Origin: Escherichia coli | GTDB taxonomy: Bacteria; Pseudomonadota; Gammaproteobacteria; Enterobacterales; Enterobacteriaceae | Strand: one strand, 5' to 3' | Length of the DNA: 64,000 nucleotides | Assembly: GCF_016903815.1 (NCBI RefSeq) | Contig: NZ_CP069972.1 | In this document: positions 1 to 64,000 of the stretch, one piece after another | Layout: each line of letters begins with the position of its first letter | Numbering within the stretch: the stretch's first letter is position 1 | Notes under the pieces: model-generated | Told to the model about the DNA's origin: nothing | The model's database searches: none | The model's input: the letters and a program-made list of their open reading frames with translations, nothing else | Program-made: the position numbers and the translations under genes

Positions 1-171
1 CTGAACGATGAAAAAAGAAAATGGTTAACTGAATATACAACCAGGCAGAATACAACAATGTCTTTGCGACGCGTCACGTTGAGACCTGGCCTTGCCGAGA
101 ACCTTATTACAGGGCAAATACTACCTGTTAGCTTATTTAATACGTCTTTATTACCCTGGTAAATACCAGAT
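1..171 (+). CDS. 3' end of upstream tra gene, cut by window edge (position suggests traE)
   Basis: Frame open from base 1 for 56 codons to TAA at 169-171; no start in window; directly upstream of traF-like gene. Confidence 0.3.
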
Positions 172-247
172 AGTACCAAAGTAAAAAATTACGGCACATC
201 CGTGTCATAGCGTTGTTTTGTCTAAATTCTGATAAACAGGAAATTAA

Positions 248-1450
248 ATGATGAAGAAAAATCATATTACCCGCACCATCATTGCATCTGCTGTATTATT
301 TTCCTTTAACGCTGCAGCAGCGACGTCATATTTTGAAGCGCGTAACGATGCAATGGGTGGCACCGGGGTAGCATCTTCCCATTATGGTGTGGCACCTCTG
401 GCAAACCCGGCTTTACTGACAAAGCACAACAGCAATGATGATTTCAGCCTTCTTCTGCCGTCTGTTGGGGCACAAGTTGCTGATCCTGATGATGTATCAA
501 ATAAAGCTGATGATGTTAAAGATGACTGGGATTTGTTTGACAGTGCTGTAGATAACCAGCATGGCGTACAACAGGCAGCGGCAAATCTTAAACATCGTCT
601 GCAGGAATTCCGCAATATCAATGCAGATGCTCAGGTAGGTGTATCAGCTGTAGCAGCCATGGCAAATGACACTCTGCCGTTTGCCCTTATGGTCAAGTCT
701 TACGGAACTGTCAGCGTAAACGGAAAAGTAAACGATGCAGACCTGGATTATCTGGACAAAGTTGCCAATGGAACAATTACCGACGTCGATAAGAATGCCC
801 TGACCTCACGCGCATTCGGGCGTGCAGCTGTAATTACCGACGTCGGAATTTCATTTGCCAAAGAACTGGAAACGGCCGGACAAAAATGGTCTCTTGGCGT
901 CACACCAAAATATCAGCGTGTGGACCTGTTTAACTACAACGTAACGGTTCGTGATTACGACAAAGACGATTTTGACGGTGACAAGTACCACAACACGAAA
1001 AACGGATTCAACGCCGATATTGGTGCTTATACAGACCTGAATGACAACTGGACTGTCGGTCTTGTTGCCCAGAACATCATTCCACGCAGTATTGATACTA
1101 AAGTCGTCAATGGCTTTAAAGAAACCTTCAAAGTTCGTCCACAGGCAACCGCCGGTGTATCCTGGCATAATGACCTGTTTACCACTGCTCTTGACGTTGA
1201 TCTGACTCCTGCCAGTGGCTTCACTTCTGACAGCAAACGTCAGTTTGCAAGTGTTGGTGCTGAATTTAACGCATGGAAATGGGCGCAATTGCGTGCCGGT
1301 TATCGTCAGAACATGGCATCAAACTCCGGAAGCGCCTTCACCGCTGGCGTTGGTATCTCTCCATTTGACGTCGTACATATCGATGTTTCCGGCCTGGTAG
1401 GAACTGACCACGATTACGGTGCAATGGCACAACTTCAGTTCACTTTCTGA
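248..1450 (+). CDS. traF: TraF-like secreted/outer-membrane T4BSS protein (400 aa)
   Basis: AGGA before ATG; N-terminal signal peptide (MMKKNHITRTIIASAVLFSFNAAAA); C-terminus ...AQLQFTF ends in aromatic residue as in OM beta-barrels; symbol by position in IncI1 tra operon. Confidence 0.6.
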   Translation: MMKKNHITRTIIASAVLFSFNAAAATSYFEARNDAMGGTGVASSHYGVAPLANPALLTKHNSNDDFSLLLPSVGAQVADPDDVSNKADDVKDDWDLFDSAVDNQHGVQQAAANLKHRLQEFRNINADAQVGVSAVAAMANDTLPFALMVKSYGTVSVNGKVNDADLDYLDKVANGTITDVDKNALTSRAFGRAAVITDVGISFAKELETAGQKWSLGVTPKYQRVDLFNYNVTVRDYDKDDFDGDKYHNTKNGFNADIGAYTDLNDNWTVGLVAQNIIPRSIDTKVVNGFKETFKVRPQATAGVSWHNDLFTTALDVDLTPASGFTSDSKRQFASVGAEFNAWKWAQLRAGYRQNMASNSGSAFTAGVGISPFDVVHIDVSGLVGTDHDYGAMAQLQFTF

Positions 1451-1509
1451 TTACAGTCCCCGCCCCCGGCACTAAACCCGGGGGTATTTTTATATTCAGT
1501 TTAAATAAC

Positions 1510-2094
1510 ATGATGAAACCACGTTCTTCTTATTCAAAGACAGCATTCATTCTTTTATTTTCTGTTTTCCTGGTAGCTGCAGTGACAAAAGCAAAAAGCT
1601 CGCTTCCCGATATCACCCTGGAACAGGCAAAAGAAATTAATGCTGATAACACCGTTATTTTCCTTTTCCGCCATGGAGAACGTTGCGACCGTTCAGATAT
1701 GCCCTGCTATTCGGATAAGAGCGGAATCACTATTACCGGTACAGAGAAAGCACAGCAGGAAGGTATTAAGTTCGCAACAATCTTCAGTGAATATGATATT
1801 TACTCCAGCAATGCGGTAAGAACCATACAAACTGCAAAATTCTTCTCCGGTAAAGAACCCGTCGTTATGGACAGTTTATCAGACTGCAATAATGATCTTT
1901 ATAAGACGCTTGAATCAATCGCAAGAGAATCTCATAAAAGGAACATAGTAATAATGACACATAATCATTGTTTATCATTTCTGGCCAGAGATAGGCTCGG
2001 CAAGAAATTCAAACCGGCGTACCTTGATGCCCTGATCATGCATTACGATGGTACCCGGCTCATACTTGACGGAAAATACAACAAAGAGGCATAG
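1510..2094 (+). CDS. traG: TraG-like exported protein with histidine-phosphatase-like RHGE motif (194 aa)
   Basis: Signal-peptide-like N-terminus; FLFRHGERCDR motif; symbol by operon position. Confidence 0.5.
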   Translation: MMKPRSSYSKTAFILLFSVFLVAAVTKAKSSLPDITLEQAKEINADNTVIFLFRHGERCDRSDMPCYSDKSGITITGTEKAQQEGIKFATIFSEYDIYSSNAVRTIQTAKFFSGKEPVVMDSLSDCNNDLYKTLESIARESHKRNIVIMTHNHCLSFLARDRLGKKFKPAYLDALIMHYDGTRLILDGKYNKEA

Positions 2095-2487
2095 AGATAT
2101 TTGAATTTACATAAATTCTGATATACTCAGTAAGATACAAGAGTGTACGGGCACATGTGCCTGTCTGAATTGCAGGTTATCCGGACGAGGGCCGGGAACT
2201 GTTTCAGGGACAAGCGCCGGTACGTTCGATTCATAAATCGTCGAGTCATCCATCATGGATCGATTCGGCGCGGAGCGTTAAAGATTACGCTCACATTCAT
2301 ATTATGTCTGACGACCAATCAACCAGCCAGTATCAGGAATAATCACCTTCAGTAAACTATGAGGCTATTTACCTGGCCGCACTGGCATTTATTTCCGGTA
2401 ACGCAAGTATAGCCGGAAACAAACATCATCCTGTCTGTACCGGAGCACCGGTATATCCCATTCTGATTTAACTGCTCAGGAATTATT

Positions 2488-2946
2488 ATGAACCGTATTA
2501 TACCTGCGGGGTGTCTTGCCGCCCTTTTTCTGGCTGGCTGCAACTCCCCTTCTCAGCATACTCCTGTTCCGCGTAACTACGGTGCTGCCTCTGATGTGGC
2601 GGTTACCCGGCACACTCAGTACACATTATGGGACAAAGGTGTGTTTTCCGGCCAACTTCCGGTTTCAACGGGGTCTCATCTTCTGACAGCTAACAGCGAT
2701 CGCCTTTCCTTTGACTGGGAAGGTGATGCGATTGAATTACTGAACGAACTGGCCAGAGTCAGGGGGATGCAGTTTAACTACAATGGTGTCCGCCTGCCGT
2801 TACCAGTCAACCTTCACGTCCGGGATATGACGTTTTCCAATACGTTGAGACTTATTGAAGCCCAGACAGCCTGGAGAGCAACAATCCATCAATATCCGGG
2901 CTTGTTACAGGTCAGCTTCATGCAGCCGGAGAACCGGAAAAAATGA
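2488..2946 (+). CDS. traH: TraH-like lipoprotein (152 aa)
   Basis: Lipobox LFLAGC near N-terminus; stop overlaps next start (ATGA); operon position. Confidence 0.6.
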   Translation: MNRIIPAGCLAALFLAGCNSPSQHTPVPRNYGAASDVAVTRHTQYTLWDKGVFSGQLPVSTGSHLLTANSDRLSFDWEGDAIELLNELARVRGMQFNYNGVRLPLPVNLHVRDMTFSNTLRLIEAQTAWRATIHQYPGLLQVSFMQPENRKK

Positions 2947-3761
2947 AAGCACTCACCTCTCTCCTTTTGCCAGTAATACTGCTTACTGGTTGTTCTTCTT
3001 CCCCTACCATCTCGCCAGGTGGTGTCAATACGCCACCACCTGACATTAATGCATGGCTTAAACCACGAAGTGAAAAGCCGGATAGTCTGTCAGAAACACG
3101 CTGGAAAATGCTGACAGACGCAGGTAAAACGCTTGGATTTCGTGGTGGCAAGGCTCAGCGTTCATGGGAGCTGATTCAGGCGCTCAACGCCCGGGAAAGC
3201 ACACTTAATGCCTTATACGATTTCCGGCCACTGATTAGCCCGGAAGGCTGGCTACCACCGGTTATTGATGAAGCACAGGACGTAGCTCATATCACGCCAG
3301 ATCAAATCCGGACCTCTTCCCGGGTCTGGACCATCATTCGCCCTGAACGCTTTGTCAGCAATCCACCGGGCTGGCGTGACTGGCTTCTCCGGGGGCTTTC
3401 AACAACAGCCACTCCGGGTACAGAAGGCAGCGTCGTTCCAGAAGACAGCGTGCAACGAAAAGTGTGGGAAACCGCATTACGGCAGGGATGGCAGGAAGGA
3501 AGACAAAACGCCGACCTGACGCTTGAAGCCAACCAGAAAACCCTCACCCGTGATTACCGGGGCATGATGCTGTACTCACTTCTCTGGCGTCAGGGCATGA
3601 TCACCCGTCCGGATGTTTCTGATCAAATGCAAACCGTTACAGGTGACGGGAAAAAACTGGTCACTGGAGATCGTGTTCGTCGCCTTAAAAATCATGCGGA
3701 ATTCAATCTTCAGAAATCTCACTGGCGTCCGCTTATAGGCACTGAAGGAGGCTCCCGATGA
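2943..3761 (+). CDS. traI: TraI-like lipoprotein (272 aa), Dot/Icm-type
   Basis: Lipobox ILLTGC; translationally coupled to traH and traJ; operon position. Confidence 0.6.
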   Translation: MKALTSLLLPVILLTGCSSSPTISPGGVNTPPPDINAWLKPRSEKPDSLSETRWKMLTDAGKTLGFRGGKAQRSWELIQALNARESTLNALYDFRPLISPEGWLPPVIDEAQDVAHITPDQIRTSSRVWTIIRPERFVSNPPGWRDWLLRGLSTTATPGTEGSVVPEDSVQRKVWETALRQGWQEGRQNADLTLEANQKTLTRDYRGMMLYSLLWRQGMITRPDVSDQMQTVTGDGKKLVTGDRVRRLKNHAEFNLQKSHWRPLIGTEGGSR

Positions 3762-4906
3762 ATATTCCTGATGAGTTTGGTCTTTTTCCGTTTCAGCGTT
3801 TCACTGCAGATGAACTACGGCATTTCTTTGTCTGGTGTGCCTCACATAAAGTCAGTGATGTGGATCTGACCGGCGGGTCACCTGTATCTGTCAGTCGCTT
3901 TGGCCGACGGGTGCGTTGTTCCAGTGCAACGTTACCAACCACACTCATGTCCTCCCTGATTGATGAACTGTTCGGTCGGGAAGTCATTCCCCGCGTTCTG
4001 GCAGGCAATCCGGTTGACAGGACGATACAGATTAACGGGGATGCATCCGGGCGCTATGGTCTTAAACGCGGAGAACGCATCCGGTTACGCTCTCACCTCA
4101 TTCAGGGCACATCTGGTGCGGAGGAGAAAGCAATCTCAATAACCATGCGTGTCATCCCGACAGAAATACCGGACATTCTCTCCATGAACATTGAACCAGA
4201 CCTGCTTGAAGCAATGGTCTGCAAAAGCGGTCTGGGATTTGTATGTGGTGAAACCGGGTCAGGAAAATCAACGCTGTGTTCAGCACTGTACCGTTACATT
4301 ATGGACAATTTCCCCGACGCCAAAATCGTGACATATGAAGACCCGGTGGAATATATCCTGGGAAATGAAAACGATCTGCTCCCACCGCATCAGGCAGAAA
4401 TCGGGCGTGATGTGGTCAGTTTTGCTGCCGGACTGCGTTCTGCTGTACGACGTAATCCCGAAATTATCGGTGTTGGTGAGATCAGGGATAACGAAACCGC
4501 CGACGCAGCGGTACAGGCAGGCAACACCGGGCATTACTGCCTGAGCACCATGCATACGAAATCTCCTGGTGAAACGCTGGCACGTCTTCTTGGGCTGTTT
4601 CCCCCTGTCATCAGGGATTCGATGGCCTGGGCTGTCCTGTCACTGTTGCAGTTCATTCTGGTTCAGGTTCTGGTCAGAACAAATGACGGTGGTCGTAAAG
4701 CCGTCCGGGAATATATCGTCATTAACGATGAGCTTCGCGACAATCTTTCCGGAATGCCGCATGCAGAGTGGGGGCATCACATTGATGCCATAATCCGGCA
4801 GGAGAAGCGCCGTATCCGGGACCAGATTCTGGAAATGTATATCCGGAATGAAGTTGACCGAAGAGAAGCGATTCTTTTTATCCCGCCAGGGGAGTTACGG
4901 TCATGA
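3758..4906 (+). CDS. traJ: TraJ, VirB11/DotB/PilT-like secretion ATPase (382 aa)
   Basis: AGGAGG RBS; Walker A GETGSGKST; size and position match IncI1 TraJ as I recall it. Confidence 0.85.
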   Translation: MNIPDEFGLFPFQRFTADELRHFFVWCASHKVSDVDLTGGSPVSVSRFGRRVRCSSATLPTTLMSSLIDELFGREVIPRVLAGNPVDRTIQINGDASGRYGLKRGERIRLRSHLIQGTSGAEEKAISITMRVIPTEIPDILSMNIEPDLLEAMVCKSGLGFVCGETGSGKSTLCSALYRYIMDNFPDAKIVTYEDPVEYILGNENDLLPPHQAEIGRDVVSFAAGLRSAVRRNPEIIGVGEIRDNETADAAVQAGNTGHYCLSTMHTKSPGETLARLLGLFPPVIRDSMAWAVLSLLQFILVQVLVRTNDGGRKAVREYIVINDELRDNLSGMPHAEWGHHIDAIIRQEKRRIRDQILEMYIRNEVDRREAILFIPPGELRS

Positions 4907-5193
4907 AAAGAGAAGGTTTCTGGCGATATGCAACACCGCCAGTCAACATCCAGGGCGTACCTCTGCCGTTCACCATGATTTATCTGTTTATATGCCCCTT
5001 TCCCTCCAAAACAACCTTCTGGATTTGCACCGGCATCATTTTATTTTTCGTTATTCTCGACCGTTCAGGCTGGACTGTCAGGACTATCTGTACACGCATT
5101 TTCAGCATTCTGAGAGGGGCCATCGCCTCCGGTCGTCCATGGTGGTATCGCCACCATACGGAATCACCACGAGACTGGACTGGCCTCGATTAA
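4903..5193 (+). CDS. traK: TraK-like small membrane protein (96 aa)
   Basis: GGGAG RBS; start overlaps traJ stop; two hydrophobic segments; operon position. Confidence 0.55.
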   Translation: MKREGFWRYATPPVNIQGVPLPFTMIYLFICPFPSKTTFWICTGIILFFVILDRSGWTVRTICTRIFSILRGAIASGRPWWYRHHTESPRDWTGLD

Positions 5194-5207
5194 ATTCTGG
5201 AGTCTTT

Positions 5208-5759
5208 ATGTCAGGTAAAAAAACTATCGTTACTCTGCTCCGGGTATCGCTACTGGCATGCCCGTTACTGTTCACGACACCATCGTTTGCAATGATCGAC
5301 ACGCCATCCGTGAAGGTCGGCTTTTCTCCTGAAGGAAGCGCATCCGCTCTGGTGCTTGACACAATCAACAGTGCGGAAAGCTCCATCAGGATGATGGCAT
5401 ATTCCTTCACCGACCCGGATGTAATGCATGCGCTGGCAAAAGCGAAAAAACGCGGAGTGGACGTCCGTATTGTTGTTGATGACAAGGGGAATACGAACCG
5501 GGCAAGTCAGGAAGCGATGAAATATATCAACCTGCTGGACATTCCTCTCCGGACTGTAGATGCCTTCCCCATCCATCACGACAAAGTCATCATTGTTGAC
5601 GGAAACACGGTTGAAACTGGCTCCTATAACTTCTCTCGTGCTGCTGCACGCAAGAATTCAGAGAATGTCGTTGTGCTCAAGAATATGCCGGATGTAGCCG
5701 CACAATATCTTGAACACTGGCAGGATCGCTGGAATAAGGGTACAGACTGGAAACCCTGA
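5208..5759 (+). CDS. nuc: Phospholipase-D-family (HKD) endonuclease, Nuc-like, secreted (183 aa)
   Basis: ATG 5208 in frame with track ORF 4848..5759; signal peptide; HKD motif HHDKVIIVDGNTVETGSYNFS; resembles plasmid Nuc (pKM101-type). Confidence 0.85.
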   Translation: MSGKKTIVTLLRVSLLACPLLFTTPSFAMIDTPSVKVGFSPEGSASALVLDTINSAESSIRMMAYSFTDPDVMHALAKAKKRGVDVRIVVDDKGNTNRASQEAMKYINLLDIPLRTVDAFPIHHDKVIIVDGNTVETGSYNFSRAAARKNSENVVVLKNMPDVAAQYLEHWQDRWNKGTDWKP

Positions 5760-5789
5760 CAAACATTTCTCCCCCGATTTTCTATCCCC

Positions 5790-5822
5790 CCAGCCACCCC
5801 CGGCTTCCGGCGGTGGTTTTTT
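5790..5822 (+). terminator. Rho-independent terminator-like hairpin after nuc
   Basis: CCACCCCCGG/CCGGCGGTGG imperfect inverted repeat followed by T7 run. Confidence 0.45.
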
Positions 5823-5848
5823 TCCGTCTTTTTTCAGGAGAAGCACTC

Positions 5849-8800
5849 ATGCCGTCTGTATCCCGCTACCGCACCTGGCTTGCCGTGCCTGCAGATGAAA
5901 TAGAAGATCTCAAAAAAGCACATCCCCCGATGAACGGGCACACGCCCGTCATCTGGGACAAGGAGCACAAACTCTGGTTCGCCCGCCCGGGGGCGGACCT
6001 GTCCAGGCTGGACCGCTGGCTGCCCCGGCCACAGGACGTCTCCATGAACGGCAGTGATCCGGTCACCGAGTTTGCCCAGGTTCTGGAGAATGCCGGACTG
6101 GTTCTGAAAGAACTGCCGGTCATGGACGGGAAAATCCACCGTGTCCCGACCGCCGATGACAAAAAAGGACAAAAAAGTGGCGCATATCGCGGATTCCTGG
6201 ACGGCAGACCTGCCGGCTGGTACAGGGATTATCGCAGCGCGGATGATTCGCCGATCACCTGGACCTTCTCCGGCGGAGAACAGACAGATCCCCGCGCAAG
6301 ACTCCACCTGAAAGCGCATTCAATGCAACGCAGGGAGGACGCGGAGCGGGAACTGAAAGCACAGTACAACCGACAGGCCGCGTATGCCCGCCGCTATGTC
6401 AACAAATGGCCGCAGGCCACAGCACATGAATACCTGACCCGGAAAGGCATTCAGGCTGCACCGGGGGTGCGGGTAAACAACAAAAATGAACTGGTTATTC
6501 CCTTCAGTAACCGTAACGGCGCGATACGCTCTTACCAGCGTATTCCGGTCACCGGGGGGAAGGATGCCCGCATCCTGAAAGATTCAGAGAAAACCGGTAA
6601 CTGGTTTGCGCTGGGCACACCGCGCAACGGTCAGCCGGTACTGTTTGCCGAGGGCTATGCCACTGCGGCCTCCCTGCACGAAGCCACGGGCCTTCCGGTA
6701 CTGATGACGGTGGATGGAGGCAACATGATTGCCGTTGCCGAAAATGCCCGGCAAAAGTGGACGCAAAGCCCCTTTATCTTCTGTGCCGACAACGATCATG
6801 CAATCCGGGTTAACAAAGGTATCGTCAGTGCAACAAAAGCCGCAGAACTGACAGGAGGAACGGTCATCTTTCCTGCGTTCACCGATGCCGAAAAAGCGCA
6901 GGGGCTGACCGATTTCAATGACCTGGACGCAAGCCGGGGACGGGCCGCTTTTCAGCATGTCATCAACGCCCAGTTAGAACACATCGGGGTTTCCACCCCC
7001 AACAGTAACACCCCGGAAATCCGCGAGGCACTGGTGATCGGCAACCTCGTTTTTACACCGGTCCACACTGAGGAAAAAACCATGACTCCGACAGAATATC
7101 CTGAAACATCACCCGATACAGGGCACAGCCATGACCAGGGACCTTCTCTGCCGTCCGCCACGCAGCAGGAACAACCAGCTGCTTCCAGCAGTAACATTGC
7201 TGATGAAACACAGTCATTTACCAGTCACGCCACTGAAAATAACGGCAAAGATGAGCGGCACGCTGATAACGTTCAGGCGCAAACGGAAAGCTCTGTAGTT
7301 CAGGACTCCCCTGCAGAATCACCGGCGTCCCCGGAAAGTACAACGGCATCTGCCCCTGATGAACCCGCTCATCCGGCGGAACCTCCGGAAAAAGTTGTCT
7401 CGGTGGCCACAGATAAAGACTGGCGTGAATTTGAAGCCGAACTGTCACAACCGGAAAAAAACGAGTCACAACAGGAATCCGGCACTTCACCTGAAATACC
7501 GGCCCCTGCTGCCGCCCCCGCATCCCCTGAAGACAGTCCCTCATCTGAAACCATGAATGAATCAGCCGAGCCATCACCTTCCCCTGATGCAGTCAAAGAG
7601 GAAATGACCGTGATGACGGAGCCTGATGACAAACAAAGCACCGGAATATCCCCGGATACTCCCCGGGAAGAGGCGGTCAACCATGTAACTGAAGACATTC
7701 CCCTTCAGCCAGAGCCGTTCCTTCCTGAGTCAGATGGCCCCGAAGAATACGAAAACTACAGCGCATATCAGGAGCTGATGAACAATGAAAATCCTGAGCA
7801 TCTGCAGGAAAACAGTGATATGCCGTCGCAACCGGACACAGACCACGTTCAGGCAGATGAGTCAGAACTTCAGGCCACAACAGATACTGCAGAACCGGCT
7901 GTCCGGGATGAACCCACTCCACAGCAACCTGTTCAGAGCACATCACCTTCTGATAATACTTCATCGTTTCTCGACAAAGCGCGTGGCTTTTTTACGCGTA
8001 AAAAAACGGATTCACAGGCACATGAGAACAGTGATCCCACGCCCTCAGCGGAAACCACGACGACTCCACCGATACCTGACAGTATTGTCTACGCCCCGGA
8101 ACGTTCTGATGCACCGATATCGCTCAACATGGACGAAATTCTTAAAGAGCTTGACTGGGAAAAACGAGCAGACAGAACCGTCCTGTACAAACTGGATGGC
8201 AAACCTGCCTTCATTGACCGGGTAAACCGGCTGGAAATGGTCAACGGTGCCAGCAATGACGATCGCAGCGTTCTGGCCGCACTTGCTGTGGCCACCAAAT
8301 TTTATGGGGGCGTCATAGAGCTGACGGGCAGTGATGCCTTTAAGCAAAAAGCAATGCAGTTGATTATCGAGCACAACATCGATGTCCGGATGAAATTGCC
8401 AGATCAACGGGCTGAACTAGAAAAATTACGCAAGGAAATGGCTGTCAGTAAGGATGCAGTTGTCACCCATCAGCCAACACCGGAACTTAACCGGAATACC
8501 CCAGAACAACCGGCTGTCCCTGACCCCGTTCAGGAAAAAGAAGCCACACAATCCCCGGCGTCCCCTGTTGCCCCTGAAGCATCAACCGTCAGCACCGCCT
8601 CTGCACCATCACCGGCTGAACCAGGCAAAACGGCAGATGTGGCACCAGACGAAGAACCACCAGGAAAACTTCGCCCGGGAGAGAGCGTGACTGCCGTACT
8701 GCACAATTTTGGTCGTGCTGAATATGCACCCGGCAAAGGAGAGAGTTTCTTTGTTGAGCTTAAAAACCGCAGTGGCAGCAAACTCTACTGGGGGGAACAA

Positions 8801-9616
8801 CTGGAAAGTCTGGTCAAAAACCATCAGAAAGGTGACGTGGTGACACTGACACTTCAGAACCGCGAACAATTCATCCTCCCGGGAGAGCAAAAAGCACGTT
8901 TCCGGAATAAGTGGTCCATGGAGTCAGTTACCAACGGGATCTCGGTATCACATGATAATCCGGATAAAGGTCAGCGTATTCAGGCGATTCCGGTCGAAAC
9001 CTTTATGAAAGTGGCTGCGCAAATCAGCCAGGGGTGGCCCGAAGAGATGAAAGCGTTACGTATGCCAGAAAACGTCGGCTCACATCTGTTTATCGGTGAA
9101 GACCGACATCCGGTCTCCGCGCCACAGAACGCAAATCAGGTAACAGAAATAACCAGCGCAGCCCCTGACAAGCTGACACCTGTTCTGGGATCAGTGGATA
9201 AGGATACGCGTGAACTCAACCTGCTACTTGTCCAGAGTGCCGATGAACATCTGCAGGGTGTGGTCCGGCTGAACGGCACATTGTATCCGGCACTGGCCAC
9301 CCCATCAGCCGACAACAGTCAGCTGGTTATCAATGCGCTGACCGACAAAGGTTTACGCTTTGCAGGTTATGGTGAAGCGGTAAACCACGATGCTGACAGC
9401 ACGAATCGCCCCGCACCGGAGCTTATGCAGTTTCATCTGAAAACCCGGGAAGAACCGCTTTTTGCTGCTGTCTACACGCCGGAAAAACAACCTGATGCGT
9501 TGTACCGGAACCTGGGCTTCGAGCAGTCATGGCAGCAGTGGTCCAACAGCCAAAAGCCGGAGGACAGGCAGGAAAAAACTCTGCATCAGGATCTCTCCCA
9601 CAGCCCCGGCCGATGA
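5849..9616 (+). CDS. sogL: SogL-type conjugative DNA primase (1255 aa) with TOPRIM domain and long acidic P/E/S/T-rich linker
   Basis: AGGAG RBS before ATG 5849 (13 codons inside track ORF); TOPRIM motifs LFAEGY...CADNDH; 1255 aa equals recalled SogL length; low-complexity middle third. Confidence 0.85.
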   Translation: MPSVSRYRTWLAVPADEIEDLKKAHPPMNGHTPVIWDKEHKLWFARPGADLSRLDRWLPRPQDVSMNGSDPVTEFAQVLENAGLVLKELPVMDGKIHRVPTADDKKGQKSGAYRGFLDGRPAGWYRDYRSADDSPITWTFSGGEQTDPRARLHLKAHSMQRREDAERELKAQYNRQAAYARRYVNKWPQATAHEYLTRKGIQAAPGVRVNNKNELVIPFSNRNGAIRSYQRIPVTGGKDARILKDSEKTGNWFALGTPRNGQPVLFAEGYATAASLHEATGLPVLMTVDGGNMIAVAENARQKWTQSPFIFCADNDHAIRVNKGIVSATKAAELTGGTVIFPAFTDAEKAQGLTDFNDLDASRGRAAFQHVINAQLEHIGVSTPNSNTPEIREALVIGNLVFTPVHTEEKTMTPTEYPETSPDTGHSHDQGPSLPSATQQEQPAASSSNIADETQSFTSHATENNGKDERHADNVQAQTESSVVQDSPAESPASPESTTASAPDEPAHPAEPPEKVVSVATDKDWREFEAELSQPEKNESQQESGTSPEIPAPAAAPASPEDSPSSETMNESAEPSPSPDAVKEEMTVMTEPDDKQSTGISPDTPREEAVNHVTEDIPLQPEPFLPESDGPEEYENYSAYQELMNNENPEHLQENSDMPSQPDTDHVQADESELQATTDTAEPAVRDEPTPQQPVQSTSPSDNTSSFLDKARGFFTRKKTDSQAHENSDPTPSAETTTTPPIPDSIVYAPERSDAPISLNMDEILKELDWEKRADRTVLYKLDGKPAFIDRVNRLEMVNGASNDDRSVLAALAVATKFYGGVIELTGSDAFKQKAMQLIIEHNIDVRMKLPDQRAELEKLRKEMAVSKDAVVTHQPTPELNRNTPEQPAVPDPVQEKEATQSPASPVAPEASTVSTASAPSPAEPGKTADVAPDEEPPGKLRPGESVTAVLHNFGRAEYAPGKGESFFVELKNRSGSKLYWGEQLESLVKNHQKGDVVTLTLQNREQFILPGEQKARFRNKWSMESVTNGISVSHDNPDKGQRIQAIPVETFMKVAAQISQGWPEEMKALRMPENVGSHLFIGEDRHPVSAPQNANQVTEITSAAPDKLTPVLGSVDKDTRELNLLLVQSADEHLQGVVRLNGTLYPALATPSADNSQLVINALTDKGLRFAGYGEAVNHDADSTNRPAPELMQFHLKTREEPLFAAVYTPEKQPDALYRNLGFEQSWQQWSNSQKPEDRQEKTLHQDLSHSPGR

Positions 9617-9633
9617 GCCGGTAAGGAAGCCAT

Positions 9634-9981
9634 ATGAACATGCATAAGTCTCTGGTTGCCGTGCTCGGCCTTATCCTGATTTCATCCACGGCAAGTGCTG
9701 CAACCTGTCGTGCGGGTAGCGCGGCACAGGCCGGTAGTAATACAGGATATGAGCGAGCACGTGCAGCTGCGGATGCATGGTCACAACGTGAAAACGATGT
9801 TTCCTCATCCCTGCAGTCCTGTCTGTCACGAATCAAAAAAATCAGCATAAACCTCCCCCAGTTCCCCAGCCTTGACGACATTCTGTCGCAGCTGGAAAAC
9901 CAGGTCTGCGACGCGGTCGTGGACAAGGTGAATGAAAAGCTGCCGGGGAATATTGATCCCTGGAAGGACTACAACCTATGA
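9634..9981 (+). CDS. traL: TraL-like exported protein (115 aa)
   Basis: AGGAAG RBS; signal peptide; operon position. Confidence 0.55.
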   Translation: MNMHKSLVAVLGLILISSTASAATCRAGSAAQAGSNTGYERARAAADAWSQRENDVSSSLQSCLSRIKKISINLPQFPSLDDILSQLENQVCDAVVDKVNEKLPGNIDPWKDYNL

Positions 9982-10670
9982 CCGAAAATACCGAGCCATC
10001 CTCGCCATCACATCCGGCACCTGACCCGGAAATACTGAAGAGCACAATCAGGGCTATGAAGCAGTCAGAACAGCGGGCAAATAATGTCCCTGCGCTGATA
10101 AAAGCGCTTTTATGTACGGGCACATGTCTTCTTATCAGTATTACTGGTAACGCCATTCAGTACTGGCACTCAACGAATGTGGAGCGCGAATATTTCGCTA
10201 CAGACAATGGTCGTCTGGTCAGGCTGGCACCAACAAATCAGCCAGCATGGAGTCAGAATGACGCAATGGCCTTTGGCAGCCAGGCACTGGCGACCGCATT
10301 CAACCTGGATTTTGTGCACTATCGTTCACAGATTTCCTCTCTGTCTCCGCGTTTTTCTGACGAAGGTTTTGCCGGATATGTGAATGCATTACAGGCATCT
10401 AACATTCTGGAGACGATCAAGAAAGAGAAGATGAATCTGACCGCCACGACAGGCGCTGGCGTTCTGGTACGACAGGGACAAATGTCCGACGGCGTATGGT
10501 TCTGGACATTTCAGTATCCTGTCCGTATGCGTCTGGTCGGCCAGACAACCAGCAAGCCAGAACAGTCTTTTGTTTTCGAAATCACCATCCAGCGTGTTGA
10601 CCCCAGACTGAAACCATCCGGTATGGAAATCCGGCAGATGATCTCCCGTAACGCCGGACCGAACTCCTGA
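9978..10670 (+). CDS. traM: TraM-like T4BSS protein (230 aa)
   Basis: ATGA overlap with traL; one TM segment; operon position. Confidence 0.55.
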   Translation: MTENTEPSSPSHPAPDPEILKSTIRAMKQSEQRANNVPALIKALLCTGTCLLISITGNAIQYWHSTNVEREYFATDNGRLVRLAPTNQPAWSQNDAMAFGSQALATAFNLDFVHYRSQISSLSPRFSDEGFAGYVNALQASNILETIKKEKMNLTATTGAGVLVRQGQMSDGVWFWTFQYPVRMRLVGQTTSKPEQSFVFEITIQRVDPRLKPSGMEIRQMISRNAGPNS

Positions 10671-10680
10671 GATAAGTAAT

Positions 10681-11664
10681 ATGCAATCACGTTATTTACT
10701 GAGCACACTGCTCCTGGTGTGCAGCGCCGCCACGTCTGCAGATAACGCAGGATGGCAGAACGCACGCACACCACAAACGACAAATTCTGCCAGCGATCAC
10801 GTTCAGAACGCCTCCCAAAACACCGGAGGTGTTCCGGCAACACTGGTAAAAGGTGAGCTGCCTGCCCCCGGGCAGGCCAGCCCGCTGGTACAGGATGCGG
10901 CAAGACTTGATTCTGAGCTCTCCGCCGATGAGATTCGCTCACTACGCAGTCTCATGGCGGATAACGAGCGGGCCATCAATGCGCCCATCACCAGTGTTGT
11001 ACCCCGTATCAGCTCTCTGACAGTTAATCTGTCCCCCGGTGCCAGCCTTCCTCTTGTTCGCACAGCCATGAACAACCTGAGCGTAGTGACATTTACCGAT
11101 ATCAACGGTTCACCATGGCCACAATCCGATCCTCCTTATAACGCGGCACCAAAACTCTTTGATGTGCAGTACAACGAGAACATGGTGACAATCACACCAT
11201 TGCGGCCATGGGCATCCGGAAACATTTCTGTCTACCTGAAAGGTCTGTCGGTACCGGTCATCCTGAACGTAACCAGTGGCGAAACAGATACGCCGTCATC
11301 CAGTCAGGAAATGGACAGTCGTCTGGATCTGCGAATACCACGGCAGGGACCAACCAGCCCGGTTGTCTCCATCCCGACGGATAAAATCGCCCTGCATGAC
11401 GCAACATTACAGGCATTTCTGGATGGTATTCCTCCCCGGGACCCTTCAGTTAAGAGGCTGAAATTCACAGGTAATGTCCCGGATACAACGATCTGGCAAC
11501 ACGGCGATGACCTTCTGGTTCGTTCCCGGGCGATATTGCGCGATGAATTTGAACAGACCTTGTCCTCTGCCGACGGAACTCATCTCTGGAAGCTTCCCGT
11601 CACCCCACTACTGACTTTCTCTGTGAATGGCCAGTCCGTTCACGTGACACCAGAACTGGAGTAA
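10681..11664 (+). CDS. traN: TraN-like exported T4BSS protein (327 aa)
   Basis: Signal peptide MQSRYLLSTLLLVCSAATSA; operon position. Confidence 0.55.
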   Translation: MQSRYLLSTLLLVCSAATSADNAGWQNARTPQTTNSASDHVQNASQNTGGVPATLVKGELPAPGQASPLVQDAARLDSELSADEIRSLRSLMADNERAINAPITSVVPRISSLTVNLSPGASLPLVRTAMNNLSVVTFTDINGSPWPQSDPPYNAAPKLFDVQYNENMVTITPLRPWASGNISVYLKGLSVPVILNVTSGETDTPSSSQEMDSRLDLRIPRQGPTSPVVSIPTDKIALHDATLQAFLDGIPPRDPSVKRLKFTGNVPDTTIWQHGDDLLVRSRAILRDEFEQTLSSADGTHLWKLPVTPLLTFSVNGQSVHVTPELE

Positions 11665-11666
11665 TC

Positions 11667-12956
11667 ATGAGTGCTGAACAGGATGCCGGTAAATCCGGAA
11701 AGAAACTGGCTGCCCTGCTTGGGCTGAGCAGCATCATCTTATTTGGCGGCAGCTATATCGCGTTTTCCAAACTATCAGGGAGTAACAGCGATATGCAGTC
11801 AGCCGTGAACATAAACAGTGCTGCAAGTGGCGGTACGCGCAGCGTTACCGAAACGCCTCACTATCGTGAACTGTTAAGAGCGGATAATGAACGAGGGGCT
11901 GCGGCGGCAGCCCGCAATAATCAGACGTTCATTGCCAGTCTTCCGCAGGGGCTTGATATTCCGGACACTCCGGAAAAGCAACAACAGCCTGCAGCAAAAC
12001 CGGAAAACTATGCTTATCGCCAGGCTTCCGGCACACCAGAGGAGGATCGAGCAGCCAGTGAAAAGCGTATGGAACGGCTGCAAAAGCTGATTGTAAGAAT
12101 AAAAGATCAGCATCCTGCCGGTAGTACACCAACCATAGCAACGACTATGTGGAATAAATCTCCGGCTGAAACAACAGGGCAGAATGGTACGCAGCAATTC
12201 GCATTACAGAATGCCAGCCTGTCCACGCCTGTAGCAGAAAAAGGGATACAACTGATACCTGCCCTGACCCGTATACCGGCATATATTGATACTGCAGTGG
12301 ATTCTGATAACCCGTCATCCAAGGTTATCGCAACCATTCCCGCTGGCCCCTGGGCAGGGGCAACGCTGTTCAGTCCGGGAGTCAAACTGGTGGGTAACGG
12401 CGTGGAGATCCATTTCGACCGGATGAGCTGGAACGGCATGGACCTTAAGGTCAATGCATATGCTCAACGGGAAGACAACCTGATGTCATCCGTGGCCAGC
12501 AATGTGAATACACGCTGGTTTAAACATATCATTCTGCCGTCAGTGTTAGGAGGTGTGGGCAGTATTGGCACACTTTATAAAGATGCCAACACGCAGGTTA
12601 TTCAGGGTAACTATGGCACGGTTACCGGACGCGTGGGAATGCCCAGTGGTGAAGCTGTTGCGGGCGTTATTGCCGGTGGTATGGCGGAAAGAGGAAGTCA
12701 GATATTAACCCGCCAGGCAGAAAGTGAGCCCTATAAACAGGTAGAAGTGTATCAGCATGAAGTCGTATCAATTCTGTTTGTTGACCCGGTAATGACAAAC
12801 GACGCCAGGTCATCTTCCCTTTCCAGTGGCATTTCCCCTTCAGTTAATCGTACATCACAGGCGGAACAACGCTCGCAGGCACGAATGCAGACAGCCATGG
12901 AGCAAAGAAAAGCTGTGATGCAACGTCGGTATGATGAACAACCGGAGACACCATAA
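11667..12956 (+). CDS. traO: TraO-like T4BSS core protein (429 aa)
   Basis: GGAG RBS; N-terminal TM then Q/A-rich periplasmic region; operon position. Confidence 0.55.
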   Translation: MSAEQDAGKSGKKLAALLGLSSIILFGGSYIAFSKLSGSNSDMQSAVNINSAASGGTRSVTETPHYRELLRADNERGAAAAARNNQTFIASLPQGLDIPDTPEKQQQPAAKPENYAYRQASGTPEEDRAASEKRMERLQKLIVRIKDQHPAGSTPTIATTMWNKSPAETTGQNGTQQFALQNASLSTPVAEKGIQLIPALTRIPAYIDTAVDSDNPSSKVIATIPAGPWAGATLFSPGVKLVGNGVEIHFDRMSWNGMDLKVNAYAQREDNLMSSVASNVNTRWFKHIILPSVLGGVGSIGTLYKDANTQVIQGNYGTVTGRVGMPSGEAVAGVIAGGMAERGSQILTRQAESEPYKQVEVYQHEVVSILFVDPVMTNDARSSSLSSGISPSVNRTSQAEQRSQARMQTAMEQRKAVMQRRYDEQPETP

Positions 12957-13660
12957 TGAAACCTGAAACAGAAATAGATGAAACCGGCAGCTTCGGTGAA
13001 CCCGAAGAGAAACCCGCCCCCTTCTGGAAACGTTCCGTCTGGGGGATATCTGTAGCAACATGGGGGCTATGTGCAGTCGTGTTGCTCGCAGCCATATGGT
13101 ATCTGTTCCTGAGAGCGCCATCGGAAACAGGCATGCCTCCGTTTAATGATGCGGATGCTGGCGTACAGACCTGGCAAACCACACAAGAATCATCACCTTC
13201 TGTTCAGTCCACTGAGACTATGACTGTCCGGACAGGAGAAGATATGAGCCAGCTTGCCCGGGATGTAAAAACAGAGCTGGATAACCGCGATGAAAAAATT
13301 CAGGCAACACTGAATATGCTTCACGACAGCATTAACAAGCTGGGCGAAGCTATAAAAAAGGATGAAGAATACGCACAGGAAACGCGCCGTCAGCTGGATG
13401 ATATCCGGAGCCGCCTGAACGGAATAATGACACAGAAAAGCGTCACTGAATCCTCTTCCACACCGCATCCAGCAAAGAAAAAAACGTCGTCTGTTCTTAA
13501 CGGAATGAAAATCATGTCGATGGAAACTGGTATGGCCTGGATTCGCTGGCAGGGTAGTACCTGGGCTGTCAGAGAAGGTCAGACGCTGGGCAATGTGGTG
13601 ATCCAGCGGATTGATCCGACTACCCGGACCATCATCACCAGTGCAGGGACGTTACGCTGA
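12956..13660 (+). CDS. traP: TraP-like T4BSS protein (234 aa)
   Basis: ATGA overlap with traO; single TM, coiled-coil-like region; operon position. Confidence 0.55.
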   Translation: MKPETEIDETGSFGEPEEKPAPFWKRSVWGISVATWGLCAVVLLAAIWYLFLRAPSETGMPPFNDADAGVQTWQTTQESSPSVQSTETMTVRTGEDMSQLARDVKTELDNRDEKIQATLNMLHDSINKLGEAIKKDEEYAQETRRQLDDIRSRLNGIMTQKSVTESSSTPHPAKKKTSSVLNGMKIMSMETGMAWIRWQGSTWAVREGQTLGNVVIQRIDPTTRTIITSAGTLR

Positions 13661-14187
13661 TGAACATGGATGCCCTGACCGCCATTGAGAACTTTGCCAG
13701 CAGTATTTTCAGTGCCGGAATGGATTTCCTGTTTACCTGGGGAGAATTCATCGGGGTGATCAGCATGATTACCCTGTTTGCCCGCGCCCGTTCAGCCGGT
13801 CCGGTAAAAATGTCTCCCGGAAAATTTATTGCGGGGATGTTAACCAGCTGCATGCTCGTATCACTCCCGGCAATGATTAACGCCGGAGGCGTACAAATGG
13901 GATTCAGGGCTGACTCATTTGGCCCGATTGCATATGTACAACCTCAGACGTTTGGCGCTGCTGCTGGCGCAGCAAATGCAGTTCTGTCGCTGGCCAAGCT
14001 GGCCGGTGTGGGATTTGTCATGAACGGGATATCCATCTGGCGCAAGGCCGGACTCGATGGACATACCGCACTGAGTGCCAGTGAATCCGTCAGTAAGGGA
14101 AACGTCAAATTTATTGCCGGCGTCCTGCTGGTCTTTATCGATCGTGTCCTCAATGCCCTGCTGGCAAGCATTGGAATCGTCTTCTGA
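13660..14187 (+). CDS. traQ: TraQ-like integral membrane protein (175 aa)
   Basis: ATGA overlap; multiple hydrophobic helices; operon position. Confidence 0.55.
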   Translation: MNMDALTAIENFASSIFSAGMDFLFTWGEFIGVISMITLFARARSAGPVKMSPGKFIAGMLTSCMLVSLPAMINAGGVQMGFRADSFGPIAYVQPQTFGAAAGAANAVLSLAKLAGVGFVMNGISIWRKAGLDGHTALSASESVSKGNVKFIAGVLLVFIDRVLNALLASIGIVF

Positions 14188-14237
14188 TTTTTTTCACCTT
14201 CATATAAACCACTGATATATCCATTTAAGGAGAAACT

Positions 14238-14642
14238 ATGTCACGTATTCGTGTCGTGGCGGCCCGTCTGTACGCCGCATTTATCCATGCACAACTGTTT
14301 GTAATGTCATGCCGGAGCAAACTGACTAAGTACCTGCTGCTCATTCCCATGATGTTGCTGCCCAAAGCCGTTCTTGCCGATGGAGATCTTGCCGATATGG
14401 TTCGCAATGTTGGTGAAGGTGCTAAAACAGCACAGTCATCATCAATCACTATTGCGCAGTTCATCGGCGTAATTCTGTTTCTCGGGGGCCTGATTGGCCT
14501 GAAAAAAGTTGGGAAACAAGGGGGGATGGGACTGGCTGGTTGCATTGTATCTATCGTCATTGGGGCGGTACTTGTCGCCGGACCTGAAATGATGAGTCGC
14601 AGCCAGAAACAGTTGGGGATTTCCTCAATTTCCATTGGCTAA
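14238..14642 (+). CDS. traR: TraR-like membrane protein (134 aa)
   Basis: AAGGAG RBS; two TM segments; operon position. Confidence 0.5.
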   Translation: MSRIRVVAARLYAAFIHAQLFVMSCRSKLTKYLLLIPMMLLPKAVLADGDLADMVRNVGEGAKTAQSSSITIAQFIGVILFLGGLIGLKKVGKQGGMGLAGCIVSIVIGAVLVAGPEMMSRSQKQLGISSISIG

Positions 14643-14705
14643 TCTTGTCCAGGGCACTGGCATTTATCCGGTGCCCTTCCTATTCGGCAATACAAGGAGG
14701 CACAT

Positions 14706-14894
14706 ATGTCTGCCTGGAGCCCGGAGCACATAACGTTACGACGAACAGAAAACGGCAATGTGATTGCCCACGACAGTCGGGACGATCAGGAATTCATTTT
14801 TGCAGAATGCTGTTCCGATGAAATCGCAAACATCATTCTGGAAGCCGTGAAATGTTACACCAGTACGGAGCCTGCTCATGCAACACAGCATTAA
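14706..14894 (+). CDS. traS: TraS-like small protein (62 aa)
   Basis: AAGGAGG RBS 7 nt before ATG; operon position. Confidence 0.45.
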   Translation: MSAWSPEHITLRRTENGNVIAHDSRDDQEFIFAECCSDEIANIILEAVKCYTSTEPAHATQH

Positions 14895-15678
14895 AGACTT
14901 GTGGTTGTATCCCTTTCCAGAAATTGATGTGGTTCATACTCAGGAGGCACTGTTACCGGAACCGGAATTAACAACGCCCGGTCGATGTATCTGCTGCCGG
15001 CAAAACGTCAGGCACCGTTTCAGACTGGATGACTCATGGCCACTCAGACAGCTTACCGACACAATCAGTAACACACGAGTTCGTCTTAATAAGGCCACAG
15101 AACATCTGGTTAAGTTAATCAGGCGTGGTGAACCAGTCGCAACCGGCAAAAAGGAAAAGTACAACACGGCAGTAAAAGCCGCTGAACGGGCGCTTGAGCA
15201 TGCCCGTCTGTCTGCCAGACGTCTTTCACTCCGCCATGTACAGAAAGCTGAAATCACCAGTACAGAGCCGTTGTCAGGGAAAGAGCAGGAGCTGTTTCAT
15301 GAAGACGGCCCGCCTTACAGCTTATGTGCTTTCTGCCACGCCTGGCATTCACTGAATGGTTATGCCGCAGCACAGGGCGTTATGGTGTGGCTACCCGACC
15401 TTCATCCATCCACGGTCGTGGCCCTTAACCGTCGTTCATTACAGGAAGTTTTCAGTAATGATAAGTTCCGGGTCCGGCGAGGACGGGAAGCGCTCTCTGC
15501 ACTGATGCAAAACAGACTGGCGGTTGAGGATAAATTCCGAAGTTTCCGCCCGGCCGATTTCGCTGACGTTTTTCGTCGCTACCCACCTTCCGGTCGTTCG
15601 CCTCTGCGTGAAAAAATGAACGGTATTGCCCTGATTCTGACACCAGATTCATTCATCAAAAAAGAATACGTTGATTGA
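14878..15678 (+). CDS. traT: TraT-like protein (266 aa)
   Basis: Start overlaps traS end; stop overlaps traU ORF; operon position. Confidence 0.5.
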   Translation: MQHSIKDLWLYPFPEIDVVHTQEALLPEPELTTPGRCICCRQNVRHRFRLDDSWPLRQLTDTISNTRVRLNKATEHLVKLIRRGEPVATGKKEKYNTAVKAAERALEHARLSARRLSLRHVQKAEITSTEPLSGKEQELFHEDGPPYSLCAFCHAWHSLNGYAAAQGVMVWLPDLHPSTVVALNRRSLQEVFSNDKFRVRRGREALSALMQNRLAVEDKFRSFRPADFADVFRRYPPSGRSPLREKMNGIALILTPDSFIKKEYVD

Positions 15679-15767
15679 TTTTTCTTCATGCCACTCCAGC
15701 GCGGGGTGGCATTAAAAAAATCAAACTGCACAAACCTCCCTCCTGTAAGTCCGGAGTTCCCTCACCT

Positions 15768-18700
15768 ATGAACATAAACCGTTTAATCTTCACTATCGAA
15801 GACTGTCTGAACACGCTATCCCGTTTCTCTGTCGCAAGCAGTTTTGTTGAGTATTGCGATTTACGTACTGTAATTGGTCTGGACAGACAGGATCGTGAAC
15901 GTCGCCCATGGCTGAATTCGCCCTATATTGCAGCCACAAAGCGTGGAGAATATCTCTCTGTCTTTGAAGTCAGCGGTGCTTTCAGGGAAATGGATGAAGC
16001 ATCCGACCAGACTGGCTCAGGTTCACTGGAATCGCTGATCACCAGCATGAGTGACAGCCTGAATACGGCATATAAAAACAGCGGTCATAAAATCAGCTGC
16101 GTTTTCGAGCGTGACCCTGAAATGGGGAAAGAGGAAATCGAAGACATGGTCGCCCCACAAAAACGCTCACTGGCTAATACAGGTATCCAGTTACAGGATG
16201 TGGTCGATGAGAAAGTCACAACACTGTCCCCATGGCTGGTCCGGGAGCGTTGCTGGCTGGCGATCTGGAGTGGACCCGACCTTATCAGCAACAGCGATCG
16301 CACTGCCCATGATGAGCTTGTCAGAAGACTGGCTGAACGGGTACCGAAAGCACGCTTTGCCCAGTCCCCCTGGCAGTGGACCTTATCTGCACTGAAAATC
16401 CGCCACGAAGCTTTTCTTGATAATGTGGAACAGGCACTGAGACATTCATCTGATGGCCTGATTCTCCGGCTTCTGGATATACACGAAGTCGGGCGTGAAA
16501 TACGTCGTCAGACAGAACGGTACAGCACACCGCGTAACTGGCAACCCCACCTGCCTGAAGATGCCCAGCCAGCAGGATATCGCTGGACTGACGATGAATC
16601 CGTACTACATGCTCCTTCATTGCATTTGCAGTTATTCAACACGCAGGTGACCACACAGGGCAACCTGGTTCAGGCGGGCGGACTCTGGCACGGAATGGTA
16701 TCGATTACTTTACCTCCGCAAAATCTGCAGACGTTTAACGAACTGGTCCGTGCCGTCCCCCGCGCAGTCCCCTGGCGCATCAGAATGGATCTGATGCCCG
16801 GCGGGATGAAGGCTCTTAATCTGAAGAAAACGCTTCTGACTTACAGCAGCTTCATTTCTGCCGTTCGTCCAATGTATGAATCCGTTATGACCCTGGCGGC
16901 AACGGATGAAAAAGAACCTGTCTGCATAATGACCATCATGGCCTCCACGTGGGGAAAAACACGTGAAATATGCGCACGAAACCAGGCCATTCTGAAATCA
17001 GCCATTGAAGGCTGGGGCGTATGTGGCACCACGACAACATTTGGCGATCCCCGACGCGCCTGGGTGAATACCATTCTCGCGGCATCCGGAGGCTCCGGCC
17101 CGGTTCCCCTGTATCCCCCGTTGTCACATGCCATCTCGCTTTTCCCGCTTAACAGGGCAGGCTCTGTCTGGCGAGGCAAAGGGAATCTGATGTTACATAC
17201 AGAAGACGGTTCCGCATTTGAGGTTGGTCTGGCGTCATCCCAACAAAATAAACATACAGAACTGGCACCAGGCGATCCGGGACTGGGTAAATCAGTTCTG
17301 ATTAATACGTTGTCGGAAATACAGATATCATCTGCTCAGAAAAACCTGCCCTTCATTGCCTATATCGATAAGGGATACAGTGCTCAGGGACTGGTTCAGC
17401 TTATTCGCGACAGTCTTCCTCAGGAAAGAAAAGACGAAGCTGTCGGTATTATTCTGAGCAATGATCCGGACTACACCCGTAACCTTTTTGACGTGATGTA
17501 CGGCGCTAAAAAGCCTATTACGCCGGAAAAGAATTTCATGTCATCGGTGCTGTGTGCTCTCTGTGTCGATACCGGTACCGGTCAACCCTGTAACCCCGGA
17601 GACACCCGACAAATTATCAACCAGCTTATCGAGCTGGCTTTTAAAGAGTACGGTGAAAATAATCCGCGACTTTATCGCGCCTCAACGGAAGAACTGGTGG
17701 ATTCAGCACTGCAGGACTCGGGACTGTATGAAAAACATGATGCAGCCTGGTGGGCCAGATCAACCTGGTTTGAAGTCCGGGATATGCTCCACAATGCCGG
17801 GTATATCATGGCGGCTCAGCGGGCACATTATCAGGCAATGCCCCAGCTTCCCGAAGTGTCCTCGATGCTGGGCCATACCAGTCTCAGGGATGTTTTCGGT
17901 ACTGTTCAGCGTGATGGTTCAAACGAGCTTCTGCTGGACTACATCCGCCGCGCCCTGGAGCAGGGACATAACGACTACCCCATGATATCCGGGTATACCC
18001 GGTTTATGATCAACCCGGAAACCCGGGTTATCGCTGTCGATCTGAATAATGTTGCCGGTGACAAAACGCCTGCAGGCAGGCTTAAAACCGGCATCATGTA
18101 CCTGCTTGCAGGTCAGATCGCCGGTGGTGACTTCACCCTGCCACAATACAGGGATGAAGTGTTAAAGCAGCTTCCACGGGAATACCATGAAATCGCTCTT
18201 AAACGTATTAACCAACTTGATCAGGAGGTTAAGACAAAAGTTTATGATGAACTGCATAACGCCCGGGGCATTGACTTCATCTGGGAAAATCTGGATACCC
18301 AGGAGCGTGAGCAACGCAAGTTTGCTATCCGCACGGTTCTGAGTACGCAGTATCTGAGGGACTACCCGGAAAGCGTTCTTAAGTCAGCAAATACTCTCTG
18401 GTTACTGCGCTACAAACCCGAAGATATCCCCGTACTGAGGGATAACTTCAACGTGCCTGAATTTATGCTGAAACGCTTCCTGAAAATGCCGGAAGGCCCG
18501 GCACCAGATGGTAGTGGTGTTCCTGTTCTGGGAGTATTCAGGGTAAAAAGTGGCACGCTTGCGAGAATACTCAAATTTACCGTCGGTCCACTGGAGCTAT
18601 GGGCGCTGAACTCATCGCCAAAAGACAGTGCCCTGCGTAAAACACTGACAAATAAGTTAGGTTCAGTTCGGGCACGTAAGATTCTGGCCGAAAACTTCCC

Positions 18701-18812
18701 CAGAGGTTCTGCAACGTCATTAATTGAGCACCGGGCGGGCCAACATAACAGTGACAATGTTATTGAAGAACTGGCCTCGGAGCTCATCCGAAAACAGGGA
18801 TACAATCTCTGA
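15768..18812 (+). CDS. traU: TraU, DotO/IcmB (VirB4-like) T4BSS ATPase (1014 aa)
   Basis: ATG 15768 is in frame inside track ORF 15675..18812; Walker A GDPGLGKS; 1014 aa equals recalled R64 TraU length. Confidence 0.8.
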   Translation: MNINRLIFTIEDCLNTLSRFSVASSFVEYCDLRTVIGLDRQDRERRPWLNSPYIAATKRGEYLSVFEVSGAFREMDEASDQTGSGSLESLITSMSDSLNTAYKNSGHKISCVFERDPEMGKEEIEDMVAPQKRSLANTGIQLQDVVDEKVTTLSPWLVRERCWLAIWSGPDLISNSDRTAHDELVRRLAERVPKARFAQSPWQWTLSALKIRHEAFLDNVEQALRHSSDGLILRLLDIHEVGREIRRQTERYSTPRNWQPHLPEDAQPAGYRWTDDESVLHAPSLHLQLFNTQVTTQGNLVQAGGLWHGMVSITLPPQNLQTFNELVRAVPRAVPWRIRMDLMPGGMKALNLKKTLLTYSSFISAVRPMYESVMTLAATDEKEPVCIMTIMASTWGKTREICARNQAILKSAIEGWGVCGTTTTFGDPRRAWVNTILAASGGSGPVPLYPPLSHAISLFPLNRAGSVWRGKGNLMLHTEDGSAFEVGLASSQQNKHTELAPGDPGLGKSVLINTLSEIQISSAQKNLPFIAYIDKGYSAQGLVQLIRDSLPQERKDEAVGIILSNDPDYTRNLFDVMYGAKKPITPEKNFMSSVLCALCVDTGTGQPCNPGDTRQIINQLIELAFKEYGENNPRLYRASTEELVDSALQDSGLYEKHDAAWWARSTWFEVRDMLHNAGYIMAAQRAHYQAMPQLPEVSSMLGHTSLRDVFGTVQRDGSNELLLDYIRRALEQGHNDYPMISGYTRFMINPETRVIAVDLNNVAGDKTPAGRLKTGIMYLLAGQIAGGDFTLPQYRDEVLKQLPREYHEIALKRINQLDQEVKTKVYDELHNARGIDFIWENLDTQEREQRKFAIRTVLSTQYLRDYPESVLKSANTLWLLRYKPEDIPVLRDNFNVPEFMLKRFLKMPEGPAPDGSGVPVLGVFRVKSGTLARILKFTVGPLELWALNSSPKDSALRKTLTNKLGSVRARKILAENFPRGSATSLIEHRAGQHNSDNVIEELASELIRKQGYNL

Positions 18813-19426
18813 TGTGTACAATTCATATCACCCCACGCTGCCGGAGACCTGCCAGAGGGCAGGTATTTCTTAAAAAACTTGAGGTAAAAGGTGACAGTTT
18901 CTCATTCACTCTGCCGTCACGTGTCTTCAGGTTACATCCGGCCCCCAATCCCAGAGTGATATACGCCTCGGATGCCAGAACACAGGGAAAGGTCACAGGC
19001 ATGCGGCTGTTGTTGCCGTCCAGCACAGATGAGCTGATAACAACGGCAATATGGCAGGTTTCTGTCCCGGATGAAGCACCATTCGACGTTCAGCATGTCA
19101 TCCAGTGGATACTCCCTTCACCGCTGGCTTCGCTGATGTCCGATGATACCTGGTTATGGCCATCCGTTCCCGGAACGCCGGCACTGAGTGCCGGTGACTG
19201 GCCTGTTATGGATACTGACCCTTCCACCTTACGGCGCGTCAGACGTCGTTCTTTCAGCATCATCGATAACCGGAACAGGAAAGGTTATATCACCAGGCGA
19301 TATCAGTGTTTCCCACTGGCCCCACTACCTGAAGACAGAAAATACGACAGCCTTCCTGACCTTGTGCTCCATCCCGAGCAGGAGACAATAAAATGCAAAG
19401 AAAAACATTACTCGCAGCCCTTATAG
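18812..19426 (+). CDS. traV: TraV-like protein (204 aa)
   Basis: Start overlaps traU stop; operon position. Confidence 0.5.
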   Translation: MCTIHITPRCRRPARGQVFLKKLEVKGDSFSFTLPSRVFRLHPAPNPRVIYASDARTQGKVTGMRLLLPSSTDELITTAIWQVSVPDEAPFDVQHVIQWILPSPLASLMSDDTWLWPSVPGTPALSAGDWPVMDTDPSTLRRVRRRSFSIIDNRNRKGYITRRYQCFPLAPLPEDRKYDSLPDLVLHPEQETIKCKEKHYSQPL

Positions 19427-20595
19427 CCACCCTGAGTGGAACGGCATGCCAGGCTCATGCTTATTCAGTCACCGTCGTCGCCAGCCGGCCTGTTGAAGAG
19501 CAGGTCATCCCCAGAATGGAAGCCATCAAAGATGTCCTTGGCAACATACTGAGTACCCAGACAGCCACGGGTACCGCTATCAATCAGAACTCTGAAAAGC
19601 TGGCAAGTGTCATTGCCCAGAACGGACAGGCGACACGTCAGCAGATGATTTTCAGTAATGAAACTCAGCGCCTCGAGGAGGCTCGGAAAAGCTTCACCGT
19701 GCCGGACTCCATCTGCAGTGAATCCGCATCAGGGATTGCAACAGAAAGCAAAAGTGCCTCAGCATCCGCAGCCTCAAAACTCAGTAAAGGTGGCGGTGTG
19801 AGCAACCGTAGCCTCCGCGACCGTCTGGCCAGCGCAGCAAACTCTCCCGTGCGGGAAGCTTATGATGGCGCGGCCATACACGCCAGTTACTGTACAGAAG
19901 CAGAATATGCACGTTTTGGAGGAACCGCCGTTTGTCCTTCTGTGGGCGAAATACCAGGTGGAGACAGTCAGGTACGCTCGATTTACCACGGCGCAGGTAC
20001 AGCGGACACACCTGCGGCACTGACATGGGATCAGAAGCAAATAGATGCAGCGACTGCTTACATGAAAAACACTTCCCGCCCCTCTGCCGGTCGTGCTCTG
20101 GGTAAAGGAGAAGTGAATACCCAGAGTGGGCGAACCTACGTCGGACTCCAGAACGAATACAACGGCATCATTGATTCTGCGTCGAATCCCCAACTGACGC
20201 TGATTGCTGACAGCACGCCTAATGAAAGCACACGTAAAGCACTGGCTGAAACACTGCAGTCAGACTCAGCGGCCGCTTACTTCGACCAGGTGGCTTCACC
20301 AGAAGCAAAAGCACGGGGATATATGAGTACCCGTGAGTTTGAAGCTTTTGAGGCTGGCCGGCGCTACGCCAACACAGCATACCTGGTGGATTTACAGGAA
20401 ATGCAGGGAGATAACCTGCTCCGTGAACTGGTAAGAATCACTGCGCAAATGAACTGGCAACTGAACGACCTGAAAGAACAGATCCGCCAGGGTAATGTCA
20501 TCTCTGGACAGCAACTGGCTCTGACCGCCCGCCAGTATTATGAAAAACAACTCGGTAGCCTTGAGAAAACAATCAATCAGGCAAACGCACGTTGA
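19393..20595 (+). CDS. traW: TraW-like lipoprotein (400 aa)
   Basis: GGAGAC RBS; signal peptide with Cys (LSGTAC); operon position. Confidence 0.55.
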   Translation: MQRKTLLAALIATLSGTACQAHAYSVTVVASRPVEEQVIPRMEAIKDVLGNILSTQTATGTAINQNSEKLASVIAQNGQATRQQMIFSNETQRLEEARKSFTVPDSICSESASGIATESKSASASAASKLSKGGGVSNRSLRDRLASAANSPVREAYDGAAIHASYCTEAEYARFGGTAVCPSVGEIPGGDSQVRSIYHGAGTADTPAALTWDQKQIDAATAYMKNTSRPSAGRALGKGEVNTQSGRTYVGLQNEYNGIIDSASNPQLTLIADSTPNESTRKALAETLQSDSAAAYFDQVASPEAKARGYMSTREFEAFEAGRRYANTAYLVDLQEMQGDNLLRELVRITAQMNWQLNDLKEQIRQGNVISGQQLALTARQYYEKQLGSLEKTINQANAR

Positions 20596-20623
20596 AAGCT
20601 GACGTCAGAACAGGACTGAAAAA

Positions 20624-21208
20624 ATGAATAAGTTACCGGAAAATTCAGACCAGACGAAAAACGTCAAAAAATCACCATCCATAACCCGCATAGCCACCCG
20701 GGGGATTATTAACATTTTTGTTCCTCTGATGGAGACTCGCCTGATAACGAATTCTGTACAGCATATGCTGGAACAACAAAAACGCAGGCTGGACAGATTT
20801 CGTCAGGTAAATAATAAAAAGGCGCAACTCCACCTCACGTGGGAAGAAGCTCTGCAGGCCAGCCATATGTCAGTAGACGATCTGGATCGTCGTTTCCGCC
20901 GGCGCAGAACAGTATGGCGATTCTGTTGCTGGAGTCTGCTGGCCATCGCTTTGTTTCTCAGTGGTATGCTCTTTGCCGCCTCTTCATTACCTCTTACGAC
21001 TCTGGTACGCGCCATCAGCACTCTTGTGTTGATACTGTCAGGCGTCGCTCTTTGTGCTTCCAGAGCACTGATTGTTACATACCGCCTCTGGCAGTTGCAT
21101 GAACGAAAAGTCAGCGAACCCGAGCAGGGGACTTTCCGTGATTTTCTGAACGACCGCAATGGCTGGCGCAATGCCACATTAATTGCCGTAACCAGTAAAC
21201 AATACTGA
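20624..21208 (+). CDS. traX: TraX-like membrane protein (194 aa)
   Basis: Two TM helices in C-terminal half; operon position. Confidence 0.5.
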   Translation: MNKLPENSDQTKNVKKSPSITRIATRGIINIFVPLMETRLITNSVQHMLEQQKRRLDRFRQVNNKKAQLHLTWEEALQASHMSVDDLDRRFRRRRTVWRFCCWSLLAIALFLSGMLFAASSLPLTTLVRAISTLVLILSGVALCASRALIVTYRLWQLHERKVSEPEQGTFRDFLNDRNGWRNATLIAVTSKQY

Positions 21209-21235
21209 TCACGTCCAGATGCCAGTACCACTGGC

Positions 21236-23473
21236 ATGTCGCCATCCCCCTTAATTAAATCCTGTGTGGCCTTTGCCCATACGCAATTCTATTCCGGAGT
21301 TACTGTGAAAATTTTACTTCGCGCACTCTGTGCAGGCCTTGCTATATCCTCACTGCCGGCAATGGCTTCAGTGACCTATCAGGATATTGTGTCTGCCGCA
21401 ACCAATCCTGACGATCTGTCTCGCCAGGCGCTGGTCACGATATTCGGTGATGTAGTCACCAATCCACTGTCAACCAGCGCCCCCACTCTGATCGGAAGCA
21501 TGTTCGGGGCGTTCAACAGTATCATCGCCGTACTTGCCGTTGTCTGGTTTATGTTCATTGGTATCCGTCATGTTGTGCGTTCGGGGCATCAGGGACAGGT
21601 ATTCAGCACCGGACGCGATATCGTCGGCACACTGAGTGTCGTTGCAGGTTTTCTGATGATCGTTCCAACCGGAAATGGCTGGAGTATCGCTCAGCTCATT
21701 ATGTTATGGGGCGCATCGATAATGGGGGTTGGGTCCGCCAATGTGATGGTGCAACTTGCCGCTGATAATATCGCAAATGGTTATTCAATGACTGTACAGC
21801 CAGTTCAGGCATCCACACGAACAGCAGCGCGTGGCATTTTTGAAATGGAACTGTGTAAGTATGCGGTTAACGCAGGACTAAATGATTTTAATCAGACGGT
21901 CAAATCCTCGACTTCACTGATGACAGAATCAGCTAAAACCGCCAGTGGTAATTACACTGTCACGGTATCCAATGGCAGCGGTATCTGTGGTTCAGCCAGC
22001 CTGTCAGTAGAAGGAAACGGAACAACAGATCAATCGACGATTGGAAAATTCTTTAATCCCTTCAGTAAAAACGAATACAGCGGTGTTATCTCAGCACAAC
22101 GTGCAGCCATGGATAATATGATTAGCGACATGGACAACGCTGCCAGTGAGTTTGTGACAACATTTCTGGAAAAAAGAAATTCTGGCAACGGAACATTGCC
22201 GGATATCGAGACACGGATTCAGAGAGCAGCCGATGAGTATGAACGCGCTGTACAAAAATCGCTACCTATTGATAACGGAGAACAATCCAGGAAAGAAGCT
22301 CTCAAGTCTTATCTCACAACCTATGGATGGGTGACGCTTGGCGCGTGGTATCAGACCTTTGCCACTGCTAACCAGCGTCTGGCAGAGCTGGCTGACAGAG
22401 CTCCAGCTGTAACTTCAATGTCATCACTTGGGGAAGTTGGCGATACTGATTTATTTAGTGCTGTTATGGGGGCATACAAGACTCAATTACAGAACTCCAC
22501 ATATACTCCAACGATAGGAACGATAACAACTCAAGATGAAAGTAATGCAGCTAATAGCACAGACCCACAAAGTGTGGTCATGAAAAGTATAGCGCCAACC
22601 ATATTAAAATGGACAAACCAAGCTGCTACTGAATGGTCAGGAACAGGAACAACCAGCAACCAAGTTAACCCATTAATTAAGATGAAAAACATCGGCGATT
22701 ATACATTGGGTACAACAGAAATTCTCTGGACAGGATATACAACTGTCAGAGTTCTCGCGACAATGGGTGATAACTCTATTTTCGGAAAGGCTGTTAATTT
22801 GTTCTCTGGATTACCTAAAGGATTTGTTGCTCTGCTGGATGCTGCAGCTCCCCCAATATATTTCTTGTTGTTCCTGTTGTTTTGTGCGGGTTTTTCCTTA
22901 TCAATTTACCTACCATTTATACCATTCATTTTCTGGATGACAGGCATTGGGAACTGGATAGTAAGCGTATTAATAGGATGCACCGCCGGGCCTCTGTGGG
23001 CAGCAACACATCTAGGAACATCAGAGGACAGAGGAAGTCGAGCAGCTTACGGATATATATACTTAATTGACAGCATGATAAGACCACCTCTCATGGTATT
23101 CGGTTTCTTTTTTGCCTCTGTCGCCATCATTGCCGTCGGCACAATATTAAACTCACTGTTTGGCGCAGCACTAGTTAACGTACAGGTAAAATCATTAACA
23201 GGGATATTCAGCCTTGCCGGGTTCCTGCTAATTTACGCCCGTATGTGTACAACGTCTGTAGCTGCAATATTTGCTTTACAAGCATATCTTCCTGACCATG
23301 TTATCAATTTCTTGGGTGGTAGAGATGGTGTAAATACTCTTGGCAACCTCACCTCATCAGTAAAAGATATTTTTGCAGGTTCTAATAGAAATATTAGACA
23401 CAGCCCTGGAGTTAGAGAGGACAGACTAAAAAATGTCACAAAGGATGATAATAAAGATGGAATAAAAGGATAA
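21236..23473 (+). CDS. traY: TraY, DotA-like polytopic inner-membrane T4BSS protein (745 aa)
   Basis: Many TM helices at both ends with large soluble middle; 745 aa equals recalled R64 TraY length. Confidence 0.7.
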   Translation: MSPSPLIKSCVAFAHTQFYSGVTVKILLRALCAGLAISSLPAMASVTYQDIVSAATNPDDLSRQALVTIFGDVVTNPLSTSAPTLIGSMFGAFNSIIAVLAVVWFMFIGIRHVVRSGHQGQVFSTGRDIVGTLSVVAGFLMIVPTGNGWSIAQLIMLWGASIMGVGSANVMVQLAADNIANGYSMTVQPVQASTRTAARGIFEMELCKYAVNAGLNDFNQTVKSSTSLMTESAKTASGNYTVTVSNGSGICGSASLSVEGNGTTDQSTIGKFFNPFSKNEYSGVISAQRAAMDNMISDMDNAASEFVTTFLEKRNSGNGTLPDIETRIQRAADEYERAVQKSLPIDNGEQSRKEALKSYLTTYGWVTLGAWYQTFATANQRLAELADRAPAVTSMSSLGEVGDTDLFSAVMGAYKTQLQNSTYTPTIGTITTQDESNAANSTDPQSVVMKSIAPTILKWTNQAATEWSGTGTTSNQVNPLIKMKNIGDYTLGTTEILWTGYTTVRVLATMGDNSIFGKAVNLFSGLPKGFVALLDAAAPPIYFLLFLLFCAGFSLSIYLPFIPFIFWMTGIGNWIVSVLIGCTAGPLWAATHLGTSEDRGSRAAYGYIYLIDSMIRPPLMVFGFFFASVAIIAVGTILNSLFGAALVNVQVKSLTGIFSLAGFLLIYARMCTTSVAAIFALQAYLPDHVINFLGGRDGVNTLGNLTSSVKDIFAGSNRNIRHSPGVREDRLKNVTKDDNKDGIKG

Positions 23474-23522
23474 TTTTAATAAAACAACCTTGCCATAAAC
23501 ACTCAATCGCATTAAAATATCG

Positions 23523-24197
23523 ATGAGTGTTTATGGAGGGTTTATTATGCAAATGGTAAAAACAATCAATAGATATCCTGCTTGGTGGACATTATATTAC
23601 GCCCTTAGATTTATATATTTCATAAGCATACCAGTGTTATCCATTTTTATTCTTTTCGGCGTGCTCTCCATTACATCTTCAAGATATGTGACGCAAGAAG
23701 ATTATATTTATACTTGCGTCTGTCTGTTTTTACTAATTGCCCCTGCAATATTGATGTATTCCCGAGCAAGCTCAAGAAAAGACAAAATAAAAAAAATTGT
23801 CGCGGAGATAAAAAACACCGGTTTTTATTCACCTGACAAAGAATATGAGGGACTATCTTTTACTCAGGGCGTCTATTTTGGCGTGGATACCAAAAAAGGC
23901 ACTATGCTGTATGCTCGTGCTTACCCTGGAAATATAATGGATATTATCGGCTTTGACATTGACAACTTCACACGCACTGTGACCGACGCCAAGACACTAG
24001 AGATTTATACAAAATACATAAATATACCAATGGTCTCAATTCCGTCAGGATGCATCCATCCCAAAATGATGGCGGATACAATGCATGCAATGGCAGAAAG
24101 AGGATATGATTACCCTGTCGACTTTCCTCGCCTAATTCAGGAGAAGCGTAAGGAGTGGGAGCAGATTGCAGGCATGCCTGTAGCCGAAGTATTTTAA
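23523..24197 (+). CDS. excA: Entry-exclusion protein ExcA-like, inner membrane (224 aa; alternative start 23544)
   Basis: Immediately after traY; two N-terminal TM helices; AT-rich relative to tra genes; assigned by synteny. Confidence 0.5.
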
Positions 24198-24216
24198 GAT
24201 AAGCTCCCTCCATAAC

Positions 24217-24243
24217 AGCCGGTTCAAATGAGCCGGCTTTTGT
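24217..24243 (+). terminator. Rho-independent terminator after excA
   Basis: AGCCGG-loop-CCGGCT hairpin followed by TTTT. Confidence 0.45.
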
Positions 24244-24869
24244 TCATTACAACAGATAACTTATGCCGTTACCGATAAATTCGACCAAGTGCTTTAATCG
24301 CAGCAATTTTTATTTCCATATCATCACTTTGACTCAATCTATGTAATTCACGAGTAATGTTCTCCGCCTGACACCGGCCTTCACCTAATGCATAGATCGC
24401 AGCAAGTGTAACGTCTTTTGATTTACTCTTCATCATTTCAAACAAGAAAGTATTAGCTATCGCAGGAGGCATGCTCATAATCAATCCTCTTCATGAAATA
24501 AACAATGGCACTCACTTACAAACAGGAGTCCACTATCGCAAGCGACTCAACTTAGCAATATCTCTCAATTTGAATGAAAAAAACAGATGGCATGTGACAG
24601 GGAACCGTCCGCATGATGTCCGTGACCATTTAACCCCATAAGCTAACCTTGTCACAAACGGGCGCAGAACAGCCTGCCAGACAGACAACAAAACAAAAGT
24701 CCAAGATAAAACATGAATACCGGTATCTCAATGCGAAGAAATAATCTCCGTAGAAACCCCCATGAGAAAAATATCATATGGGAGAAAATCGCAATTATCA
24801 CAGCCAGCGCATTCATTACTTTCGCTGTGTTCTGGCATTAATTATTTTCAACACAAAAAGGAAAAAACA

Positions 24870-25046
24870 ATGAATCTGGTAGACGCCTTTGTCAAAAAAG
24901 TAATATCCGGTCCATATGAAGAATATGGAAAATGGTGGATAGATGTCGAATACATTTCATGGGGTGTTCCCGGGAAAACAAGACTGATGTTTGACTCAAA
25001 GGAGCAGGCACTGGAAGTTAAGGAAGGGTACAAATTTTTAACGTGA
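24870..25046 (+). CDS. Hypothetical small protein (58 aa)
   Basis: A-rich RBS-like stretch before ATG 24870 (inside track ORF 24762..25046); followed by hairpin 25061-25095. Confidence 0.3.
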   Translation: MNLVDAFVKKVISGPYEEYGKWWIDVEYISWGVPGKTRLMFDSKEQALEVKEGYKFLT

Positions 25047-25060
25047 GATCTCTTTTTGTT

Positions 25061-25095
25061 AAAGGGCAGGAAGCGGTAACTCCCTGCCCTTAGTT
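25061..25095 (+). terminator. Terminator-like hairpin
   Basis: AGGGCAGG ... CCTGCCCT perfect 8-bp stem. Confidence 0.4.
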
Positions 25096-25130
25096 ACGTT
25101 TCCAGGCTTATCAGTCGACAAGTTCCCGGA

Positions 25131-25205
25131 TCAGTTCCAGAACAGCAATCAGCGCGTTTGCAACGGCAACTACTGCCCTGAGAACGATGATTAACAGATT
25201 AATCA
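25131..25205 (-). CDS. Candidate type I toxin-like hydrophobic peptide (24 aa, MINLLIIVLRAVVAVANALIAVWN)
   Basis: Not in ORF track (<60 aa); GGAG 8 nt upstream of ATG; almost entirely hydrophobic; sits beside repeated sRNA-like elements. Confidence 0.35.
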
Positions 25206-25277
25206 TCCGCTTCTCCATCACTGGAGGAAATCACCGTTGCTTACTCTTACATTGCCTGTCACAACGGCACTTTCAGT

Positions 25278-25301
25278 GTTAGTTGAAAAGAGACTTCCTC
25301 C
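25278..25301 (+). repeat. Copy 1 of ~24-bp repeat GTTAGTTGAAAAGAGAYTTCCTCC
   Basis: Near-identical to 25465-25488. Confidence 0.6.
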
Positions 25302-25464
25302 TGCCAGAGCACTGAACACAGCACCACCTGTTTGTTCAGCCAGGACTTAAAATCTTGCATCCATAGTCCCGATGGATATCACGGCAGAAGTGTCGCCAGA
25401 CAGAGCTAACCTGCGGATTATAAGGATGGTTGCTATCAAATGAACAGCTCGCTATTATAAGAAC

Positions 25465-25551
25465 GTTAGTTGAAAAGAGATTTCCTCCGGTCAGGGCCAC
25501 CCACTCTGTAACGGAACAGTAAAAAAACCGACCTCACCAGTCGGTTTTTTT
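25465..25551 (+). ncRNA. Candidate ~85-nt small RNA (repeat copy 2 plus terminator)
   Basis: TATTAT -10-like box just upstream; repeat core then strong terminator 25521-25551. Confidence 0.3.
25521..25551. terminator. Bidirectional Rho-independent terminator
   Basis: A7-AACCGAC-loop-GTCGGTT-T7. Confidence 0.65.
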
Positions 25552-25704
25552 ACATCTGTTGTTTCTCAAAATCCGTCCGACATGCCCGTCACACCGGGGA
25601 AACTCATGCTCTGAATCAGAACCAACCATCTCAACTTTGCCGTCTCCTGAAAAAACTGGCACATTCAGTTCGATAACTACCCATAAATACAGAGAGAAAA
25701 TCCG

Positions 25705-25956
25705 ATGTCAGAAAAGTGGAGTAAAGAATTCGACTCTTGCTTTCAGGTGGGGAGCATAGAAGAAATTGCAGATGCTCTCGAGAAACGCAGCGGAAGCGAG
25801 GAAAATGCGTTAGCCATGCTGGCAATGACAGCCTTCACACTCATGACCCGACGTGGTATCTGCGAAATGCAGAACGTGGCCCCCGATGGCAAAGGCATTC
25901 GGCTGGAGCTAATCGGCTTCAGGGAAAATGAAACAATACCGGATACGCTTCATTGA
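25705..25956 (+). CDS. Hypothetical protein (83 aa)
   Basis: Track ORF with weak GAGAG RBS; no recognisable motif. Confidence 0.3.
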   Translation: MSEKWSKEFDSCFQVGSIEEIADALEKRSGSEENALAMLAMTAFTLMTRRGICEMQNVAPDGKGIRLELIGFRENETIPDTLH

Positions 25957-26027
25957 AGAAGAAAGGGCGCAATGAGGTCAGCCTTCGCAACAAAGCGGCG
26001 GCAGAAAACCTGCCGCCGTGTTGCCCG

Positions 26028-26180
26028 TTAACGTTTAACTTCGTAGGCTAACGTTGCCACAAGCACTGTGTTTCCCTGCTGGAGCCGGAGTCCGCAAAGC
26101 GAATCCCTCACCATCCAGACAAAACACAGAATCGTCACACAGATGACGATTAACATCATTAAAAACGTTCGCTGTGGCAT
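26028..26180 (-). CDS. pndA: Hok/Gef-family type I toxin, PndA-like (50 aa)
   Basis: Not in ORF track; translation MPQRTFLMMLIVICVTILCFVWMVRDSLCGLRLQQGNTVLVATLAYEVKR with GGAGG RBS; single TM plus conserved Cys typical of Hok family; hairpin 25996-26018 downstream. Confidence 0.8.
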   Translation of the reverse strand: MPQRTFLMMLIVICVTILCFVWMVRDSLCGLRLQQGNTVLVATLAYEVKR

Positions 26181-26212
26181 CATAGCCCCTCCATTGCCTT
26201 ACGGCGGTTATC

Positions 26213-26295
26213 GGGCTACTATAATGTTGTCTAGGCATTACAGTAGAGCCCTTGGTTGATTGATAAAAAAATCTCCAGGGGCTTTCTGCTGTATA
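26213..26295 (+). ncRNA. Candidate Sok/PndB-like antisense RNA region over the toxin leader
   Basis: TATAAT-like box at 26220-26225; lies antisense to the expected mok/pndC start upstream of pndA; exact ends not determined. Confidence 0.35.
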
Positions 26296-26510
26296 CCGTC
26301 CACAAAACGCTTTCGGCATACAGCCTCAAGCGCCCGCAGCTATTCTAACGACTTTCGTATCGGTAACAATCCTTTTAACCAGCCCCACACATCTTTCGGA
26401 CATGGTGAGTACAAAAGGCTGCGCTCTCGAACATTTGACATTGAAAATGATTCAGGTGACAGCCTGAATGTAGCAGGAGTCCCCGTCCTTCTGGCATAGA
26501 AGATGTCAAC

Positions 26511-26591
26511 GGGCTACTATAATGTCGTTCACGCATTACAGTAGAGCCCTTGGTTGATTGACAAAAATCTCCAGGGGCTTTCTGCTGTATA
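26511..26591 (+). repeat. Second copy (~85% identical) of the sok-like segment
   Basis: GGGCTACTATAATG...CATTACAGTAGAGCCCTTGGTTGATTGA...TCTCCAGGGGCTTTCTGCTGTATA shared with 26213-26295. Confidence 0.6.
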
Positions 26592-26748
26592 TGGTTTAGT
26601 TAACAAAGAGAGCCAGTGTTCCACTGAGCAAAACCAGTAGCTATTCATGCTTACAATTATCTTCTCCATATCTGAAATAACTCAAACAGCCCAATAGAAA
26701 CATATTGTTACATCTAAGATCTTGAAAAGACCTCTTTGAGAAATCAAT

Positions 26749-27735
26749 ATGAGATCACGGTATGTTGATAGGATAATATATATGAAGAAACTATTGATTC
26801 GATTAATACCTGATGCAATATATGAGGCTCTGGAAAAGACAGCTCTGCATTCTGAACGCTCCCTGGAAGCACAGGCCAGATATATCCTTAGTTGCTCCGT
26901 AGATAATGAAAAACAATTAACTGGTGGTGAACGCTATCAAAGAGAAATAACCGCGCGTCTTAATCAAGCGTTATCAGAAGCTAATGAGGTCATAACAGCC
27001 ATTAATCTTGTTCCCGCAAGAATTGCAGAACAATTAGGCCATCATGACGCCATAGAATCCGAAAATTGGTTCACCGGAAATGCTGTTCCTAGCTTTACAG
27101 AGCTTGACGAATTAAGCGATATCTTTGGATGCTCTCCAGATTGGTTAAAGTTTGGCGAAAATGTACCTTATCCAAAGAGTTCTAAAGGAAGGATAAACTG
27201 GAATCGTGGCGGAGAAAAAGATATCGATGCACTTTTAGAGCCTGACAACAAAGGTCGTAAAGTCTCATCTATTCATATTTTCAGGGTAAATGAATCTGGC
27301 AATATACTAATACTGAGAGAATTTGAAAACAGCATAACTACAGATTTTTTCTCAACAAACCTTTACTTATCAGACAAAGAAAAAATAGGACAGGGCGGAT
27401 TCCACGACCTGGTCGATTTCCTTGTAATTTTACAATCCCTTTATTTAAAATATATAAATAGCAATCTGTTAGTGAAAAGCTATAACATTAGCCAATATGT
27501 ACTGGATTCCTGTTATAAGAGCGGAGAAAAGCACCCCATAACTATATGTAGTGCAGGTGAGACAAGTACCTGGTGGGAAGACATATGGCATGAAGACATG
27601 ATAGCTCAATCGAGGAATAATGAGTCCTACTTCTGGGATGGTGACAAACCTCTTATTGATAGCCTTCATAAAGAACTTCAAAAAAATAACAGATTAAAGC
27701 CAAACAGTGAGTTAGATATGCCACTAATTGGTTAA
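26749..27735 (+). CDS. Composite DNA-binding protein: N-terminal Arc/MetJ-type RHH, central XRE-like HTH, ~170-aa C-terminal domain of unknown function (328 aa; alternative start 26782)
   Basis: RHH pattern LLIRLIPDAIYEALEKTALHSERSLEAQARYIL; HTH-like ARIAEQLG...GNAVPSFTELDELSDIFGCSPDWLKFG; AT-rich. Confidence 0.55.
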   Translation: MRSRYVDRIIYMKKLLIRLIPDAIYEALEKTALHSERSLEAQARYILSCSVDNEKQLTGGERYQREITARLNQALSEANEVITAINLVPARIAEQLGHHDAIESENWFTGNAVPSFTELDELSDIFGCSPDWLKFGENVPYPKSSKGRINWNRGGEKDIDALLEPDNKGRKVSSIHIFRVNESGNILILREFENSITTDFFSTNLYLSDKEKIGQGGFHDLVDFLVILQSLYLKYINSNLLVKSYNISQYVLDSCYKSGEKHPITICSAGETSTWWEDIWHEDMIAQSRNNESYFWDGDKPLIDSLHKELQKNNRLKPNSELDMPLIG

Positions 27736-27952
27736 ACACCAATTAAAGATTATCTAGCTAAAACAACATCGTACACGCATACTGCAAAGCCCTTGGTGAG
27801 TTAATAGAAGAATTACTAAGGGCTTATAAAAAATATATACCCCCACATTGGTGACACATTAAAATATTTTTTGTTGATGTGTTACCAGCCTGACCCAAAA
27901 ACAATTTTTAATCTTTCCGTTCGATTTAAATTCCAGAAATGGAGACTTTGTC

Positions 27953-29161
27953 ATGTCTTACAATCGACAGCCTGTCGCAGAAGATCCTATGCAGATATGG
28001 GGCGCTGTTGGTGTCCTTCTTATCCTGCTGCTATTCGTCATATGGTTATTCTTGCCGGAAGTGGTTTACACCAGCTGCCTGATTCTTCATACCTTATGGG
28101 GACTGGTCGACTGGGGACCATTTCATAACTATGCAGCACCACGATACAACCTGCTTGCCATGACCGGTAACAACGCCGCCAACATAAGCTATAGCCAGTG
28201 GGTTAACGTCATGGAACAGACCATAGGTATTCTGTGGATGTACCTCTTACCTGTGACACTCTGGTGTTTGTGGGAATGGTATCAACATCCGGGACAAAGC
28301 CGTTTCACCCGCAGACCAGTAGATATTACCCGACTGCCACACATCTTTGCTTCGTTATCCCCTGCTATCGCCCCTGTACTGGCAGATGGTGATCCGAAAA
28401 AACTCTTTCATGGTGGTAAACGACCTGAACGGCGGGTTGCTCTCACCCCGGAAGCATTTGTCGAACAGCATACTCTCATCACCAATATGCAGCTCGATGT
28501 TGCAGCTGCAAGACGATGTTTCATGGCCCAGTTGGGTAAACCTTTAACGTCCTGGAAAGACATGGCACCACATGAAAAAGCGCTCTTTGCCATATTTGGC
28601 CTTCAGTATTTCCTGGATGATCGGAAGGCAGCATTAAAGCTCATGGATACACTGAACCTCTCATGCAGAATTAAAAGCAAACGGGACAGCGGGAAATTCT
28701 GTACCCCTGTTTATTCATTGGCCAAATCAGCTTTCCAGAGCGTGATTAAAAGCAACGGAGCACAGCAATGGCTGAAACAACATCGCTACGTCCGCAGTGG
28801 GCTGGTCTGGCTGTATGCACATGACCTGCGGCTTACGCCACCCAACTGGATTTGGCTGAAAGGCGTGGACAGAACGCTGTTTTATGCATTACACCGCGCC
28901 AATACCACGAAAGGATTTATTGAAGGCGCTGGCGTGGTGGCCGTTGCACGTGCAGAGGCCGAAGCCATGCGTTTTGGTCTTCCCTGCCCTGAACCCTGTG
29001 TTGATGAAGCGGTGGAAGGCTTACGGCGGGATATGCTCAGTCTCGGTCTTATCTGGGATGAACCACAACCAGATCGCGACCGGAAACGCCGCATCCTGAC
29101 CAACTGGTCCCTCACCGACGACATCCTGCCCCGCACACCTGCTACAGACAACGAATTCTGA
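27953..29161 (+). CDS. trbA: TrbA-like inner-membrane T4BSS protein (402 aa)
   Basis: GGAG RBS; N-terminal TM helices; precedes trbB/trbC; symbol by synteny. Confidence 0.6.
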   Translation: MSYNRQPVAEDPMQIWGAVGVLLILLLFVIWLFLPEVVYTSCLILHTLWGLVDWGPFHNYAAPRYNLLAMTGNNAANISYSQWVNVMEQTIGILWMYLLPVTLWCLWEWYQHPGQSRFTRRPVDITRLPHIFASLSPAIAPVLADGDPKKLFHGGKRPERRVALTPEAFVEQHTLITNMQLDVAAARRCFMAQLGKPLTSWKDMAPHEKALFAIFGLQYFLDDRKAALKLMDTLNLSCRIKSKRDSGKFCTPVYSLAKSAFQSVIKSNGAQQWLKQHRYVRSGLVWLYAHDLRLTPPNWIWLKGVDRTLFYALHRANTTKGFIEGAGVVAVARAEAEAMRFGLPCPEPCVDEAVEGLRRDMLSLGLIWDEPQPDRDRKRRILTNWSLTDDILPRTPATDNEF

Positions 29162-29179
29162 TTATCCGGAGAACTGAAA

Positions 29180-30250
29180 ATGACAATCGAGTACTTTGCA
29201 ACACGCATTGCAAAACATATTTCCGTGCAGGCAATCTGGCCGGATGGCAGGACAGAAATTATTGCCGTCCTTCCACGGGATGCCCTGTCAGGGCTGGTAA
29301 CACGAAATAATCAACTGATTCATATAGCCTTTGACGCCATGGGCACCCGTAACAGAGAAACCGTCCTGATTGATAAACAGGAGCATAACGCTGACCAGAT
29401 ACTTACAGCTATTGATTCCTGCCTGCGCCTTGAATATCTGATGGAACGCCGCTTCAGCAGAACACCTTTGTTCCGTGGCATAATCGCCAGCGTTGTGCTG
29501 TTCGTAATGGCAACGATTGGCTTCTCTCTGTTCCGCTATGTTGATCGTGTATTCTGGGATGATACAACGCCTGAAGCAGTACAGACAGCAGGTGAGCCAC
29601 GACTGCTACCCCCTCACCTGAATCACACTGTGCCATTAAATGAAGGCATTCAACTCCCGGTTCCCCCGAAAAAAGACGTCCAGGTCCCGGAGAAAACAAT
29701 CACAAGCAAAAATCCGGAAGCCGCAGCTGCGCGACATAATCTGGCTACTGTTCTGAAGCGGAACGCCGATCGGGGCATGTTTACCATCAACCTGTCATCC
29801 GGTCATGAACGAACCCTGTTCGCATTTCTCGATCCTGCCTGTCCTAACTGCAGACTTCTGGAGCCGGCCTTAAAACGCCTGGCCAGCGACTTCAATGTCG
29901 TTATCTACCCGGTTTCAGTTATTGGTGGAGAGGAATCCACCGACCGTGTGGCACCACTGCTGTGTGAAAAAGATGCTCAGAAACGTGCTGCCGGCTGGCA
30001 CCGACTGTATTCCGCAGATAACGGAATGATGACGCCATCAGAAGAAACAACGCCTGCAGATGAAACATGCCTGAAAGCAGCCAGAGCTGCGATTGATGTT
30101 AACAATGTCGCCTTCCGTAAGTTCGGATTTGCCGGTACCCCATGGGTGCTGTCCGACACCGGCTGGCATCTGCCTACAGGAATTCTGCAGGAAACTGGCA
30201 CGCTTAATTTATTCCTGAAAACCACCGACAGCGAGTCTGGCCATGAGTGA
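29180..30250 (+). CDS. trbB: TrbB, thioredoxin-fold DsbC-like disulfide isomerase (356 aa)
   Basis: CPNC active-site motif (FLDPACPNCRLLEPAL); N-terminal TM. Confidence 0.7.
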   Translation: MTIEYFATRIAKHISVQAIWPDGRTEIIAVLPRDALSGLVTRNNQLIHIAFDAMGTRNRETVLIDKQEHNADQILTAIDSCLRLEYLMERRFSRTPLFRGIIASVVLFVMATIGFSLFRYVDRVFWDDTTPEAVQTAGEPRLLPPHLNHTVPLNEGIQLPVPPKKDVQVPEKTITSKNPEAAAARHNLATVLKRNADRGMFTINLSSGHERTLFAFLDPACPNCRLLEPALKRLASDFNVVIYPVSVIGGEESTDRVAPLLCEKDAQKRAAGWHRLYSADNGMMTPSEETTPADETCLKAARAAIDVNNVAFRKFGFAGTPWVLSDTGWHLPTGILQETGTLNLFLKTTDSESGHE

Positions 30251-32534
30251 ACATCGCGTTAACCCCGAGCTTTTACACCGTACAGCCTGGGGAAATCCTG
30301 TCTGGAATGCACTCCAGAGTCTCAATATCTATGGCTTTTGCCTGGTGGCAAGTCTTGTGGCCAGTTTTATCTGGCCACTTGCATTACCGGCATGTCTGTT
30401 GTTCACACTGATAACAATGCTGGTATTTAGTCTGCAGCGATGGCGCTGCCCTCTTCGTATGCCCATGACGCTGGAATGTGCTGACCCGTCACAGGACAGA
30501 ATGATTAAAAGAAGTCTTTTCAGCTTCTGGCCAACCCTGTTCCAGTATGAGGTCATTCTGGAATCACCGGCCAGCGGCATATTCTATGTTGGTTATCAAC
30601 GCGTCAGGGATATTGGCAGGGAGTTATGGCTGAGTATGGACGATCTGACCCGCCATATAATGTTTTTCGCCACCACCGGTGGCGGTAAAACGGAAACCAT
30701 CTTTGCCTGGGCGATTAACCCACTTTGCTGGGCAAGAGGATTCACCCTTGTCGATGGCAAGGCACAGAATGATACGGCAAGAACGATCTGGTATCTGGCC
30801 AGACGCTTTGGACGTGAAGACGATGTGGAAGTCATTAACTTCATGAACGGAGGAAAATCCCGCAGTGAAATCATTCTGAGTGGTGAAAAAACGCGTCCTC
30901 AGTCAAATACCTGGAATCCCTTCTGTTACAGCACTGAGGCATTCACAGCGGAGACAATGCAGTCAATGCTGCCCCAGAACGTCCAGGGGGGCGAGTGGCA
31001 GTCCCGGGCCATTGCCATGAATAAGGCACTGGTATTTGGTACTAAATTCTGGTGTGTGCGCGAAGGCAAAACAATGTCGCTGCAGATGCTCCGTGAACAT
31101 ATGACTCTCGAAGGGATGGCCAAACTTTACTGTCGTGGCCTCGATGATCAGTGGCCGGAAGAAGCTATCGCACCGTTACGTAACTACCTTCAGGACGTTC
31201 CCGGTTTCGACCTGTCGCTGGTCAGGACACCATCAGCCTGGACGGAAGAACCCAGAAAACAACATGCTTATCTCTCCGGGCAGTTTTCTGAAACTTTCAG
31301 CACATTCACGGAAGCATTCGGGGATATTTTTGCTGAAGATTCCGGTGATATCGATATCCGTGACAGCATTCACAGCGACAGGATTCTGATGGTAATGATC
31401 CCCGCTCTGGATACATCAGCGCATACAACGTCTGCTCTTGGACGAATGTTTATCACCCAGAAAAGTATGATTCTCGCCCGTGATTTGGGCTACCGCCTCG
31501 AAGGAACTGATTCCGATGCACTGGAAGTCAAAAAATATAAGGGGCGTTTCCCTTATCTGTGTTTCCTTGATGAAGTGGGGGCATACTATACGGACCGTAT
31601 TGCTGTGGAAGCCACTCAGGTGCGTTCACTGGATTTTGCTCTGATTTTGATGGCACAGGACCAGGAACGTATAGAAGGACAGACAACAGCCACGAATACT
31701 GCAACACTGATGCAGAACACGGGGACAAAATTTGCCGGCAGGATTGTCAGCGAGGGTAGTACGGCCAGAACGCTGAAAAGCGCCGCCGGTGAAGAAGCCA
31801 GGGCGAGGATGAACAACCTGCAGCGTCAGGACGGCATATTTGGTGAATCATGGATTGACAGCCCACAAATCAGCATCCTGATGGAAAGCAAGATAAATGT
31901 TCAGGAGTTGATTGAACTTCATCCTGGCGAGTTCTTTTCTATTTTCCGGGGAGAAACCGTACCATCAGCATCATTCTTCATCCCTGACGATGAGAAAAGC
32001 TGCAGCAGCGATCCCGTTGTTATAAACAGGTATATCAGCGTGGATGCGCCACGCCTGGACCGTCTCCGCCGTCTTGTTCCCCGTACAGCTCAACGTCGAA
32101 TCCCGTCACCGGAAAATGTCAGTGCCATCATTGGCGTCCTGACTGCGAAACCCTCCAGAAAAAGACGAAAAATTCGCACGGAGCCGCACACGATCGTGGA
32201 TACATTCCAGCAACGCATTGCAGGACGTCAGGCGGCTATGGCAATGCTGGAAGAGTACGACACGGATATCAACGCACGTGAAAGTGCCTTGTGGGAAACA
32301 GCGGTGAATACGCTTAAAACGACCACACGGGAAGAGCGACGAATTCGCTATATCACGCTGAACAGGCCAGAACTACCTGAAACAAAAGAGGAAAATCAGA
32401 TATCAGTGAGAGCAGAAAGAGCAGGTATAAACCTGTTAACGCTTCCACAGGACAATAACCACCCGACAGGGCGTCCTGTAAACGGGTTTCATCATAAAAA
32501 AACCAACCGTCCGGACTGGGACGGAATGTACTGA
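30243..32534 (+). CDS. trbC: TrbC, type IV coupling protein (DotL/TraD-like ATPase, 763 aa)
   Basis: N-terminal TM helices; Walker A FFATTGGGKTETIF; 763 aa. Confidence 0.8.
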   Translation: MSEHRVNPELLHRTAWGNPVWNALQSLNIYGFCLVASLVASFIWPLALPACLLFTLITMLVFSLQRWRCPLRMPMTLECADPSQDRMIKRSLFSFWPTLFQYEVILESPASGIFYVGYQRVRDIGRELWLSMDDLTRHIMFFATTGGGKTETIFAWAINPLCWARGFTLVDGKAQNDTARTIWYLARRFGREDDVEVINFMNGGKSRSEIILSGEKTRPQSNTWNPFCYSTEAFTAETMQSMLPQNVQGGEWQSRAIAMNKALVFGTKFWCVREGKTMSLQMLREHMTLEGMAKLYCRGLDDQWPEEAIAPLRNYLQDVPGFDLSLVRTPSAWTEEPRKQHAYLSGQFSETFSTFTEAFGDIFAEDSGDIDIRDSIHSDRILMVMIPALDTSAHTTSALGRMFITQKSMILARDLGYRLEGTDSDALEVKKYKGRFPYLCFLDEVGAYYTDRIAVEATQVRSLDFALILMAQDQERIEGQTTATNTATLMQNTGTKFAGRIVSEGSTARTLKSAAGEEARARMNNLQRQDGIFGESWIDSPQISILMESKINVQELIELHPGEFFSIFRGETVPSASFFIPDDEKSCSSDPVVINRYISVDAPRLDRLRRLVPRTAQRRIPSPENVSAIIGVLTAKPSRKRRKIRTEPHTIVDTFQQRIAGRQAAMAMLEEYDTDINARESALWETAVNTLKTTTREERRIRYITLNRPELPETKEENQISVRAERAGINLLTLPQDNNHPTGRPVNGFHHKKTNRPDWDGMY

Positions 32535-32539
32535 ACAGT

Positions 32540-32572
32540 GGCCGCGCCGGATTCTGGCGCGGCCTTTTTTTT
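32540..32572. terminator. Bidirectional terminator between convergent trbC and nikB
   Basis: GGCCGCGCC-loop-GGCGCGGCC then T8. Confidence 0.65.
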
Positions 32573-35270
32573 AACCTGGAGAAGGCGGTTCCCAGCGTTT
32601 ATCCTGCTCCGGCGGAGGCAGTGATGCGTCATCGTTGCTGTTCGCCGCGATATAATCGCGGTAGTAGCGTTCACTTCCTTCACGGTGATGATCCACGTCC
32701 GGTCGCGTAATCCTGTAGTCTTCGTGACCGGTACGGCCTGTCACATTATGCCAGGCAACCATTTCAGCAAAGACCTGGTTAAATTGTTTGTCGTTTCCTT
32801 CTGGTTCAAAACCCATGCGTGGATCACGCCCGAATAATACCGGTGCAATCAAATCCAGTTTATCTGCCAGCGCATTGCGGTCATGGTGATTACGGAAAAC
32901 AACCCTGTCACCATAATCCGTACAGACAAACTCTCCCGTCCGACGATCACGGAAACGAACACTCCCGTTCTTCTGCAAACGGGCCTCGAGATCACCGGTA
33001 TTACCGTATACCGGCGTTCCGCCCGGTTCACAAAGCACGACACAGCGGTCTGTTGTCGTTGTGCGTGACTTATCTTTACGGCGATCGCGATAATCCCAGC
33101 CTCTCAGCTGCGATACAGCAGCCCTGTCTCCCTGAGCAGCCTGAATTTCGACCCACTGACGGTAAGAGGGTGGATACCACTTCCCGTCAGCAATAAGTTT
33201 CTGCCGCTCATTCCTGATGTCTTCTTTCAGCCTGATCAATGCCTGCATTCGCTGAACTTCTGCAATGTGATAATGCAGCTTACGTAATGCCGGATCATCG
33301 TACTGCGCACGAATGTGTGACTTCCGCAGACGGCATGCCTGATGAATTTCCCGACAACGTTCCCCATAACGCAGATCTGGTTTACGCCATTGTTCACGCC
33401 ATGCCAGATAGCGGGCACGCAGGTCAGCACGGGCCTCAGCTCTGGCTTCACGTCGCTGCCGGCGCAGCATTGGGTCACGTTTACTGCTGACCCCGTACCT
33501 GTCACTGACAGCCAGCTCCGGGTTATAGCGACTTTCAGGTTGCACCCTGTCAAACAAATCTGCTGGGGCACTCACAAAAGGTCCGGCCTGTGGCTCTGCA
33601 CGCCCCAGAGTCAGATCAGGATGAATGCTGCTGGCCTTCACCGGCGTTTGCTCATGATTAAAGGCATCAACGACAACAAGCCCGTGATGTTGTTTCTGTA
33701 GCATCAGTCCCTGTTGTGCAAACAACTCATGACAACGCTGCCAGGTAAACTCACCCTGTGTGATCATTTCTTCAATCTGAGGGCTACAATGGCTGATGCT
33801 GTATCCCCACAGACTTTCTTTGTCAGAAAACAGTTCGCGTTTGATAGCCCCCTGCGGCCCCGTACCTGTACGCATACGGTGCCATTCTTTATCGGTCGCA
33901 GGACAGCTCTCCATACGACGACCACGGAAGCGTTCTGTTGGCGTAACCTGGAGGAAAATATCTGTTGGTACAGGCTGCCAGCCACCATCGAGTTGATTCA
34001 CATTGTCGAGCGTCAGCAGTGACCATACGCTGTCAGCACGAACGGGAGTCTGGTTATGATCATAACCGTCACAGATAACCAGGTGACCATGCTGAACACG
34101 CATCCATAATCCCGCTTCAGCCAGTGTGCGGTGAATAGCCTGGCAGTTTTCCAGCCGTCCTTCCCGTGCCATTTCCGGCAGACGTTCTCCAAGATGACGA
34201 CAGGCATACTGCTGCAGACTTTCTGTTTCAGCGATTTTTTCCGGGCGAACATCAGCTGCAATGAAGTCCGGATTATAGCGTCCTGGTGCTTCCACCTGGC
34301 TGAAAATGTCTTTTGGTACTGGCGTGTAGTCACCCATTTTTTTCATGAGTTTTTCTGCACACCAGGAGGGACCAAACGAGTCAAGCTGTACACCTTCCCT
34401 GTTGCGATCCCAGCCATCCATCACCAGAAATTTTCCGTCCATCTGAGACAGGTACAGACCATCTTCCGCAAGACGACGATGCAGGGATAACCAGTCATTT
34501 ACAGGTTCACTGCGTAAACCAGCGACCGCTGTCTGCGCGACATACTCGCGAAAAGTTTGTTTTTTTCCGCGTGTCCAAGCGTTCTGGCGATCACGTTCAA
34601 CGGCAGTTTTGCGAACGATACGATTTCCCGGCGCATGGACCCAGCAACCGTTATCCGGAGCAAAACCATGCTTCAGTTCAAGCTCACGGCAGGCACGACT
34701 GAGTTTTTCCTGACTCCATGATAATCGGTTCAGATAACCCGTTTCAGGGTGTACCCGGTTAACAGCCACATGGACGTGCAGATTATCTGTATCAGTATGC
34801 ACGGCAGAGACATACTGATGGTCGGCAAGGCCGAGTGATTTCAGCGTATGACGTACACTGTCATAAATCTGTTCCGGACGCGGGCTTTCATGTGACTGCC
34901 AGGAAAGGATGTAGTGAAAAACAGGATCAGTGTCATCTTTTGCATAGTGTGCCTGCCGGGCAATGTACTCCATATCTGCAGCGGCAGTTTCAAGAGAAGT
35001 ACAGTTATGAAAGCAGGTGACACCATAAAAGTTGACCCATTCGCAGCCGTCCTTCATGACATCAACCAGCGCCACGAATGACTCATTTCGAAGACGTGTC
35101 GCATAATCAACAAGGCGACTGAAACGGCTTCGGTGCGGTTGTTCAGCCTGCGAAGAAGAAGATAAATCCAGTTCCTCATCGGTCATGTCATCCCGGACAG
35201 AGACGTAGGATACCAGGTCTTCGAACGAAGACTTGCCGTCCCTTCTCTTTTTCGGAATGACTGCATTCAC
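32571..35270 (-). CDS. nikB: NikB, MobP-type relaxase (899 aa)
   Basis: Histidine triad ...NLHVHVAVNRVHPETGY; 899 aa; immediately downstream of nikA/oriT. Confidence 0.9.
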   Translation of the reverse strand: MNAVIPKKRRDGKSSFEDLVSYVSVRDDMTDEELDLSSSSQAEQPHRSRFSRLVDYATRLRNESFVALVDVMKDGCEWVNFYGVTCFHNCTSLETAAADMEYIARQAHYAKDDTDPVFHYILSWQSHESPRPEQIYDSVRHTLKSLGLADHQYVSAVHTDTDNLHVHVAVNRVHPETGYLNRLSWSQEKLSRACRELELKHGFAPDNGCWVHAPGNRIVRKTAVERDRQNAWTRGKKQTFREYVAQTAVAGLRSEPVNDWLSLHRRLAEDGLYLSQMDGKFLVMDGWDRNREGVQLDSFGPSWCAEKLMKKMGDYTPVPKDIFSQVEAPGRYNPDFIAADVRPEKIAETESLQQYACRHLGERLPEMAREGRLENCQAIHRTLAEAGLWMRVQHGHLVICDGYDHNQTPVRADSVWSLLTLDNVNQLDGGWQPVPTDIFLQVTPTERFRGRRMESCPATDKEWHRMRTGTGPQGAIKRELFSDKESLWGYSISHCSPQIEEMITQGEFTWQRCHELFAQQGLMLQKQHHGLVVVDAFNHEQTPVKASSIHPDLTLGRAEPQAGPFVSAPADLFDRVQPESRYNPELAVSDRYGVSSKRDPMLRRQRREARAEARADLRARYLAWREQWRKPDLRYGERCREIHQACRLRKSHIRAQYDDPALRKLHYHIAEVQRMQALIRLKEDIRNERQKLIADGKWYPPSYRQWVEIQAAQGDRAAVSQLRGWDYRDRRKDKSRTTTTDRCVVLCEPGGTPVYGNTGDLEARLQKNGSVRFRDRRTGEFVCTDYGDRVVFRNHHDRNALADKLDLIAPVLFGRDPRMGFEPEGNDKQFNQVFAEMVAWHNVTGRTGHEDYRITRPDVDHHREGSERYYRDYIAANSNDDASLPPPEQDKRWEPPSPG

Positions 35271-35280
35271 CGGAGAATCC

Positions 35281-35613
35281 TCAACCTTCCATTAACTGTT
35301 TACGCAATGTATTTGTAAGTTCGGTTATGGCAACAAGCACTTCTGCGTATTCCTTGTCACCGGTTCTTTTTCCCTGAACAAACAGATGCTTCTGCATCCT
35401 TCCCAGTCTCATTAACTCCTTCAGAAAAGCATCATCTGTCCGGGAGTTAATTCGCTTATTCAGTGCTGCATTTCGGATGTAAGCAGATACAGTAAGTCCG
35501 GAATCTTCAGCATTCTTACAGATAGTTTCATCCTCATCCGGTGAGAACCGGACCGCTCTCAGGATCGTCTTTTGCCGTCTTTCACTACCACTTCTTTGAC
35601 GTTTATCACTCAC
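35281..35613 (-). CDS. nikA: NikA, RHH relaxosome accessory protein (110 aa, GTG start)
   Basis: AAGGAG 7 nt upstream of GTG 35613; protein VSDKRQRSGSERRQKTILRAVRFSPDEDE...; track ORF extends 29 codons further without RBS. Confidence 0.85.
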   Translation of the reverse strand: MSDKRQRSGSERRQKTILRAVRFSPDEDETICKNAEDSGLTVSAYIRNAALNKRINSRTDDAFLKELMRLGRMQKHLFVQGKRTGDKEYAEVLVAITELTNTLRKQLMEG

Positions 35614-35619
35614 GGTCAG

Positions 35620-35720
35620 CTCCTTACTGGGGTGTCGGGGCGAAGCCCTGACCAGGAGGCAATTGTATAATCGCGCGTGCGCGGTTATACAATTGCACAT
35701 CCTGTCCCGTTTTTCAGTCC
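35620..35720 (+). other. oriT: oriT: 10-bp inverted repeats flanking a GC core (35661-35694) and IncP-like nick motif ATCCTG|T (predicted nic 35704/35705, + strand)
   Basis: AATTGTATAA-N14-TTATACAATT followed by GCACATCCTGTCCCG directly upstream of nikA. Confidence 0.65.
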
Positions 35721-35845
35721 ATTATAGCCTGTTATTTTTGTGCATCATAGTCTTATGCAGACGGCAGAGGCAGGGCGCAGCCCTGCCAGGAGTCAGTTTT
35801 TGATGATAAAATCAGGCTTCAACATTAAACGGAGAGAAAGTGCCA

Positions 35846-36181
35846 ATGGCGTCTAAAAAATTTTACTCAGATGATGACATCCAGCTGGCAAAAGCTGCTT
35901 TATCGGAATTGCCAGACCTCACCGCTCAACGGAAAACATTGCGTGATTTTCTTGATGCCATTCGTGATGACATCATTATCCTGGTAAGGACAAAGGGTTA
36001 TACACTGACAGATGTTCGTGACACGCTCAAAAATGCAGGATATGAAGTAGGAGAGAAAGCACTTCGTGACATTATTCGGGAAGCAGAATCGAAAAAACCA
36101 TCCCGCCGTTCTTCCTCTAAAACAGCACCTAAAAAGACAGACTCAGGCAGGAAAGATGGCATCGATATGAACAACAATTGA
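35846..36181 (+). CDS. Hypothetical protein with K/R/S-rich basic tail (112 aa)
   Basis: GGAGAGAAAG RBS before ATG 35846; C-terminal KKPSRRSSSKTAPKKTDSGRK. Confidence 0.4.
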   Translation: MASKKFYSDDDIQLAKAALSELPDLTAQRKTLRDFLDAIRDDIIILVRTKGYTLTDVRDTLKNAGYEVGEKALRDIIREAESKKPSRRSSSKTAPKKTDSGRKDGIDMNNN

Positions 36182-36266
36182 TGTGACAATGTCACATTGT
36201 GTTCTGAGATTATGATGATTACAGAAAAAAAAGCCCCGGCATAAATACCTGGGCTTTTCTGTTTAA

Positions 36267-37118
36267 TCAGACTCGTGGCGGCAATGCACCAGGATAATGC
36301 CGTGCAATAATATCATTCAGTTTTTCAACAAGGTCAGAACGCTTAAAGACAATGTGTACGGTCCCTTTCTGGTAGCCACGCACCGTAAAATATTCCCCTT
36401 CTAACAGCTTACCGACATTGTCACCGTTCCCGAGAAATTCACCATACTGCGCCCCGATGCTGTTCCTGAAGTCAGGAACGTTGCGCCCCTCCAGCAGATA
36501 AAACGGACGTACCAGGTCATCCAGTGCCTCCCGTCCGCTGCAGTCCAGCGTCACACGCCCGTTACTCCAGCGGTACAGTAGGTTTTCAATAATTATTTTC
36601 TTACCCAGACGGCAGGGATTATTGGTTCTGTAATCCCATGACAATTTCCGGTAGACATCAATCAGCCCCTGTTCAAACGTCTGCATCTTGCTGGCATTAA
36701 GATGGCGGAATGTTGCCAGTACATTGTCCAGGGTGATTTCAGGACAGGTGTCGCTCATCAGCTGGCTGTTCCACTCATCACGCTGGCATGAACTCATGAA
36801 GGTGTACATGCCCGTATCTGTCATCAGGCGGTCCCAGATTTTCCGGTCGGCAAGACGGGTGATATTCCTTTTCGCTTCTTCCGTCTTATCCATGCGACGA
36901 ACGGAATCAGTCACGCAGTCTTCAAACCCGTAAAGAAAAATATCACCTGACGCATCGAGCAGAATCTTGCGCGCTGTCGCCAGGCATTCCATCGCCTGCA
37001 TGAACAGTGCAATACCTTCGTTACGCTGCGCGATGATGCGGTCGATAGCTACAGACGGAATAACATCTGTCGTGCCGGCAGTATTCAGGTCAGCAGTGGG
37101 TAAAGTCTGATTCATCAC
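36267..37118 (-). CDS. Leading-region protein of unknown function (283 aa)
   Basis: Long ORF directly downstream (on - strand) of repeat A1; no motif recognised. Confidence 0.55.
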   Translation of the reverse strand: MMNQTLPTADLNTAGTTDVIPSVAIDRIIAQRNEGIALFMQAMECLATARKILLDASGDIFLYGFEDCVTDSVRRMDKTEEAKRNITRLADRKIWDRLMTDTGMYTFMSSCQRDEWNSQLMSDTCPEITLDNVLATFRHLNASKMQTFEQGLIDVYRKLSWDYRTNNPCRLGKKIIIENLLYRWSNGRVTLDCSGREALDDLVRPFYLLEGRNVPDFRNSIGAQYGEFLGNGDNVGKLLEGEYFTVRGYQKGTVHIVFKRSDLVEKLNDIIARHYPGALPPRV

Positions 37119-37159
37119 ATTGTCTCCTCATCGTCACGACTGCCGGGTCAGCCAGGTCA

Positions 37160-37495
37160 TTTCCCGGAGGAGCGAAGCTCCTTCTGCCGTCCGGGTCTTC
37201 GGGGATTTCCCCGCAGTGGACCTTTCCGACGGGGGACGCTCACCACGTCACGGGGCAGTTGTCCGGGGGCAGACGCAAAAGTTTTTGACGCCTGCGGCAA
37301 AAAGTTTTGTGGCTGGTACATCTCTCCCCTGGACGACTGAAACGGGATGTGGTCATGTATGTACCCCCGGAAAGTCCGTCTGCGGAGAACAGGCCGCAGT
37401 GCGGCGGCAGACAGGCAGAGACAGCTGCGCCATCAGGCGCAGTGGCCTTACACACCGTAAGGTGTGCAGGGAGCGCCGCATACGGCGCGACTGAA
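37160..37495 (-). repeat. Family-A GC-rich structured repeat, copy 1 (Frpo/ssi-like single-strand promoter candidate)
   Basis: ~335 bp highly similar to 40553-41055 and 46898-47400; many internal inverted repeats. Confidence 0.6.
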
Positions 37496-37592
37496 GAAAA
37501 ACGACGGCACAACAATGGCATGTGGTGGTCACTGGCACACCACTCCCGCACAGGTGAAAACAGAGAAAACCGCACGACATTTACAACCAAAA

Positions 37593-37680
37593 AAAGTGAA
37601 ATTTCTTCACTTTTTCACGCTTATTTTTCGCGTTGATTTGGTGATTATGATGATAAAATAAAGTGAAATTTTTTCACTTT
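37593..37680 (+). promoter_or_regulatory. Two AAAGTGAAA/TTTCACTTT palindromic operator-like sites bracketing a promoter-like TTGATT..TAAAAT
   Basis: Inverted repeat 37593-37616 and perfect 21-bp palindrome 37659-37679, directly upstream of HTH gene. Confidence 0.45.
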
Positions 37681-37694
37681 TTCAAAGGTGTTTT

Positions 37695-37946
37695 ATGACC
37701 GGCTGGGAACTGCGAATCTGGCGAAAAAGCATGCTCTGGTCACGCGAAAAAGCGGCCAGAGAATTTGGCGTGACGCAGAGAACATGGCACGCCTGGGAAA
37801 ATGCGGAACAGGTGGACGTCACCGTCTGGAGGACCACCCAGGCACTTTCAGTCCGTGACCTGCTGCCTCACATGCAGGGGATGCGTAAGGCAGATATCAT
37901 CAGGCGACTGGAAAATGAACTGGGGGAAACGGCAGGGAATGTGTGA
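37695..37946 (+). CDS. Small HTH DNA-binding protein (83 aa)
   Basis: HTH-like WSREKAAREFGVTQRTWHAWE; preceded by palindromic operators. Confidence 0.5.
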   Translation: MTGWELRIWRKSMLWSREKAAREFGVTQRTWHAWENAEQVDVTVWRTTQALSVRDLLPHMQGMRKADIIRRLENELGETAGNV

Positions 37947-37976
37947 GCGTGATTCACAGCCTGGCTGAATGCCAGG

Positions 37977-38159
37977 CTACTGCTCATCAGGAAACAGCTT
38001 TTTCAGTTCTTCACCGGAAAGTCCCGTGACCTCCTGAATCCGTTCCAGCGGCCAGCCTATATCCCGAAGCCGGCAGGCTATTTCCCGCGCCACTTCAAGA
38101 GCCCCTTGTTTAAAACCCTCGTCGAAACCTTTCTGTATAAGACGTTCTGCAATCGTCAT
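37977..38159 (-). CDS. Free-standing Rpn tail-domain ORF (RpnS-like, 60 aa)
   Basis: MTIAERLIQKG...TGLSGEELKKLFPDEQ parallels the C-terminal tail of the adjacent Rpn protein; lies after the rpn terminator; SD weak and distant. Confidence 0.45.
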   Translation of the reverse strand: MTIAERLIQKGFDEGFKQGALEVAREIACRLRDIGWPLERIQEVTGLSGEELKKLFPDEQ

Positions 38160-38181
38160 GCTGTTTGCTCTGCTCCTGCTG

Positions 38182-38208
38182 ACAAAAAAGCCCGGCATTT
38201 TGCCGGGC
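38182..38208 (-). terminator. Rho-independent terminator after rpn
   Basis: GCCCGGCA-loop-TGCCGGGC; on - strand followed by T6. Confidence 0.55.
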
Positions 38209-38221
38209 TTTGTGGTTCTCA

Positions 38222-39148
38222 TCAGTGAGTGATTTTCTTCAGTTCGTCATCGGAAAGTCCGGTAGCCTGCTTAATCTGCTCCGGCGTCATCCCCATTTTC
38301 TGAAGCTGGCACGCAATAGCCAGGGCTTTTTCAAGCGCTCCTTCCATGCGTCCTTCCATGCGTCCTTCCATCCTGCCTTCCTGGCGACCTTTTTGCTCAA
38401 GACGTTCTGCGATAGTCATCAGTTTATCCTCATGCTGCGGCAGACGCTCAGCCAGCGCCCGCATAAATTCCGGTGATACAGAGTCCCCTGCGTTAACGAT
38501 GTAATGAATCAGAACACGCACCTGCTCGTCTGAAATTTCCACCATGACCTGCGGGAGTTTGTCCAGCAGCTCCATCATGTCACGATGGCGGATATGCTTC
38601 ATCAGCAGCGTCAGTGCGGCCATCCGGCGATGGTTCATGATTTCATTGTCATCAACGACAGTGATATCAACCAGCGGAAACGGCTTTGTGTATATTTTAG
38701 CCGCAAGTGCCGGATTCTCAAAACAGTCCAGCCAGTTCATGCTGTACGGGTACGGGCTGCGCTCACCGTGATAGAACAGCACCGGAATCACCAGTGGCAA
38801 CGTTTTGTGCTGCTCCAGATGTCTCTGCATCGCCGCCACACTGTAGCGTAACATGCGAAAAGGCATGTACAGATTTTCTGTGCTCTGGTGCTCGATGAGC
38901 GTATAAACATAACCATCTTCACCCCCGGTGGTTTTCACGCTCCAGAGGATATCGCTGGCGTACTGATGCAGGTCCGGCTCAACAAAGGTGGCGGGTTCCA
39001 GCTTCAGCGTGGACAGGTCGCACAACTGCCGGTACTCCGCAGGAAGATGCAGTTCCAGAAAATCCCTGGCAACGTCGGGATTCGCCAGGAACGACCGGAA
39101 CGCGGCATCATGCGGCGTGGGCGTTGTGGTGTTTTTCTTCTTACTCAC
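38222..39148 (-). CDS. Rpn-family (YhgA-like) recombination-promoting nuclease (308 aa, GTG start)
   Basis: GGAGG before GTG; N-terminal domain with ...YVYTLIEHQSTEN... motif; C-terminal tail with (EGRM)3 repeat; internal in-frame ATG 38419 with GAGGA SD. Confidence 0.75.
   Translation of the reverse strand: MSKKKNTTTPTPHDAAFRSFLANPDVARDFLELHLPAEYRQLCDLSTLKLEPATFVEPDLHQYASDILWSVKTTGGEDGYVYTLIEHQSTENLYMPFRMLRYSVAAMQRHLEQHKTLPLVIPVLFYHGERSPYPYSMNWLDCFENPALAAKIYTKPFPLVDITVVDDNEIMNHRRMAALTLLMKHIRHRDMMELLDKLPQVMVEISDEQVRVLIHYIVNAGDSVSPEFMRALAERLPQHEDKLMTIAERLEQKGRQEGRMEGRMEGRMEGALEKALAIACQLQKMGMTPEQIKQATGLSDDELKKITH
38340..38387 (-). repeat. Tandem 12-bp coding repeat (CCTTCCATGCGT x3-4) encoding EGRMEGRMEGRMEG
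   Basis: Direct tandem copies inside the rpn tail. Confidence 0.8.
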
Positions 39149-39534
39149 GGTTCCTCCATCAAATCAGCAGCATCGCAGCAATCATCGCCCAAATCCCCAC
39201 AACCGAGAGGACAGCAATTGCGTTCAAAGCCATGACAACAATAGCCGCGTTCTGAGTCACGGCGTATTTCTTCAGCAATCTCTTCTGCGGAAAGGTAATC
39301 AAACTCCTCACGGGCCAGTTCCAGGACCAGTAGATGTTGTTCTGTCGGCAATGTGGCCACAAAATTATCAATAGCAGCACTCAAACGTCGCTGATATAGC
39401 TCATAAACAAGACCACAACGGGGCATTAGTTCTTCGGATAATAGTTCCAGTTTTGAGCGAATTCTGTCAGCGTTGAAAGTGACTTCATCAAAAGACATAT
39501 GAAAAGCTTTGTCAGTATCAAAACAAGACTTCAT
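39145..39534 (-). CDS. Hypothetical protein with Cys-rich C-terminus, translationally coupled to rpn (129 aa)
   Basis: GGAG before ATG 39534; stop overlaps rpn start (4-nt overlap); CCHGFERNCCPLGCGDLGDDCC tail. Confidence 0.4.
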   Translation of the reverse strand: MKSCFDTDKAFHMSFDEVTFNADRIRSKLELLSEELMPRCGLVYELYQRRLSAAIDNFVATLPTEQHLLVLELAREEFDYLSAEEIAEEIRRDSERGYCCHGFERNCCPLGCGDLGDDCCDAADLMEEP

Positions 39535-39710
39535 TGTTATCTCCAGCCCTCCCGGGCCCTGAATGAAAGAGAATCTGTTTCCCTTTTCTGTTTTTTGTGG
39601 AGACACCATGCAACACAGACGTCGTGATGTTTTTCATCTTGCTCACGGTTCCTCCTGGTAAAGTACCTGAACACATCCTGCCACCTGCACAGGCAGACGG
39701 CAGGGGTTAA

Positions 39711-39977
39711 TCAGTGACAGACCCGTTCAATTTCAAGCGCGCGGAGCAGGTGGCCCCATTCGCTGACTTTCATGGCGGGGATACGTACCCGCTTCTGCTC
39801 ACTGCAGCGTCTGGCGATATGACCGCCCATCGCCAGGACGTCCGGGTTAATCTCATCCGGTGCCAGTTCCTGGCGTCTGAAGCGGGTATGGCGGTGCAGG
39901 GGTTTGTTCTCCCGCAGGCACTCTTCACGCAGACGCTTTACATACTCGGCGGTTGCGAAGATAATTGATGGTCTCAT
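39711..39977 (-). CDS. Hypothetical protein (88 aa)
   Basis: GGAG 9 nt upstream of ATG 39977 (internal to track ORF 39711..40073). Confidence 0.4.
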   Translation of the reverse strand: MRPSIIFATAEYVKRLREECLRENKPLHRHTRFRRQELAPDEINPDVLAMGGHIARRCSEQKRVRIPAMKVSEWGHLLRALEIERVCH

Positions 39978-40069
39978 GGCATAATCTCCATAGTTAGTGA
40001 ATGAGATGCCGGACTTCCGTACGGGGAAGCGCCAGCGGAGAAAGGCAGGGTTTATCGCCCTGCTTTTTT

Positions 40070-40504
40070 TCATTCCGGACAGCGACGCAGTGCCAGCGCG
40101 AGCGCTTTCATCTTCCAGCCTTCCGGCGTGCGGTACATCACCTTCCAGTAGCCGTCGATGAACACATAATGGAAGCGCACCTCTTCAGTGCTTTCCGTGG
40201 CGATGGCCTCCCTGAAAGAACGGTACTCACGCGCCTCACTGTCCATCCGGAAACCACTGTCACGTCCGTAATAAGCCGTCACACCGTCCACCGGGTTCTG
40301 AAGCGTATGCCCGGCGGGTTTGTCGCAACGGGGACCGAGGCAACGGATATCACCGTGTTCAACCAGGGCTTCGGCCTGCTGACCGGTGGCATAGTGGGTA
40401 TGCAGGATGCGACCGTTCCAGGTCGGCTCACCGTGCAGGTGGCAGTAAACGGTACGGAACACCCCGTCGCGGCAAAAAACGGAAATCGTGCTGCTGACTG
40501 TCAT
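40070..40504 (-). CDS. Hypothetical protein (144 aa)
   Basis: AGGAG before ATG 40504; first gene downstream of repeat A2; His/Cys-containing, no motif recognised. Confidence 0.5.
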   Translation of the reverse strand: MTVSSTISVFCRDGVFRTVYCHLHGEPTWNGRILHTHYATGQQAEALVEHGDIRCLGPRCDKPAGHTLQNPVDGVTAYYGRDSGFRMDSEAREYRSFREAIATESTEEVRFHYVFIDGYWKVMYRTPEGWKMKALALALRRCPE

Positions 40505-40552
40505 GAAAACGTCTCCTTCTGCTGAATCAGGTCGCCGGGCCGACCGGTTGCT

Positions 40553-41055
40553 CCCCCGGAGGGGCGAAAGCCCCTTCTGCCGTCCACTTCTTCGGGGTTT
40601 CTCCCCGCAGTGGACCTTTCCGATGGGGCAGCGACTGCCACGGCACGGGGCAGTTGTCCGGGGGCAGACGCAAAAGTTTTTGACGCTTGCGGCAAAAAGT
40701 TTTGTGGCTGGTACATCTCTCCCCTGGACGGCTGAAACGTGTTGTGGCCGCTTCAGCCCCCGGAAAGTCCACAGCGGGGAAACAGGCCGCAGGGGGGGCG
40801 GCGGAAGGGCAGACAACTGCGCCATCAGGCGCAGTTTCCTTACACACCGTCAGGTGTGCAGGGAGCGCAGGTCACGGCGCGACAGAGGCGGCGCGACCGG
40901 AACGGTCGCTGCAAGCCTGGTTTTTCAGACATCGGACCGTAGCGGCAGCCCGAAACCGCGCCAGCGGGTTCGGCGGAGACTGGCGGGTGCGCCAGCAGCT
41001 GCCTGTCGGAGTCGGGCCTGACGACCGGATGCCGCCAGGCAGCCGGGAGCCGAAG
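40553..41055 (-). repeat. Family-A repeat, copy 2 (Frpo/ssi-like)
   Basis: ~500 bp; near-identical blocks shared with copies 1 and 3. Confidence 0.6.
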
Positions 41056-41236
41056 GGTGTCCCCGCCCCCGGGAGTCAGAACAACAGAAACGACAAAACA
41101 GAAAAATGCCTCACACTATGACAGGCAGGAAGGGTAGCGCCGCAGGCGCGGCCCTCCTGTATTTCAGGCAGGCGTAAGCCTGCCAGGGTTTTCCGGGGGC
41201 CTGGCAGGCCATCCCCCCGCCGGAGCGGGGAGTAAA

Positions 41237-41737
41237 TCACCGACGGAACACATGACCGTCAATAAAGGTGAAGGAGTCCAGGAATAAATCCCGCGCATAC
41301 GCCTCATAGTCAAAATAGAGCGCCACCGTCTCCGGCACGTCAGCCAGCAGGCCGGTATCACTGACGAACTCAACCGCAAAAGCCTCCTCACTGTCAGCCT
41401 CGCCCCACCAGGCATCGCGGAAGCTGTCAAAATCCGTCTCACCGGTATCATCCACCCAGAGACGATAAGCCTCTTCGCAGCCTTCATCCCGCGCCTGGCG
41501 GAAGCCTTCAACCCAGGCCCAGTTGATATGGCATTCAGAGGCCATATTCCCCGGGAATCCCTCATAATCCTGAAACATCAGTTCCGGGTCGGTTTCATCC
41601 TGGTGAAGGGCACGGCAGGCGGCGAAAAAGTCGCGTTCATCATCAAACGTTGTCAGGTCAAACCAGCGGCCAGCGATGCTTCCACAGTTGTATTTGTGCC
41701 AGGTTCCAACGTATACAGCAGGTGCAACAACAGACAT
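41237..41737 (-). CDS. ardA: ArdA antirestriction protein (166 aa)
   Basis: MSVVAPAVYVGTWHKYNCGSIAGRWFDLTTFDDERDFF..., acidic; matches ArdA as I recall it; ATG 41737 internal to track ORF. Confidence 0.9.
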   Translation of the reverse strand: MSVVAPAVYVGTWHKYNCGSIAGRWFDLTTFDDERDFFAACRALHQDETDPELMFQDYEGFPGNMASECHINWAWVEGFRQARDEGCEEAYRLWVDDTGETDFDSFRDAWWGEADSEEAFAVEFVSDTGLLADVPETVALYFDYEAYARDLFLDSFTFIDGHVFRR

Positions 41738-41761
41738 TCCCGAATCCTCCATAGTCACATG

Positions 41762-42095
41762 TTCTGCGACACCGGGCGGTGCCGTGCCTCCATCTTTGCC
41801 GGGCCTGCAGGGATGCAAGGGCGCAAGGGAAGCCGCAGCCCGACGCACACGGCTGGCGGGAGTTGGAGGGTGAGACCGCGAAATCTGAGCGGGTGAACGA
41901 CCGGAAAATCACGGCAGACGGGAAGGAGGGACCGGGTGACCGCAGCGGTTCATCTTACCTTGCATCCCGCCCGCAGAAGCCCGGCTACGATGGAGGCACG
42001 GCACAGCCCGCACACGACACGGCGGCCACATAACTGAAAACCCACAAGGCCATGCCCCGCATGGCCGGGTAAAAGCGGAGCCGGCGGCGACGTCC
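41762..42095 (-). repeat. Family-B GC-rich structured repeat, copy 1 (Frpo/ssi-like), upstream of ardA
   Basis: ~335 bp near-identical to 51055-51387. Confidence 0.55.
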
Positions 42096-42198
42096 TTATT
42101 CCGGCGAGAGCAGGGAGCACACCGCATGATCTCCAGACCACCCCTGGAACGAAACGATCATGACCGGCATGTCCCTGCGTAAAATATACATGCCTGGT

Positions 42199-42795
42199 TC
42201 ACCGGAGAATATCTGTGATATCCACAAGTTTTCTGTCGCGCAGCCAGTCCTGCGCTTCACGCACCACACAACTGTCCGGTTTCACCGCTTTCAGCGATGA
42301 TGCCAGTCGCTTGATCAACATCACCAGTTCCCGTGTCTGTATGTCCGGCATTGTCTCCGGCGGAGCAGGGGGACTCTCATTTCCGACGCTCATCCCATGC
42401 GCTTCCAGTGTGGCACGGACAAACCAGGCGGCATCGACCAGTTGCTGTCCAATCCAGGCCAGATCGGCATTTCTGTCACGGGCTGCCATTCGCTCGCCCG
42501 ACAGCGCCTTGCTGATATGGCTGCGCACCAGATTATCCAGGAGTGCCTGCGCTTCTTCCGGTGAAAAGCCACCTGGTATCTCTGTGCGCAACAGCCCTTT
42601 CCTGTACAGAAGCTGCAGCAGATCAACCTGCGACCGCACAGCAACTATCAGTACATAACGGACAACATTCGCACTGGCAGTGGTTTCTGTATCATTCAGC
42701 AGTTCTTCCGGATCGTTCCCCCCGGTGTTGCAGAGCAACGGCAACAGAGGTCGCATCCACGCGGGAACCTGGTATTTTTCGTCTGATTTCATCAT
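42199..42795 (-). CDS. Hypothetical protein downstream of psiA (~198 aa)
   Basis: Start adjacent to psiA stop (operon-like); no motif recognised. Confidence 0.45.
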   Translation of the reverse strand: MMKSDEKYQVPAWMRPLLPLLCNTGGNDPEELLNDTETTASANVVRYVLIVAVRSQVDLLQLLYRKGLLRTEIPGGFSPEEAQALLDNLVRSHISKALSGERMAARDRNADLAWIGQQLVDAAWFVRATLEAHGMSVGNESPPAPPETMPDIQTRELVMLIKRLASSLKAVKPDSCVVREAQDWLRDRKLVDITDILR

Positions 42796-43511
42796 ATTAC
42801 GTTCTCCAGCTTGTTCGGGATCATCCACTGCTCAAGTGCACGTACCTGTACCGGTGCACCACGACCGGCCTCACCGGCTTCAAAAATCAGCCGCCAGAGT
42901 GGTTCCTCCTGCCAGAAAAACCGGTCAAATGATGACAGTGATGGAAAACGCCCGCACCACCCCCAGAAAATCGTTTCCAGATCATGCTCCTCAACAACAC
43001 CAGACCAGCGGGACAACCAGCTTCCGACCGTGGCGGGAGTATGAAACGCAAGGTCAATCTGCGCCTGAGCAAAACATGTCTGGTATTCCAGTTCCCGTCG
43101 TTCTGCCTCACGTTCCCGCTGGCGGCTGTATTTCTGCTCTGTCAGCGTGGTTTTCTGACGACGACGCTCACCTTCACGAAAAGGCACGGACGGGAACAGA
43201 CGGTGCCCCGCATCGGATGGCAGGGGAAGAACACAGACTTCCCCAAAACTTTCAATCAGTTTATCCACGGCAGCCAGCCACAGGAGACGGTTGCCATGAA
43301 ATTCCTCCTTCGTCAGCGCAGGGGCAAAAAAGCGGAGATCGGTCAGCGAAATCCGGCGACTGCCATTCAGGCAGCGAAAGAAAGCGGTGGCATAAGGCCA
43401 TGCTGAAAGTGTGCGTCCCTGACGACGACGTTGTTCTGTGACAGCCACCGCCTGCATGGCGGCCTGTTGTTCTGCGCTGAGGGGGATCAGTGCCCGTGAA
43501 CGTGCGCTCAT
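42792..43511 (-). CDS. psiA: PsiA (239 aa)
   Basis: [22 protein letters not shown]...; overlaps psiB stop; psiB-psiA order as in F/ColIb. Confidence 0.85.
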
Positions 43512-43945
43512 GCCTGACCTCCTTCTGCCATCAGGATATGGATGATGTCGTTAACACTGTATCCCTGCGCATCCAGTGTCGCGGCAAGCGCCAGCGTGTG
43601 ACTGATCGCGACAGGCGTGAAGATATGTTGCACCTGAACGACGGCGAAAGGCTGTCCACCACCATTCACCAGAACCAGCATCCAGAGCTGAGAGACGTCT
43701 CCCGGCGAACATAATGCCAGGTGGAAACGTTCGTGGGCTGGCGTGAAACGAACCTGGACGGGGAAAAAGCCCCCGAACTCACTGCCATACTCTCCGTTCA
43801 TCACCCAGTTAGCCGGTGCGTCCACTTCACGCATCACCTCGTGAGTGAGATTACGGCGCATATCGCTTCCCGCAGCACGGATATCTTCATATTCCTGTGC
43901 GTTCATGGACTGCAGGGCATTCAGGGTCAGTTCAGTTTTCATCAC
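43508..43945 (-). CDS. psiB: PsiB, plasmid SOS-inhibition protein (145 aa)
   Basis: [28 protein letters not shown]... closely matches PsiB as I recall it. Confidence 0.9.
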
Positions 43946-43996
43946 GGTATCTCCCTTGCTGCCGCCCCGTCTCCGGCGGGGCGGTGTGGTTGTTCA

Positions 43997-45961
43997 TCAG
44001 GCGGCATCAGCCAGGTTAGCGGTGTGTTCAGTGGCATCCGTCTGTGGACGTGGTGCACACATCCAGCCAGGCACCCAGCGGTTGTCTTTCATATGGAACT
44101 CTGCATGTTCAGCCGCATCGCCTTTCTTCATTTTCTCCGCGTCCCGTGCGGCACCGGACAGTCCGGCCTCATTCAGGGCTGCGATAATCTGCGGCTTTTT
44201 CAGGTGTCCGAAGAAGTTTGCTTTTGTCGGCTGCCACCAGTCGCGCATGTGAAAGCCGATGGCGGTTTCCAGCGAGTCCAGCGGACTGCGTGACGTGTGA
44301 CCACACTCGCGGGTCTGGACACCGTTAAGACTGCACGCGGTACAGAAACTGAGCAGGGATAACAGCACCTCCTGGCTAAGTGACAGGAACGTCGTCATAT
44401 CCCGTTCCCATCCTTCCGGCAGCAGGGCAGCAAAACGAGAGTGTTCTGCCATCAGCGCCATGAATGCGGCACCTTCCTTCCCTGACGGTGCATCGCTGGT
44501 CAGCGCATAATGCTCACATTCCAGGCGAATTCTGGCGGGACTACTATGCGCTTTGCTGTCAAACACATTCAGGCAGAGCGTCCATGCCAGCAGTGCCAGG
44601 GATTTGTCCGGTTGCTGCATCAGTGCTGCCTGGACTGCCAGCGTGCGCTCTGAGGTCAATTTAGTCAGCAACGGCAGACTAATTTCCTCCACTGACGCGC
44701 TCTCCAGCCCCTGTTCCGTGCGGTCAGCGTCGTCAGCCACATCATCCTCACTGCGCAACTGCACACCACGCTGGATACACACATTACCGTAACGCCAGGA
44801 CACCACCACGCCACTTCCGGCACGCATCTCCGGCGTCCACGCCCTGACCTTCGCCATGCAGTCAATCAGCTTCATTTCTGCTGCCAGCAGGTCAGATTCC
44901 TCACACTGGTTTTCCAGCGAGTCGTAACGAGCCATCAGTTCGTTCAGACGTTCGTCTTCCGCCTCCGTCAGCACCGCTTCCGGCTCCGGCAGGTTGCGGT
45001 ATGCCCGGGCATCTTCACGGCACTCACCGACAGGCTCCATGCGTCCGGCGCACCATTCCCAGCCTTCGGCTTCCCGAAGGAACTCTGCGACAGCCTGGAG
45101 TTTTTCCAGCAGGGCGGCATCGAGCGCCACGCGGTCGACATAACCGTCCCCGTCATCGCTGAACAAATCGGTGCGCAGTTCGTCTGGCGAGAAGGCATCA
45201 GCCCCCACGAAGCGGAATTTACTGTTCCCCGCCACCGCCACTTCACTTTCGGTCACCAGACGACGAATGGTCTGTACTTCCGGTTTACCGCCCCATCCCG
45301 ACTGGCAGGCGGCTTCAAACACCTGCACCTGACGCGCGGTGTCGTTCTCCAGCGCCAGCGCCTGACAGTGCTCTGTGGTGATGCGGTCTTCTGCCAGCGC
45401 ATCGAGGATAACCGGAGCAAGGTCTGCCAGTTTCAGCATTCGCTGAACGTGGCGGGGTGAATAGCCCAGCAAATCACCGATTTGTGCAGGCGTTTTGCCT
45501 TCCTGCGCCATTGCGCGGAATCCGGCAATCTGTTCGGCAGGGTGCATATCCCGACGCTGACCGTTCTCGGTCATCGATGCGGCAGTCGCCAGCTCCTGCG
45601 GAATGACCTTCACGCGTACAGGCCAGTCAGCCGGAAGGATGTTGCGCTCTGCCAGCATGTTGAGTGCTGCCAGTCGGCGACCGCCTGCGGCGACAGCGTA
45701 ACGGTCACCAGGCAGGGTATGCACGACCAGATTCTGCAGCAGTCCGACGCCCTTAATGGACTCCGCCAGTTCGCTGACGGACTCCGCAGAATACGGCACC
45801 GTGCGCACATTCAGCGGTGATTTAATCAGCGAGGCCAGCGGCACGCTCACTTCCTCCGTCTGCGCCAGCAGGGCAGACAGGACAGTTTCCTGCGTTTTTA
45901 CAGATTTACGGCTTGCTTTGCGGGTGGTTTCTGGTTCACACTTCGTTACAGGCATAATCAT
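43997..45961 (-). CDS. ParB/Srx-like nuclease-domain protein of leading regions (654 aa)
   Basis: N-terminal ParB-like domain (GLLQNLVVH...AGGRRLAA); long acidic C-terminal region; between psiB and ssb. Confidence 0.75.
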   Translation of the reverse strand: MIMPVTKCEPETTRKASRKSVKTQETVLSALLAQTEEVSVPLASLIKSPLNVRTVPYSAESVSELAESIKGVGLLQNLVVHTLPGDRYAVAAGGRRLAALNMLAERNILPADWPVRVKVIPQELATAASMTENGQRRDMHPAEQIAGFRAMAQEGKTPAQIGDLLGYSPRHVQRMLKLADLAPVILDALAEDRITTEHCQALALENDTARQVQVFEAACQSGWGGKPEVQTIRRLVTESEVAVAGNSKFRFVGADAFSPDELRTDLFSDDGDGYVDRVALDAALLEKLQAVAEFLREAEGWEWCAGRMEPVGECREDARAYRNLPEPEAVLTEAEDERLNELMARYDSLENQCEESDLLAAEMKLIDCMAKVRAWTPEMRAGSGVVVSWRYGNVCIQRGVQLRSEDDVADDADRTEQGLESASVEEISLPLLTKLTSERTLAVQAALMQQPDKSLALLAWTLCLNVFDSKAHSSPARIRLECEHYALTSDAPSGKEGAAFMALMAEHSRFAALLPEGWERDMTTFLSLSQEVLLSLLSFCTACSLNGVQTRECGHTSRSPLDSLETAIGFHMRDWWQPTKANFFGHLKKPQIIAALNEAGLSGAARDAEKMKKGDAAEHAEFHMKDNRWVPGWMCAPRPQTDATEHTANLADAA

Positions 45962-46013
45962 CCCCTTATAATTGCTTATGTCCTGCCGGACGTTCGCGCG
46001 TCCGGCACCTCTC

Positions 46014-46247
46014 TTACTTAAGAATCCCGAAATCCCTGATGTACTGGTTCATCCAGTACCCGGCACAGTCCTCAAAATTCCAGGAGCGCCAGATCAACGT
46101 GCCATCCTGACGGACAACCAGGCGAAAATGCGTTCCCTGATCATCCTCGATAAAGACGTTCCGGTACTGTGCGGCAACGGCTTCCGCCTGTTCGCGGGTA
46201 AAGGAGCCGTCCGGCAGTCCCTGAAGTATTCTGAAATATTCGCTCAT
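46014..46247 (-). CDS. Hypothetical small protein (77 aa)
   Basis: GGAG 8 nt before ATG 46247; between ParB-like gene and ssb. Confidence 0.4.
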
Positions 46248-46304
46248 CCTCATATCTCCGGTGATGCCCCGCACAGGGCGGGGCGGTTGTCACAGTCAGC
46301 CCGA

Positions 46305-46832
46305 TCAGAACGGGATGTCGTCTGAAAACCCGTAATCCTCCCCCTCCGGCGGTTGCGGCTGAGGCTCTGGCTGCGCGGCCTTACGTCCACGGCCTTTCGT
46401 TTTCGCGCCACCTTTTTTCGTCGCGTCAGCACTCTGTGGCTGCCCATTCTGCTGAGGCTTCGGTTGCGCCTGAGCGTTCTGCTGTGGTGCACGTCCCAGC
46501 ATCTGCACGGTGCCCGTGGTCTTAACAAGAATTTCAGTGACGTAACGGGTGATACCGTTATCTTCCCAGCTACGGGTGCGAAGCTGACCTTCGATGTAGA
46601 CCTGCGCACCCTTGCGCAGATATTCACCTGCCACTTCCGCGAGCTTGCCGAACAGCACCACGCGGTGCCATTCCGTCTGCTCCCGCATCTCCCCCGTCTG
46701 TTTGTCACGCCAGCTTTCTGATGTGGCCACCTGCAGGTTTGCCACTGCGCCCCCGTTGGGGATGTAACGGACTTCCGGATCATTGCCCAGACGCCCGACG
46801 AGGATGACCTTGTTGATACCACGTGCACTCAT
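46305..46832 (-). CDS. ssb: Plasmid single-stranded DNA-binding protein (175 aa)
   Basis: OB-fold N-terminus [18 protein letters not shown]; Q/P-rich linker; acidic C-terminal DDIPF tail. Confidence 0.9.
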
Positions 46833-46897
46833 AAGAACCTCCTGACTGAAAGATGTGAGATAAACCGGATACCGGCGACGGGACGTTCATGTGCCCC

Positions 46898-47400
46898 TTC
46901 AGAGGAGCGAAAGCTCCTCCTGCCGTCCACTTCACAGGGGTTTCTCCCCGCAGTGGACCTTTCCGATGGGGGCCCGTTTACCGCCTCACGGGGCAGCTGT
47001 CCGGGGGCGGACGCAAAATTTTTTGCCGGGTTCATGGCTAAAAATTTTGTGGCCGGTGCATCTCACCCTGGACAGATGGAACGGGAGGGGGTTACGTCTG
47101 CCCCCCGGAAAGTCCACAGCGGGGAAACAGGCCGCAGGGGGGGCGGCAGGAGGGAGGACTGCTGCGCCATCAGGCGCAGTTTCCTCACACACCGTCAGGT
47201 GTGCAGGGAGCGCAGGTCACGGCGCGACAGGGGCGGCGCGACCGGAACGGTCGCTGCAAGCCCGGGTTTTCACGCATCGGACCGTAGCGGCAGCCCGAAA
47301 CCGCGCCAGCGGGTTCGGCGGAGACTGGCGGGTGCGCCAGCAGCTGCCCGTCGGAGTCGGGCCTGACGACCGGATGCCGCCAGGCAGCCGGGAGCCGAAG
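46898..47400 (-). repeat. Family-A repeat, copy 3 (Frpo/ssi-like), upstream of ssb
   Basis: ~500 bp near-identical to copy 2; right edge is where the intron begins. Confidence 0.6.
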
Positions 47401-47406
47401 TGGGCG

Positions 47407-49747
47407 GTGCGACAGGAAGTCGCTTAACGTATTGTTTTACATTGATAAAACCAGCTATCCCATTAGCTGTAGCCTACCGGGACAGGCGTTGCCGGCAACG
47501 GCGGGGTCTGAAGCTCCCGGGACAACGAGAGCCGGGCGTCAGCCCGGGTAATGCCCCGTGAGGGGCTTTACCTTGCTGCAAGCATCATGCGGCAGGAGAG
47601 CAAGGCTGGTCAGAAGGGTTAACACATGTGAACTGTTGATAAACACCGTTATCGGCAACAGGCCAAAGATGCTGACAGGCCTGAACCAAAAGGTACGGGG
47701 TCCGGTTGCTACCTCGCGCACAGGGAGCACATGGGCGCAGAGACCCCCGGTGAAGAGACAGAACCCGCCCTGACCCTCTGTATGTTAAGCGGAACCTGGT
47801 AAACCCGTATCGCTGCCTCACAGGCAGGTGAACCGCAAGGAACACTGTTAGCGGTGCGGGCATAGGAGGACGGAAAAAGCGAATGCCCGGCTGTAATAAC
47901 CGGGATACGGGGCAGGTTCCCCGACGCGAAAGCGGGCAGACTTCCGTCTGGTCTTTAATTGCATGAAAAGCTGTAAAGCAGTCAAAAGGATATCAGCGAG
48001 ATGAATACACACATCAGTGTGTCCACGATACCCCACCCGACAGGCTGGCACACCATAAACTGGAAAGCATGCCATGCCCGGGTGCGAAAGCTACAGTTAC
48101 GGATTGCAAAGGCAACCCGACAGCAACAATGGCGGCAGGTCAGAGAACTACAGCGCATCCTCACCCGCTCATTCTCCGGCAAAGCCGTGGCTGTCAGGCG
48201 TGTAACTGAAAATACCGGTAAAAGGACACCCGGTATTGACGGAAAAATATGGCACACACCGAAGGAGAAATGGGAAGGAATATGCAGCCTGAATCTGTGT
48301 GGTTACAGGCCACAGCCACTACGGCGAATACATATCCCAAAATCAAACGGCAAAACGCGACCGCTGGGCATACCCACAATGAGGGACCGGGCCATGCAGG
48401 CACTGTGGCTGCTGGCTCTGGAACCCGTATCCGAGACCACTGCTGACCATAACAGCTATGGTTTCAGACCAATGCGCAGCACGCATGACGCCATTGAGTC
48501 CATTTTTCTGCGGATGAGCCAGAAAGTATCGCCCAAATGGATACTGGAGGGCGATATTAAAGGGTGCTTCGATAACATCAGCCATGACTGGCTGCTTTCC
48601 CATATTCCGATGGACAGGAGACTGCTTAAAAAATGGTTGAAAGCAGGTTACATGGAAAGAGGCGTGTTTAACCATACGAACAGCGGGACACCGCAGGGAG
48701 GCATCATATCCCCTGTTCTCGCCAACATGGCTCTGGACGGACTGGAGAAGGAACTGATGCAAACGTTCAGGAAAAGTGGTTATCACAGTGCAAAGCACCA
48801 GGTGAATTATGTGAGATATGCTGATGATTTCATCTGTTCAGGCAGCTCCCGTGAATTGCTGGAAAATGAGGTCAGACCACTGATTGCAGCTTTCATGCGC
48901 GAACGAGGGCTGGAACTGTCGGAAGAAAAAACAGCGATCACACATATAGATAAAGGCTTCGACTTTTTAGGGCAGAACGTCAGGAAGTACAACGGTAAAA
49001 TGCTGATTAAACCGTCGAAGAAAAACCTGAAGAACTTCCTCTGTAAAGTCAGAGAAATAATTAAACGCAATCCGACGCTCCCGGCATGGAAACTGATAGG
49101 CCAGCTAAACCCGGTGATCCGGGGATGGGCTACCTATCACCGACACGTCGTGGCGAAAGAAACATTTAATTATGTCGACACCCAAATCTGGCGAGCTATA
49201 TGGCGATGGTGTGTAAGACGGCATCCCCGGAAAGGATTGCGGTGGATCGCCGGACGATACTTCTCCTTTGAAGGCAGGCGCTGGATCTTTAAAGCCATAA
49301 CCCCGGAAGGGAAAATTCTGACACTCTTCCGGGCAATGGAAACACCGATAAAGCGCCATATAAAAATCAAAGGCGAAGCAACACCATACACCCCCGGAAT
49401 GGAAATCTACTTTGAACGTCGTCTGGATCTAATCTGGAAAGGCAAATCAAAGAAGATGAAGACAGTAGTTCAACTCTGGAAGAGGCAGGGGAAACACTGT
49501 CCGCAGTGCGGACAACTCATAACCAACCAGACCGGATGGAATATACATCACCGGATCAGGAAAGTTATGGGCGGCAGTGACGAACTGACCAATCTCGAGT
49601 TGTTACATCCGAACTGCCACCGACAGTTACACAGCAGGGAAGCCGGTGCTCACCGAAAGCACTTATAAAGGCTTGAGCGGAGTGCGGGGAAACTCGCACG
49701 CTCCGTTCTTAGGGGGCGGCGGCGCAGCAATGTGCCGCTGCTACCCG
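47407..49747 (+). mobile_element. Group II intron (boundaries approximate)
   Basis: 5' GTGCG at 47407; ORF in domain IV; domain V-like 34-nt hairpin 49675-49708; domain VI-like stem to ~49747. Confidence 0.8.
48001..49668 (+). CDS. Group II intron-encoded reverse transcriptase/maturase with HNH endonuclease (555 aa)
   Basis: RT motifs incl. YADD; maturase X region; C-terminal HNH (HCPQCG...HHRIRKVMGG...HPNCHRQLH). Confidence 0.9.
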   Translation: MNTHISVSTIPHPTGWHTINWKACHARVRKLQLRIAKATRQQQWRQVRELQRILTRSFSGKAVAVRRVTENTGKRTPGIDGKIWHTPKEKWEGICSLNLCGYRPQPLRRIHIPKSNGKTRPLGIPTMRDRAMQALWLLALEPVSETTADHNSYGFRPMRSTHDAIESIFLRMSQKVSPKWILEGDIKGCFDNISHDWLLSHIPMDRRLLKKWLKAGYMERGVFNHTNSGTPQGGIISPVLANMALDGLEKELMQTFRKSGYHSAKHQVNYVRYADDFICSGSSRELLENEVRPLIAAFMRERGLELSEEKTAITHIDKGFDFLGQNVRKYNGKMLIKPSKKNLKNFLCKVREIIKRNPTLPAWKLIGQLNPVIRGWATYHRHVVAKETFNYVDTQIWRAIWRWCVRRHPRKGLRWIAGRYFSFEGRRWIFKAITPEGKILTLFRAMETPIKRHIKIKGEATPYTPGMEIYFERRLDLIWKGKSKKMKTVVQLWKRQGKHCPQCGQLITNQTGWNIHHRIRKVMGGSDELTNLELLHPNCHRQLHSREAGAHRKHL

Positions 49748-49946
49748 ACCAATAAAAGACAGCCAGAAACGGTGACAGTGTCACGGAATATCACACCTGT
49801 TCCCTGCATACAGCCATACACTACCTTCTGACCGGAAAGCCGGGCCGGCAGCGCCGCAGGCGCTGCACCCCGCGTTTCCGGCAGGCGTCAGCCTGCCAGG
49901 GGTTTTCGCGCGGGCTGACAGGCGGCCTCCACCGCCTGCCCCTGTA

Positions 49947-50138
49947 TCACCTGTTTCTGCTGCCCTGAAGGATGTAGTGACCGCCCAGGAAAACCGCCTG
50001 CTGATTCGCCACAAAATCGCAGATTTCATCAACAATCTGCGCGGTGGTGAGCGGTTTCTGCCCCATTTCACGACGCCGCGCATTAATCACGGCCCTGTAA
50101 TTACGCAGAATTTCGCGGGTTTCTGTGCTGATATTCAT
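49947..50138 (-). CDS. Hypothetical small protein (63 aa)
   Basis: Start overlaps stop of upstream ORF (coupling); 3' end runs into the repeat flank, so it may be truncated. Confidence 0.3.
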   Translation of the reverse strand: MNISTETREILRNYRAVINARRREMGQKPLTTAQIVDEICDFVANQQAVFLGGHYILQGSRNR

Positions 50139-50557
50139 GACATCGTCTCCCCGTCCAGCGCCTGCAACACAACGTCCATTGCTTCGAGTTCCTCCCTGAC
50201 GAATGCGTCACCGTCGCCCCCGTTCTCACTCCCGACGGCATACAGGCGCTTCATTTCACTACCTGCCAGCGCCATCACTTTTTCCAGCATCACCGCCGGG
50301 ACTGTCACATGACGGCTGGCGCGCTTTTCTTCCATCAGTTCATTGACAATATCGGAAACAACTCTGTCACATGCGCCATATACAAAAGCATCGTCCAGCC
50401 GCTGCATGACGGTTTCCAGCTCATCGTCTGACAGGTTCCAGTCCTGGGCTATGTGACGCACATCCCCACGGGTCAGCACCACGGCAAAAACGCATTCACT
50501 GTCCGGCACGTCTGTATCCAGTACATCGCGGATGATTTCTTTAACAGTACAGTACAT
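50135..50557 (-). CDS. Hypothetical leading-region protein (140 aa), paralogue of 52260..52694
   Basis: Shared blocks with the 144-aa ORF (LSD[DH]E.[IE]TV...RL[DE]D; VTVPA); downstream of klcA-like gene. Confidence 0.5.
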   Translation of the reverse strand: MYCTVKEIIRDVLDTDVPDSECVFAVVLTRGDVRHIAQDWNLSDDELETVMQRLDDAFVYGACDRVVSDIVNELMEEKRASRHVTVPAVMLEKVMALAGSEMKRLYAVGSENGGDGDAFVREELEAMDVVLQALDGETMS

Positions 50558-50603
50558 GTTCTCGTCTCCTTTACAGGGGCGGCATTGCCGCCCCGTCCGT
50601 TAA

Positions 50604-51029
50604 TCAGTCAAGTGCCGCGTAAATCGCGTTGCATTCGGGGTGAAATTCGATGTGGCTCCACAACTGCGCATCACGCATCCTGTACAGGTGTGTCAACCCT
50701 GCATCCCCGCTGTCGTGGTACAGCCACAACTGGCGGTTAATCACAAGGGAGGTAAGGATGATGCCTGCGGCATCAGCGCTCACGGTACGGTCAAACCAGT
50801 TTGCACCGTTCACCATGTGGAAACGGTCGCCATCCGGCATCATGTAACCGCCACCGTCCGGCAGGCGGATGAAGTGCCAGAATCCGCCTTCATATTCCGG
50901 CATCATTTTTTTCGCCAGCGCGTATACAGACGCTTCGGCATACAGAAAATCCAGGCCAAACAGGTAAGGCAGAAAAGACAGACGGTCGCACTCTTCAACG
51001 TTCAGAGTGACAGGTTTCGCATATTGCAT
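50604..51029 (-). CDS. klcA: KlcA/ArdB-family antirestriction protein (141 aa)
   Basis: Conserved blocks [44 protein letters not shown] as in KlcA/ArdB. Confidence 0.75.
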
Positions 51030-51054
51030 GATGTTTTCCTCCGTTGTTCACATA

Positions 51055-51387
51055 TTCCGCGACACCGGGCGGTGCCGTGCCTCCATCTTTGCCGGGCCTG
51101 CAGGGTTGCAAGGGCGCAAGGGAAGCCGCAGCCTGACGCGCACGGCTGACGGGAGTTGAAGGGTGAGACCGCGAAATCTGAGCGGGTGAACGACCGGAAA
51201 ATCACGGCAGACGGGAAGGAGGGACCGGGTGACCGCAGCGGTTCACCTTACCTTGCAACCCGCCCGCAGAAGCCCGGCTACGATGGAGGCACGGCACAGC
51301 CCGCACACGGCGCTGAGGCCACATAACTGAAAACCCACAAGGCCATGCCCCGCATGGCCGGGTAAAGCGGAGCCTGCGGCGACATCC
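51055..51387 (-). repeat. Family-B repeat, copy 2 (Frpo/ssi-like), upstream of klcA-like gene
   Basis: Near-identical to 41762-42095. Confidence 0.55.
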
Positions 51388-51444
51388 TTTTGCTCTTTCC
51401 GGGGACCGGCTGGAAAAGGCGGAGATTTTTCCCCGCCAGCGTCA

Positions 51445-52215
51445 TCATTTCCGGATTTTCGCCAGTGCATCCGCCATGCTGCGGATTTCAGTCCGGGCTT
51501 CCAGGACCACCTCCCGCAGAATATCCCGGTCAAACCAGCGACGGGACGGTTCATCCGGTATACGCAGCACATCGCAGGCCAGCCCACTGGACAGGATATG
51601 CTCCACACACTCACTGACCAGATACATTTCCACCGACGAAAAACGAGCGCCCCGGTTCAGGATGGCATCGAGCACCACGGGCAGGTTTTCGTCGTCTTCA
51701 TCGAGCCAGCAGGGGTGATCGCTTTCCTTCACAACCAGGCGAAAGCGGCGCGTCTGGCGGGTCAGCAACGTCTGACCGGTTGTGGTCAGCGCCGCCCTGA
51801 TACGCCGCGCATCTTCTGCCACCCGGCAACTGACACTGCGTACCGCATCGTGCACCGCATCAAGAACTGCCCTGATTTCGTCTTCGGTCAGCCATTCTCC
51901 GGCATACGGGAAAGACACCTGCGTTCCGTCTGCCGGAAGTACCGGCAGCGACTGCCACTGACTGCCGGACAGAACAAGTTCCGCCCCGGTTCCGGTCAGT
52001 TTCTGAATGGCAGAGGCCAGGAGCGGCGGCAGTACGCCGCCGTGACGGTTGATAAGTAACGTCGCCAGCCGGGGCGCATCCAGCAGAACATAAATGCTGA
52101 TCCAGCCCGGATACTTCGGGTTACGCTGGTCAACATCCGTCTCTTCCGGCCAGCCCTGCGCCAGCAGCAGGTTACGGGCGTGGCGACAAATCAGTGCATT
52201 CAGCGTTTCGTTCAT
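51445..52215 (-). CDS. Hypothetical leading-region protein (256 aa)
   Basis: Long ORF, no motif recognised. Confidence 0.5.
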
Positions 52216-52259
52216 GATTCATGGTCTCCCTGAATCGCCGCCCGCAGGCGGCGATAACA

Positions 52260-52694
52260 TCAGTCGTTTTCGCGTGTGTTGTTTTTCAGCAGGGCGCGGG
52301 CCTGATTAACCACCGCCTGTCGGCGGGTGACGCATTCCGGGACGGCGAGGCCGTTATCACGGGCGGCCCACTCACGTTTCCACAGTGCCTGTTCGGCGGT
52401 CTGAATCAGGGACGCCAGCAGTTCAGCAGGGACGGTCACCTGGCGGTTTTCTCTCACGTTATTGATGATCTCCATCGCCGCACCGGAAGAAATACCGGAT
52501 TCAGTCCGCTGGTCTTCCGGGATGTCCTCCAGGCGCGCCAGGACAGTCCTGATTTCATGATCGGACAGGGAAATATCCATTCCGTCAGCGAGGGCCTGAA
52601 TTTCTTCCGGGGACCAGATAACCAGCATCAGCGGCGTATCTCCCGGATACTTTGCTGCCAGCGCCCGGCAGAGCGTTTCGCATGTTCCGTACAT
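52260..52694 (-). CDS. Hypothetical leading-region protein (144 aa), paralogue of 50135..50557
   Basis: See paralogue. Confidence 0.5.
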   Translation of the reverse strand: MYGTCETLCRALAAKYPGDTPLMLVIWSPEEIQALADGMDISLSDHEIRTVLARLEDIPEDQRTESGISSGAAMEIINNVRENRQVTVPAELLASLIQTAEQALWKREWAARDNGLAVPECVTRRQAVVNQARALLKNNTREND

Positions 52695-52707
52695 TCTCGT
52701 CTCCTTC

Positions 52708-52929
52708 TCAATCTTTGAAGCAGGAATCCAGTTCCAGAATTTCGGTATACGCTTCCATGAACAGGCGATTGGCGCGATACAGCGTCTGGCGTGTCAGGCG
52801 TTCAACAAGCACATCGGAATCAAAGCGACAGCGATGCTCCATATCGTTCAGCCTGGCCCGAAGGTCACACATGGTGTTGGCCACCTCCGCCACGTCGGCG
52901 CGAAGTTTTTCGTGTCCGGCATAGTTCAT
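52708..52929 (-). CDS. Hypothetical small protein (73 aa)
   Basis: Stop abuts MTase start (52930); operon-like. Confidence 0.4.
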   Translation of the reverse strand: MNYAGHEKLRADVAEVANTMCDLRARLNDMEHRCRFDSDVLVERLTRQTLYRANRLFMEAYTEILELDSCFKD

Positions 52930-53613
52930 TTACGCAGCCTCCGGTTCAAACCAGTTATCATTCGCGGCCCCCTGCTGCATGGCCCGTTGCACGGCGGTCA
53001 GTCGTTGCTGTCCGGCACGGTGATACTGTTCAAGCAGCTCGATACCGATATACCGGCGTCCGGACTGAAGAGCGGCCACGCAGGTTGATCCGCTGCCTGC
53101 AAACGGGTCCAGCACAATCGCGTTCGGATGTGTGAAGCTCTCAATCAGTGGTTGCAGGCTGGTAACGGGCTTTTCCGTCGGGTGATGGCGATTGCCCGAA
53201 TATTTCCAGCCCAGCACGTCCGGCAGCGGGTTTTGTGGCAGACGTGGACGGCCTTTTGCCAGGATGTAGGCACATTCGTGGCGATAGCCCACATATGCGG
53301 CCTTCGATGTGTAGTTTTTGGTGAAGACCAGGTGACCAACAACGCTGAATCCCGCATTTTTCCAGGCAGACATAAAACGATCGACGCGATTCCAGCCATA
53401 GAAGCTCACCATTAACGCGTCTTTTTTGAGTACGCGGTACATCTCATTACAGGCCGGTTGCAGCCATTCATCGGTTTTATCGCCGGCAATGGTACGCCCC
53501 TGACGGTCACGAAAACCGACGAGGTACGGCGGGTCGGTGAGGATGAAATCAATGGCGTTATCAGGGATACGGGCCATAACATCGATGCAGTTACCGAGGA
53601 CAAAACGGGACAT
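52930..53613 (-). CDS. Orphan DNA methyltransferase, N6-adenine/N4-cytosine type (227 aa)
   Basis: Motif IV ILTDPPY near N-terminus; motif I-like DPFAGSGST near C-terminus; no restriction gene adjacent. Confidence 0.85.
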   Translation of the reverse strand: MSRFVLGNCIDVMARIPDNAIDFILTDPPYLVGFRDRQGRTIAGDKTDEWLQPACNEMYRVLKKDALMVSFYGWNRVDRFMSAWKNAGFSVVGHLVFTKNYTSKAAYVGYRHECAYILAKGRPRLPQNPLPDVLGWKYSGNRHHPTEKPVTSLQPLIESFTHPNAIVLDPFAGSGSTCVAALQSGRRYIGIELLEQYHRAGQQRLTAVQRAMQQGAANDNWFEPEAA

Positions 53614-53996
53614 ACCAAACTCCTTCTCTTACAGAGGGCACCGGGAGGGCACCCCTGTGGTGCCCGTTCCCCGCTGCCTGTGGGCTGTTCACCGCGTCCG
53701 GTAACGGGTCAGGCCGACCGTGGAATACCGCAGCCGTCGTCTTTTTGACGGCAAGGCTATGCCGCGAAAGCGGCTTGAAGGGCGTTCATCAGAAAAGGGC
53801 GACGGGCTGGCGTACACTGTCACCGACGCCAGCCGGGAGCGGTAAAAGCGCCCGTCCCGTGCCCGGCCGGACGCGGACACTGACCACAGGCAGCGTTTAT
53901 GCCGCGCCGCGTCAGCCGGCGCAGTAAAAAGAGGAGCACGGCGACATCCTTTACCGGAAAAGAAACGGGCGGTTGCCCGCCCGTCTCCGTCATACT

Positions 53997-54923
53997 TCAT
54001 CCGCCATAATGCGCCACATTGTCGATTATCCACGCAGGTCCGGTGACTTCCGGCAGCTCATCATCATCTGTCGGGGAAGACCATTCCAGTTCCCCCCACA
54101 GCACATCAACGAGCTCTCCGCGCTCATACAACTGCCAGCCACAGAAATTGCAGCCCTGTTCGGCGTACCAGTGCTCCAGCGTGCAGCCGAAACGGCGGCT
54201 TAATTCTGCAACAACGTCGCTTTCCGGCTGACACCACGGCGTGTCGAAATCTACCTGAATGAAGTTTTCCCCCTGACTGCTGATATTCAGGTCATACCCA
54301 CAAGGCCACTTCACGCCATACCGTTCTGTATACCAGTGATATGCAGAAGGAACACCGTTCAGAACACCGCCGTTAAAGCCATTCACTTCAATATCCAGGC
54401 GGGTCGGCAAAACCGTCAGCAGGTCAAACGGCATGGTTTTTTCCGGCAGTACGTTGTCACACAGACGGTTCCACCACACCGATACATCCTCGTTACCCCA
54501 GATGTCACACCAGTCACCTCTTTTTGCGGTGAAATGCACAGTGATAGTTTCCCTGACATCATCCGGTAACTCTTCCCAGCGACGCTGTCCAGTACCGCTC
54601 TGCAGCCAGAGTTCATGCAGCATCAGGCAGTTTTGCTCATCCAGCAGTACACCGTTCTGCAGGTGTGTCAGCCAGCGGGTGAACGCGATATTTTCCGGTG
54701 ATACAGCACCACGTCCGGCAGCCGTCACTCCGGGGCACTGCTCAGAGCGGATATTTTCAGTGATCTGCAGAAGTCCGGCACTTCCGGCCAGAAACAGCTG
54801 AATACCTTCATTTGTGGCGCGGCGATAAAGCGGTGTAACTGCACCGCTGGCCAGTCGTTTAATCTCAGCGATCTGTGCCGGTTCACCAGAAAAATACATA
54901 CGATTCGAGCACCAGTTTGGCAT
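53997..54923 (-). CDS. Hypothetical leading-region protein (308 aa)
   Basis: GAGGAG before ATG 54923 (inside track ORF); W/C-rich; no motif recognised. Confidence 0.5.
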   Translation of the reverse strand: MPNWCSNRMYFSGEPAQIAEIKRLASGAVTPLYRRATNEGIQLFLAGSAGLLQITENIRSEQCPGVTAAGRGAVSPENIAFTRWLTHLQNGVLLDEQNCLMLHELWLQSGTGQRRWEELPDDVRETITVHFTAKRGDWCDIWGNEDVSVWWNRLCDNVLPEKTMPFDLLTVLPTRLDIEVNGFNGGVLNGVPSAYHWYTERYGVKWPCGYDLNISSQGENFIQVDFDTPWCQPESDVVAELSRRFGCTLEHWYAEQGCNFCGWQLYERGELVDVLWGELEWSSPTDDDELPEVTGPAWIIDNVAHYGG

Positions 54924-55275
54924 GGGAATTCTCCTCTCACATGCGGCCTCCATCAGGCCGTGCCGCACCTGTTACCGGGCGACCGCATACGAATGCAGGT
55001 GCGGCCCCGAAGCCGCAGCGCGTGGAGGAGGAACGACGAAACGTGACCGGGTGAGGAGGCCGGCGACAGCGACACACTTGCATCGGATGCAGCCCGGTTA
55101 ACGTGCCGGCACGGCCTGGGTAACCAGGTATTTTGTCCACAGAACCGTGCACAAAATGCTGTGGATAAGCTGGACACAGCAGCCCACAGCAGGCATACAG
55201 CCACACACTCAGAGAATTGAGCGTTTTTTAGTCACAACAATGACATTTGACTGTGTGCGGATTCAGTTATTAGAA

Positions 55276-55295
55276 TACTGTATAAACATACAGCA
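55276..55295 (+). promoter_or_regulatory. LexA (SOS) box upstream of impC
   Basis: TACTGTATAAACATACAGCA fits CTGT-N8-ACAG; 22 nt upstream of impC. Confidence 0.75.
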
Positions 55296-55317
55296 TAAAG
55301 AAAAGGGAGATGAGAAC

Positions 55318-55566
55318 ATGATCCGCATTGAAATTCTTTTCGACCGCCAGAGCACAAAAAACCTCAAATCAGGCACACTTCAGGCGCTACAGAATGAAAT
55401 CGAACAACGTCTGAAACCACACTACCCGGAAATCTGGCTGCGTATAGACCAGGGCAGCGCCCCGTCTGTATCTGTCACAGGAGCCCGCAACGACAAGGAT
55501 AAAGAACGTATCCTGTCTCTGCTGGAAGAAATCTGGCAGGACGACAGCTGGCTGCCTGCAGCATGA
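55318..55566 (+). CDS. impC: ImpC, DinI-like regulator (82 aa)
   Basis: GGGAG RBS; ATG 55318 internal to track ORF; first gene of SOS-boxed operon. Confidence 0.75.
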   Translation: MIRIEILFDRQSTKNLKSGTLQALQNEIEQRLKPHYPEIWLRIDQGSAPSVSVTGARNDKDKERILSLLEEIWQDDSWLPAA

Positions 55567-56000
55567 GTACCGTTTATCACCGTCCGGCTGACCCTTCAGG
55601 CGATGACAGTTACGTGCGACCGTTGTTTGCCGATCGTTGCCAGGCCGGTTTTCCTTCGCCTGCCACTGATTATGCTGAGCAGGAACTGGATCTGAACAGC
55701 TATTGCATCAGCAGACCTGCAGCCACCTTCTTTCTGCGCGCCAGCGGTGAATCGATGAACCAGGCTGGCGTGCAGAATGGTGATCTGCTGGTAGTGGACA
55801 GGGCCGAAAAACCACAACACGGGGACATCGTTATCGCTGAGATCGACGGTGAGTTCACCGTCAAACGACTGCTGTTGCGCCCACGCCCGGCACTGGAGCC
55901 GGTTTCAGACAGCCCGGAGTTCCGCACACTGTATCCGGAAAACATCTGTATTTTTGGTGTTGTCACTCACGTGATACACAGGACGCGGGAGTTACGCTGA
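55563..56000 (+). CDS. impA: ImpA, UmuD/MucA-like S24 peptidase (145 aa)
   Basis: LexA/UmuD-type fold with RASGESM and lysine dyad; ATGA overlap with impC. Confidence 0.85.
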   Translation: MSTVYHRPADPSGDDSYVRPLFADRCQAGFPSPATDYAEQELDLNSYCISRPAATFFLRASGESMNQAGVQNGDLLVVDRAEKPQHGDIVIAEIDGEFTVKRLLLRPRPALEPVSDSPEFRTLYPENICIFGVVTHVIHRTRELR

Positions 56001-57271
56001 TGTTTGCACTGGCTGATATCAACAGTTTCTACGCCTCATGTGAAAAAGTTTTCCGCCCGGACCTTCGCAACGAACCGGTCATCGTACTCAGCAATAACGA
56101 TGGCTGTGTGATCGCGCGCAGCCCGGAGGCAAAAGCCCTTGGCATCAGAATGGGGCAGCCCTGGTTTCAGGTGAGACAAATGCGCCTGGAGAAGAAAATA
56201 CATGTATTTTCCAGCAATTATGCGCTGTACCACAGCATGAGCCAACGGGTTATGGCTGTTCTGGAGTCGCTTTCTCCCGCAGTTGAGCCCTACTCAATTG
56301 ATGAAATGTTCATTGATTTGCGGGGGATAAATCATTGCATCTCTCCGGAGATTTTTGGTCATCAGCTCAGGGAACAGGTAAAGAGCTGGACAGGACTCAC
56401 CATGGGGGTGGGCATTGCGCCTACAAAAACGCTGGCTAAAAGTGCCCAGTGGGCAACAAAGCAATGGCCACAGTTTTCCGGTGTGGTCGCGCTGACGGCA
56501 GAAAACCGTAATCGGATCTTGAAGCTACTGGGGTTGCAGCCAGTTGGTGAGGTCTGGGGAGTAGGACGCAGACTGACGGAAAAGCTGAATGCGCTGGGTA
56601 TTAACACAGCACTGCAGCTGGCGCAGGCTAACACGGCATTCATCCGGAAAAACTTCAGCGTCATTCTTGAGCGTACGGTACGCGAACTCAACGGCGAGTC
56701 CTGCATATCTCTGGAAGAAGCACCGCCGGCAAAACAGCAGATTGTCTGTAGTCGCAGTTTTGGTGAACGAATCACAGACAAAGATGCCATGCACCAGGCT
56801 GTTGTTCAGTATGCAGAGCGGGCCGCAGAGAAACTACGTGGGGAGCGTCAGTATTGCCGGCAGGTGACGACATTTGTACGGACATCCCCCTTTGCAGTAA
56901 AAGAACCCTGTTACAGCAATGCCGCTGTGGAAAAGCTTCCATTGCCCACACAGGACAGCCGGGACATTATTGCCGCAGCATGCAGAGCGTTAAACCATGT
57001 CTGGCGTGAAGGGTACCGCTATATGAAGGCAGGTGTCATGCTGGCTGATTTCACACCATCGGGTATAGCGCAGCCGGGATTATTTGATGAAATCCAGCCC
57101 CGTAAAAACAGTGAAAAGTTAATGAAAACACTCGATGAACTGAACCAGTCGGGAAAAGGGAAAGTGTGGTTTGCGGGGCGAGGAACCGCCCCTGAATGGC
57201 AAATGAAACGGGAAATGCTTTCTCCTGCGTATACCACCAGATGGACAGATTTGCCAGTAGCCCAGTTATGA
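56000..57271 (+). CDS. impB: ImpB, UmuC/MucB-like Y-family polymerase subunit (423 aa)
   Basis: MFALADINSFYASCEKVFRPDLRNEPVIVLSNNDGCVIARS... Y-family N-terminus. Confidence 0.9.
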   Translation: MFALADINSFYASCEKVFRPDLRNEPVIVLSNNDGCVIARSPEAKALGIRMGQPWFQVRQMRLEKKIHVFSSNYALYHSMSQRVMAVLESLSPAVEPYSIDEMFIDLRGINHCISPEIFGHQLREQVKSWTGLTMGVGIAPTKTLAKSAQWATKQWPQFSGVVALTAENRNRILKLLGLQPVGEVWGVGRRLTEKLNALGINTALQLAQANTAFIRKNFSVILERTVRELNGESCISLEEAPPAKQQIVCSRSFGERITDKDAMHQAVVQYAERAAEKLRGERQYCRQVTTFVRTSPFAVKEPCYSNAAVEKLPLPTQDSRDIIAAACRALNHVWREGYRYMKAGVMLADFTPSGIAQPGLFDEIQPRKNSEKLMKTLDELNQSGKGKVWFAGRGTAPEWQMKREMLSPAYTTRWTDLPVAQL

Positions 57272-57292
57272 ATATGTAATCCACCCATAATA

Positions 57293-57366
57293 TTGTTATC
57301 CTGTTATCCTGCTATCTTGTTATCTTGTTATCTTGTTATCTTGTTATCTTGTTATCTTGTTATCTT
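57293..57366. repeat. Upstream array of ~9 direct 8-bp repeats (TTGTTATC): centromere-like iterons
   Basis: Tandem unit read directly. Confidence 0.8.
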
Positions 57367-57379
57367 AATTAATCTATAA

Positions 57380-57490
57380 ATCAAATACTTAACAACTTGC
57401 TAAGTTGTTAACATAACAAAAATAATTGCATGGTTCGCGTTCAGATGGCAATATTAAGTTGTTAACTTAACAGCTTAATATGAGGCTATA
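57380..57490 (+). promoter_or_regulatory. par promoter/operator region with palindromes
   Basis: TTAACAACTTGCTAAGTTGTTAA and TTAAGTTGTTAACTTAA upstream of parA-like start. Confidence 0.4.
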
Positions 57491-58117
57491 ATGATAATAG
57501 TATTAGGTAGTCAAAAGGGTGGGGTAGGTAAAAGTACACTGGCGGTATCTATAGCTGCGTATCTGATGTCACTAGGCAATAGAGTGATTATTGTCGACGC
57601 AGATGACCAGAAATCAGTATTAACCTGGTACAACAATCGCCCTGAAGATCTCCCTCATATTCCGGTTACAGGCGCGACAGGTAACATCAAAGCCATGTTA
57701 AAGGAACACGAAAAATCCTATGATTTTGTTATTGCAGACTGTGCTGGCCGTGATAGCGCAGAAATGCGTAGTGGATTGATGGCCGCAGATGTATTCATTT
57801 CTCCTTTGCGCCCATCTCAGATGGACCTGGATGTTGTGCCTCATACATGCTCCGTTTTTACAGCAGCAAAAGATTTTAATGAGGATGTTCGGGGATATCT
57901 CGTTTTAAACATGACGCCCACAAATATGTTTGTTAATGAAGCCAATGAGGCAGCTGAAGTACTTAAGGATTACCCTGAAATGCATCTGGCAAACTCCCGG
58001 GTATGTGATCGTAAAGCACATCGAGATGCTTGGGCCGAATCAATGACAATTTTTGAAACGCAAAATGATAAAGCCCAGCAAGAAATCGAAGCGTTAGTGA
58101 AAGAGGTTATTCTGTGA
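57491..58117 (+). CDS. parA: ParA/ParF-like small Walker-type partition ATPase (208 aa)
   Basis: Deviant Walker A GSQKGGVGKST. Confidence 0.85.
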   Translation: MIIVLGSQKGGVGKSTLAVSIAAYLMSLGNRVIIVDADDQKSVLTWYNNRPEDLPHIPVTGATGNIKAMLKEHEKSYDFVIADCAGRDSAEMRSGLMAADVFISPLRPSQMDLDVVPHTCSVFTAAKDFNEDVRGYLVLNMTPTNMFVNEANEAAEVLKDYPEMHLANSRVCDRKAHRDAWAESMTIFETQNDKAQQEIEALVKEVIL

Positions 58118-58416
58118 GAAATAGAGCAAACACTTCACCTCGTGACGAGGCAGCATTTATTAACGGTGGCACGGCTGGCCTTGATAATACCAAAAAGTCA
58201 TCAGATAAATCATCGGTTGTAAGCAAAGCAAAACCAGTGAGTATTTCTTTTTTTGAAGAAAACCTAAAAGACATTGATGCCCTTATAACGGCTGAGATGG
58301 TTTCAGGTAAAGGCAGAGTGAATCGTTCTGATGTTGTCAGGGCGGCGGTAGAAGCACTTAAAACACTATCAAAAACAGAGGTATCACGATTGATAGCAGA
58401 AGTAAAACAAAGATAA
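58114..58416 (+). CDS. ParG-like centromere-binding protein with C-terminal RHH (100 aa)
   Basis: Translationally coupled to parA; C-terminal GRVNRSDVVRAAVEALK RHH-like. Confidence 0.6.
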   Translation: MRNRANTSPRDEAAFINGGTAGLDNTKKSSDKSSVVSKAKPVSISFFEENLKDIDALITAEMVSGKGRVNRSDVVRAAVEALKTLSKTEVSRLIAEVKQR

Positions 58417-58420
58417 CACC

Positions 58421-58486
58421 TTGTTATCTTGTTATCTTGTTATCTTGTTATCTTGTTATCTTGTTATCTTGTTATCTTGTTATCTT
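58421..58486. repeat. Downstream array of ~8 direct 8-bp repeats (TTGTTATC)
   Basis: Same unit as upstream array. Confidence 0.8.
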
Positions 58487-58541
58487 CAATGTATTTTAGG
58501 ATGACCTATGTTGAATAGAACCTAAAACAAAACAAATATTA

Positions 58542-58833
58542 ATAGGGGTCCGCTTGGAAAAGGGAAATTTTCCCACGCTAAGAGAATTGAGTTGAACGAG
58601 TGGTTACATCCAGGCCAGCTAACTCACTGAACGTAAAGGCTGTACGAAATGTTCCGGCCGTCCGATAACCGTTTGGCTTACTTCCGTACATTCCCTTGCG
58701 TAGATGTACAGAATTGTACGATTTCGGACACCAAAACCGCTGTTGTCCCGCCATTCTGGCGATTCCTGAAAGTCCTTTGACTAAAAAATAGTCTTAACGT
58801 GGTTTATTTTCCGAATTCCAAGCGGACCCCTAT
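58542..58833. mobile_element. 292-bp element bounded by 18-bp perfect terminal inverted repeats (MITE/IS-remnant-like)
   Basis: ATAGGGGTCCGCTTGGAA at 58542-58559, reverse complement at 58816-58833; no ORF inside. Confidence 0.4.
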
Positions 58834-59035
58834 CAGGCCTGCCGTGGGGATTTTGTGGTGCGTCTCGACGGCAGCACCTGTCTGCAGTTATGGAATAAAG
58901 AAGGCAGGGTGGTACGCCGGGAGGGCGATCCGCTGGAAGTGGCGCAGTGGCTGCTGGCCTGTCATGACGCAGGAATAGAAGTTCGCGTACAGATAAATGA
59001 AAGTGCCGCTCCGTAAGAACACGCCTGTGCACGGT

Positions 59036-59383
59036 TTACACATCATCCCATGGTGGCAGCCGGTTAACTTTCCTGCGCCACCAGTGGAAAGAGGCCATGC
59101 ACAGTCCGAACAAAAAACCCCCCGTGATACTTATAATAATGGCCTCACCTGCCACCATTCCTGACGGCCCCCAGTAGATAAACCACATTGCACATCCCCA
59201 GGAAATGCCCCATAAGCCCCCCGTCAGCACCGTGACCTGCCAGAACGGCATAAAGGGTAATGGCGGAAGCCGGATACCCAGCCGCCATAGAATACGCAGA
59301 AGAGGAGGGGCATAATTGCTCCGCCACATCTTTTTGCTGTCCATCAGGGCAATGGCCCGGGCTTTTTTCTGCTCAAAGGTCAC
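59036..59383 (-). CDS. Hypothetical Trp-rich membrane protein (115 aa, GTG start)
   Basis: GGAGG 7 nt before GTG; 2-3 TM helices; adjacent to immunity gene. Confidence 0.45.
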   Translation of the reverse strand: MTFEQKKARAIALMDSKKMWRSNYAPPLLRILWRLGIRLPPLPFMPFWQVTVLTGGLWGISWGCAMWFIYWGPSGMVAGEAIIISITGGFLFGLCMASFHWWRRKVNRLPPWDDV

Positions 59384-59511
59384 AGGAGCACCTCCGTTCC
59401 ATGATGTAAACGTGACACAGCTTATTGTTATTGATTATTATTATCATGCTGTGGTTATGTTGTCATGCATCAGTACACTGACAAAAGTGCAAAAGAAAGG
59501 AAAACAGGCAG

Positions 59512-59847
59512 ATGAACAGAAAATATTATTTTAATAATATGTGGTGGGGATGGGTGACGGGGGGATATATGCTGTATATGTCATGGGATTATGATTTTAA
59601 ATACAGATTACTGTTCTGGTGTATTTCTCTCTGCGGAATGGTTTTGTATCCAGTTGCAAAATGGTATATTGAGGATACAGCTCTGAAATTTACCCGGCCT
59701 GATTTCTGGAACAGCGGTTTTTTTGCTGATACACCTGGAAAAATGGGATTGCTTGCTGTTTATACGGGTACTGTTTTCATATTATCTCTTCCGTTAAGTA
59801 TGATATATACTCTTTCTGTTATTATAAAAAGGCTGTCTGTAAGATAG
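59512..59847 (+). CDS. iia: Colicin Ia-type immunity protein (111 aa)
   Basis: MNRKYYFNNMWWGWVTGGYMLYMSW...; 3 TM helices; opposite strand to colicin gene as in pore-former colicins; Ia versus Ib rests on recalled 111-aa length. Confidence 0.8.
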   Translation: MNRKYYFNNMWWGWVTGGYMLYMSWDYDFKYRLLFWCISLCGMVLYPVAKWYIEDTALKFTRPDFWNSGFFADTPGKMGLLAVYTGTVFILSLPLSMIYTLSVIIKRLSVR

Positions 59848-59866
59848 ACAGCCTGTCTTATATTTT
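59821..59866. terminator. Bidirectional terminator shared by convergent colicin and immunity genes
   Basis: GGCTGTCT-loop-AGACAGCC with T/A-rich flanks. Confidence 0.55.
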
Positions 59867-59868
59867 AT

Positions 59869-61749
59869 TTAAATACCCCAGAACTTATTCGCTTTTTCCA
59901 CAAGCGATTCATCAATCAGCGCACCGGTGACAGCCATCAGTAAACCATACCCGATAATGCCTAAAGCGCTTCCGGTAAGAATACTGAAGACCAGTGCAAC
60001 AAGAGCCGTTGCGGCATTGCCTGCTATAATGGCTTCTGTTTTAACAAAAAGAGGACGCCAGTTCTCTGTCCGGACAGCCTTACCAAACTCAGTGATCCAG
60101 TCAGCAAGACTTGTAAATTTTCCTGCATATCCCAGTCCCCGACTGAATCTGTTCAGATTAGACGATATATCAGACAGCTTCACAGACTCAAGGGCTGCGG
60201 CAATCGCTGCACGATCTTTTGCATTAATTTTTTTGTTAATGTCAGCCCGGTACTTTTCATACGTTTTTAATGCCTCTTCAACATTACGTATTTTCTTCCC
60301 TTTAGCCTGCCCGGCCATCTCTCTGGCTAACTGCTCAGCTTTTGCACCATATTTTTCTGAAACTGATTTCAGGAACTCTGTTGTGAAATTAATTGCGTCT
60401 TTCGTTTCCTTCAGTTCATCCTGTTTTCTTTTCTCTTCCGCTATCTTCTGATTGATGCCGGCAAGCTGGTTACGGATATTCTCTTTTTCCTTCAACAGGG
60501 CATTAAGAGCGTCATTTGCATGCTTTTGCTCATTTGTTCTGGCACTGAGGTTATTTCTCGCCGAATTTACCGCAGATTCAGCAGAGGTGATTTTATTTCT
60601 GGCATCAAGCAATCTTTGCCGTAACTTATCCCATTCAGCAACTTCAGCATTATAAATTTTCTTGTCACCTTCCACATCCTCTGTCACCACCGGATTCCGG
60701 TCATTCAGAATATTGCGTTTATAGTCCAGACCGGAATGGGTCAGAAGATAATTCAGGTTTGCACGGTTATCGATGACTGCGCTGGTTGTGATTTTTATCG
60801 TACCGGCAAATCTCGGATCACCGCTCACAACAATAGAATGATTTGTTGATGAACGCCCCGGGAATTTTTCAGGGGAAACTATCGTTTTGCCGTCAGGCGT
60901 GTTTTTCTGTTGCGTCAGCTGTTGTTCAGCTCTGGTTAATGCATTACGGGCCGTGTTAAGCGATTCCGTCACTGAACTGAGTTTATTCCGGGCCTCTGAA
61001 ATGGCCCTGTCATTCCGTGTCTGCTGCCCGAGCAGACGGGCCTGTTGTGCATCAAGAACGGCAAGGGCTGCCCCGCCATTTTTTTCCAGCTCTGACAACC
61101 GCGTGTCCAGAATACCTTTTCTGCGCTCGTATTCAGCAAGCATATCAGCGGCCTTCTTGTCTGCGTTCTGCGCATCCTTCTGCCGTTTTTCAGCCTGTTC
61201 GATTAACGACCTGGCCTCCCGGGGAGATATACGAAGAGAATCAGCATCAGCAAAGAGCATCCGGCTCTCTGTATGCAGCCGGAGGGCATCATATCCGGCG
61301 ATTTCAGTACGGAATCCGTATTCTCTCAGCTCTGCCTGCAGGAGTCTGAACTCCTGTCGTGTAATATCAGCGGCATCTGCGTTTCCGGCACGGAGTGTTT
61401 TCAGTGTGTTTTCATCTTTTTCCCTTGCAGCAATCGCCGCAGAGAGGCGTTTTCCGGCTTCAGTACGCTTATTCTCATTCTCTTTCTGCTGCGCGCTGAG
61501 CGTGTTTTTGTACGCTGTGATTTCCTTGTCCCTTTTTTCGATATCACTTCGGGTTGGGGAATCATCAACCCACTCGTTTCCGCCCCAGATGGTTTTGTTC
61601 CCGAAGGAACTCCATGCAGGCGGGGTACCATGAAAGACATCGACACGTGGAGGGTTTACATAAATATCAACGGCCATAATTTCATGGCCATCTGAATCAT
61701 ACCCCAGCGATTCTGCACCGGGATTTGTAATACGTACAGGGTCAGACAT
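59869..61749 (-). CDS. cia: Colicin Ia/Ib-family pore-forming colicin (626 aa)
   Basis: MSDPVRITNPGAESLGYDSDGHEIMAVDIYVNPPRVD...; long coiled-coil; C-terminal hydrophobic hairpin; 626 aa. Confidence 0.9.
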   Translation of the reverse strand: MSDPVRITNPGAESLGYDSDGHEIMAVDIYVNPPRVDVFHGTPPAWSSFGNKTIWGGNEWVDDSPTRSDIEKRDKEITAYKNTLSAQQKENENKRTEAGKRLSAAIAAREKDENTLKTLRAGNADAADITRQEFRLLQAELREYGFRTEIAGYDALRLHTESRMLFADADSLRISPREARSLIEQAEKRQKDAQNADKKAADMLAEYERRKGILDTRLSELEKNGGAALAVLDAQQARLLGQQTRNDRAISEARNKLSSVTESLNTARNALTRAEQQLTQQKNTPDGKTIVSPEKFPGRSSTNHSIVVSGDPRFAGTIKITTSAVIDNRANLNYLLTHSGLDYKRNILNDRNPVVTEDVEGDKKIYNAEVAEWDKLRQRLLDARNKITSAESAVNSARNNLSARTNEQKHANDALNALLKEKENIRNQLAGINQKIAEEKRKQDELKETKDAINFTTEFLKSVSEKYGAKAEQLAREMAGQAKGKKIRNVEEALKTYEKYRADINKKINAKDRAAIAAALESVKLSDISSNLNRFSRGLGYAGKFTSLADWITEFGKAVRTENWRPLFVKTEAIIAGNAATALVALVFSILTGSALGIIGYGLLMAVTGALIDESLVEKANKFWGI

Positions 61750-61790
61750 TCGGTATCTCCTTCATCCTCTGAGGAAAACAAATGAATTAA

Positions 61791-61820
61791 CTGCTTACGC
61801 ATATGGATACATATACAGTA
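61791..61820 (-). promoter_or_regulatory. Overlapping double LexA box in the colicin promoter
   Basis: Coding-strand TACTGTATATGTATCCATATGCGTAAGCAG, ~40 nt upstream of the start. Confidence 0.55.
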
Positions 61821-62027
61821 TTAATTTATTAAGGAGAAAATGGCATGTCAAGATTTGATGATAGTGATTATCATTAACATGAAGTGATGTTACACCGTTC
61901 AGAAAGCCTGCTGACGCTGTGGCAGCATCACAGTCTGGGTATTCTCTGGTGCAATACAAAAACCGGACTTTCCCGTAACAACAGACAATGTTACGGGAAA
62001 AGTTACAGAACTGAGCCACAAAATATC

Positions 62028-63374
62028 TCAGTACCTGAGATGCATAAAAACACCGTACATATGTTTCTTAAAAGGGGGATGCTCGTTATCCAGCCATTTC
62101 GGTGGATCGGTATGCAGAACACCAATCTGCTTCATGCCGGTATGCTGCCTGGATTTTCTCGCGCAGTAATCACTGTCTTCATATCCCATCGTTTCGATGA
62201 CCACTCTGGCCGTCTTTCCGTCAGGAGCCCTTGCTGTGACAATGAAATCCGGCAGTACATATTTCTTTTCACCATTAACATAAACTTCTGTATCAAACAG
62301 GGGCCTTTCCAGACTTAATTCCGGCGTACCTGGCTTTCTTTTAAGCCAGCTGGCCACATTCAGAAGAGCAGTGAGCGTGTTTCGTTCCAGTTTGCTGTCC
62401 ACAGGCACCGGACATGTCAGTTGATAAAGAGCATGAGCATACCCTTCACTGCAGATGATTCTGCCATCGGCACTCCGGCAAAAAGCAAGAATAACCCAGT
62501 AAGGGGGACGTATTCCGCCCTGCGCTTCACCATTAATACTGATCCCCCGCACAGGTCTGATGACCTGAATATTACCGTTCGCCCAGTGAATTTCCACAGC
62601 ATCACGACAGATGTGCTGCGCCATAAAAATCTGAAAGAACATATGCTTTCTTCTGGCAGGCCAGTGTCGTTCTGAATTCTCCAGCGTTTCCATTAACCGC
62701 TCCTGAGACCTTTCAGACATTCCTGGCCGGAAATGGATAATTTCAGATAAGGCTCTTCCCCGAATATACTCCTGCTGTAGTGTAACCTGCCGTATGGCAT
62801 CAAGACACTCACGATAATTAGTCCGGATACGGGGATTAGCCAGGGAATCCAGTTTATTCAGCCCTGCATCTTCAATAAGCGACAGGAGTAAACGGCCAAG
62901 GCGCGGACGTTTCTTGCGAACGGAGGAGCGCTCACCATTATGGTAAGCAGAGCGGGCCTGCAGTCTGATAACAGAATTACTGTCATCAGGTGGTAAAAAG
63001 TTTCTGTAATTTATACGGGTGCTAACGGGATGCCGGCTTGCTCCGAAGGATGTTTCCTCTTCATTTCCGGATAACTGACGATACATGGGGCATTCAGGTG
63101 CATGCTCATGATTAAAACTGGACAGATAAAGAGTACCCGTATTGTTTTTAAGAGCAGCAAAATTCATGGCCGGCGAATCTCCCGGAATACAGTCACACTG
63201 TAACCATGCATCATACTCACGCATTTCCCGGAGAAGATCATTGGCCAGGTTATGTTGTGCCATGGTTGCTGGCCTTTTCAGTCCACAGACCGTCTTTACT
63301 GCAGTCTCTTCCTCACTGCTAAGCTCCCGAATCACTTTGCCCCGGGGATTCTTCTTTACAAGTATCATTGGCAT
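62028..63374 (-). CDS. Hypothetical protein (448 aa)
   Basis: AAGGAG before ATG 63374 (M24 of track ORF); no motif recognised with confidence. Confidence 0.5.
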   Translation of the reverse strand: MPMILVKKNPRGKVIRELSSEEETAVKTVCGLKRPATMAQHNLANDLLREMREYDAWLQCDCIPGDSPAMNFAALKNNTGTLYLSSFNHEHAPECPMYRQLSGNEEETSFGASRHPVSTRINYRNFLPPDDSNSVIRLQARSAYHNGERSSVRKKRPRLGRLLLSLIEDAGLNKLDSLANPRIRTNYRECLDAIRQVTLQQEYIRGRALSEIIHFRPGMSERSQERLMETLENSERHWPARRKHMFFQIFMAQHICRDAVEIHWANGNIQVIRPVRGISINGEAQGGIRPPYWVILAFCRSADGRIICSEGYAHALYQLTCPVPVDSKLERNTLTALLNVASWLKRKPGTPELSLERPLFDTEVYVNGEKKYVLPDFIVTARAPDGKTARVVIETMGYEDSDYCARKSRQHTGMKQIGVLHTDPPKWLDNEHPPFKKHMYGVFMHLRY

Positions 63375-63727
63375 AATGAAAGCACTCCTTATGTACATGC
63401 TTAAACAGTAAGTAAAATATACAAAGAACCCCCCATGAAACAAAGGCAGAGATGAACTGTGCGCCCCGATATCTTCTTCTGATATCCTTTCAAATGAATT
63501 GTTTTTATTTATATCATGACAACATTAAAGTGAGAGAATATATCAACCATGTTTCTGTCAGGGTTCAGTAGAATATCAATTCGACTGTCACGCCATAACT
63601 GTAACTACCTCGAGTATAAATATTCAGAGAATGGACTTATTAGCCATGAAAAATCACCTGATGGGAAATTTACTAATTTATGGATTGTGATATTATTAAA
63701 GAGTAAAACCAGCCAGCCGAGGTATTT

Positions 63728-64000
63728 ATGGGAAAAAATCAGGAAGAAAGGAAAACTCCCGTCATTGTGGTGAAAAAACGTCGTACTTTTTCGCCACCGT
63801 CCTTATCCGAAAAAACAGATATTATCGCACCTGTATTTACTGAACAGACGGCAGAATCAGCCCCCGCCGGAATAAATTCATCTGCCGTCGAAACACATAT
63901 CCCCGAAGCGCCAGCCAGGAAGAAGAAAAAGAAAAAACGCCGTTTCCCACGTCCCTCCCACTGGACCCGTGAGTATACTCACGAGTGCGTGGAAAAAATA
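63728..64000 (+). CDS. Window-truncated ORF (>=91 codons), basic K-rich N-terminal region
   Basis: ATG 63728 open to window end; not in track because no stop. Confidence 0.3.
   Translation, partial: MGKNQEERKTPVIVVKKRRTFSPPSLSEKTDIIAPVFTEQTAESAPAGINSSAVETHIPEAPARKKKKKKRRFPRPSHWTREYTHECVEKI

Follow-up and report, generated by a model that had tools for sequence, protein, structure and literature searches.

Which function is encoded by the AT-rich gene that lies between the Hok/Gef gene pndA and trbA in the DNA analysed here (the window, i.e. the whole stretch of 64,000 nucleotides)? An earlier note on this DNA had described a composite protein with an N-terminal ribbon-helix-helix (RHH), a central helix-turn-helix (HTH) and an unassigned C-terminal domain. 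It had proposed that the gene is horizontally acquired and that it might regulate or sense an addiction or defence function. We therefore considered in turn the gene and the insert that carries it, the protein and its family, and the functions that might account for both.

The gene and its insert in the pndA-trbA slot

The open reading frame check of the window recovered the ORF on the plus strand at 26749-27735 (328 aa), as earlier noted, and RefSeq lists its product as 'FitA-like ribbon-helix-helix domain-containing protein' or as hypothetical (WP_001257838.1). One correction has to be made to it, since ATG 26782 is probably the true start and the protein would then have 317 aa and not 328. 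Indeed, this ATG (MKKLL) is the start in all orthologues and in database gene calls, the N-termini of the orthologues reading MKKLL or MQRLN, and an AGGA is found 9 nt upstream of it. The first 11 annotated codons are probably untranslated, because 3 of these 11 are changed in a 98%-identical allele (2 of the changes being non-synonymous) versus 14 of the remaining 317. After codon 11, the same allele differs by 9 synonymous and 5 non-synonymous changes, which therefore argues for purifying selection on the ORF. Full-length orthologues, 41-57% identical, are present in Serratia, Yersinia and Klebsiella. On these sequence grounds, the ORF is a real gene under purifying selection.

The window belongs to an IncI1 plasmid, and positions 26400-28000 are 100% identical to the E. 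coli plasmid pT247A. The local gene order is traY-excA-...-dqlB-...-Hok/Gef (pndA)-(RHH-HTH ORF)-trbA-trbB-trbC-nikB, with trbA starting 218 bp downstream of the RHH-HTH gene. The gene had been described as AT-richer than the flanking tra/trb genes, and composition agrees with this description (GC 0.381 and GC3 0.324 in the ORF, versus 0.510 and 0.514 in trbA and a GC of 0.510 for the whole window). In pSEEH1578, the Hok gene is directly followed by trbA, and the alignment with this empty site, together with the GC profile, delimits the insert given in Table 1.

The slot is empty in most IncI1 plasmids. Among the 1467 PLSDB IncI-type plasmids that matched any part of a 1.6-kb query, 102 (~7%) have the gene region, and the allele is carried by 103 of 5426 complete E. 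coli genomes (~2%), at 104 places of which 102 are on plasmids and 2 are chromosomal. Other cargo is found at the same site: pESBL-EA11 has finQ there, and the finQ insert of Salmonella IncI1 plasmids is 1250 bp long, with the adjacent intergenic sequence duplicated (PMC8004404). One plasmid has an extra IS200/IS605 TnpB gene between hok and the RHH-HTH gene. The pndA-trbA site repeatedly serves as a slot for cargo, and the gene is horizontally acquired accessory cargo, as the earlier note had proposed, and not part of the IncI1 backbone. The status of a conserved IncI1 backbone component is ruled out by its presence in a minority of these plasmids, by the empty site of pSEEH1578 and by the finQ occupant of pESBL-EA11. 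The sequences on either side of the gene were found in no plasmids other than the same ~103-104 of IncI1 type, so that no donor of the insert was identified.

The duplicated sok-like segment reported just upstream of the gene was found again. This second copy (84 nt) is 92% identical to the sok/pndB region of the intact pnd locus (77/84, one 2-nt gap), and the stem-loops of the second and first copies fold at -31.7 kcal/mol (z -6.0) and -31.2 kcal/mol (z -5.5), respectively. The second copy reaches 38.4 bits with the Rfam sok model, under the gathering score of 59, and an ORF/protein check of 26484-26691 found no Hok-like ORF behind it. A complete second hok/sok (pnd) type I toxin-antitoxin locus was rejected for these two reasons; the insert has instead the appearance of a second hok/sok-type locus, truncated at its 3' end and fused to the gene. 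This arrangement is consistent with capture of the insert by recombination at hok/sok sequences. A third copy of the same repeat family (D1) is provided by the hairpin that follows the stop codon (-19.6 kcal/mol, z -3.7).

Concerning expression signals, a sequence scan found no strong sigma-70 promoter in the upstream region and no intrinsic terminator, and repeat searches, including a comparison of orthologue upstream regions, found no convincing operator repeats upstream of the gene. Two weak leads were obtained: the 9-mer TTGTTACAT, which precedes three orthologues at similar distances, and the GTTACAGGCCTGTAAC palindromes (containing GTTACA) upstream of a fourth orthologue, the Rosenbergiella homologue. 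A literature search by protein accession returned no mention of the gene product. The IncI1 TnSeq/TraDIS papers examined do not mention the gene either, and the pESBL plasmid studied there has finQ at the site.

Table 1. Positions in the window of the gene, of the segments of its protein (317-aa numbering) and of the surrounding elements.
Feature	Position	Strand	Extent or basis
Hok/Gef CDS (pndA) of the intact pnd locus	26028..26183	-	ORF and annotation
First (reference) copy of the sok/pndB region, in the intact hok-like pnd locus	26212..26295	+	Rfam sok 134 bits at 26178-26335
AT-rich insert	about 26378..27905	.	~1.5 kb; alignment with pSEEH1578 (empty pndA-trbA site) and GC profile
Second, orphan sok/pndB-like antisense RNA gene	26510..26593	+	TATAAT box and stem-loop; no hok ORF behind on minus strand
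Candidate promoter/operator element, 9-mer TTGTTACAT	26704..26712	+	Common to the upstream regions of the window gene, Serratia L008 and L047
Coding sequence, probable true extent	26782..27735	+	317 aa; annotated start 26749 gives 328 aa
RHH domain of FitA/VapB-antitoxin type, presumed DNA-binding head	26782..26916	+	aa 1-45; Pfam PF22513 E=3e-6
Linker helix with near-invariant RLN motif	26917..26997	+	aa 46-72; AF2 helix 48-70; R59 and L60 at least 90% conserved (n=80)
XRE-like HTH, ending in conserved WLKFG motif	27007..27159	+	aa 76-126; weak HTH_3, PHROG repressors, predicted helices
C-terminal domain	27178..27696	+	aa 133-305, ~170 aa; motifs GNILILREF, TNLxLS, IGxGG, HP, WWEDIW, YFW
Hairpin with 13-bp stem directly after the stop codon	27787..27825	+	72% similar to sok terminator hairpin; no U-tract

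The protein and its family

The N-terminal segment is an RHH, as had been read from the sequence. The PF22513 match (i-E=3e-6) spans aa 15-48 of the 328-aa form, and 66 of 80 full-length relatives have an RHH profile at E<=1e-3, either FitA-like (44/80) or Arc (22/80). The strand KKLLIRLIP is of the usual basic type; in the AF2 monomer model the RHH beta-strand is not formed, residues 1-10 not being modelled as strand. The RLN motif of the helix that follows is the first element of a conserved core, and is kept in family members that have a TIR-like or transmembrane N-terminus without RHH.

The assignment of the central segment as an XRE-type HTH was upheld in part. The protein alone gives weak profile scores (HTH_3, PF01381, E=0.06; DicA, E=0.004). 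Support comes from PHROG repressor families 4, 8 and 3037, which match the segment at E=5e-5 to 2e-4, from the relatives (HTH_3 in 9/80 at E<=1e-3 and in 37/80 at E<=0.1) and from four short helices predicted by AF2 across it. In canonical XRE proteins such as lambda Cro, 434 Cro, P22 C2 and SinR, the recognition helix is polar, with a neutral to basic charge. The corresponding helix of the window protein (aa 87-99) has a net charge of -3, and among the 80 sequences the mean charge is -2.1, with 90% net negative and 1% net positive. Because this helix is acidic in 90% of the members, the HTH is probably not a classical second DNA reader, the canonical helices serving as the baseline of this comparison in place of a computed control.

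The C-terminal domain of ~170 aa had been left without a family, and this description was found to be accurate after profile, PDB-sequence and structure-prediction checks. No match to it was found in Pfam, NCBIfam, PADLOC or PHROGs, and PDB sequences matched neither the protein nor a 32-sequence profile of the domain. The AF2 models reached a pLDDT of 78.8 and a pTM of 0.73 for the full-length protein, and 76.6 and 0.75 for the C-terminal domain alone; the full-length model is confident enough for a defined domain arrangement to be predicted. The predicted C-terminal fold combines a meander of three strands with one long helix, a fourth strand and several further helices. A Foldseek search of the full model against AFDB50 returned solely unnamed family members of the same architecture, and in fold searches neither the NikR metal-binding domain nor another solved structure resembled the C-terminal domain. 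An RNase H-like or DEDD exonuclease fold was also considered, and the domain was not filed as an RNase H-like nuclease because its first strands have no conserved acidic residues. The near-invariant residues of the family are R59, L60, A82, W121, L122, R168, G173, S197, G203, G206, P252, W264, D267, W269 and W285 (317-aa numbering); the motifs IGxGG and WWEDIW are among them. Those of the C-terminal domain (R, G, S, G, G, P, W, D, W, W) resemble no known catalytic set in the family alignment, and the term 'effector-like' that had been applied to this domain is not supported by them.

The combination of RHH, HTH and an additional domain, which had been seen as an unusual fusion, is real but not a one-off. 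The C-terminal profile, searched against 1.84 billion representatives, retrieved 109 proteins at E<=1e-3 (50% identity representatives), most of them 290-350 aa long with the C-terminal domain at residues ~150-310. With tblastn, relatives were found on 646 PLSDB plasmids, including 401 from Klebsiella and 114 from Escherichia; 543 of the 646 are conjugative. A genome-collection scan was run with a subset of the 80-sequence alignment, using the pattern WWEDIW[DH]. AFDB50 neighbours occur in Acinetobacter, Pseudomonas, Haemophilus, Vibrio, acetic acid bacteria and others, and are named by domain alone; among the 40 tblastn matches listed, all are 'hypothetical protein' except one 'transcriptional regulator'. 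No full-length relative was found in sequenced phage genomes. Clear homology to a characterised single-function regulator was not found in Pfam, NCBIfam, PDB sequences or the AFDB50 neighbours. Judged from these alignments, the build is that of a conserved, widespread and uncharacterised family.

In a few members, the N-terminus is different. Three of them (one metagenomic, Undibacterium and Duganella) have ~170 aa in place of the RHH, with a weak relation to the CAP12/Pycsar TIR family (PF10137, E~6e-3; PADLOC TIR, E 0.02-0.05), and four listed homologues of this N-terminus (53-62% identity) carry the PF10137 annotation; PDB sequences and NCBIfam gave no support for it. In two further members, a transmembrane segment takes the place of the RHH at the N-terminus. 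Since the core is kept in these swaps, it appears to be used as a module with an exchangeable N-terminus, which suggests that it can drive interchangeable outputs.

Possible functions of the gene

The reading that we prefer, which retains the regulator or sensor role suggested in the earlier note and to which we give only an even chance of being correct, is that of a stand-alone RHH repressor of mobile elements, in which the acidic HTH and the C-terminal domain would form a new core, for sensing or oligomerisation, that controls DNA binding. The RHH would dimerise and bind operator DNA, most likely in its own AT-rich upstream region and possibly at further promoters of the plasmid or the host. 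The core of HTH and C-terminal domain would not read DNA; it would serve as a sensing or oligomerisation module, and binding of a partner protein or a small ligand to it might switch the N-terminal output.

The neighbourhoods of homologues are varied. On Klebsiella plasmids, homologues are near ParM/StbA, resolvase, HigBA and UmuDC genes, and on a Serratia ICE the homologue is located between a VgrG-effector island and a CBASS operon. Others are flanked by a parA-like partition gene and a type I R-M system, adjoin RES, HigB or Gp49 toxin modules, or are found in an IncP-like kor/kfr region, beside phage tail genes at what appears to be a prophage edge, beside apparent Tn7-type transposition genes (translated neighbouring ORFs read by eye) and in chromosomal islands. 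All-against-all clustering of the neighbouring ORFs of 28 loci gave no conserved partner, which indicates that the gene acts alone. The only recurring neighbour in these loci is a serine recombinase, at variable distance. An overlapping DUF7706 gene is limited to the Klebsiella subfamily, and no coupled downstream gene was found outside this subfamily. Such surroundings suggest interactions of the plasmid with its host or between elements, more than core transfer or replication, and conflict between mobile elements is a possibility for the biological role.

Alternatively, the single gene might provide immunity or abortive infection, or encode a toxin fused to its antitoxin. The core would then sense an invading phage or plasmid, the antitoxin-like RHH would hold expression or activity in check, and the cell or the invader would be harmed upon activation. 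The FitA/VapB antitoxin type of the RHH and the hot spots beside the CBASS and T6SS effector island, the type I R-M system and the RES/HigB/Gp49 modules would suit this proposal, as would the TIR-like and transmembrane swaps, which are typical of defence sensors with interchangeable effectors. However, defence genes nearby are expected for any mobile-element cargo, the C-terminal domain has no recognisable catalytic residue set, 66 of 80 members have a DNA-binding N-terminus only, and the family is essentially absent from sequenced phages and has no conserved toxin partner. Moreover, PADLOC-DB v2 returned 0 families at E<=1 for the window protein. We consider this alternative unlikely. The addiction or defence function suggested in the earlier note was likewise not borne out, no conserved partner gene of that kind adjoining the gene in the 28 loci and no PADLOC match being found. 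A type II toxin-antitoxin module of FitAB or VapBC type was rejected, since no cognate toxin adjoins the gene (the next gene is trbA) and none is conserved in the 28 loci.

The slot itself raises another proposal, that of a fertility-inhibition or plasmid-competition factor which would bind DNA, the relaxosome or a regulatory protein of a co-resident plasmid, lower its transfer or maintenance, and thereby replace FinQ functionally. The slot holds finQ in pESBL and related plasmids, the family is strongly associated with plasmids (see the PLSDB records above, most of them conjugative), and RHH proteins include relaxosome accessory factors, the TraY profile being weakly matched by 4/80 relatives at E<=0.1 and by 0/80 at E<=1e-3. 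Nevertheless, its basis is position only: the protein has no similarity to FinQ (best BLASTP E=8.4), and some homologues lie elsewhere, in chromosomal islands, in Tn7-like elements or beside prophage genes. We regard this proposal as improbable. Slightly less probable still is an accessory role in plasmid maintenance, in which the RHH protein would bind a centromere or res site or would regulate the neighbouring trbABC or pnd genes, for although homologues are often near ParA, ParM/StbA and resolvase genes and the gene lies close upstream of trbA, beside a pnd-derived promoter and the sok copy, no constant partner ATPase or recombinase is found at a fixed distance, most IncI1 plasmids transfer and persist without the gene, and the occupant of the slot in pESBL was scored as non-essential for transfer (PMC4288162).

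A further reading, which we hold to be unlikely, concerns the family as a whole. The RLN helix, the acidic pseudo-HTH and the WWEDIW domain would together be a hitherto unnoticed sensor module of mobile-element conflict systems with interchangeable outputs, mostly an RHH repressor and in a few members a TIR-like NADase or a membrane anchor, and the IncI1 gene would by itself be a device for surveillance against, or competition with, phages or plasmids that enter the cell. If this reading is true, such a device is present on hundreds of clinically important Enterobacterales plasmids. The interest of the gene depends on which reading applies: it is modest if the protein is a plain autoregulated repressor, and higher if the core is a sensor of mobile-element conflict. 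In either case, the family is common on clinically relevant plasmids (401 of the 646 PLSDB records being from Klebsiella), its largest domain has no detectable structural relative and no member has been studied. The role of the gene could reveal a new form of plasmid self-regulation, competition or invader sensing, in a slot that otherwise carries a fertility inhibitor, and, once known, would allow a domain of unknown function to be named.

Comparison with known systems

The core shows no similarity to STING, SAVED or CARF in fold searches. CBASS Cap12 and Pycsar PycTIR, both with a PF10137 TIR domain, act as sensor-effectors in conflict systems. They resemble the present family through the few members in which a PF10137-related TIR-like N-terminus replaces the RHH, whereas the window protein has no TIR and no cyclase or signalling partner nearby. 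The FinQ insert is comparable in its location, at the same pndA-trbA site, in its size (~1.2-1.5 kb), in its single gene and in the duplicated pnd-side intergenic sequence, but the FinQ protein is unrelated to the window protein.

With XRE/CI-type HTH regulators, the window protein shares the helix pattern and the C-terminal 'WL.xG' motif, with weak to moderate profile matches. It differs from them in that its HTH is internal, has an acidic recognition helix and is accompanied by neither an S24 peptidase nor a known C-terminal partner. The N-terminal ~45 aa are FitA-like and those of relatives Arc-like, as in the FitA/VapB antitoxins (PF22513) and the Arc/Mnt repressors (PF03869), with which the family also has in common that it is borne by mobile elements. 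Unlike the FitA/VapB antitoxins, the window protein lacks an adjoining gene for a cognate PIN or other toxin, and in place of their short toxin-binding tail it has a core of ~270 aa made of the helix, the HTH and the C-terminal domain.

NikR and MetJ are RHH repressors controlled through a ligand-binding part. The window protein differs from them in its C-terminal domain, which has no sequence or fold similarity to theirs, and in the extra XRE-like HTH between the two ends. As a working analogy they are nevertheless the nearest, and by this analogy the window protein might be a dimeric RHH reader set by a C-terminal sensing or oligomerisation domain.

Occupants of the pndA-trbA slot

The site between pndA and trbA, where the insert with the RHH gene lies, is occupied by finQ in another plasmid, pESBL-EA11. 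The FinQ product is given as 361 aa in published work, whereas the current RefSeq annotation of the pESBL protein has only 260 aa, and there is no NCBIfam model for FinQ. A TnpB gene was found between hok and the RHH gene in one IncI plasmid (L015); this insertion removes the part upstream of 26672 that holds the sok-like duplicate.

Features at the slot, beside it and in related loci
Feature	Coordinates	Strand	Remarks
finQ	1619-2704 (L043, pESBL-EA11)		same slot as window 26378-27905
TnpB gene, IS200/IS605-type (RNA-guided endonuclease family)	2205-3380 (L015)		one IncI plasmid
DUF7706 gene, 69 aa	8052-8261 (L003)		likewise in L004-L007 and L013
Members with a TIR-like (PF10137-related) N-terminus of about 170 aa replacing RHH	5539-6870 (L029); 5284-6786 (L031); P0050		
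AgrB-type antisense RNA	25466-25553	+	Rfam 55 bits, exceeding the gathering score of 40
dqlB, DinQ-like type I toxin	about 25111-25206	-	annotation in the identical plasmid pT247A
sok/pndB-like antisense RNA gene, second orphan copy	26510-26593	+	stem-loop and -10 box intact
Rfam match over the second sok-like copy	26484-26691	-	
13-bp hairpin	27787-27825		3' of the RHH gene stop codon, without U-tract

The RHH gene, its variants and their neighbours

Codons 1-11 of the annotated 328-aa ORF (26749-26781) are probably not translated, because the orthologues start with MKKLL and this stretch diverges faster in a close allele. The TIR-like domain found in place of RHH in three members of the family is itself part of a large family (399 matches), most of which lack Pfam annotation.

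In the Klebsiella plasmid subfamily, the homologue and the DUF7706 gene share 8 nt at the homologue's stop codon, an arrangement which suggests that the two genes are translationally coupled; the DUF7706 gene is missing from the IncI1 version and from the other subfamilies. In a Serratia ICE (L008, 8465-13076), the homologue has a VgrG/PAAR effector island on one side and, on the other, a CBASS operon (SMODS cyclase, HORMA, AAA ATPase and DUF6602), which is followed by a regulator pair composed of an HTH protein and an M78 peptidase.

Type I loci and sok-like repeats around the insert

In the stretch from excA to pnd, the AgrB-type RNA and the nearby dqlB form a second toxin-antitoxin locus of type I. 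No hok toxin ORF was found to accompany the second sok-like copy, and a promoter match of the hok-mRNA type (26685-26656, minus strand) is directed away from the RHH gene. This copy could raise the dosage of antitoxin RNA or could be a recombination scar. Over 46 nt, the hairpin downstream of the RHH gene is 72% similar to the stem of the sok terminator; sok-like hairpins may bound the insert on either side.

The two sok-like sequences are 84-nt direct repeats (26212-26295 and 26510-26593) lying 298 bp apart, with the pnd mRNA promoter region between them, which would be lost by recombination between the repeats. A 2026 preprint describes a pMLST7 IncI1 plasmid in which IS-independent deletions arose in parallel and involved sok, pndC and trbA.

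Follow-up and report, generated by a model that had tools for sequence, protein, structure and literature searches.

The stretch of DNA considered here (the window) is 64,000 nt of an Escherichia coli plasmid (contig NZ_CP069972.1, assembly GCF_016903815.1). It raises the question of what a small, basic-tailed protein might do when its gene is the first to enter a recipient during conjugation and is carried in the sense that does not allow transcription on arrival. A preliminary description, made from the sequence alone, had singled out a nick motif, an inverted repeat and this gene, and had suggested a DNA-binding protein. The gene corresponds to yggA, with which, according to the literature, the leading region of R64 begins. 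It was already named but unstudied, and its placement in the StbA/TraK group of oriT-proximal regulators, which we make with moderate confidence, is the new part of what follows.

The transfer origin and its setting

The window belongs to an IncI1/B/O-type conjugative plasmid. A 1.1 kb query covering the 5' end of nikB, nikA, oriT and yggA was 100% identical to plasmid pMHMC-003 of Shigella sonnei, while the other 2232 matching plasmid records were mostly 90-99% identical. With most records at 90-95% identity over this query, the plasmid belongs to a minority lineage. In the identical record the relaxase gene is labelled as IncI1-type NikB, and nikA is a CDS of 333 bp, with TAAGGAG upstream of its GTG. 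Both genes (Table 1) adjoin oriT and are transcribed away from the leading region.

Table 1. Features of the oriT-yggA region (window coordinates; a slash marks the predicted nick)
Feature	Position (nt)	Strand	Basis or remark
nikB, MOBP-type relaxase, 899 aa	32571-35270	-	Pfam Relaxase 5.6e-31, TraI_middle 5.4e-18
nikA, ribbon-helix-helix relaxosome accessory protein, 110 aa, GTG start	35284-35616	-	Pfam NikA-like 6.6e-22
Core oriT	35629-35713	+	Limits set by the segment kept in small mobilizable plasmids
GC-rich hairpin, GTCGGGGC-GAA-GCCCTGAC	35634-35652	+	8-bp arms, one mismatch
Inverted repeat	35659-35696	+	Arms 35659-35676 and 35679-35696, 18 nt, one mismatch, 94% complementary
Nick region, CATCCTG/T	35698-35705	+	Predicted nick between 35704 and 35705; MOBP consensus
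Predicted nikAB -10, TATAAT	35721-35726	-	Direct reading; leading side of nick
Hairpin/palindrome, GGCAGGGC-GCA-GCCCTGCC	35769-35787		Perfect 8-bp arms, 3-nt loop; candidate operator
Predicted yggA promoter, CTGCCA-18 nt-TAAAAT, TG extension	35783-35812	+	Promoter scan
yggA CDS, 111 aa plus stop	35846-36181	+	ATG 35846, annotated start
N-terminal helical domain, residues 1-82, predicted StbA-like helix-turn-helix	35846-36091	+	
Basic low-complexity tail, residues 83-111	36092-36178	+	Net charge +6, pI 10.6, 48% K+R+S
Terminator-like hairpin, bidirectional	36232-36258		Between yggA and a convergent DUF4942 gene

The segment between nikA and the leading region is the oriT of R64/ColIb-P9 type, which is already well known, and its geometry adds nothing new. 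The oriT region is matched by 3761 plasmid records, of which 1704 are typed as mobilizable. The small records among the matches listed (1.5-8 kb; a spread sample of the 3761) match only from query position 29-31 to about 101-115, i.e. window nt ~35629-35713, and since this is all that such small plasmids keep, the working core amounts to 85 bp. Its parts were compared across nine loci, namely those of ColIb-P9 (IncI1), Escherichia fergusonii, E. coli pSM107_NDM, Citrobacter, Leclercia, Tatumella, a Klebsiella MPF_I plasmid, IncL/M and the window itself, the intergenic regions of which are otherwise hard to align. Two blocks stand out as near-invariant, GGGGTGTCGGGGC-NNN-GCCCTGAC, found in all nine of these diverged oriT regions, and CACATCCTGTCCCG, which surrounds the nick. 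In R64 the 8-bp repeat is said to have a role in the termination of transfer. The arms of the inverted repeat behave differently, as they co-vary between plasmids: their sequence differs while complementarity is kept over 15-19 nt. In the window the repeat ends 8 nt before the nick, and this spacing is 7-8 nt in all of the nine loci except that of the E. fergusonii plasmid, where it is 10 nt. The nick-proximal arm is presumably the NikA site, as in the R64 literature. A 10-bp inverted repeat had been reported beside the nick in the preliminary description; the repeat is indeed present there, but its length was underestimated.

The nick motif itself was correctly placed on the + strand by that description. 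The heptamer ATCCTGT lies at nt 35699-35705, and its context, CATCCTGT (nt 35698-35705), fits the MOBP nick consensus (C/T)ATCCTG(C/T) (PMC3772185), with the leading region on the 3' side of the strand. As a stand-alone marker the heptamer was rejected, because the window holds 19 copies against 7.8 expected from shuffled sequences, probably owing to ATC-CTG being a favoured Ile-Leu codon pair. Judged by its arrangement, it is the composite of hairpin, repeat, spacer and nick that is specific and far from chance. The predicted nick is at what we take to be the position mapped in R64 by Furuya and Komano. No RNA family was found in an Rfam scan of nt 35000-37600.

A same-sense gene at the head of the leading region

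Relaxases of the MOBP class cut after ATCCTG and remain bound to the fragment downstream of the cut by its 5' end; transfer of this fragment then proceeds in the 5' to 3' direction (PMC3772185; PMC7314908). It follows that the + strand from nt 35705 rightward is the first to enter a recipient, as had been assumed beforehand, and the gene orientations agree with this, since 18 of the 20 genes annotated from yggA rightward (including ardA, psiA, psiB and ssb) lie on the - strand, yggA being one of the two exceptions. For a gene that points toward oriT, the entering strand is the template and transcription is possible (PMC11541004; PMC12672017). This is the orientation of the leading genes that are expressed from single strands by way of Frpo/ssi elements, and yggA does not share it, having the sense of the transferred strand. 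As it lies 3' of the nick on the strand that carries the nick motif, it cannot be transcribed until second-strand synthesis has provided the complement, so that the earlier statement to this effect stands. The strand argument is right, yet it is valid for a whole class of genes: the Stb genes also lie 3' of the nick and are the first to enter (Guynet et al.), and both stbA (R388) and traK (IncP) have the same sense as the entering strand, making this a trait common to the class and not peculiar to the plasmid. The relaxase operon is affected in another way. As long as the entering strand is linear, nikAB and their predicted promoter occupy opposite ends of it, and expression of these genes therefore needs recircularisation as well as a complement.

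The start of yggA is best placed at ATG 35846, which has GGAGAG 8 nt upstream, whereas the alternative GTG 35840 (113 aa, nt 35840-36181) is spaced only 2 nt from it. The strand and the K/R/S-rich tail given in the preliminary description are thus retained, while the length of 112 aa becomes 111 aa (or 113 aa from the GTG). The promoter predicted upstream has an extended -10 (TGnTAnnAT) which is kept in the pSM107_NDM, Citrobacter and Leclercia loci. Downstream, the hairpin listed in Table 1 is flanked by an A8 run and by UUUUCUGUUU, and folds on both strands (z-scores -4.5 and -5.2). With a predicted promoter on one side and a hairpin terminator on the other, yggA appears self-contained and dependent on double-stranded DNA. 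The gene is monocistronic and divergent from nikAB. In all eight further diverged loci of the comparison it is found at the same place, with a nikA-like gene on one side and the leading region on the other, and pointing the same way (IncL/M, the Klebsiella MPF_I plasmid, Leclercia, Tatumella, ColIb-P9, E. fergusonii, pSM107_NDM and Citrobacter).

The interval between nick and yggA would also hold the promoter of the relaxase operon. A perfect TATAAT (nt 35726-35721), 17-22 nt from the nick on the leading side, is likely to be the nikAB -10, and is kept as TATAAT or TATACT in the IncI-complex, Citrobacter and Leclercia loci; the predicted -35 is weak and the site was not called by the promoter scan. 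If both assignments are right, two promoters stand back to back within about 90 bp. Between them lies a palindrome (nt 35769-35787), which five of the nine loci have at +65/+66 relative to the nick, with compensatory changes (GGAC/GTCC and GTGC/GCAC) in its arms. Its position outside both predicted transcripts leaves two readings, an operator for a protein or a hairpin formed on the entering single strand. The palindrome resembles the hairpin at nt 35634-35652, 135 bp away across the nick. Arrays of stbDR type (9-bp direct repeats with 2-bp spacers and an 11-bp period) were not found in nt 35550-35900. A single stbDR-like 9-mer at nt 35740 (8 of 9 positions matching), which overlaps the putative nikA -35, was discarded, as TTGCATCAT with no more than one mismatch occurs 23 times in the window against 23.7 expected.

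The YggA protein and its remote relatives

The YggA family is small: when 1.84 billion proteins were searched exhaustively with a profile, only 106 cluster representatives came up. Conservation is concentrated in the N-terminal domain, where L19, P23, G51, Y52 and L61 are invariant or nearly so. The sequence of the tail is unconserved, but it carries a net positive charge in 60 of 62 family members, and its predicted confidence is low (pLDDT ~52). In databases the protein bears the name 'molybdopterin-guanine dinucleotide biosynthesis protein MobC', for which there is no support. Searches of Pfam and NCBIfam gave no match to molybdenum-cofactor proteins or to MobC of the ribbon-helix-helix type, and the name appears to be a 'MobC' mobilisation label that was wrongly expanded.

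Pfam and NCBIfam scans of YggA returned only sub-threshold transposase-HTH noise, a Foldseek search of the PDB gave only calmodulin-like helical noise, and a profile built from eight close YggA sequences found nothing useful in the PDB. AlphaFold2 predicted four helices with moderate confidence (pLDDT 64-65). The predicted structure has the three-helix helix-turn-helix fold seen in residues 1-75 of StbA, and of all solved structures it is the StbA DNA-binding domain that the predicted fold matches best. When the whole set of PDB sequences was searched with a profile built on 62 family members, matches were obtained to the sigma-54 (RpoN) HTH (7.8e-5) and to the DNA-binding domain of StbA of R388 (7pc1; 7.6e-4). 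When this broad YggA profile was aligned with the StbA family by hhalign, the whole StbA domain was covered (probability 84%, E 7e-6, 75 columns), including the unusual 'G-hydrophobic-acidic' turn of StbA (G65-Y66-E67), and in reciprocal HMM searches none of 1240 shuffled decoys reached E <= 0.01. The proposal that the product may be a DNA-binding protein is consistent with these predictions.

The relationship between YggA and StbA is, as judged from the profiles, a remote one. A core profile restricted to close relatives (E <= 2e-10) still aligned with StbA in the same register, but with a probability of 13% and an E of 2e-3, and the PDB match was lost; conversely, the StbA profile scores the close IncI-complex relatives of YggA in its hit list at E ~0.1 only. 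Since the similarity fades with the close-relative profile, the sequence link runs through intermediate proteins. The genes of two of these (P0137 and P0145) diverge from one for a NikA-like protein and have a gene for an ATPase of CbiA/ParA type behind them, as in stbA-stbB, and the locus of an intermediate (L012) carries the conserved hairpin too.

A link to TraK is fainter. Profile-profile comparison of YggA with the TraK family (DUF5338) gave E 1.2e-3 with a probability of 20%, while StbA compared with TraK by the same procedure gave a weaker result (E 0.049). A single TraK sequence matched the YggA and StbA profiles only weakly, and the TraK family alignment was used instead. The window protein has no match to PF17273 (DUF5338) above the gathering score, and one of the 62 family members matches it (3.7e-4). 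StbA, TraK of RP4, MobC of pTF-FC2 and YciA of R721 have previously been linked after seven rounds of PSI-BLAST, in a list from which IncI1 is absent (Guynet et al.).

A probable repressor of the relaxase operon, and its relation to known systems

We found no published experiment on the YggA of an IncI1 plasmid, and its role has been described as unstudied (PMC6112013). Several data sets on relatives bear on it nevertheless. In TnSeq of pESBL (IncI1), YggA (as Hp23) was scored with P 0.99 as non-essential, P 0.00 as essential for maintenance and P 0.01 as required for transfer, while nikA, nikB and oriT were scored as required. This in effect answers what deletion would do to transfer, a point raised in the preliminary description: the gene is not required. 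When the homologue Orf35 was deleted from pCTX-M3 (IncM), self-transfer stayed the same, whereas an oriT plasmid was mobilised more than 200-fold better and the mRNA of nikA, nikB and traH increased 40-, 23- and 80-fold, respectively (PMC6112013). In RP4, TraK represses both divergent oriT promoters, traJ and traK (PMC7314908), and in R388 StbA represses leading-region promoters, its loss increasing transfer 50-fold. Binding of oriT-proximal DNA together with repression of the flanking promoters is thus known for StbA and TraK, and may be deduced for Orf35 from the deletion phenotype. The present analysis shows the geometry of the sequence and its conservation, the orientation of the gene, the likeness of fold and the remote homology. 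The repressor phenotype and the dispensability for transfer come from the papers on these relatives; for YggA itself we infer where it binds, that it represses in IncI1 and what its tail does.

On these grounds YggA most likely binds between oriT and yggA and there limits the expression of nikAB and of its own gene, both in the donor and in transconjugants once they are established, a reading that we consider probable rather than assured. With moderate confidence, YggA may be placed in the StbA/TraK group, as a member without StbB, and equated with the published IncM repressor as its IncI1 equivalent. In such a scheme NikA would, by homology, occupy that arm of the 18-nt inverted repeat which is next to the nick, and NikB would cut the + strand 8 nt beyond the repeat, after CATCCTG, and lead it rightward into the recipient. 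The monocistronic yggA would be transcribed from an ordinary double-strand promoter, its product being a protein of StbA/TraK type with a three-helix HTH and a basic disordered tail. YggA would then occupy the intergenic DNA between oriT and yggA, where the nikAB and yggA promoters are thought to lie back to back, and, once bound, would hold down transcription of the relaxase operon and its own. Its site of action would be the donor and the established transconjugant; a new recipient would have no YggA until the complement is made, and there the nikAB promoter would be apart from its genes until recircularisation. The suggestion that the protein acts in the donor or after second-strand synthesis fits this scheme, given the same-sense gene and, by analogy, the derepression of nikA, nikB and traH on deletion of orf35.

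A broader proposal, which we offer tentatively and regard as doubtful in its entirety, is that YggA and its relatives form an StbB-less StbA/TraK branch belonging to MPF_I plasmids (IncI1, IncB/O/K and IncL/M, e.g. pOXA-48), bind the palindrome at nt 35769-35787 and perhaps the hairpin at nt 35634-35652, set the level of relaxase, and act as the main brake on mobilisation of the small plasmids, very numerous, that carry the oriT core alone. Plasmids of the IncI1 complex and of IncL/M rank among the main vehicles of ESBL and carbapenemase genes. If YggA limits the supply of NikAB as Orf35 does, it would control the mobilisation of passenger plasmids and leave self-transfer of the helper unaffected. 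If true, the StbA/TraK idea, of a DNA-binding regulator at the first-entering end, would extend to type I (Dot/Icm-like) conjugation systems that lack an StbB partner.

Other roles have to be weighed against repression. YggA could be a positive, architectural part of the relaxosome, which like TraK of RP4 wraps the DNA 3' of the nick and is needed for efficient nicking or transfer. The gene occupies the position of traK in an oriT laid out as in IncP, the profile similarity to DUF5338 noted above points weakly the same way, TraK covers about 200 bp of oriT DNA (PMC7314908), and a basic tail would suit non-specific contacts with DNA. We nevertheless consider this role unlikely: the pESBL data give a negligible score for a requirement in transfer, deletion of orf35 increased mobilisation and did not impair transfer, and small plasmids are mobilisable with the 85-bp core alone, i.e. 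without the yggA side.

The kinship with StbA, which in R388 is mainly a segregation protein, could alternatively mean that YggA is a positioning (centromere-binding) protein that tethers the plasmid to the nucleoid and affects conjugation only secondarily. The two proteins share a layout of two domains with an unconserved C-terminal part, without which StbA cannot position the plasmid. Such a function is, however, quite improbable here, as the region has none of the direct-repeat arrays that make up stbS, pESBL has its own par locus, deletion of which mislocalises the plasmid (PMC7602700), and the TnSeq maintenance score leaves nothing to suggest a segregation role. It could also be imagined that YggA made in the donor enters the recipient with the transferred strand, its basic C-terminal tail serving as a type IV secretion signal, and acts before its own gene can be expressed. 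This would account for a gene that stands at the very start of the entering strand yet is untranscribable from it, and for tails that are positively charged across the family without conservation of sequence. IncI1 systems do export proteins, such as the Sog primase, and in several type IV systems a positively charged C-terminus is the signal. However, DNA-binding proteins commonly have basic tails too, StbA included, and the gene is dispensable for transfer; this last role seems very remote. Repression of nikAB thus remains the preferred reading.

Among known systems, ColIb-P9 (IncI1) is the closest to the window and aligns with it throughout. It has the same GC hairpin, an inverted repeat of 17 nt (18 nt in the window), 8 nt to CATCCTG/T, the same downstream hairpin and yggA. 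The arms of the inverted repeat differ at several positions (GCAATTGTATAATCGCGC vs GCAATTGTAATAGCGTC), which might reflect a shifted specificity of NikA. The likeness to the StbA/TraK-type loci of R388 and IncP is one of arrangement, with a gene that lies in the nicked strand, directly past the nick on its 3' side, and diverges from the relaxase operon; Guynet et al. give this arrangement as the defining one. In R388, stbA is followed by stbB and stbC, whereas no gene for a deviant-Walker ATPase of StbB/TraL type lies downstream of yggA, the next gene being the convergent DUF4942 gene past the terminator. The proteins differ as well, since the basic tail of YggA is 29 aa long while the C-terminal part of StbA (7pc1) is a domain of about 65 aa. 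RP4 presents the same order, traI(-) and traJ(-), a + strand nick 8 bp from an inverted repeat, and then traK(+), and TraK binds the DNA between the nick and traK and represses both divergent promoters (PMC7314908). In both plasmids the relaxase promoter would be on the leading side of the nick, the traJ start of RP4 being 24 nt from it. Unlike the monocistronic and dispensable yggA, traK is the first gene of an operon, traKLM, and its product is described as part of the relaxosome.

Orf35 of pCTX-M3 (IncM) and the 'MobC' of pOXA-48-like IncL plasmids are clear homologues of YggA (the window protein shares 38-41% identity with the IncL/M-type homologues over the N-terminal domain), and their genes likewise stand beside an oriT of NikA/NikB type. 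Orf35 is the sole relative of YggA with a published phenotype, repression of nikAB-tra (PMC6112013). In the IncL/M plasmids nikAB heads the whole tra operon, through which Orf35 controls the entire transfer apparatus, whereas in IncI1 plasmids nikAB lies apart from the tra genes; the size and the consequence of any repression by YggA may therefore differ from those seen in pCTX-M3.

Hairpins around oriT and the 3' end of yggA

The perfect 8-3-8 palindrome that separates the nikA promoter from the divergent promoter of yggA lies at an equal distance from the nick in five of the nine diverged oriT loci compared, and the changes in its arms between loci are compensatory. It resembles the conserved GC-rich hairpin across the nick (nt 35634–35652), with which it has GGGCGnAGCCCTG..CCAGGAG in common, and could represent either a candidate operator or a candidate single-strand hairpin. 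The conserved hairpin contains GCGAAGC (nt 35640–35646), a sequence that forms a DNA mini-hairpin of unusual stability, closed by a GNA loop, and that may bear on single-strand recognition; the 8-3-8 palindrome has GCGCAGC.

At the other end of yggA, the 17-bp palindrome can fold into a hairpin of 8 pairs on the + strand and 7 pairs on the - strand, and is distinct from the terminator found farther downstream. It is similar to a pair of CRP half-sites, yet with a spacing of 5 nt. The convergent DUF4942 gene that follows is the first on the entering strand with an orientation that allows this strand to be used as template.

Features of the oriT region and of the metagenomic loci (coordinates in nt)
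Feature	Position	Strand	Remarks
nikAB -10 box	35721–35726	-	likely; on leading side of nick
8-3-8 palindrome	35769–35787		65 nt 3' of nick
17-bp palindrome, ATGTGACAATGTCACAT	36181–36197		overlaps yggA stop codon
DUF4942 gene	36267–37118	-	convergent with yggA
YggA-relative locus L012	51–1889		metagenomic
YggA-relative locus L013	3308–4935		metagenomic

Distribution of the nick motif and the oriT core

The heptamer ATCCTGT occurs 19 times in the whole window against 7.8 expected from dinucleotide shuffles, none of 100 of which reached this count. The excess probably reflects codon-pair bias (ATC-CTG) rather than additional nick sites. Among the plasmid records matching nt 35629–35713, 1704 are typed as mobilizable, and in the small records (1.5–8 kb) among the matches listed the similarity is confined to these 85 bp of oriT core and includes neither nikB nor yggA, so that the passenger plasmids served by the IncI-type relaxosome are very numerous.

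YggA relatives and the placement of the nikAB promoter

In public annotation the yggA product (nt 35846–36181) is named 'molybdopterin-guanine dinucleotide biosynthesis protein MobC', and a single cluster under this name holds 2695 sequences. The protein showed no match to molybdenum-cofactor families, and the name looks like a wrong expansion of the mobilisation label 'MobC'. The YggA relatives of the two metagenomic loci also score against the StbA profile, and each has a NikA-like gene on one side and a gene for a CbiA/ParA-type ATPase on the other, a layout that is a hybrid of a NikA-type relaxosome and an stbA-stbB-type pair.

Since the likely nikAB -10 box is situated on the leading-region side of the nick, the promoter would come to lie at the 5' end of the linear transferred strand, with the nikAB genes at its 3' end. 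A like separation of promoter and genes on the linear transferred strand has been reported for traJp of RP4.

Follow-up and report, generated by a model that had tools for sequence, protein, structure and literature searches.

The window (the whole 64,000-nt stretch of Escherichia coli DNA that was analysed) contains an IncI1 oriT with nikA and nikB directly to its left. The consensus for the nick site of IncP and IncI1 is YATCCTG/Y (here and below, the slash marks the nick) and, in this case, the context is TTGCACATCCTG/TCCCG, hence the nick is predicted between 35704 and 35705 on the plus strand, 8 nt past the inverted repeat 35659-35696. With a nick at this position, the plus strand would be transferred 5′ to 3′ toward higher coordinates. 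The first-pass annotation had predicted this same nick and had reasoned in the same way about the transferred strand, and the nick context agrees with it on both points.

To the right of oriT there are six GC-rich elements in one shared orientation (A1-A3 of family A, B1 and B2 of family B, and a unique structured element, C), each placed a short distance upstream of a minus-strand operon, from which it is separated by a short leader with a ribosome-binding site. The operons encode, among others, SSB, PsiB, PsiA, a ParB-like protein and a DNA methyltransferase, whose identities were checked, together with ArdA (PF07275) and an ArdB/KlcA-type protein (PF03230, Antirestrict). The family A copies, in plus orientation, are 1.5-11.7 kb from nic, with minus-strand genes to the left of each. 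The minus-strand genes left of each element are as annotated at first; the claim that every gene to the left is on that strand needs a minor correction, the region also having plus-strand genes (35840-36181, 37464-37661, 37695-37946 and ltrA). No consensus double-stranded DNA promoter was found upstream of any of the minus-strand operons. Coordinates, motifs and putative target genes are collected in Table 1.

Table 1. Features of the leading region (positions counted from the first letter of the window; promoter assignments and target genes are predictions)
Feature	Position	Strand	Basis	Main stem	Motifs and parts	Putatively driven genes (minus strand)	Identity to known elements
oriT core	35659-35705	+	38-nt inverted repeat 35659-35696, then CACATCCTG/T				
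A1, predicted class 1 ssDNA promoter, ColIb-P9 ssi1/"Frpo1" equivalent	37163-37494	+	identity, fold	~37216-37380	apical A/T tract and TTGTGG 37299-37312; unpaired bulge GGTACATCTCT 37315-37325; CCCTGGAC 37327-37334	DUF4942 gene 36267-37115	99.1% pESBL-EA11; 99.1% ColIb-P9 ssi1/Frpo1 (AJ238399:1459-1787)
A2, predicted class 1 ssDNA promoter, ssi2 position	40555-41209	+	identity, fold	40610-40772	core 40555-40886; TTGTGG 40702-40707; bulge 40710-40720; upstream extension (~325 nt) 40887-41209	operon 40070-40504 to Rpn 38222-39148, other genes unknowns	91.8% pESBL-EA11 over 655 nt; only 87% ColIb-P9 Frpo2
B1, predicted class 2 ssDNA promoter	41745-42097	+	motifs, fold, identity	41773-42010	-35 TTGCAT 41960-41965; -10 TACGAT 41986-41991; minus-strand terminator-like hairpin 42061-42043	ardA 41237-41737	88.9% pESBL-EA11; 89.2% F
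A3, predicted class 1 ssDNA promoter, ColIb-P9 ssi3 equivalent	46902-47406	+	identity, fold	46953-47117	core 46902-47231; TTGTGG 47047-47052; bulge 47055-47065; left part of extension 47232-47406	ssb 46305-46832, DUF905, ParB-like gene 43997-45961, psiB, psiA, 42199-42795	99.0% pESBL-EA11; 98.5% ColIb-P9 Frpo3
Group II intron	47407-49749	+	RF02012 121.8 bits; RF00029 60.1 bits; TIGR04416 385 bits		GTGCGAC...CCCGAC; ltrA 48001-49668		
A3 extension, right part, moved away by the intron	49750-49930	+	identity				98.9% pESBL-EA11, where it adjoins the left part
B2, predicted class 2 ssDNA promoter	51037-51389	+	motifs, identity		-35 TTGCAA 51253-51258; -10 TACGAT 51279-51284; minus-strand terminator-like hairpin 51354-51336	ArdB/KlcA-type antirestriction gene 50604-51029	89.4% pESBL-EA11
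C, predicted class 3 ssDNA promoter	53625-53996	+	identity, fold	53672-53895, enclosing two sub-hairpins	candidate -10 GACACT 53876-53881 (partly unpaired) and TACACT 53813-53818	M.EcoGIX-type methyltransferase 52930-53613	98.4% pESBL-EA11; 96.3% F

Repeat families and the group II intron

Repeats were located by self-BLAST of the region 35000-57000 and by repeat finding. The self-BLAST matches of family A (E-values from 1e-74 to 0) covered A1, A2 up to 41055 and A3 up to 47400; A2 and A3 are 88.8% identical over 500 nt, and A1 is 85.2% identical to A2 and 80.7% to A3 over about 332 nt. A2 is built as a mosaic, with some segments like A1 and others like A3. The two copies of family B are 94.6% identical over 354 nt. 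Every copy is a direct repeat, and the GC content of the repeats is 63-67% versus about 52-58% in their surroundings. The inventory of three, two and one in the first-pass annotation was confirmed, with its coordinates within about 20 nt of ours, and the repeats are GC-rich as it described, though not extremely so.

The length of 335-500 bp that it gave for family A is too short for the unit shared by A2 and A3, which is really about 655 nt long, and the intron had been overlooked; both are minor points. A 78-nt match joins 41133-41209 to 49847-49923, and A3 resumes beyond a group II intron which sits inside its extension, just upstream of the 46902-47406 part, and whose exact junction is given by the empty site of pESBL-EA11. 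The intron interrupts the A3 repeat and is outside the promoter system; being beside A3, it could alter the expression of the ssb-psiB operon.

The GC-rich extension itself (about 325 nt; 40887-41209 in A2, 47232-47406 plus 49750-49930 in A3) might be a functional module in its own right on the transferred strand, so far undescribed, that works in termination, as a roadblock or in priming. It might also be where a group II intron naturally homes, with insertion in the sense of that strand. We give this idea a low probability. The first ~40 nt of the extension recur beside both Frpo copies of F, and published Salmonella Frpo* sequences contain a short hairpin motif that belongs to its beginning.

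Folding, motifs and covariation

We folded the plus strand of the elements as single-stranded DNA. The z-scores were -8.6 for A1, -11.5 for A2 with its extension, -4.4 for B1 and -6.2 for C (53620-54000), and no shuffled sequence folded as well as any of these four. In a sliding scan of 330-nt windows between 35.8 and 55 kb (background mean -56.5, sd 14.6), all the windows below -85 kcal/mol were within A1, A2, B1, A3, C or their immediate flanks; no window on B2 reached this value, and B2 folded alone gave -92.9. The plus strand is more stable than the minus strand by 17-19 kcal/mol in class 1 (18.7 in A1), which has 6-7 G.T pairs on the plus strand versus 1-2 on the minus strand, and by 5-7 kcal/mol in class 2. 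No such strand asymmetry in folding energy was found for class 3 (-107.9 versus -107.4 kcal/mol).

The stems have compensatory changes at 22 of the 79 predicted pairs in class 2 (7 sequences) and at 11 of 33 in class 1 (11 sequences, with the G.T pairs conserved). Covariation was examined in these two classes; the class 3 homologues are all near-identical.

The first-pass annotation had proposed to look for -35 and -10 mimics in the folded plus strand, and they are present in class 2, in which TTGCAT and TACGAT are on the 3′ (non-template) arm of B1, the first in perfect duplex and the second mismatched at -12 and -10. Across the 7 class 2 sequences the 3′ arm reads GCCCGGC-TA(A/C)(G/A)(A/G)T, with T-12, A-11 and T-7 invariant and the paired 5′ arm variable. 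Transcription would start near 41785 from B1 and near 51078 from B2. Both copies are, however, only about 89% identical to the tested ones of pESBL, from which their promoter spacer differs.

Classes 1 and 3 also fold into a large stem-loop, and in them the -10 could not be placed. The 3′ arm of class 1 has an A/T tract and a -35-like TTGTGG beside a conserved 10-nt bulge, and a PWM scan of this class gave no convincing -10 element (the best matches were weak and their positions differed among homologues). For C, no -35 was found to match either of the two candidate -10 motifs. The methyltransferase downstream of C matches PRK13699 and is identical to M.EcoGIX at 213 of 227 positions.

Interpretation of the six elements

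We consider the six elements to be, very probably, the single-stranded DNA promoters (ssi/Frpo, also called "ssp", of classes 1, 2 and 3) that belong to a leading region of IncI1 type. Our basis is their identity with published elements, the strand-specific folding, the compensatory changes, the class 2 motifs and the finding that the repeats are non-coding; single-strand-specific transcription, start sites and induction are taken from the literature on orthologues. The first-pass annotation had read the repeats as elements of Frpo/ssi type which, once folded in the entering plus strand, act as promoters of minus-strand anti-defence and SOS-inhibition genes. Orthology with ColIb-P9 and pESBL and the published function support this reading, and the three groups that it distinguished (A, B and an unrepeated stretch) correspond exactly to the published classes 1, 2 and 3. 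Since the elements are the published hairpin promoters, it was right, and there is nothing new in them: they are ordinary for this plasmid group.

In the proposed mechanism, NikB would nick oriT and the plus strand would enter the recipient with its 5′ end first, after which each element on the entering strand would fold into a long imperfect hairpin. The hairpin would rebuild a sigma-70-type promoter with the -35 in duplex and the -10 partly mismatched and hence pre-melted. The host RNA polymerase could then initiate on the still single-stranded template and transcribe leftward into the adjoining minus-strand operon (Table 1). Synthesis of the complementary strand would iron out the hairpins and turn the promoters off, so that anti-restriction, SOS-inhibition and ssDNA-binding functions would be expressed in a transient burst.

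It is possible, though in our judgement unlikely, that the elements chiefly act on the synthesis of the complementary strand in the recipient, which they would prime (ssi) or obstruct by their structure, with expression as a secondary effect. This type of element was originally isolated as an ssi signal, and in vitro the transcripts from Frpo can prime DNA synthesis; the class 2 element of F, ssp2, is also a replication roadblock, its hairpin stalling conversion until UvrD resolves it (bioRxiv 10.64898/2026.01.09.698686), and the hairpins described here are highly stable (from -93 to -109 kcal/mol). The promoter role is, however, compatible with these observations, both functions having been shown by the same papers. 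Moreover, every element is placed exactly upstream of an operon, leader and ribosome-binding site included, and the invariant TA...T on one arm of class 2 suits a promoter and not a mere obstacle.

Far less probable is that the elements are ordinary repeated intergenic DNA (REP- or MITE-like sequences, scars left by recombination, or the terminators of operons lying upstream) and lack any role specific to the single strand. The terminator-like hairpins of B1 and B2 have a T run, and the mosaic structure of A2 points to recombination between copies, as this explanation would have it. Against it, the orientation is fixed relative to oriT, each element is conserved in at least 5000 plasmids, experiments have been published on orthologues at 88-99% identity, and neither strand-asymmetric folding energy nor conserved G.T pairs would be expected to be kept in a double-stranded element.

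As improbable is that the long ORFs found in the repeats are genuine genes for small proteins, for which one could cite the "hypothetical protein" that PGAP places, in most plasmids, where the class 3 match falls and those annotated at 58467-58838 and 54394-54705 of pESBL (over element C and the A3 extension in related plasmids): substitutions between copies are spread evenly over the three codon phases (18/15/19, 5/5/7 and 12/12/13), the indels measure 1, 2 or 4 nt, the products are Arg/Gly/Ala-rich as GC-rich non-coding DNA predicts, and the intron splits the pESBL ORF in the present plasmid and in many others. The inter-copy differences thus have no codon pattern, hence these ORFs are artefacts, as had been annotated.

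Comparison with known plasmids

The closest system is the IncI1 plasmid pESBL-EA11, which is colinear over a 21-kb region at 94-96% identity and whose six orthologous elements (88-99% identity) are ordered as here and precede the same six operons. Class 1 of pESBL is of the ssi1-3/Frpo type, class 2 is 5′ of ardA and klcA and class 3 is 5′ of M.EcoGIX; the six operons were induced up to about 500-fold in recipients 15 min after transfer, and the start sites of all six were mapped by 5′-RACE (Wen et al., NAR 2025, PMC12672017). The present plasmid differs in three respects: it has the group II intron in the extension upstream of the ssi3-type copy, absent from pESBL-EA11; in the class 2 spacer it is the 3′ arm, not the 5′ arm, that holds the extra bases; and the copy at the ssi2 position mixes ssi1-like and ssi3-like sequence.

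With ssi1-ssi3 of ColIb-P9 (Bates et al. 1999; Nasim et al. 2004), compared through the ssi/Frpo sequences listed by Samuel & Burstein, class 1 shares the 328-nt unit and the position in the leading region; classes 2 and 3 were unrecognised in that early work.

The F plasmid (Frpo1/Frpo2, i.e. ssp1, with ssp2 and ssp3; Masai & Arai 1997; Couturier et al. 2023; bioRxiv 10.64898/2026.01.09.698686) has a homologous central hairpin, GTCCGGGGG, an A/T-rich tip and CCCCTGGAC, and shares the gene contexts ssb-psiB, klcA/ardB homologue and methylase. Its class 2 and class 3 elements are 89% and 96% identical to those described here and upstream of homologous genes, whereas both its class 1 copies are only 70-80% identical, over the central 80-140 nt only. 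F has one class 2 copy and the present plasmid two, and TTGAGA-17-CATACT, on the 5′ arm of the F-type copies, is absent from the IncI-type ones. Early expression in F requires Frpo1 and Frpo2 (PMC9849209), and transcription from the Frpo of F has been published to start on single-stranded and not on double-stranded DNA. For class 2, single-strand-specific transcription and roadblock activity have likewise been published in pESBL and F. For anti-defence, it matters that genes are carried by the transferred strand within the leading region (PMC11541004).

Finally, the single-strand origins (sso) of rolling-circle plasmids and further hairpin promoters, compared here by literature alone, are likewise folded single-stranded DNA recognised by the host RNA polymerase (review PMC7690428). 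No sequence similarity was found between the sso and the elements described here; the sso prime DNA synthesis only, whereas these elements would also drive mRNA of the operons downstream.

Organisation of the leading region

The plasmid is of the IncI1 type, and the region studied is its leading region. The region's top plasmid match, pDETEC47, which is typed as IncI1/B/O, MOBP and MPF_I, aligned at 97.7% across all 19 kb. The oriT core (GGCAATTGTATAAT...ATTATACAATTGC-ACATCCTG/TCCCG, the slash marking the nick) lies to the right of nikB and nikA, with the nick predicted on the + strand at 35704/35705, 8 nt past the inverted repeat. A nick at this position means that the + strand would enter the recipient 5' end first and, being the transferred strand, would template the - strand genes to the right of oriT. 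The gene identities checked were those of SSB, PsiB, PsiA, a PRK13699 DNA methyltransferase (213/227 residues identical to M.EcoGIX), a ParB-like protein, ArdA (PF07275) and an ArdB/KlcA-type protein (PF03230). The + strand genes in the region are 35840-36181, 37464-37661, an HTH gene (37695-37946) and ltrA. Just upstream of the HTH regulator gene there is a pair of near-identical palindromic sites, AAAGTGAAAT(N5-6)TTCACTTTTTCA, at 37589-37617 and 37656-37684, which are probably its operators. Outside the region studied, two RNAs scored above the Rfam gathering score, the sok antitoxin RNA (26178-26335, - strand, 134 bits) and the AgrB antisense RNA (25466-25553, + strand, 55 bits).

Self-comparison of 35-57 kb recovered the two repeat families, A and B, that the first-pass annotation had described, with all copies direct. 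A2 and A3 are 88.8% identical across 500 nt, A1 is 85% identical to A2 and 81% to A3 (~332 nt each), and B1 and B2 are 94.6% identical. The GC content of the elements is 63-67% vs 52-58% in the surroundings. A2 is a mosaic, being 95% identical to A1 at 40638-40747 and 96% identical to A3 at 40757-41055, and only 87% identical to Frpo2 of ColIb-P9; its composition suggests gene conversion between the dispersed family A copies.

Features of the leading region and identity of the elements to their orthologues in the IncI1 plasmid pESBL-EA11
Feature	Position	Strand	Description	Identity to orthologue (%)
nikB	32571-35270		left of oriT, with nikA	
A1	37163-37494		direct copy, family A	99.1
A2	40555-41055		direct copy, family A	91.8
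B1	41745-42097		direct copy, family B	88.9
A3	46902-47400		direct copy, family A	99.0
Group II intron	47407-49749	+	GTGCGAC...CCCGAC; Rfam RF02012 121.8 bits, RF00029 60.1 bits	
ltrA	48001-49668	+	within the intron; TIGR04416	
B2	51037-51389		direct copy, family B	89.4
C	53625-53996		unique element	98.4

The ORFs called inside the repeats had been regarded as artefacts, and the codon-phase test, which took in the A and B copies, agrees with this. Precisely, substitutions between copies are spread evenly over the three codon phases (18/15/19, 5/5/7 and 12/12/13) and indels are of 1, 2 or 4 nt, hence real coding ORFs within these repeats are ruled out. Over the class 3 hairpin (element C), PGAP places a "hypothetical protein" (53689-54033, - strand) in most related plasmids, with thousands of them at homologous positions; here a structured non-coding element has probably been mis-annotated systematically.

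Folding of the transferred strand and promoter-like motifs

Folded as single-stranded DNA, the + strand is strongly structured in A1, A2, B1 and C (z-scores of -8.6, -11.5, -4.4 and -6.2, respectively). In the sliding scan, all windows below -85 kcal/mol fell in A1, A2, B1, A3, C or their flanks; B2 had no scan window below this value and reached -92.9 kcal/mol when folded alone. Compared with its complement, the + strand of class 1 (family A) is the more stable by 17-19 kcal/mol and contains 6-7 G.T pairs vs 1-2; for class 2 (family B) the margin is 5-7 kcal/mol, and class 3 showed no strand difference in folding energy. Since G.T pairs turn into C.A mismatches on the other strand, this asymmetry argues for selection on the transferred strand. 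Among divergent copies taken from F, Serratia, Salmonella and the metagenome of an insect gut (Samuel & Burstein supplement), several G.T pairs are conserved and compensatory changes occur in 11 of the 33 consensus pairs of class 1 and 22 of the 79 pairs of class 2.

The expectation that the folded + strand would carry -35 and -10 mimics held for class 2, with TTGCAT and TACGAT, but classes 1 and 3 gave no convincing -10. In B1 the main stem spans 41773-42010, and its 3' arm carries TTGCAT (41960-41965) in perfect duplex and, nearer the stem base, TACGAT (41986-41991), which is mismatched at -12 and -10. The 3' arm would run from loop to base along the direction of transcription, with the 5' arm as template; this geometry would put the B1 start site near 41785, ~48 nt before the ardA ATG. 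In an alignment of seven class 2 sequences, the block GCCCGGC-TA..(A/G)T has invariant T-12, A-11 and T-7 and the opposite arm is variable, as would be expected, judging from sequence, of a non-template -10 element. The duplex form of the same region (TTGCAT-15-AAAGAT) would be a poor promoter, and no consensus dsDNA promoter was found upstream of any of the operons. The class 2 spacer measures 20 nt on the 3' arm and 15 nt on the 5' arm in the window, whereas the values in pESBL-EA11 are 15 and 19 nt, respectively; the spacer bulge has switched sides between the plasmids, with the mean length still ~17 nt. The upstream parts of B1 and B2 also contain a - strand terminator-like hairpin followed by a T run (42043-42061 and 51336-51354), so class 2 elements may also end the preceding operon.

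The conserved class 1 core comprises GTCCGGGGG within the 5' arm, an A/T-rich tip, AAAAA(G/T)TTTTG(T/C)GG within the 3' arm, an unpaired conserved 10-nt bulge (GGTACATCTCT) and CCCCTGGAC. TTGTGG together with the A/T tract resembles a -35 accompanied by an UP element. Among the homologues there was no -10 with A-11 and T-7 conserved at a usable distance from TTGTGG, and matches in a PWM scan were weak and inconsistent in position. Three candidates, i.e. TTGTGG-N16-19-TGGAC(N) on the 3' arm, the bulge (T/C)AT(C/T)T as a pre-melted -10 and the AAA/GGG internal loop, were rejected as A-11 and T-7 are not jointly conserved across homologues. A 5'-arm promoter was rejected in the same way, not being conserved: F-type copies have TTGAGA-17-CATACT (Frpo1 of F; strong, 9.6 bits) or TTGAGA-17-CATCAC (Frpo2 of F), whereas no comparable motif is present on this arm of the window's IncI-type copies. 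Which arm serves as non-template may therefore differ between homologous hairpins. In class 3 the only -10-like motifs are GACACT (53876-53881, partly unpaired) and TACACT (53813-53818), neither with a matching -35; TTGACG and TTGAAG were discarded as -35 elements for want of a -10 at usable spacing.

The intron and the extension of A2 and A3

Upstream of their ~330-nt promoter cores, A2 and A3 share a hairpin-rich extension of ~325 nt with 67% GC (40887-41209, and 47232-47406 plus 49750-49930). A further 78-nt match between 41133-41209 and 49847-49923 indicates that the true A2/A3 unit is of ~655 nt and is split in A3 by an insertion, the group II intron. The intron junction (GAGCCGAAGTGGGCG/CAATAAAAGAC) lies upstream of the A3 core at a distance of 175 nt, and the intron sense strand is the transferred one, antisense to all the adjoining operons. 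A de novo junction at the same position arose in an evolution experiment, and the site is reported to take insertions recurrently (Benz & Hall, PMC10104558). The first ~40 nt of the extension recur beside each of the two Frpo copies of F, and a short hairpin motif with which the extension begins, GCGACCGGAACGGTCGC, can be made out by eye in Salmonella Frpo* sequences from the literature. In pESBL-EA11, PGAP annotates a 123-aa hypothetical ORF over the extension.

Correspondence with published single-stranded promoters

The hairpin promoters set the timing of the first minutes of plasmid establishment and control operons for anti-restriction (ArdA, ArdB/KlcA, M.EcoGIX), SOS inhibition (PsiB/PsiA) and SSB, through which they would influence the success of IncI and IncF resistance plasmids in invading new hosts. 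In pESBL-EA11, six operons, each behind a large hairpin, are induced up to ~500-fold 15 min after transfer, and 5'-RACE start sites are given for all six elements (Wen et al., PMC12672017). The same work defines class 1 as ssi1-3/Frpo, class 2 as the elements 5' of ardA and klcA, and class 3 as that 5' of M.EcoGIX. In a 2026 preprint the classes are renamed ssp1-3 and complementary-strand synthesis is stalled by ssp2 until UvrD acts.

Families A and B and the third element of the first-pass annotation match classes 1, 2 and 3 one-to-one, and its reading of them as single-strand promoters is supported. A reading of the sequence alone had recovered all three published classes, two of them described only in late 2025. 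Plasmid BLAST with B and C gave at least 5000 matches for each element, with 88-100% identity among those listed. A1 is 99.1% identical to Frpo1 of ColIb-P9 and A3 98.5% to its Frpo3 (Samuel & Burstein reference sequences). The F plasmid (NC_002483) has two class 1 copies (at ~15.6-15.9 kb and ~10.2-10.5 kb, 70-80% identical across the central hairpin), one class 2 copy (89%) and one class 3 copy (96%), and the F copies of all three classes are upstream of homologous genes.

For the window, the value of these results is confirmatory, without new biology: the promoter system, both newer classes included, is already known from orthologues 88-99% identical. Positions 35001-56000 are colinear with pESBL-EA11 (NC_018659) at 94-96% identity. 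The intron accounts for the sole large difference, and pESBL-EA11 keeps its empty insertion site intact. What is left as local variation is this intron by ssi3, the mosaic copy at the ssi2 position, a class 2 spacer with its bulge on the other arm, and the extension shared by A2 and A3.

Follow-up and report, generated by a model that had tools for sequence, protein, structure and literature searches.

A small gene in the leading region of an IncI1/B/O plasmid of Escherichia coli probably encodes a late, negatively autoregulated repressor of its own promoter, a reading to which we give a probability of about 0.7. The product is an XRE-type helix-turn-helix (HTH) protein, and two near-identical palindromes bracket the promoter of its gene. 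We refer to these as the distal and the proximal operator, O1 and O2. A first-pass annotation of this DNA had already noticed the palindromes, the promoter and the open reading frame, and had proposed an autoregulated repressor. Our analysis, which is based on sequence comparison, supports these points with small corrections to the coordinates of the palindromes. It does not support a further proposal, that the protein is a timer that switches off the early genes of the plasmid.

The window, by which we mean the whole 64,000-nucleotide stretch that was analysed, makes up the complete 93-kb IncI1/B/O plasmid together with the remaining 29 kb (L006). The region is 100% identical to the IncI1/B/O plasmid RCS90_pI (E. 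coli ECOR24), and the annotation was taken from the record of that plasmid. The main features are collected in Table 1. Loci that were compared with the window are cited by number where needed, e.g. L038 for a Salmonella variant of the region.

Table 1. Features of the HTH gene and its surroundings, with positions in the window
Feature	Position	Strand	Basis and remarks
nikB (relaxosome)	32571-35270	-	RCS90_pI record
nikA (relaxosome)	35281-35700	-	RCS90_pI record
oriT	between ~35700 and ~35840		RCS90_pI record
DUF4942 gene (methyltransferase-like)	36267-37118	-	divergent from HTH gene
ssi3, class-1 Frpo-like ssDNA promoter element	37140-37500	-	drives DUF4942 gene, back-to-back with O1
Distal operator O1, AAAGTGAA-ATTTC-TTCACTTT	37593-37613		sequence, repeat finder, pattern search
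Candidate -35 hexamer, TTGATT	37633-37638	+	read from sequence, inferred; 15-bp spacer to -10
Extended -10, TGaTAAAAT	37651-37659	+	sequence; TG 37651-37652, TAAAAT 37654-37659
Proximal operator O2, AAAGTGAAA-TTT-TTTCACTTT	37660-37680		sequence, repeat finder, 9-mer count, pattern search
Shine-Dalgarno, AAGGTG	37685-37690	+	sequence; 4 nt 5' of ATG; kept in L007, L038, L039
XRE-type HTH gene, 83 aa, WP_000148286.1	37695-37946	+	ORF list; ATG at 37695
Hairpin, AGCCTGGC-TGAAT-GCCAGGCT	37958-37978		sequence; 30-bp gap between convergent HTH gene and Rpn-tail-like ORF
Rpn-tail-like ORF, 81 aa	37977-38222	-	convergent with HTH gene, stops 30 bp apart

The arms of O1 are 8 nt long, or 10 nt when the A/T flanks are counted (37591-37615), and those of O2 are 9 nt long. 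O2 had been described as a perfect 21-bp palindrome at 37659-37679; the palindrome is there, but it lies one base further on, and 'perfect' amounts to 9 of 10 possible pairs. Both operators fall within a 29-nt direct repeat reported by the repeat finder (93% identical, 67 bp from start to start). The 9-mer AAAGTGAAA occurs three times in the 64 kb, where 0.67 occurrences are expected, and all three are inside O1 or O2. Exact matches to AAAGTGAA-N5-TTCACTTT are confined to O1 and O2, and just 0.39 matches are expected even when 3 mismatches are allowed.

The promoter-like TTGATT..TAAAAT of the first-pass annotation is located between the two operators, with a 15-bp spacer and a TG-extended -10. 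Because of this spacer it is absent from a scan limited to spacers of 16-18 bp. O2 starts directly after the -10 and so overlies the expected transcription start, while the centre of O1 lies ~63 bp upstream of it. A 65-aa 'hypothetical protein' of RefSeq (WP_024187428.1, 37464-37661, + strand) shares its sequence with the end of ssi3, with O1 and with the promoter. Since the Salmonella variant does not conserve this stretch, that ORF is probably spurious.

On its 3' side the HTH gene converges with an ORF that resembles the tail of an Rpn nuclease. The hairpin between the two lacks a U-tract and drew no call from the terminator scan. The ORF stands directly downstream of an Rpn nuclease gene (38222-39148, - strand), which carries an (MEGR)n repeat, and it duplicates the C-terminal tail of the nuclease. 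It has a weak match to Pfam HTH_Rpn_C, in L038, and calls to mind the small intragenic Rpn antitoxins. The convergent arrangement noticed earlier is present in the window but is not conserved on other plasmids, and we rejected a functional link between the HTH gene and the Rpn tail gene, since the pairing is not kept in relatives.

The 83-aa ORF on the + strand is a real gene. Its product matches Pfam HTH_31 (i-E=1e-4 over residues 3-40) and HTH_3 (E=0.022), which is modest but consistent. An AF2 model built from 21 family sequences has a pLDDT of 90.6 and is a bundle of five helices (residues 3-12, 17-24, 28-35, 42-60 and 65-81), of which the second and third make up the HTH. When this model was searched with Foldseek, all of the top matches were XRE repressors or antitoxins, Aca2 first, with E-values that are weak (0.07 or above) for a domain that is small. 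Between the window and L038, whose protein is 84% identical, dN/dS is 0.083 (dS 1.26), thus the reading frame is under strong purifying selection. At least 1000 contigs encode the exact protein, and 2019 PLSDB plasmids contain the region, with tblastn relatives in 3694. PADLOC and NCBIfam searches of the protein returned nothing significant, an Rfam scan returned nothing close to gathering scores, and the matching PHROG (6962) is a group without known function. We found no paper on the HTH gene or its palindromes, nor on its binding, transcription start or expression.

Comparing the window with L038 gives a footprint of the regulatory region. Upstream of O1 the two sequences cannot be aligned, and the 46-nt spacer between the operators is only 48% identical, although its length is the same. 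L038 keeps O1 at 16 of 19 positions, O2 at 17 of 19 and the 67-bp spacing between them. The extended -10 is retained as TGATAGAAT and the -35 is loosely conserved, as TTTATC.

The same architecture is seen across a wider family. Scanning a single genome per species gave 30 homologous loci in the Enterobacterales, at 30-53% identity, from Escherichia, Pantoea, Erwinia, Yersinia, Rahnella, Buttiauxella, Citrobacter, Enterobacter, Hafnia, Providencia and others. An AAGTG-N9-CACTT palindrome abuts a -10-like hexamer in ~25 of the 30 loci, 31-35 nt (sometimes 43-65 nt) before the ATG. About 12 loci have a second, distal copy 55-57 or 64-67 bp upstream, often less perfect than the proximal one (L018-L023, L025). 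The difference between the two classes of spacing is roughly one helical turn, which in a small and non-independent sample fits binding on a conserved face. Three operators, at -144, -88 and -33 from the ATG and with a 55-56-bp periodicity, are found in the Buttiauxella loci L018, L019 and L020, where the two distal copies have a GCCC variant in one half-site. Other loci have a single operator only (L010, L013, L014 and L016), therefore O1 is accessory. Most relatives have a poor -35, and the TG extension is absent outside IncI1.

Some homologues lie further afield. Two are encoded by phages, Klebsiella phage SopranoGao (L041, 2501-2719) and Erwinia phage PEp14 (L042, 2501-2722), with ~50% identity over 60 aa and membership of PHROG 6962. 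Both genes stand alone, in opposite orientation, between terS and terL, and in SopranoGao an imperfect GTGCA...TTCAC-like palindrome follows a TATAAT box. A distant paralogue (32% identity) is found on a pOXA-48-type IncL plasmid (L002, 4543-6556) within a co-directional operon. It overlaps a gene with the annotation 'restriction endonuclease', is not preceded by a palindrome of the AAGTG type, and may represent a different functional branch of the family.

The operators vary together with the recognition helix of the protein. Proteins with K32 (21 loci) have the half-site AAGTGCA(A/G), and the H32 proteins of IncI1 and the Salmonella group have AAGTG(A/T)A(A/G). K32 combined with R33, in three loci, goes with AAGTGxCA, and Q32, in two loci, with ATxTGCAG. 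In the alignment with Aca2, position 32 corresponds to Q33 and the near-invariant R29 to R30, and both of these Aca2 residues contact DNA in the Aca2-DNA structure. This co-variation, drawn from four operator classes that are phylogenetically non-independent, makes it very likely that the HTH protein is the cognate binder of the palindromes. The L038 footprint, the family architecture and the co-variation together indicate that the palindromes are functional.

The second strand of our proposal, that the protein is made late, comes from the orientation of its gene. The leading region lies at coordinates above oriT, and here the DUF4942, Rpn, ardA, psiA, psiB, ParB-like and ssb genes are all on the - strand. 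Transfer starts with the leading region and the transferred strand moves 5' to 3', therefore the + strand is the transferred strand; that the known early genes ssb, psiB, psiA and ardA are all on the - strand argues for the same assignment. The template of the - strand genes is then the transferred strand, as has been described for early genes on both IncI1 and F plasmids (PMC12672017; PMC11541004). For the HTH gene the transferred strand is no template, therefore it would be expressible only from double-stranded DNA. An experimental precedent is available from the F plasmid, where the oppositely oriented YgfA protein appears only 10-20 min after conversion from single- to double-stranded DNA (PMC9849209). 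The strand geometry and this precedent support the earlier suggestion that the gene is expressed only after complementary-strand synthesis, and by both the HTH protein would be a 'late' product inside an 'early' region. The sole other leading-side gene oriented like the HTH gene is a mobC-like gene next to oriT (35840-36181, + strand). It keeps this orientation in all syntenic loci and, by the same argument, should be dsDNA-dependent too.

At least 14 related loci share the gene order nikA (-), mobC-like (+), DUF932/DUF4942 (-), HTH (+) and psiA/psiB/ParB-like/ssb (-), and the HTH gene is opposed to the genes templated by the transferred strand in all syntenic loci. The family is probably family 22 of Samuel et al. 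2024 (Supplementary Table 1), listed as 'HTH transcriptional regulator; aca6' with 2333 members. Position, orientation, neighbour and family size all fit: that family has a median position of 2, an orientation of -1, a DUF4942 family adjoining at position 1 and WP_151333485.1 as its representative. If so, the existence and the opposed orientation of the family have been catalogued already, but not its operators and their logic.

We propose that dimers of the HTH protein occupy the two AAGTGAA-N5-TTCACTT palindromes around the promoter of its gene. As O2 is placed immediately downstream of the -10 and over the start, its occupancy would block RNA polymerase and result in negative autoregulation. 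O1, 67 bp or a little over six helical turns upstream, most likely raises occupancy, by cooperativity or by bending of the AT-rich promoter. The outcome would be a low, buffered level of the HTH protein, made from a promoter that exists, and a template that becomes available, only after complementary-strand synthesis. We infer that the protein binds as a dimer and that it represses and does not activate, and likewise what O1 contributes and when the protein is made. The autoregulated repressor proposed by the first-pass annotation is favoured by the XRE-type fold, the location of O2 over the start, the footprints and the recognition-helix co-variation. On the other side, the -35 is weak and the spacer short. 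A weak -35 throughout the family, with no TG extension in most relatives, means that O1 could activate rather than help to repress. A protein whose only target is its own gene is also biologically incomplete, with a second target or function missing. Two of the alternatives, bidirectional control and activation followed by repression, are refinements of autorepression and do not contradict it.

The first of these is an Aca-like bidirectional control. The HTH protein would then also shut a dsDNA promoter between O1 and O2 from which leftward transcription runs across ssi3 into the DUF4942 gene, with O2 covering the leftward -35 and O1 acting as a downstream roadblock. The ssDNA promoter would supply an early burst of expression, and the late repressor would silence the double-stranded copy. 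We think this unlikely, but there is evidence to weigh. The nearest solved relative, Aca2, is an anti-defence regulator. One - strand promoter-like site is found, GTGAAA-16-TATCAT (37677-37650, 9/12), with its -35 in O2 and its start upstream of O1. However, this promoter is weak, and its -10 is the reverse of the extended -10 on the + strand, so its conservation is uninformative.

The neighbourhood of O1 bears on the same question. When 37119-37700 is folded as ssDNA the predicted energy is -138.5 kcal/mol (z = -10). The window has three homologous class-1 ssi/Frpo-like copies (~37140-37500, 40533-41055 and 46876-47400), which match Frpo1/Frpo2 of F and each head a leftward leading-region operon; ssi1-3 have been described as ssDNA promoters (PMC12672017). 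A sequence search for class-1 ssi beside the homologues of the HTH gene gave matches in IncI1 and F alone, therefore the neighbours were compared by ssDNA folding energy instead. By this measure the back-to-back neighbour of the HTH module is always an element that folds strongly and resembles an ssDNA promoter; in IncI1 this element is ssi3. Such an adjacency follows trivially when an opposed gene lies between two co-directional operons, and so is no evidence of coupling alone.

A cassette of a RelE/HigB-type toxin and an HTH antitoxin, with its own twin ATTCGTAC..GTACGAAT palindromes, is relevant here as well. In four loci of Yersinia, Rahnella and Enterobacter (L012, at 3157-3990, L017, L030 and L031) it is inserted between the distal and the proximal operator. 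The distal operator is intact beside the hairpin element, ~845-1120 bp off. That O1 stayed unchanged beside the folding element after the insertion keeps open a role for it towards the leftward operon. Nevertheless, the insertion may be a single recent event, and several relatives have no O1.

We also considered whether the DUF4942 gene is M.EcoGIX with a class-3 promoter, and rejected this. The adjoining element is a class-1 ssi copy, so the DUF4942 gene is probably not M.EcoGIX, which may instead be the ParB-like 652-aa gene.

A more speculative extension, doubtful in our view, is that the module is a plasmid counterpart of the phage acr-aca circuit. Strand polarity would provide the delay, and a clamp formed by O2 and O1 would keep the double-stranded oriT-proximal operon silent. 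Anti-restriction-type genes could fire from ssDNA promoters on entry, with the repressor arriving only once the DNA is double-stranded, and resident HTH protein might also work in trans, at these sites on related plasmids that enter the cell. If this were true, the 'opposed HTH insulator' could be a general design among mobile elements, as the opposed phage homologues between terS and terL would then suggest.

Could the protein activate before it represses? In a switch like that of the controller proteins of restriction-modification (R-M) systems, low levels of protein at O1 would activate the weak promoter, and high levels would fill O2 and repress it, giving a delayed pulse. The poor -35 across the family is in keeping with this, as is the want of a TG extension outside IncI1. 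The placement of O1 and the often less perfect distal copies agree with it too: in loci outside IncI1 the distal operator is centred ~53 bp, rather than ~63 bp, upstream of the inferred start, a shift of about one helical turn. We nonetheless regard such a switch as improbable. An operator spacing of 55-67 bp is unlike that of adjacent C-boxes, there is no regulated downstream gene, and the relatives with a single operator retain a promoter.

The timer of the first-pass annotation fares much worse, and we consider it very unlikely. The HTH protein would build up after conversion to double-stranded DNA and directly switch off the early leading-region genes. This is in line with a gene that is expressible only late and with the leading-region repressors of other plasmids, e.g. 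the regulator of the establishment genes of pLS20 (PMC6294495), ArdK and KorC. However, a count of other sites on the plasmid leaves O1 and O2 as the only two in 93 kb. With arms at up to 3 mismatches there is no third operator in the window or the remaining 29 kb, barring one core-less match at 39566-39586, and operator half-sites occur on the plasmid at chance frequency. The exception, AAAGAGAATCTGTTTCCCTTT, differs from the operator at 2 positions and precedes a hypothetical gene by 32-52 bp, counted from the start given in RefSeq. We judged it a chance match, since it does not have the GTG/CAC cores, which are invariant, and L038 does not carry its gene.

Beyond this plasmid, near-matches to O2 in 5426 complete E. 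coli genomes fall at 2811 plasmid places against 31 chromosomal ones (31/2842), with a median of 2 per genome, and an operator-like match is present in about a quarter of the genomes (1335/5426). The early leading-region genes run from ssDNA promoters, which are inactive once the DNA is double-stranded (PMC12672017). Given this inactivation and no operators elsewhere, a timer has no cis-element to act on. Furthermore, no repressors of conjugation emerged when an I-complex plasmid was studied by TraDIS. Judged by its binding sites, the HTH protein is not the off-switch of the ssDNA-promoter genes, as the sole strong sites on the plasmid are its own.

Two further ideas can be dealt with briefly. 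That the protein is an orphan antitoxin or anti-addiction factor, with a toxin partner encoded elsewhere and the palindromes as TA autoregulatory sites, is highly improbable: HipB and HigA2 are among the best sequence and fold matches, but there is no toxin-like ORF in the operon in the window or in ~35 loci, the HTH gene is monocistronic and convergent with its neighbour, and the antitoxin-family matches are far below the curated cut-offs (NCBIfam, 13-15 bits vs 62-79). We give just as little credence to the idea that the palindromes are hairpins of the transferred strand or of RNA, i.e. terminators or structural signals independent of the HTH protein: O1 and O2 do fold as small hairpins in the ssDNA prediction, with T-runs after the right arms, but the stems have just 2 G-C pairs and are AT-rich, the left side has A-runs that mirror the T-runs and the terminator scan made no call, while an invariant outer AAGTG/CACTT and inner bases that track the recognition helix argue for protein readout and not stem stability.

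IncI1 plasmids are major carriers of ESBL genes. Research on plasmid establishment centres on the 'early' genes of ssDNA promoters, and the HTH gene is a conserved, dsDNA-only exception in the leading region. It has a clean, testable cis-regulatory architecture; the kind of circuit is ordinary, whereas the constant opposed orientation is unusual. If the protein regulates only itself, it is a routine autorepressor. Should it also control the neighbouring operon, or act on plasmids that come in, the early-to-late switch would gain a second layer that is based on a protein. The pairs of operator and recognition helix also form a small natural specificity series for XRE/Aca2-like proteins.

How does the proposed autorepressor compare with known systems? 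The ygfA gene of F is, like the HTH gene, an opposed leading-region gene near oriT. It encodes a lytic transglycosylase, however, and is not homologous to the HTH gene. The HTH protein is labelled 'YgeA' in R64-style annotations; we dropped the idea that its gene is a homologue of F ygeA or ygfA, as these names are positional and the genes unrelated. By annotation, no leading-region gene in F 56-68 kb (leading region to traJ/traY) is an HTH regulator. KorC of RK2 and ArdK of R388/pKM101 are repressors of leading-region or establishment genes, with zygotic induction followed by shut-off. Repressors of this type have operators before several establishment genes, whereas the HTH gene has them at its own promoter alone.

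Controller (C) proteins of R-M systems are XRE proteins of ~80 aa that bind two palindromic sites at their own promoter and delay expression in a new host. Their C-boxes are adjacent, in contrast to the 55-67 bp between the operators of the HTH family, and C genes precede an endonuclease gene. No R-M genes adjoin the HTH gene in the window, and among its relatives an endonuclease-type neighbour is known just for the distant pOXA-48 paralogue. The type II antitoxins HipB, HigA2 and MqsA share the XRE fold and act as small dimers on multiple palindromic operators at their own promoter, but the HTH gene has no cognate toxin gene.

The nearest solved relative is Aca2, the anti-CRISPR-associated repressor of phage ZF40 (PDB 7ezy, 7vjo-q), which is both the top match of profile searches against the PDB (7ezy_A, E=7e-5 for A1 and 2.8e-3 for A2) and the first by Foldseek rank. 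The two proteins are 42% identical over the first 38 residues, recognition helix included, and Aca2 R30, which is required for DNA binding, is kept as R29. Aca2 is an autorepressor from the early region of a mobile element, with two similar inverted repeats in the promoter and 5' region and an inverted-repeat core of TTCG...CGAA (PMC6765145). The HTH gene likewise has two similar inverted repeats and, on the evidence of its sequence, would repress itself. The differences are nevertheless considerable. With 83 aa against 116-125 aa, the HTH protein is without the C-terminal dimerisation domain of Aca2: the alignment stops near residue 68-70, the model has just two C-terminal helices and the target-normalised TM-score is 0.31-0.40. 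Aca2 follows an acr gene in one operon, whereas the HTH gene is monocistronic, with its promoter and operators directly upstream and a convergent gene downstream, in the window as in syntenic loci. The operator cores also differ (AAGTG-N9-CACTT here, TTCG-N6/8-CGAA for Aca2), and unlike those of Aca2 the repeats lie 67 bp apart around the promoter of a gene that is opposed to its neighbours. Lacking the dimerisation domain, the acr gene and the Aca2 core, the HTH protein is best filed as a putative XRE autorepressor related to the Aca2 HTH domain, and not as a member of Aca2.
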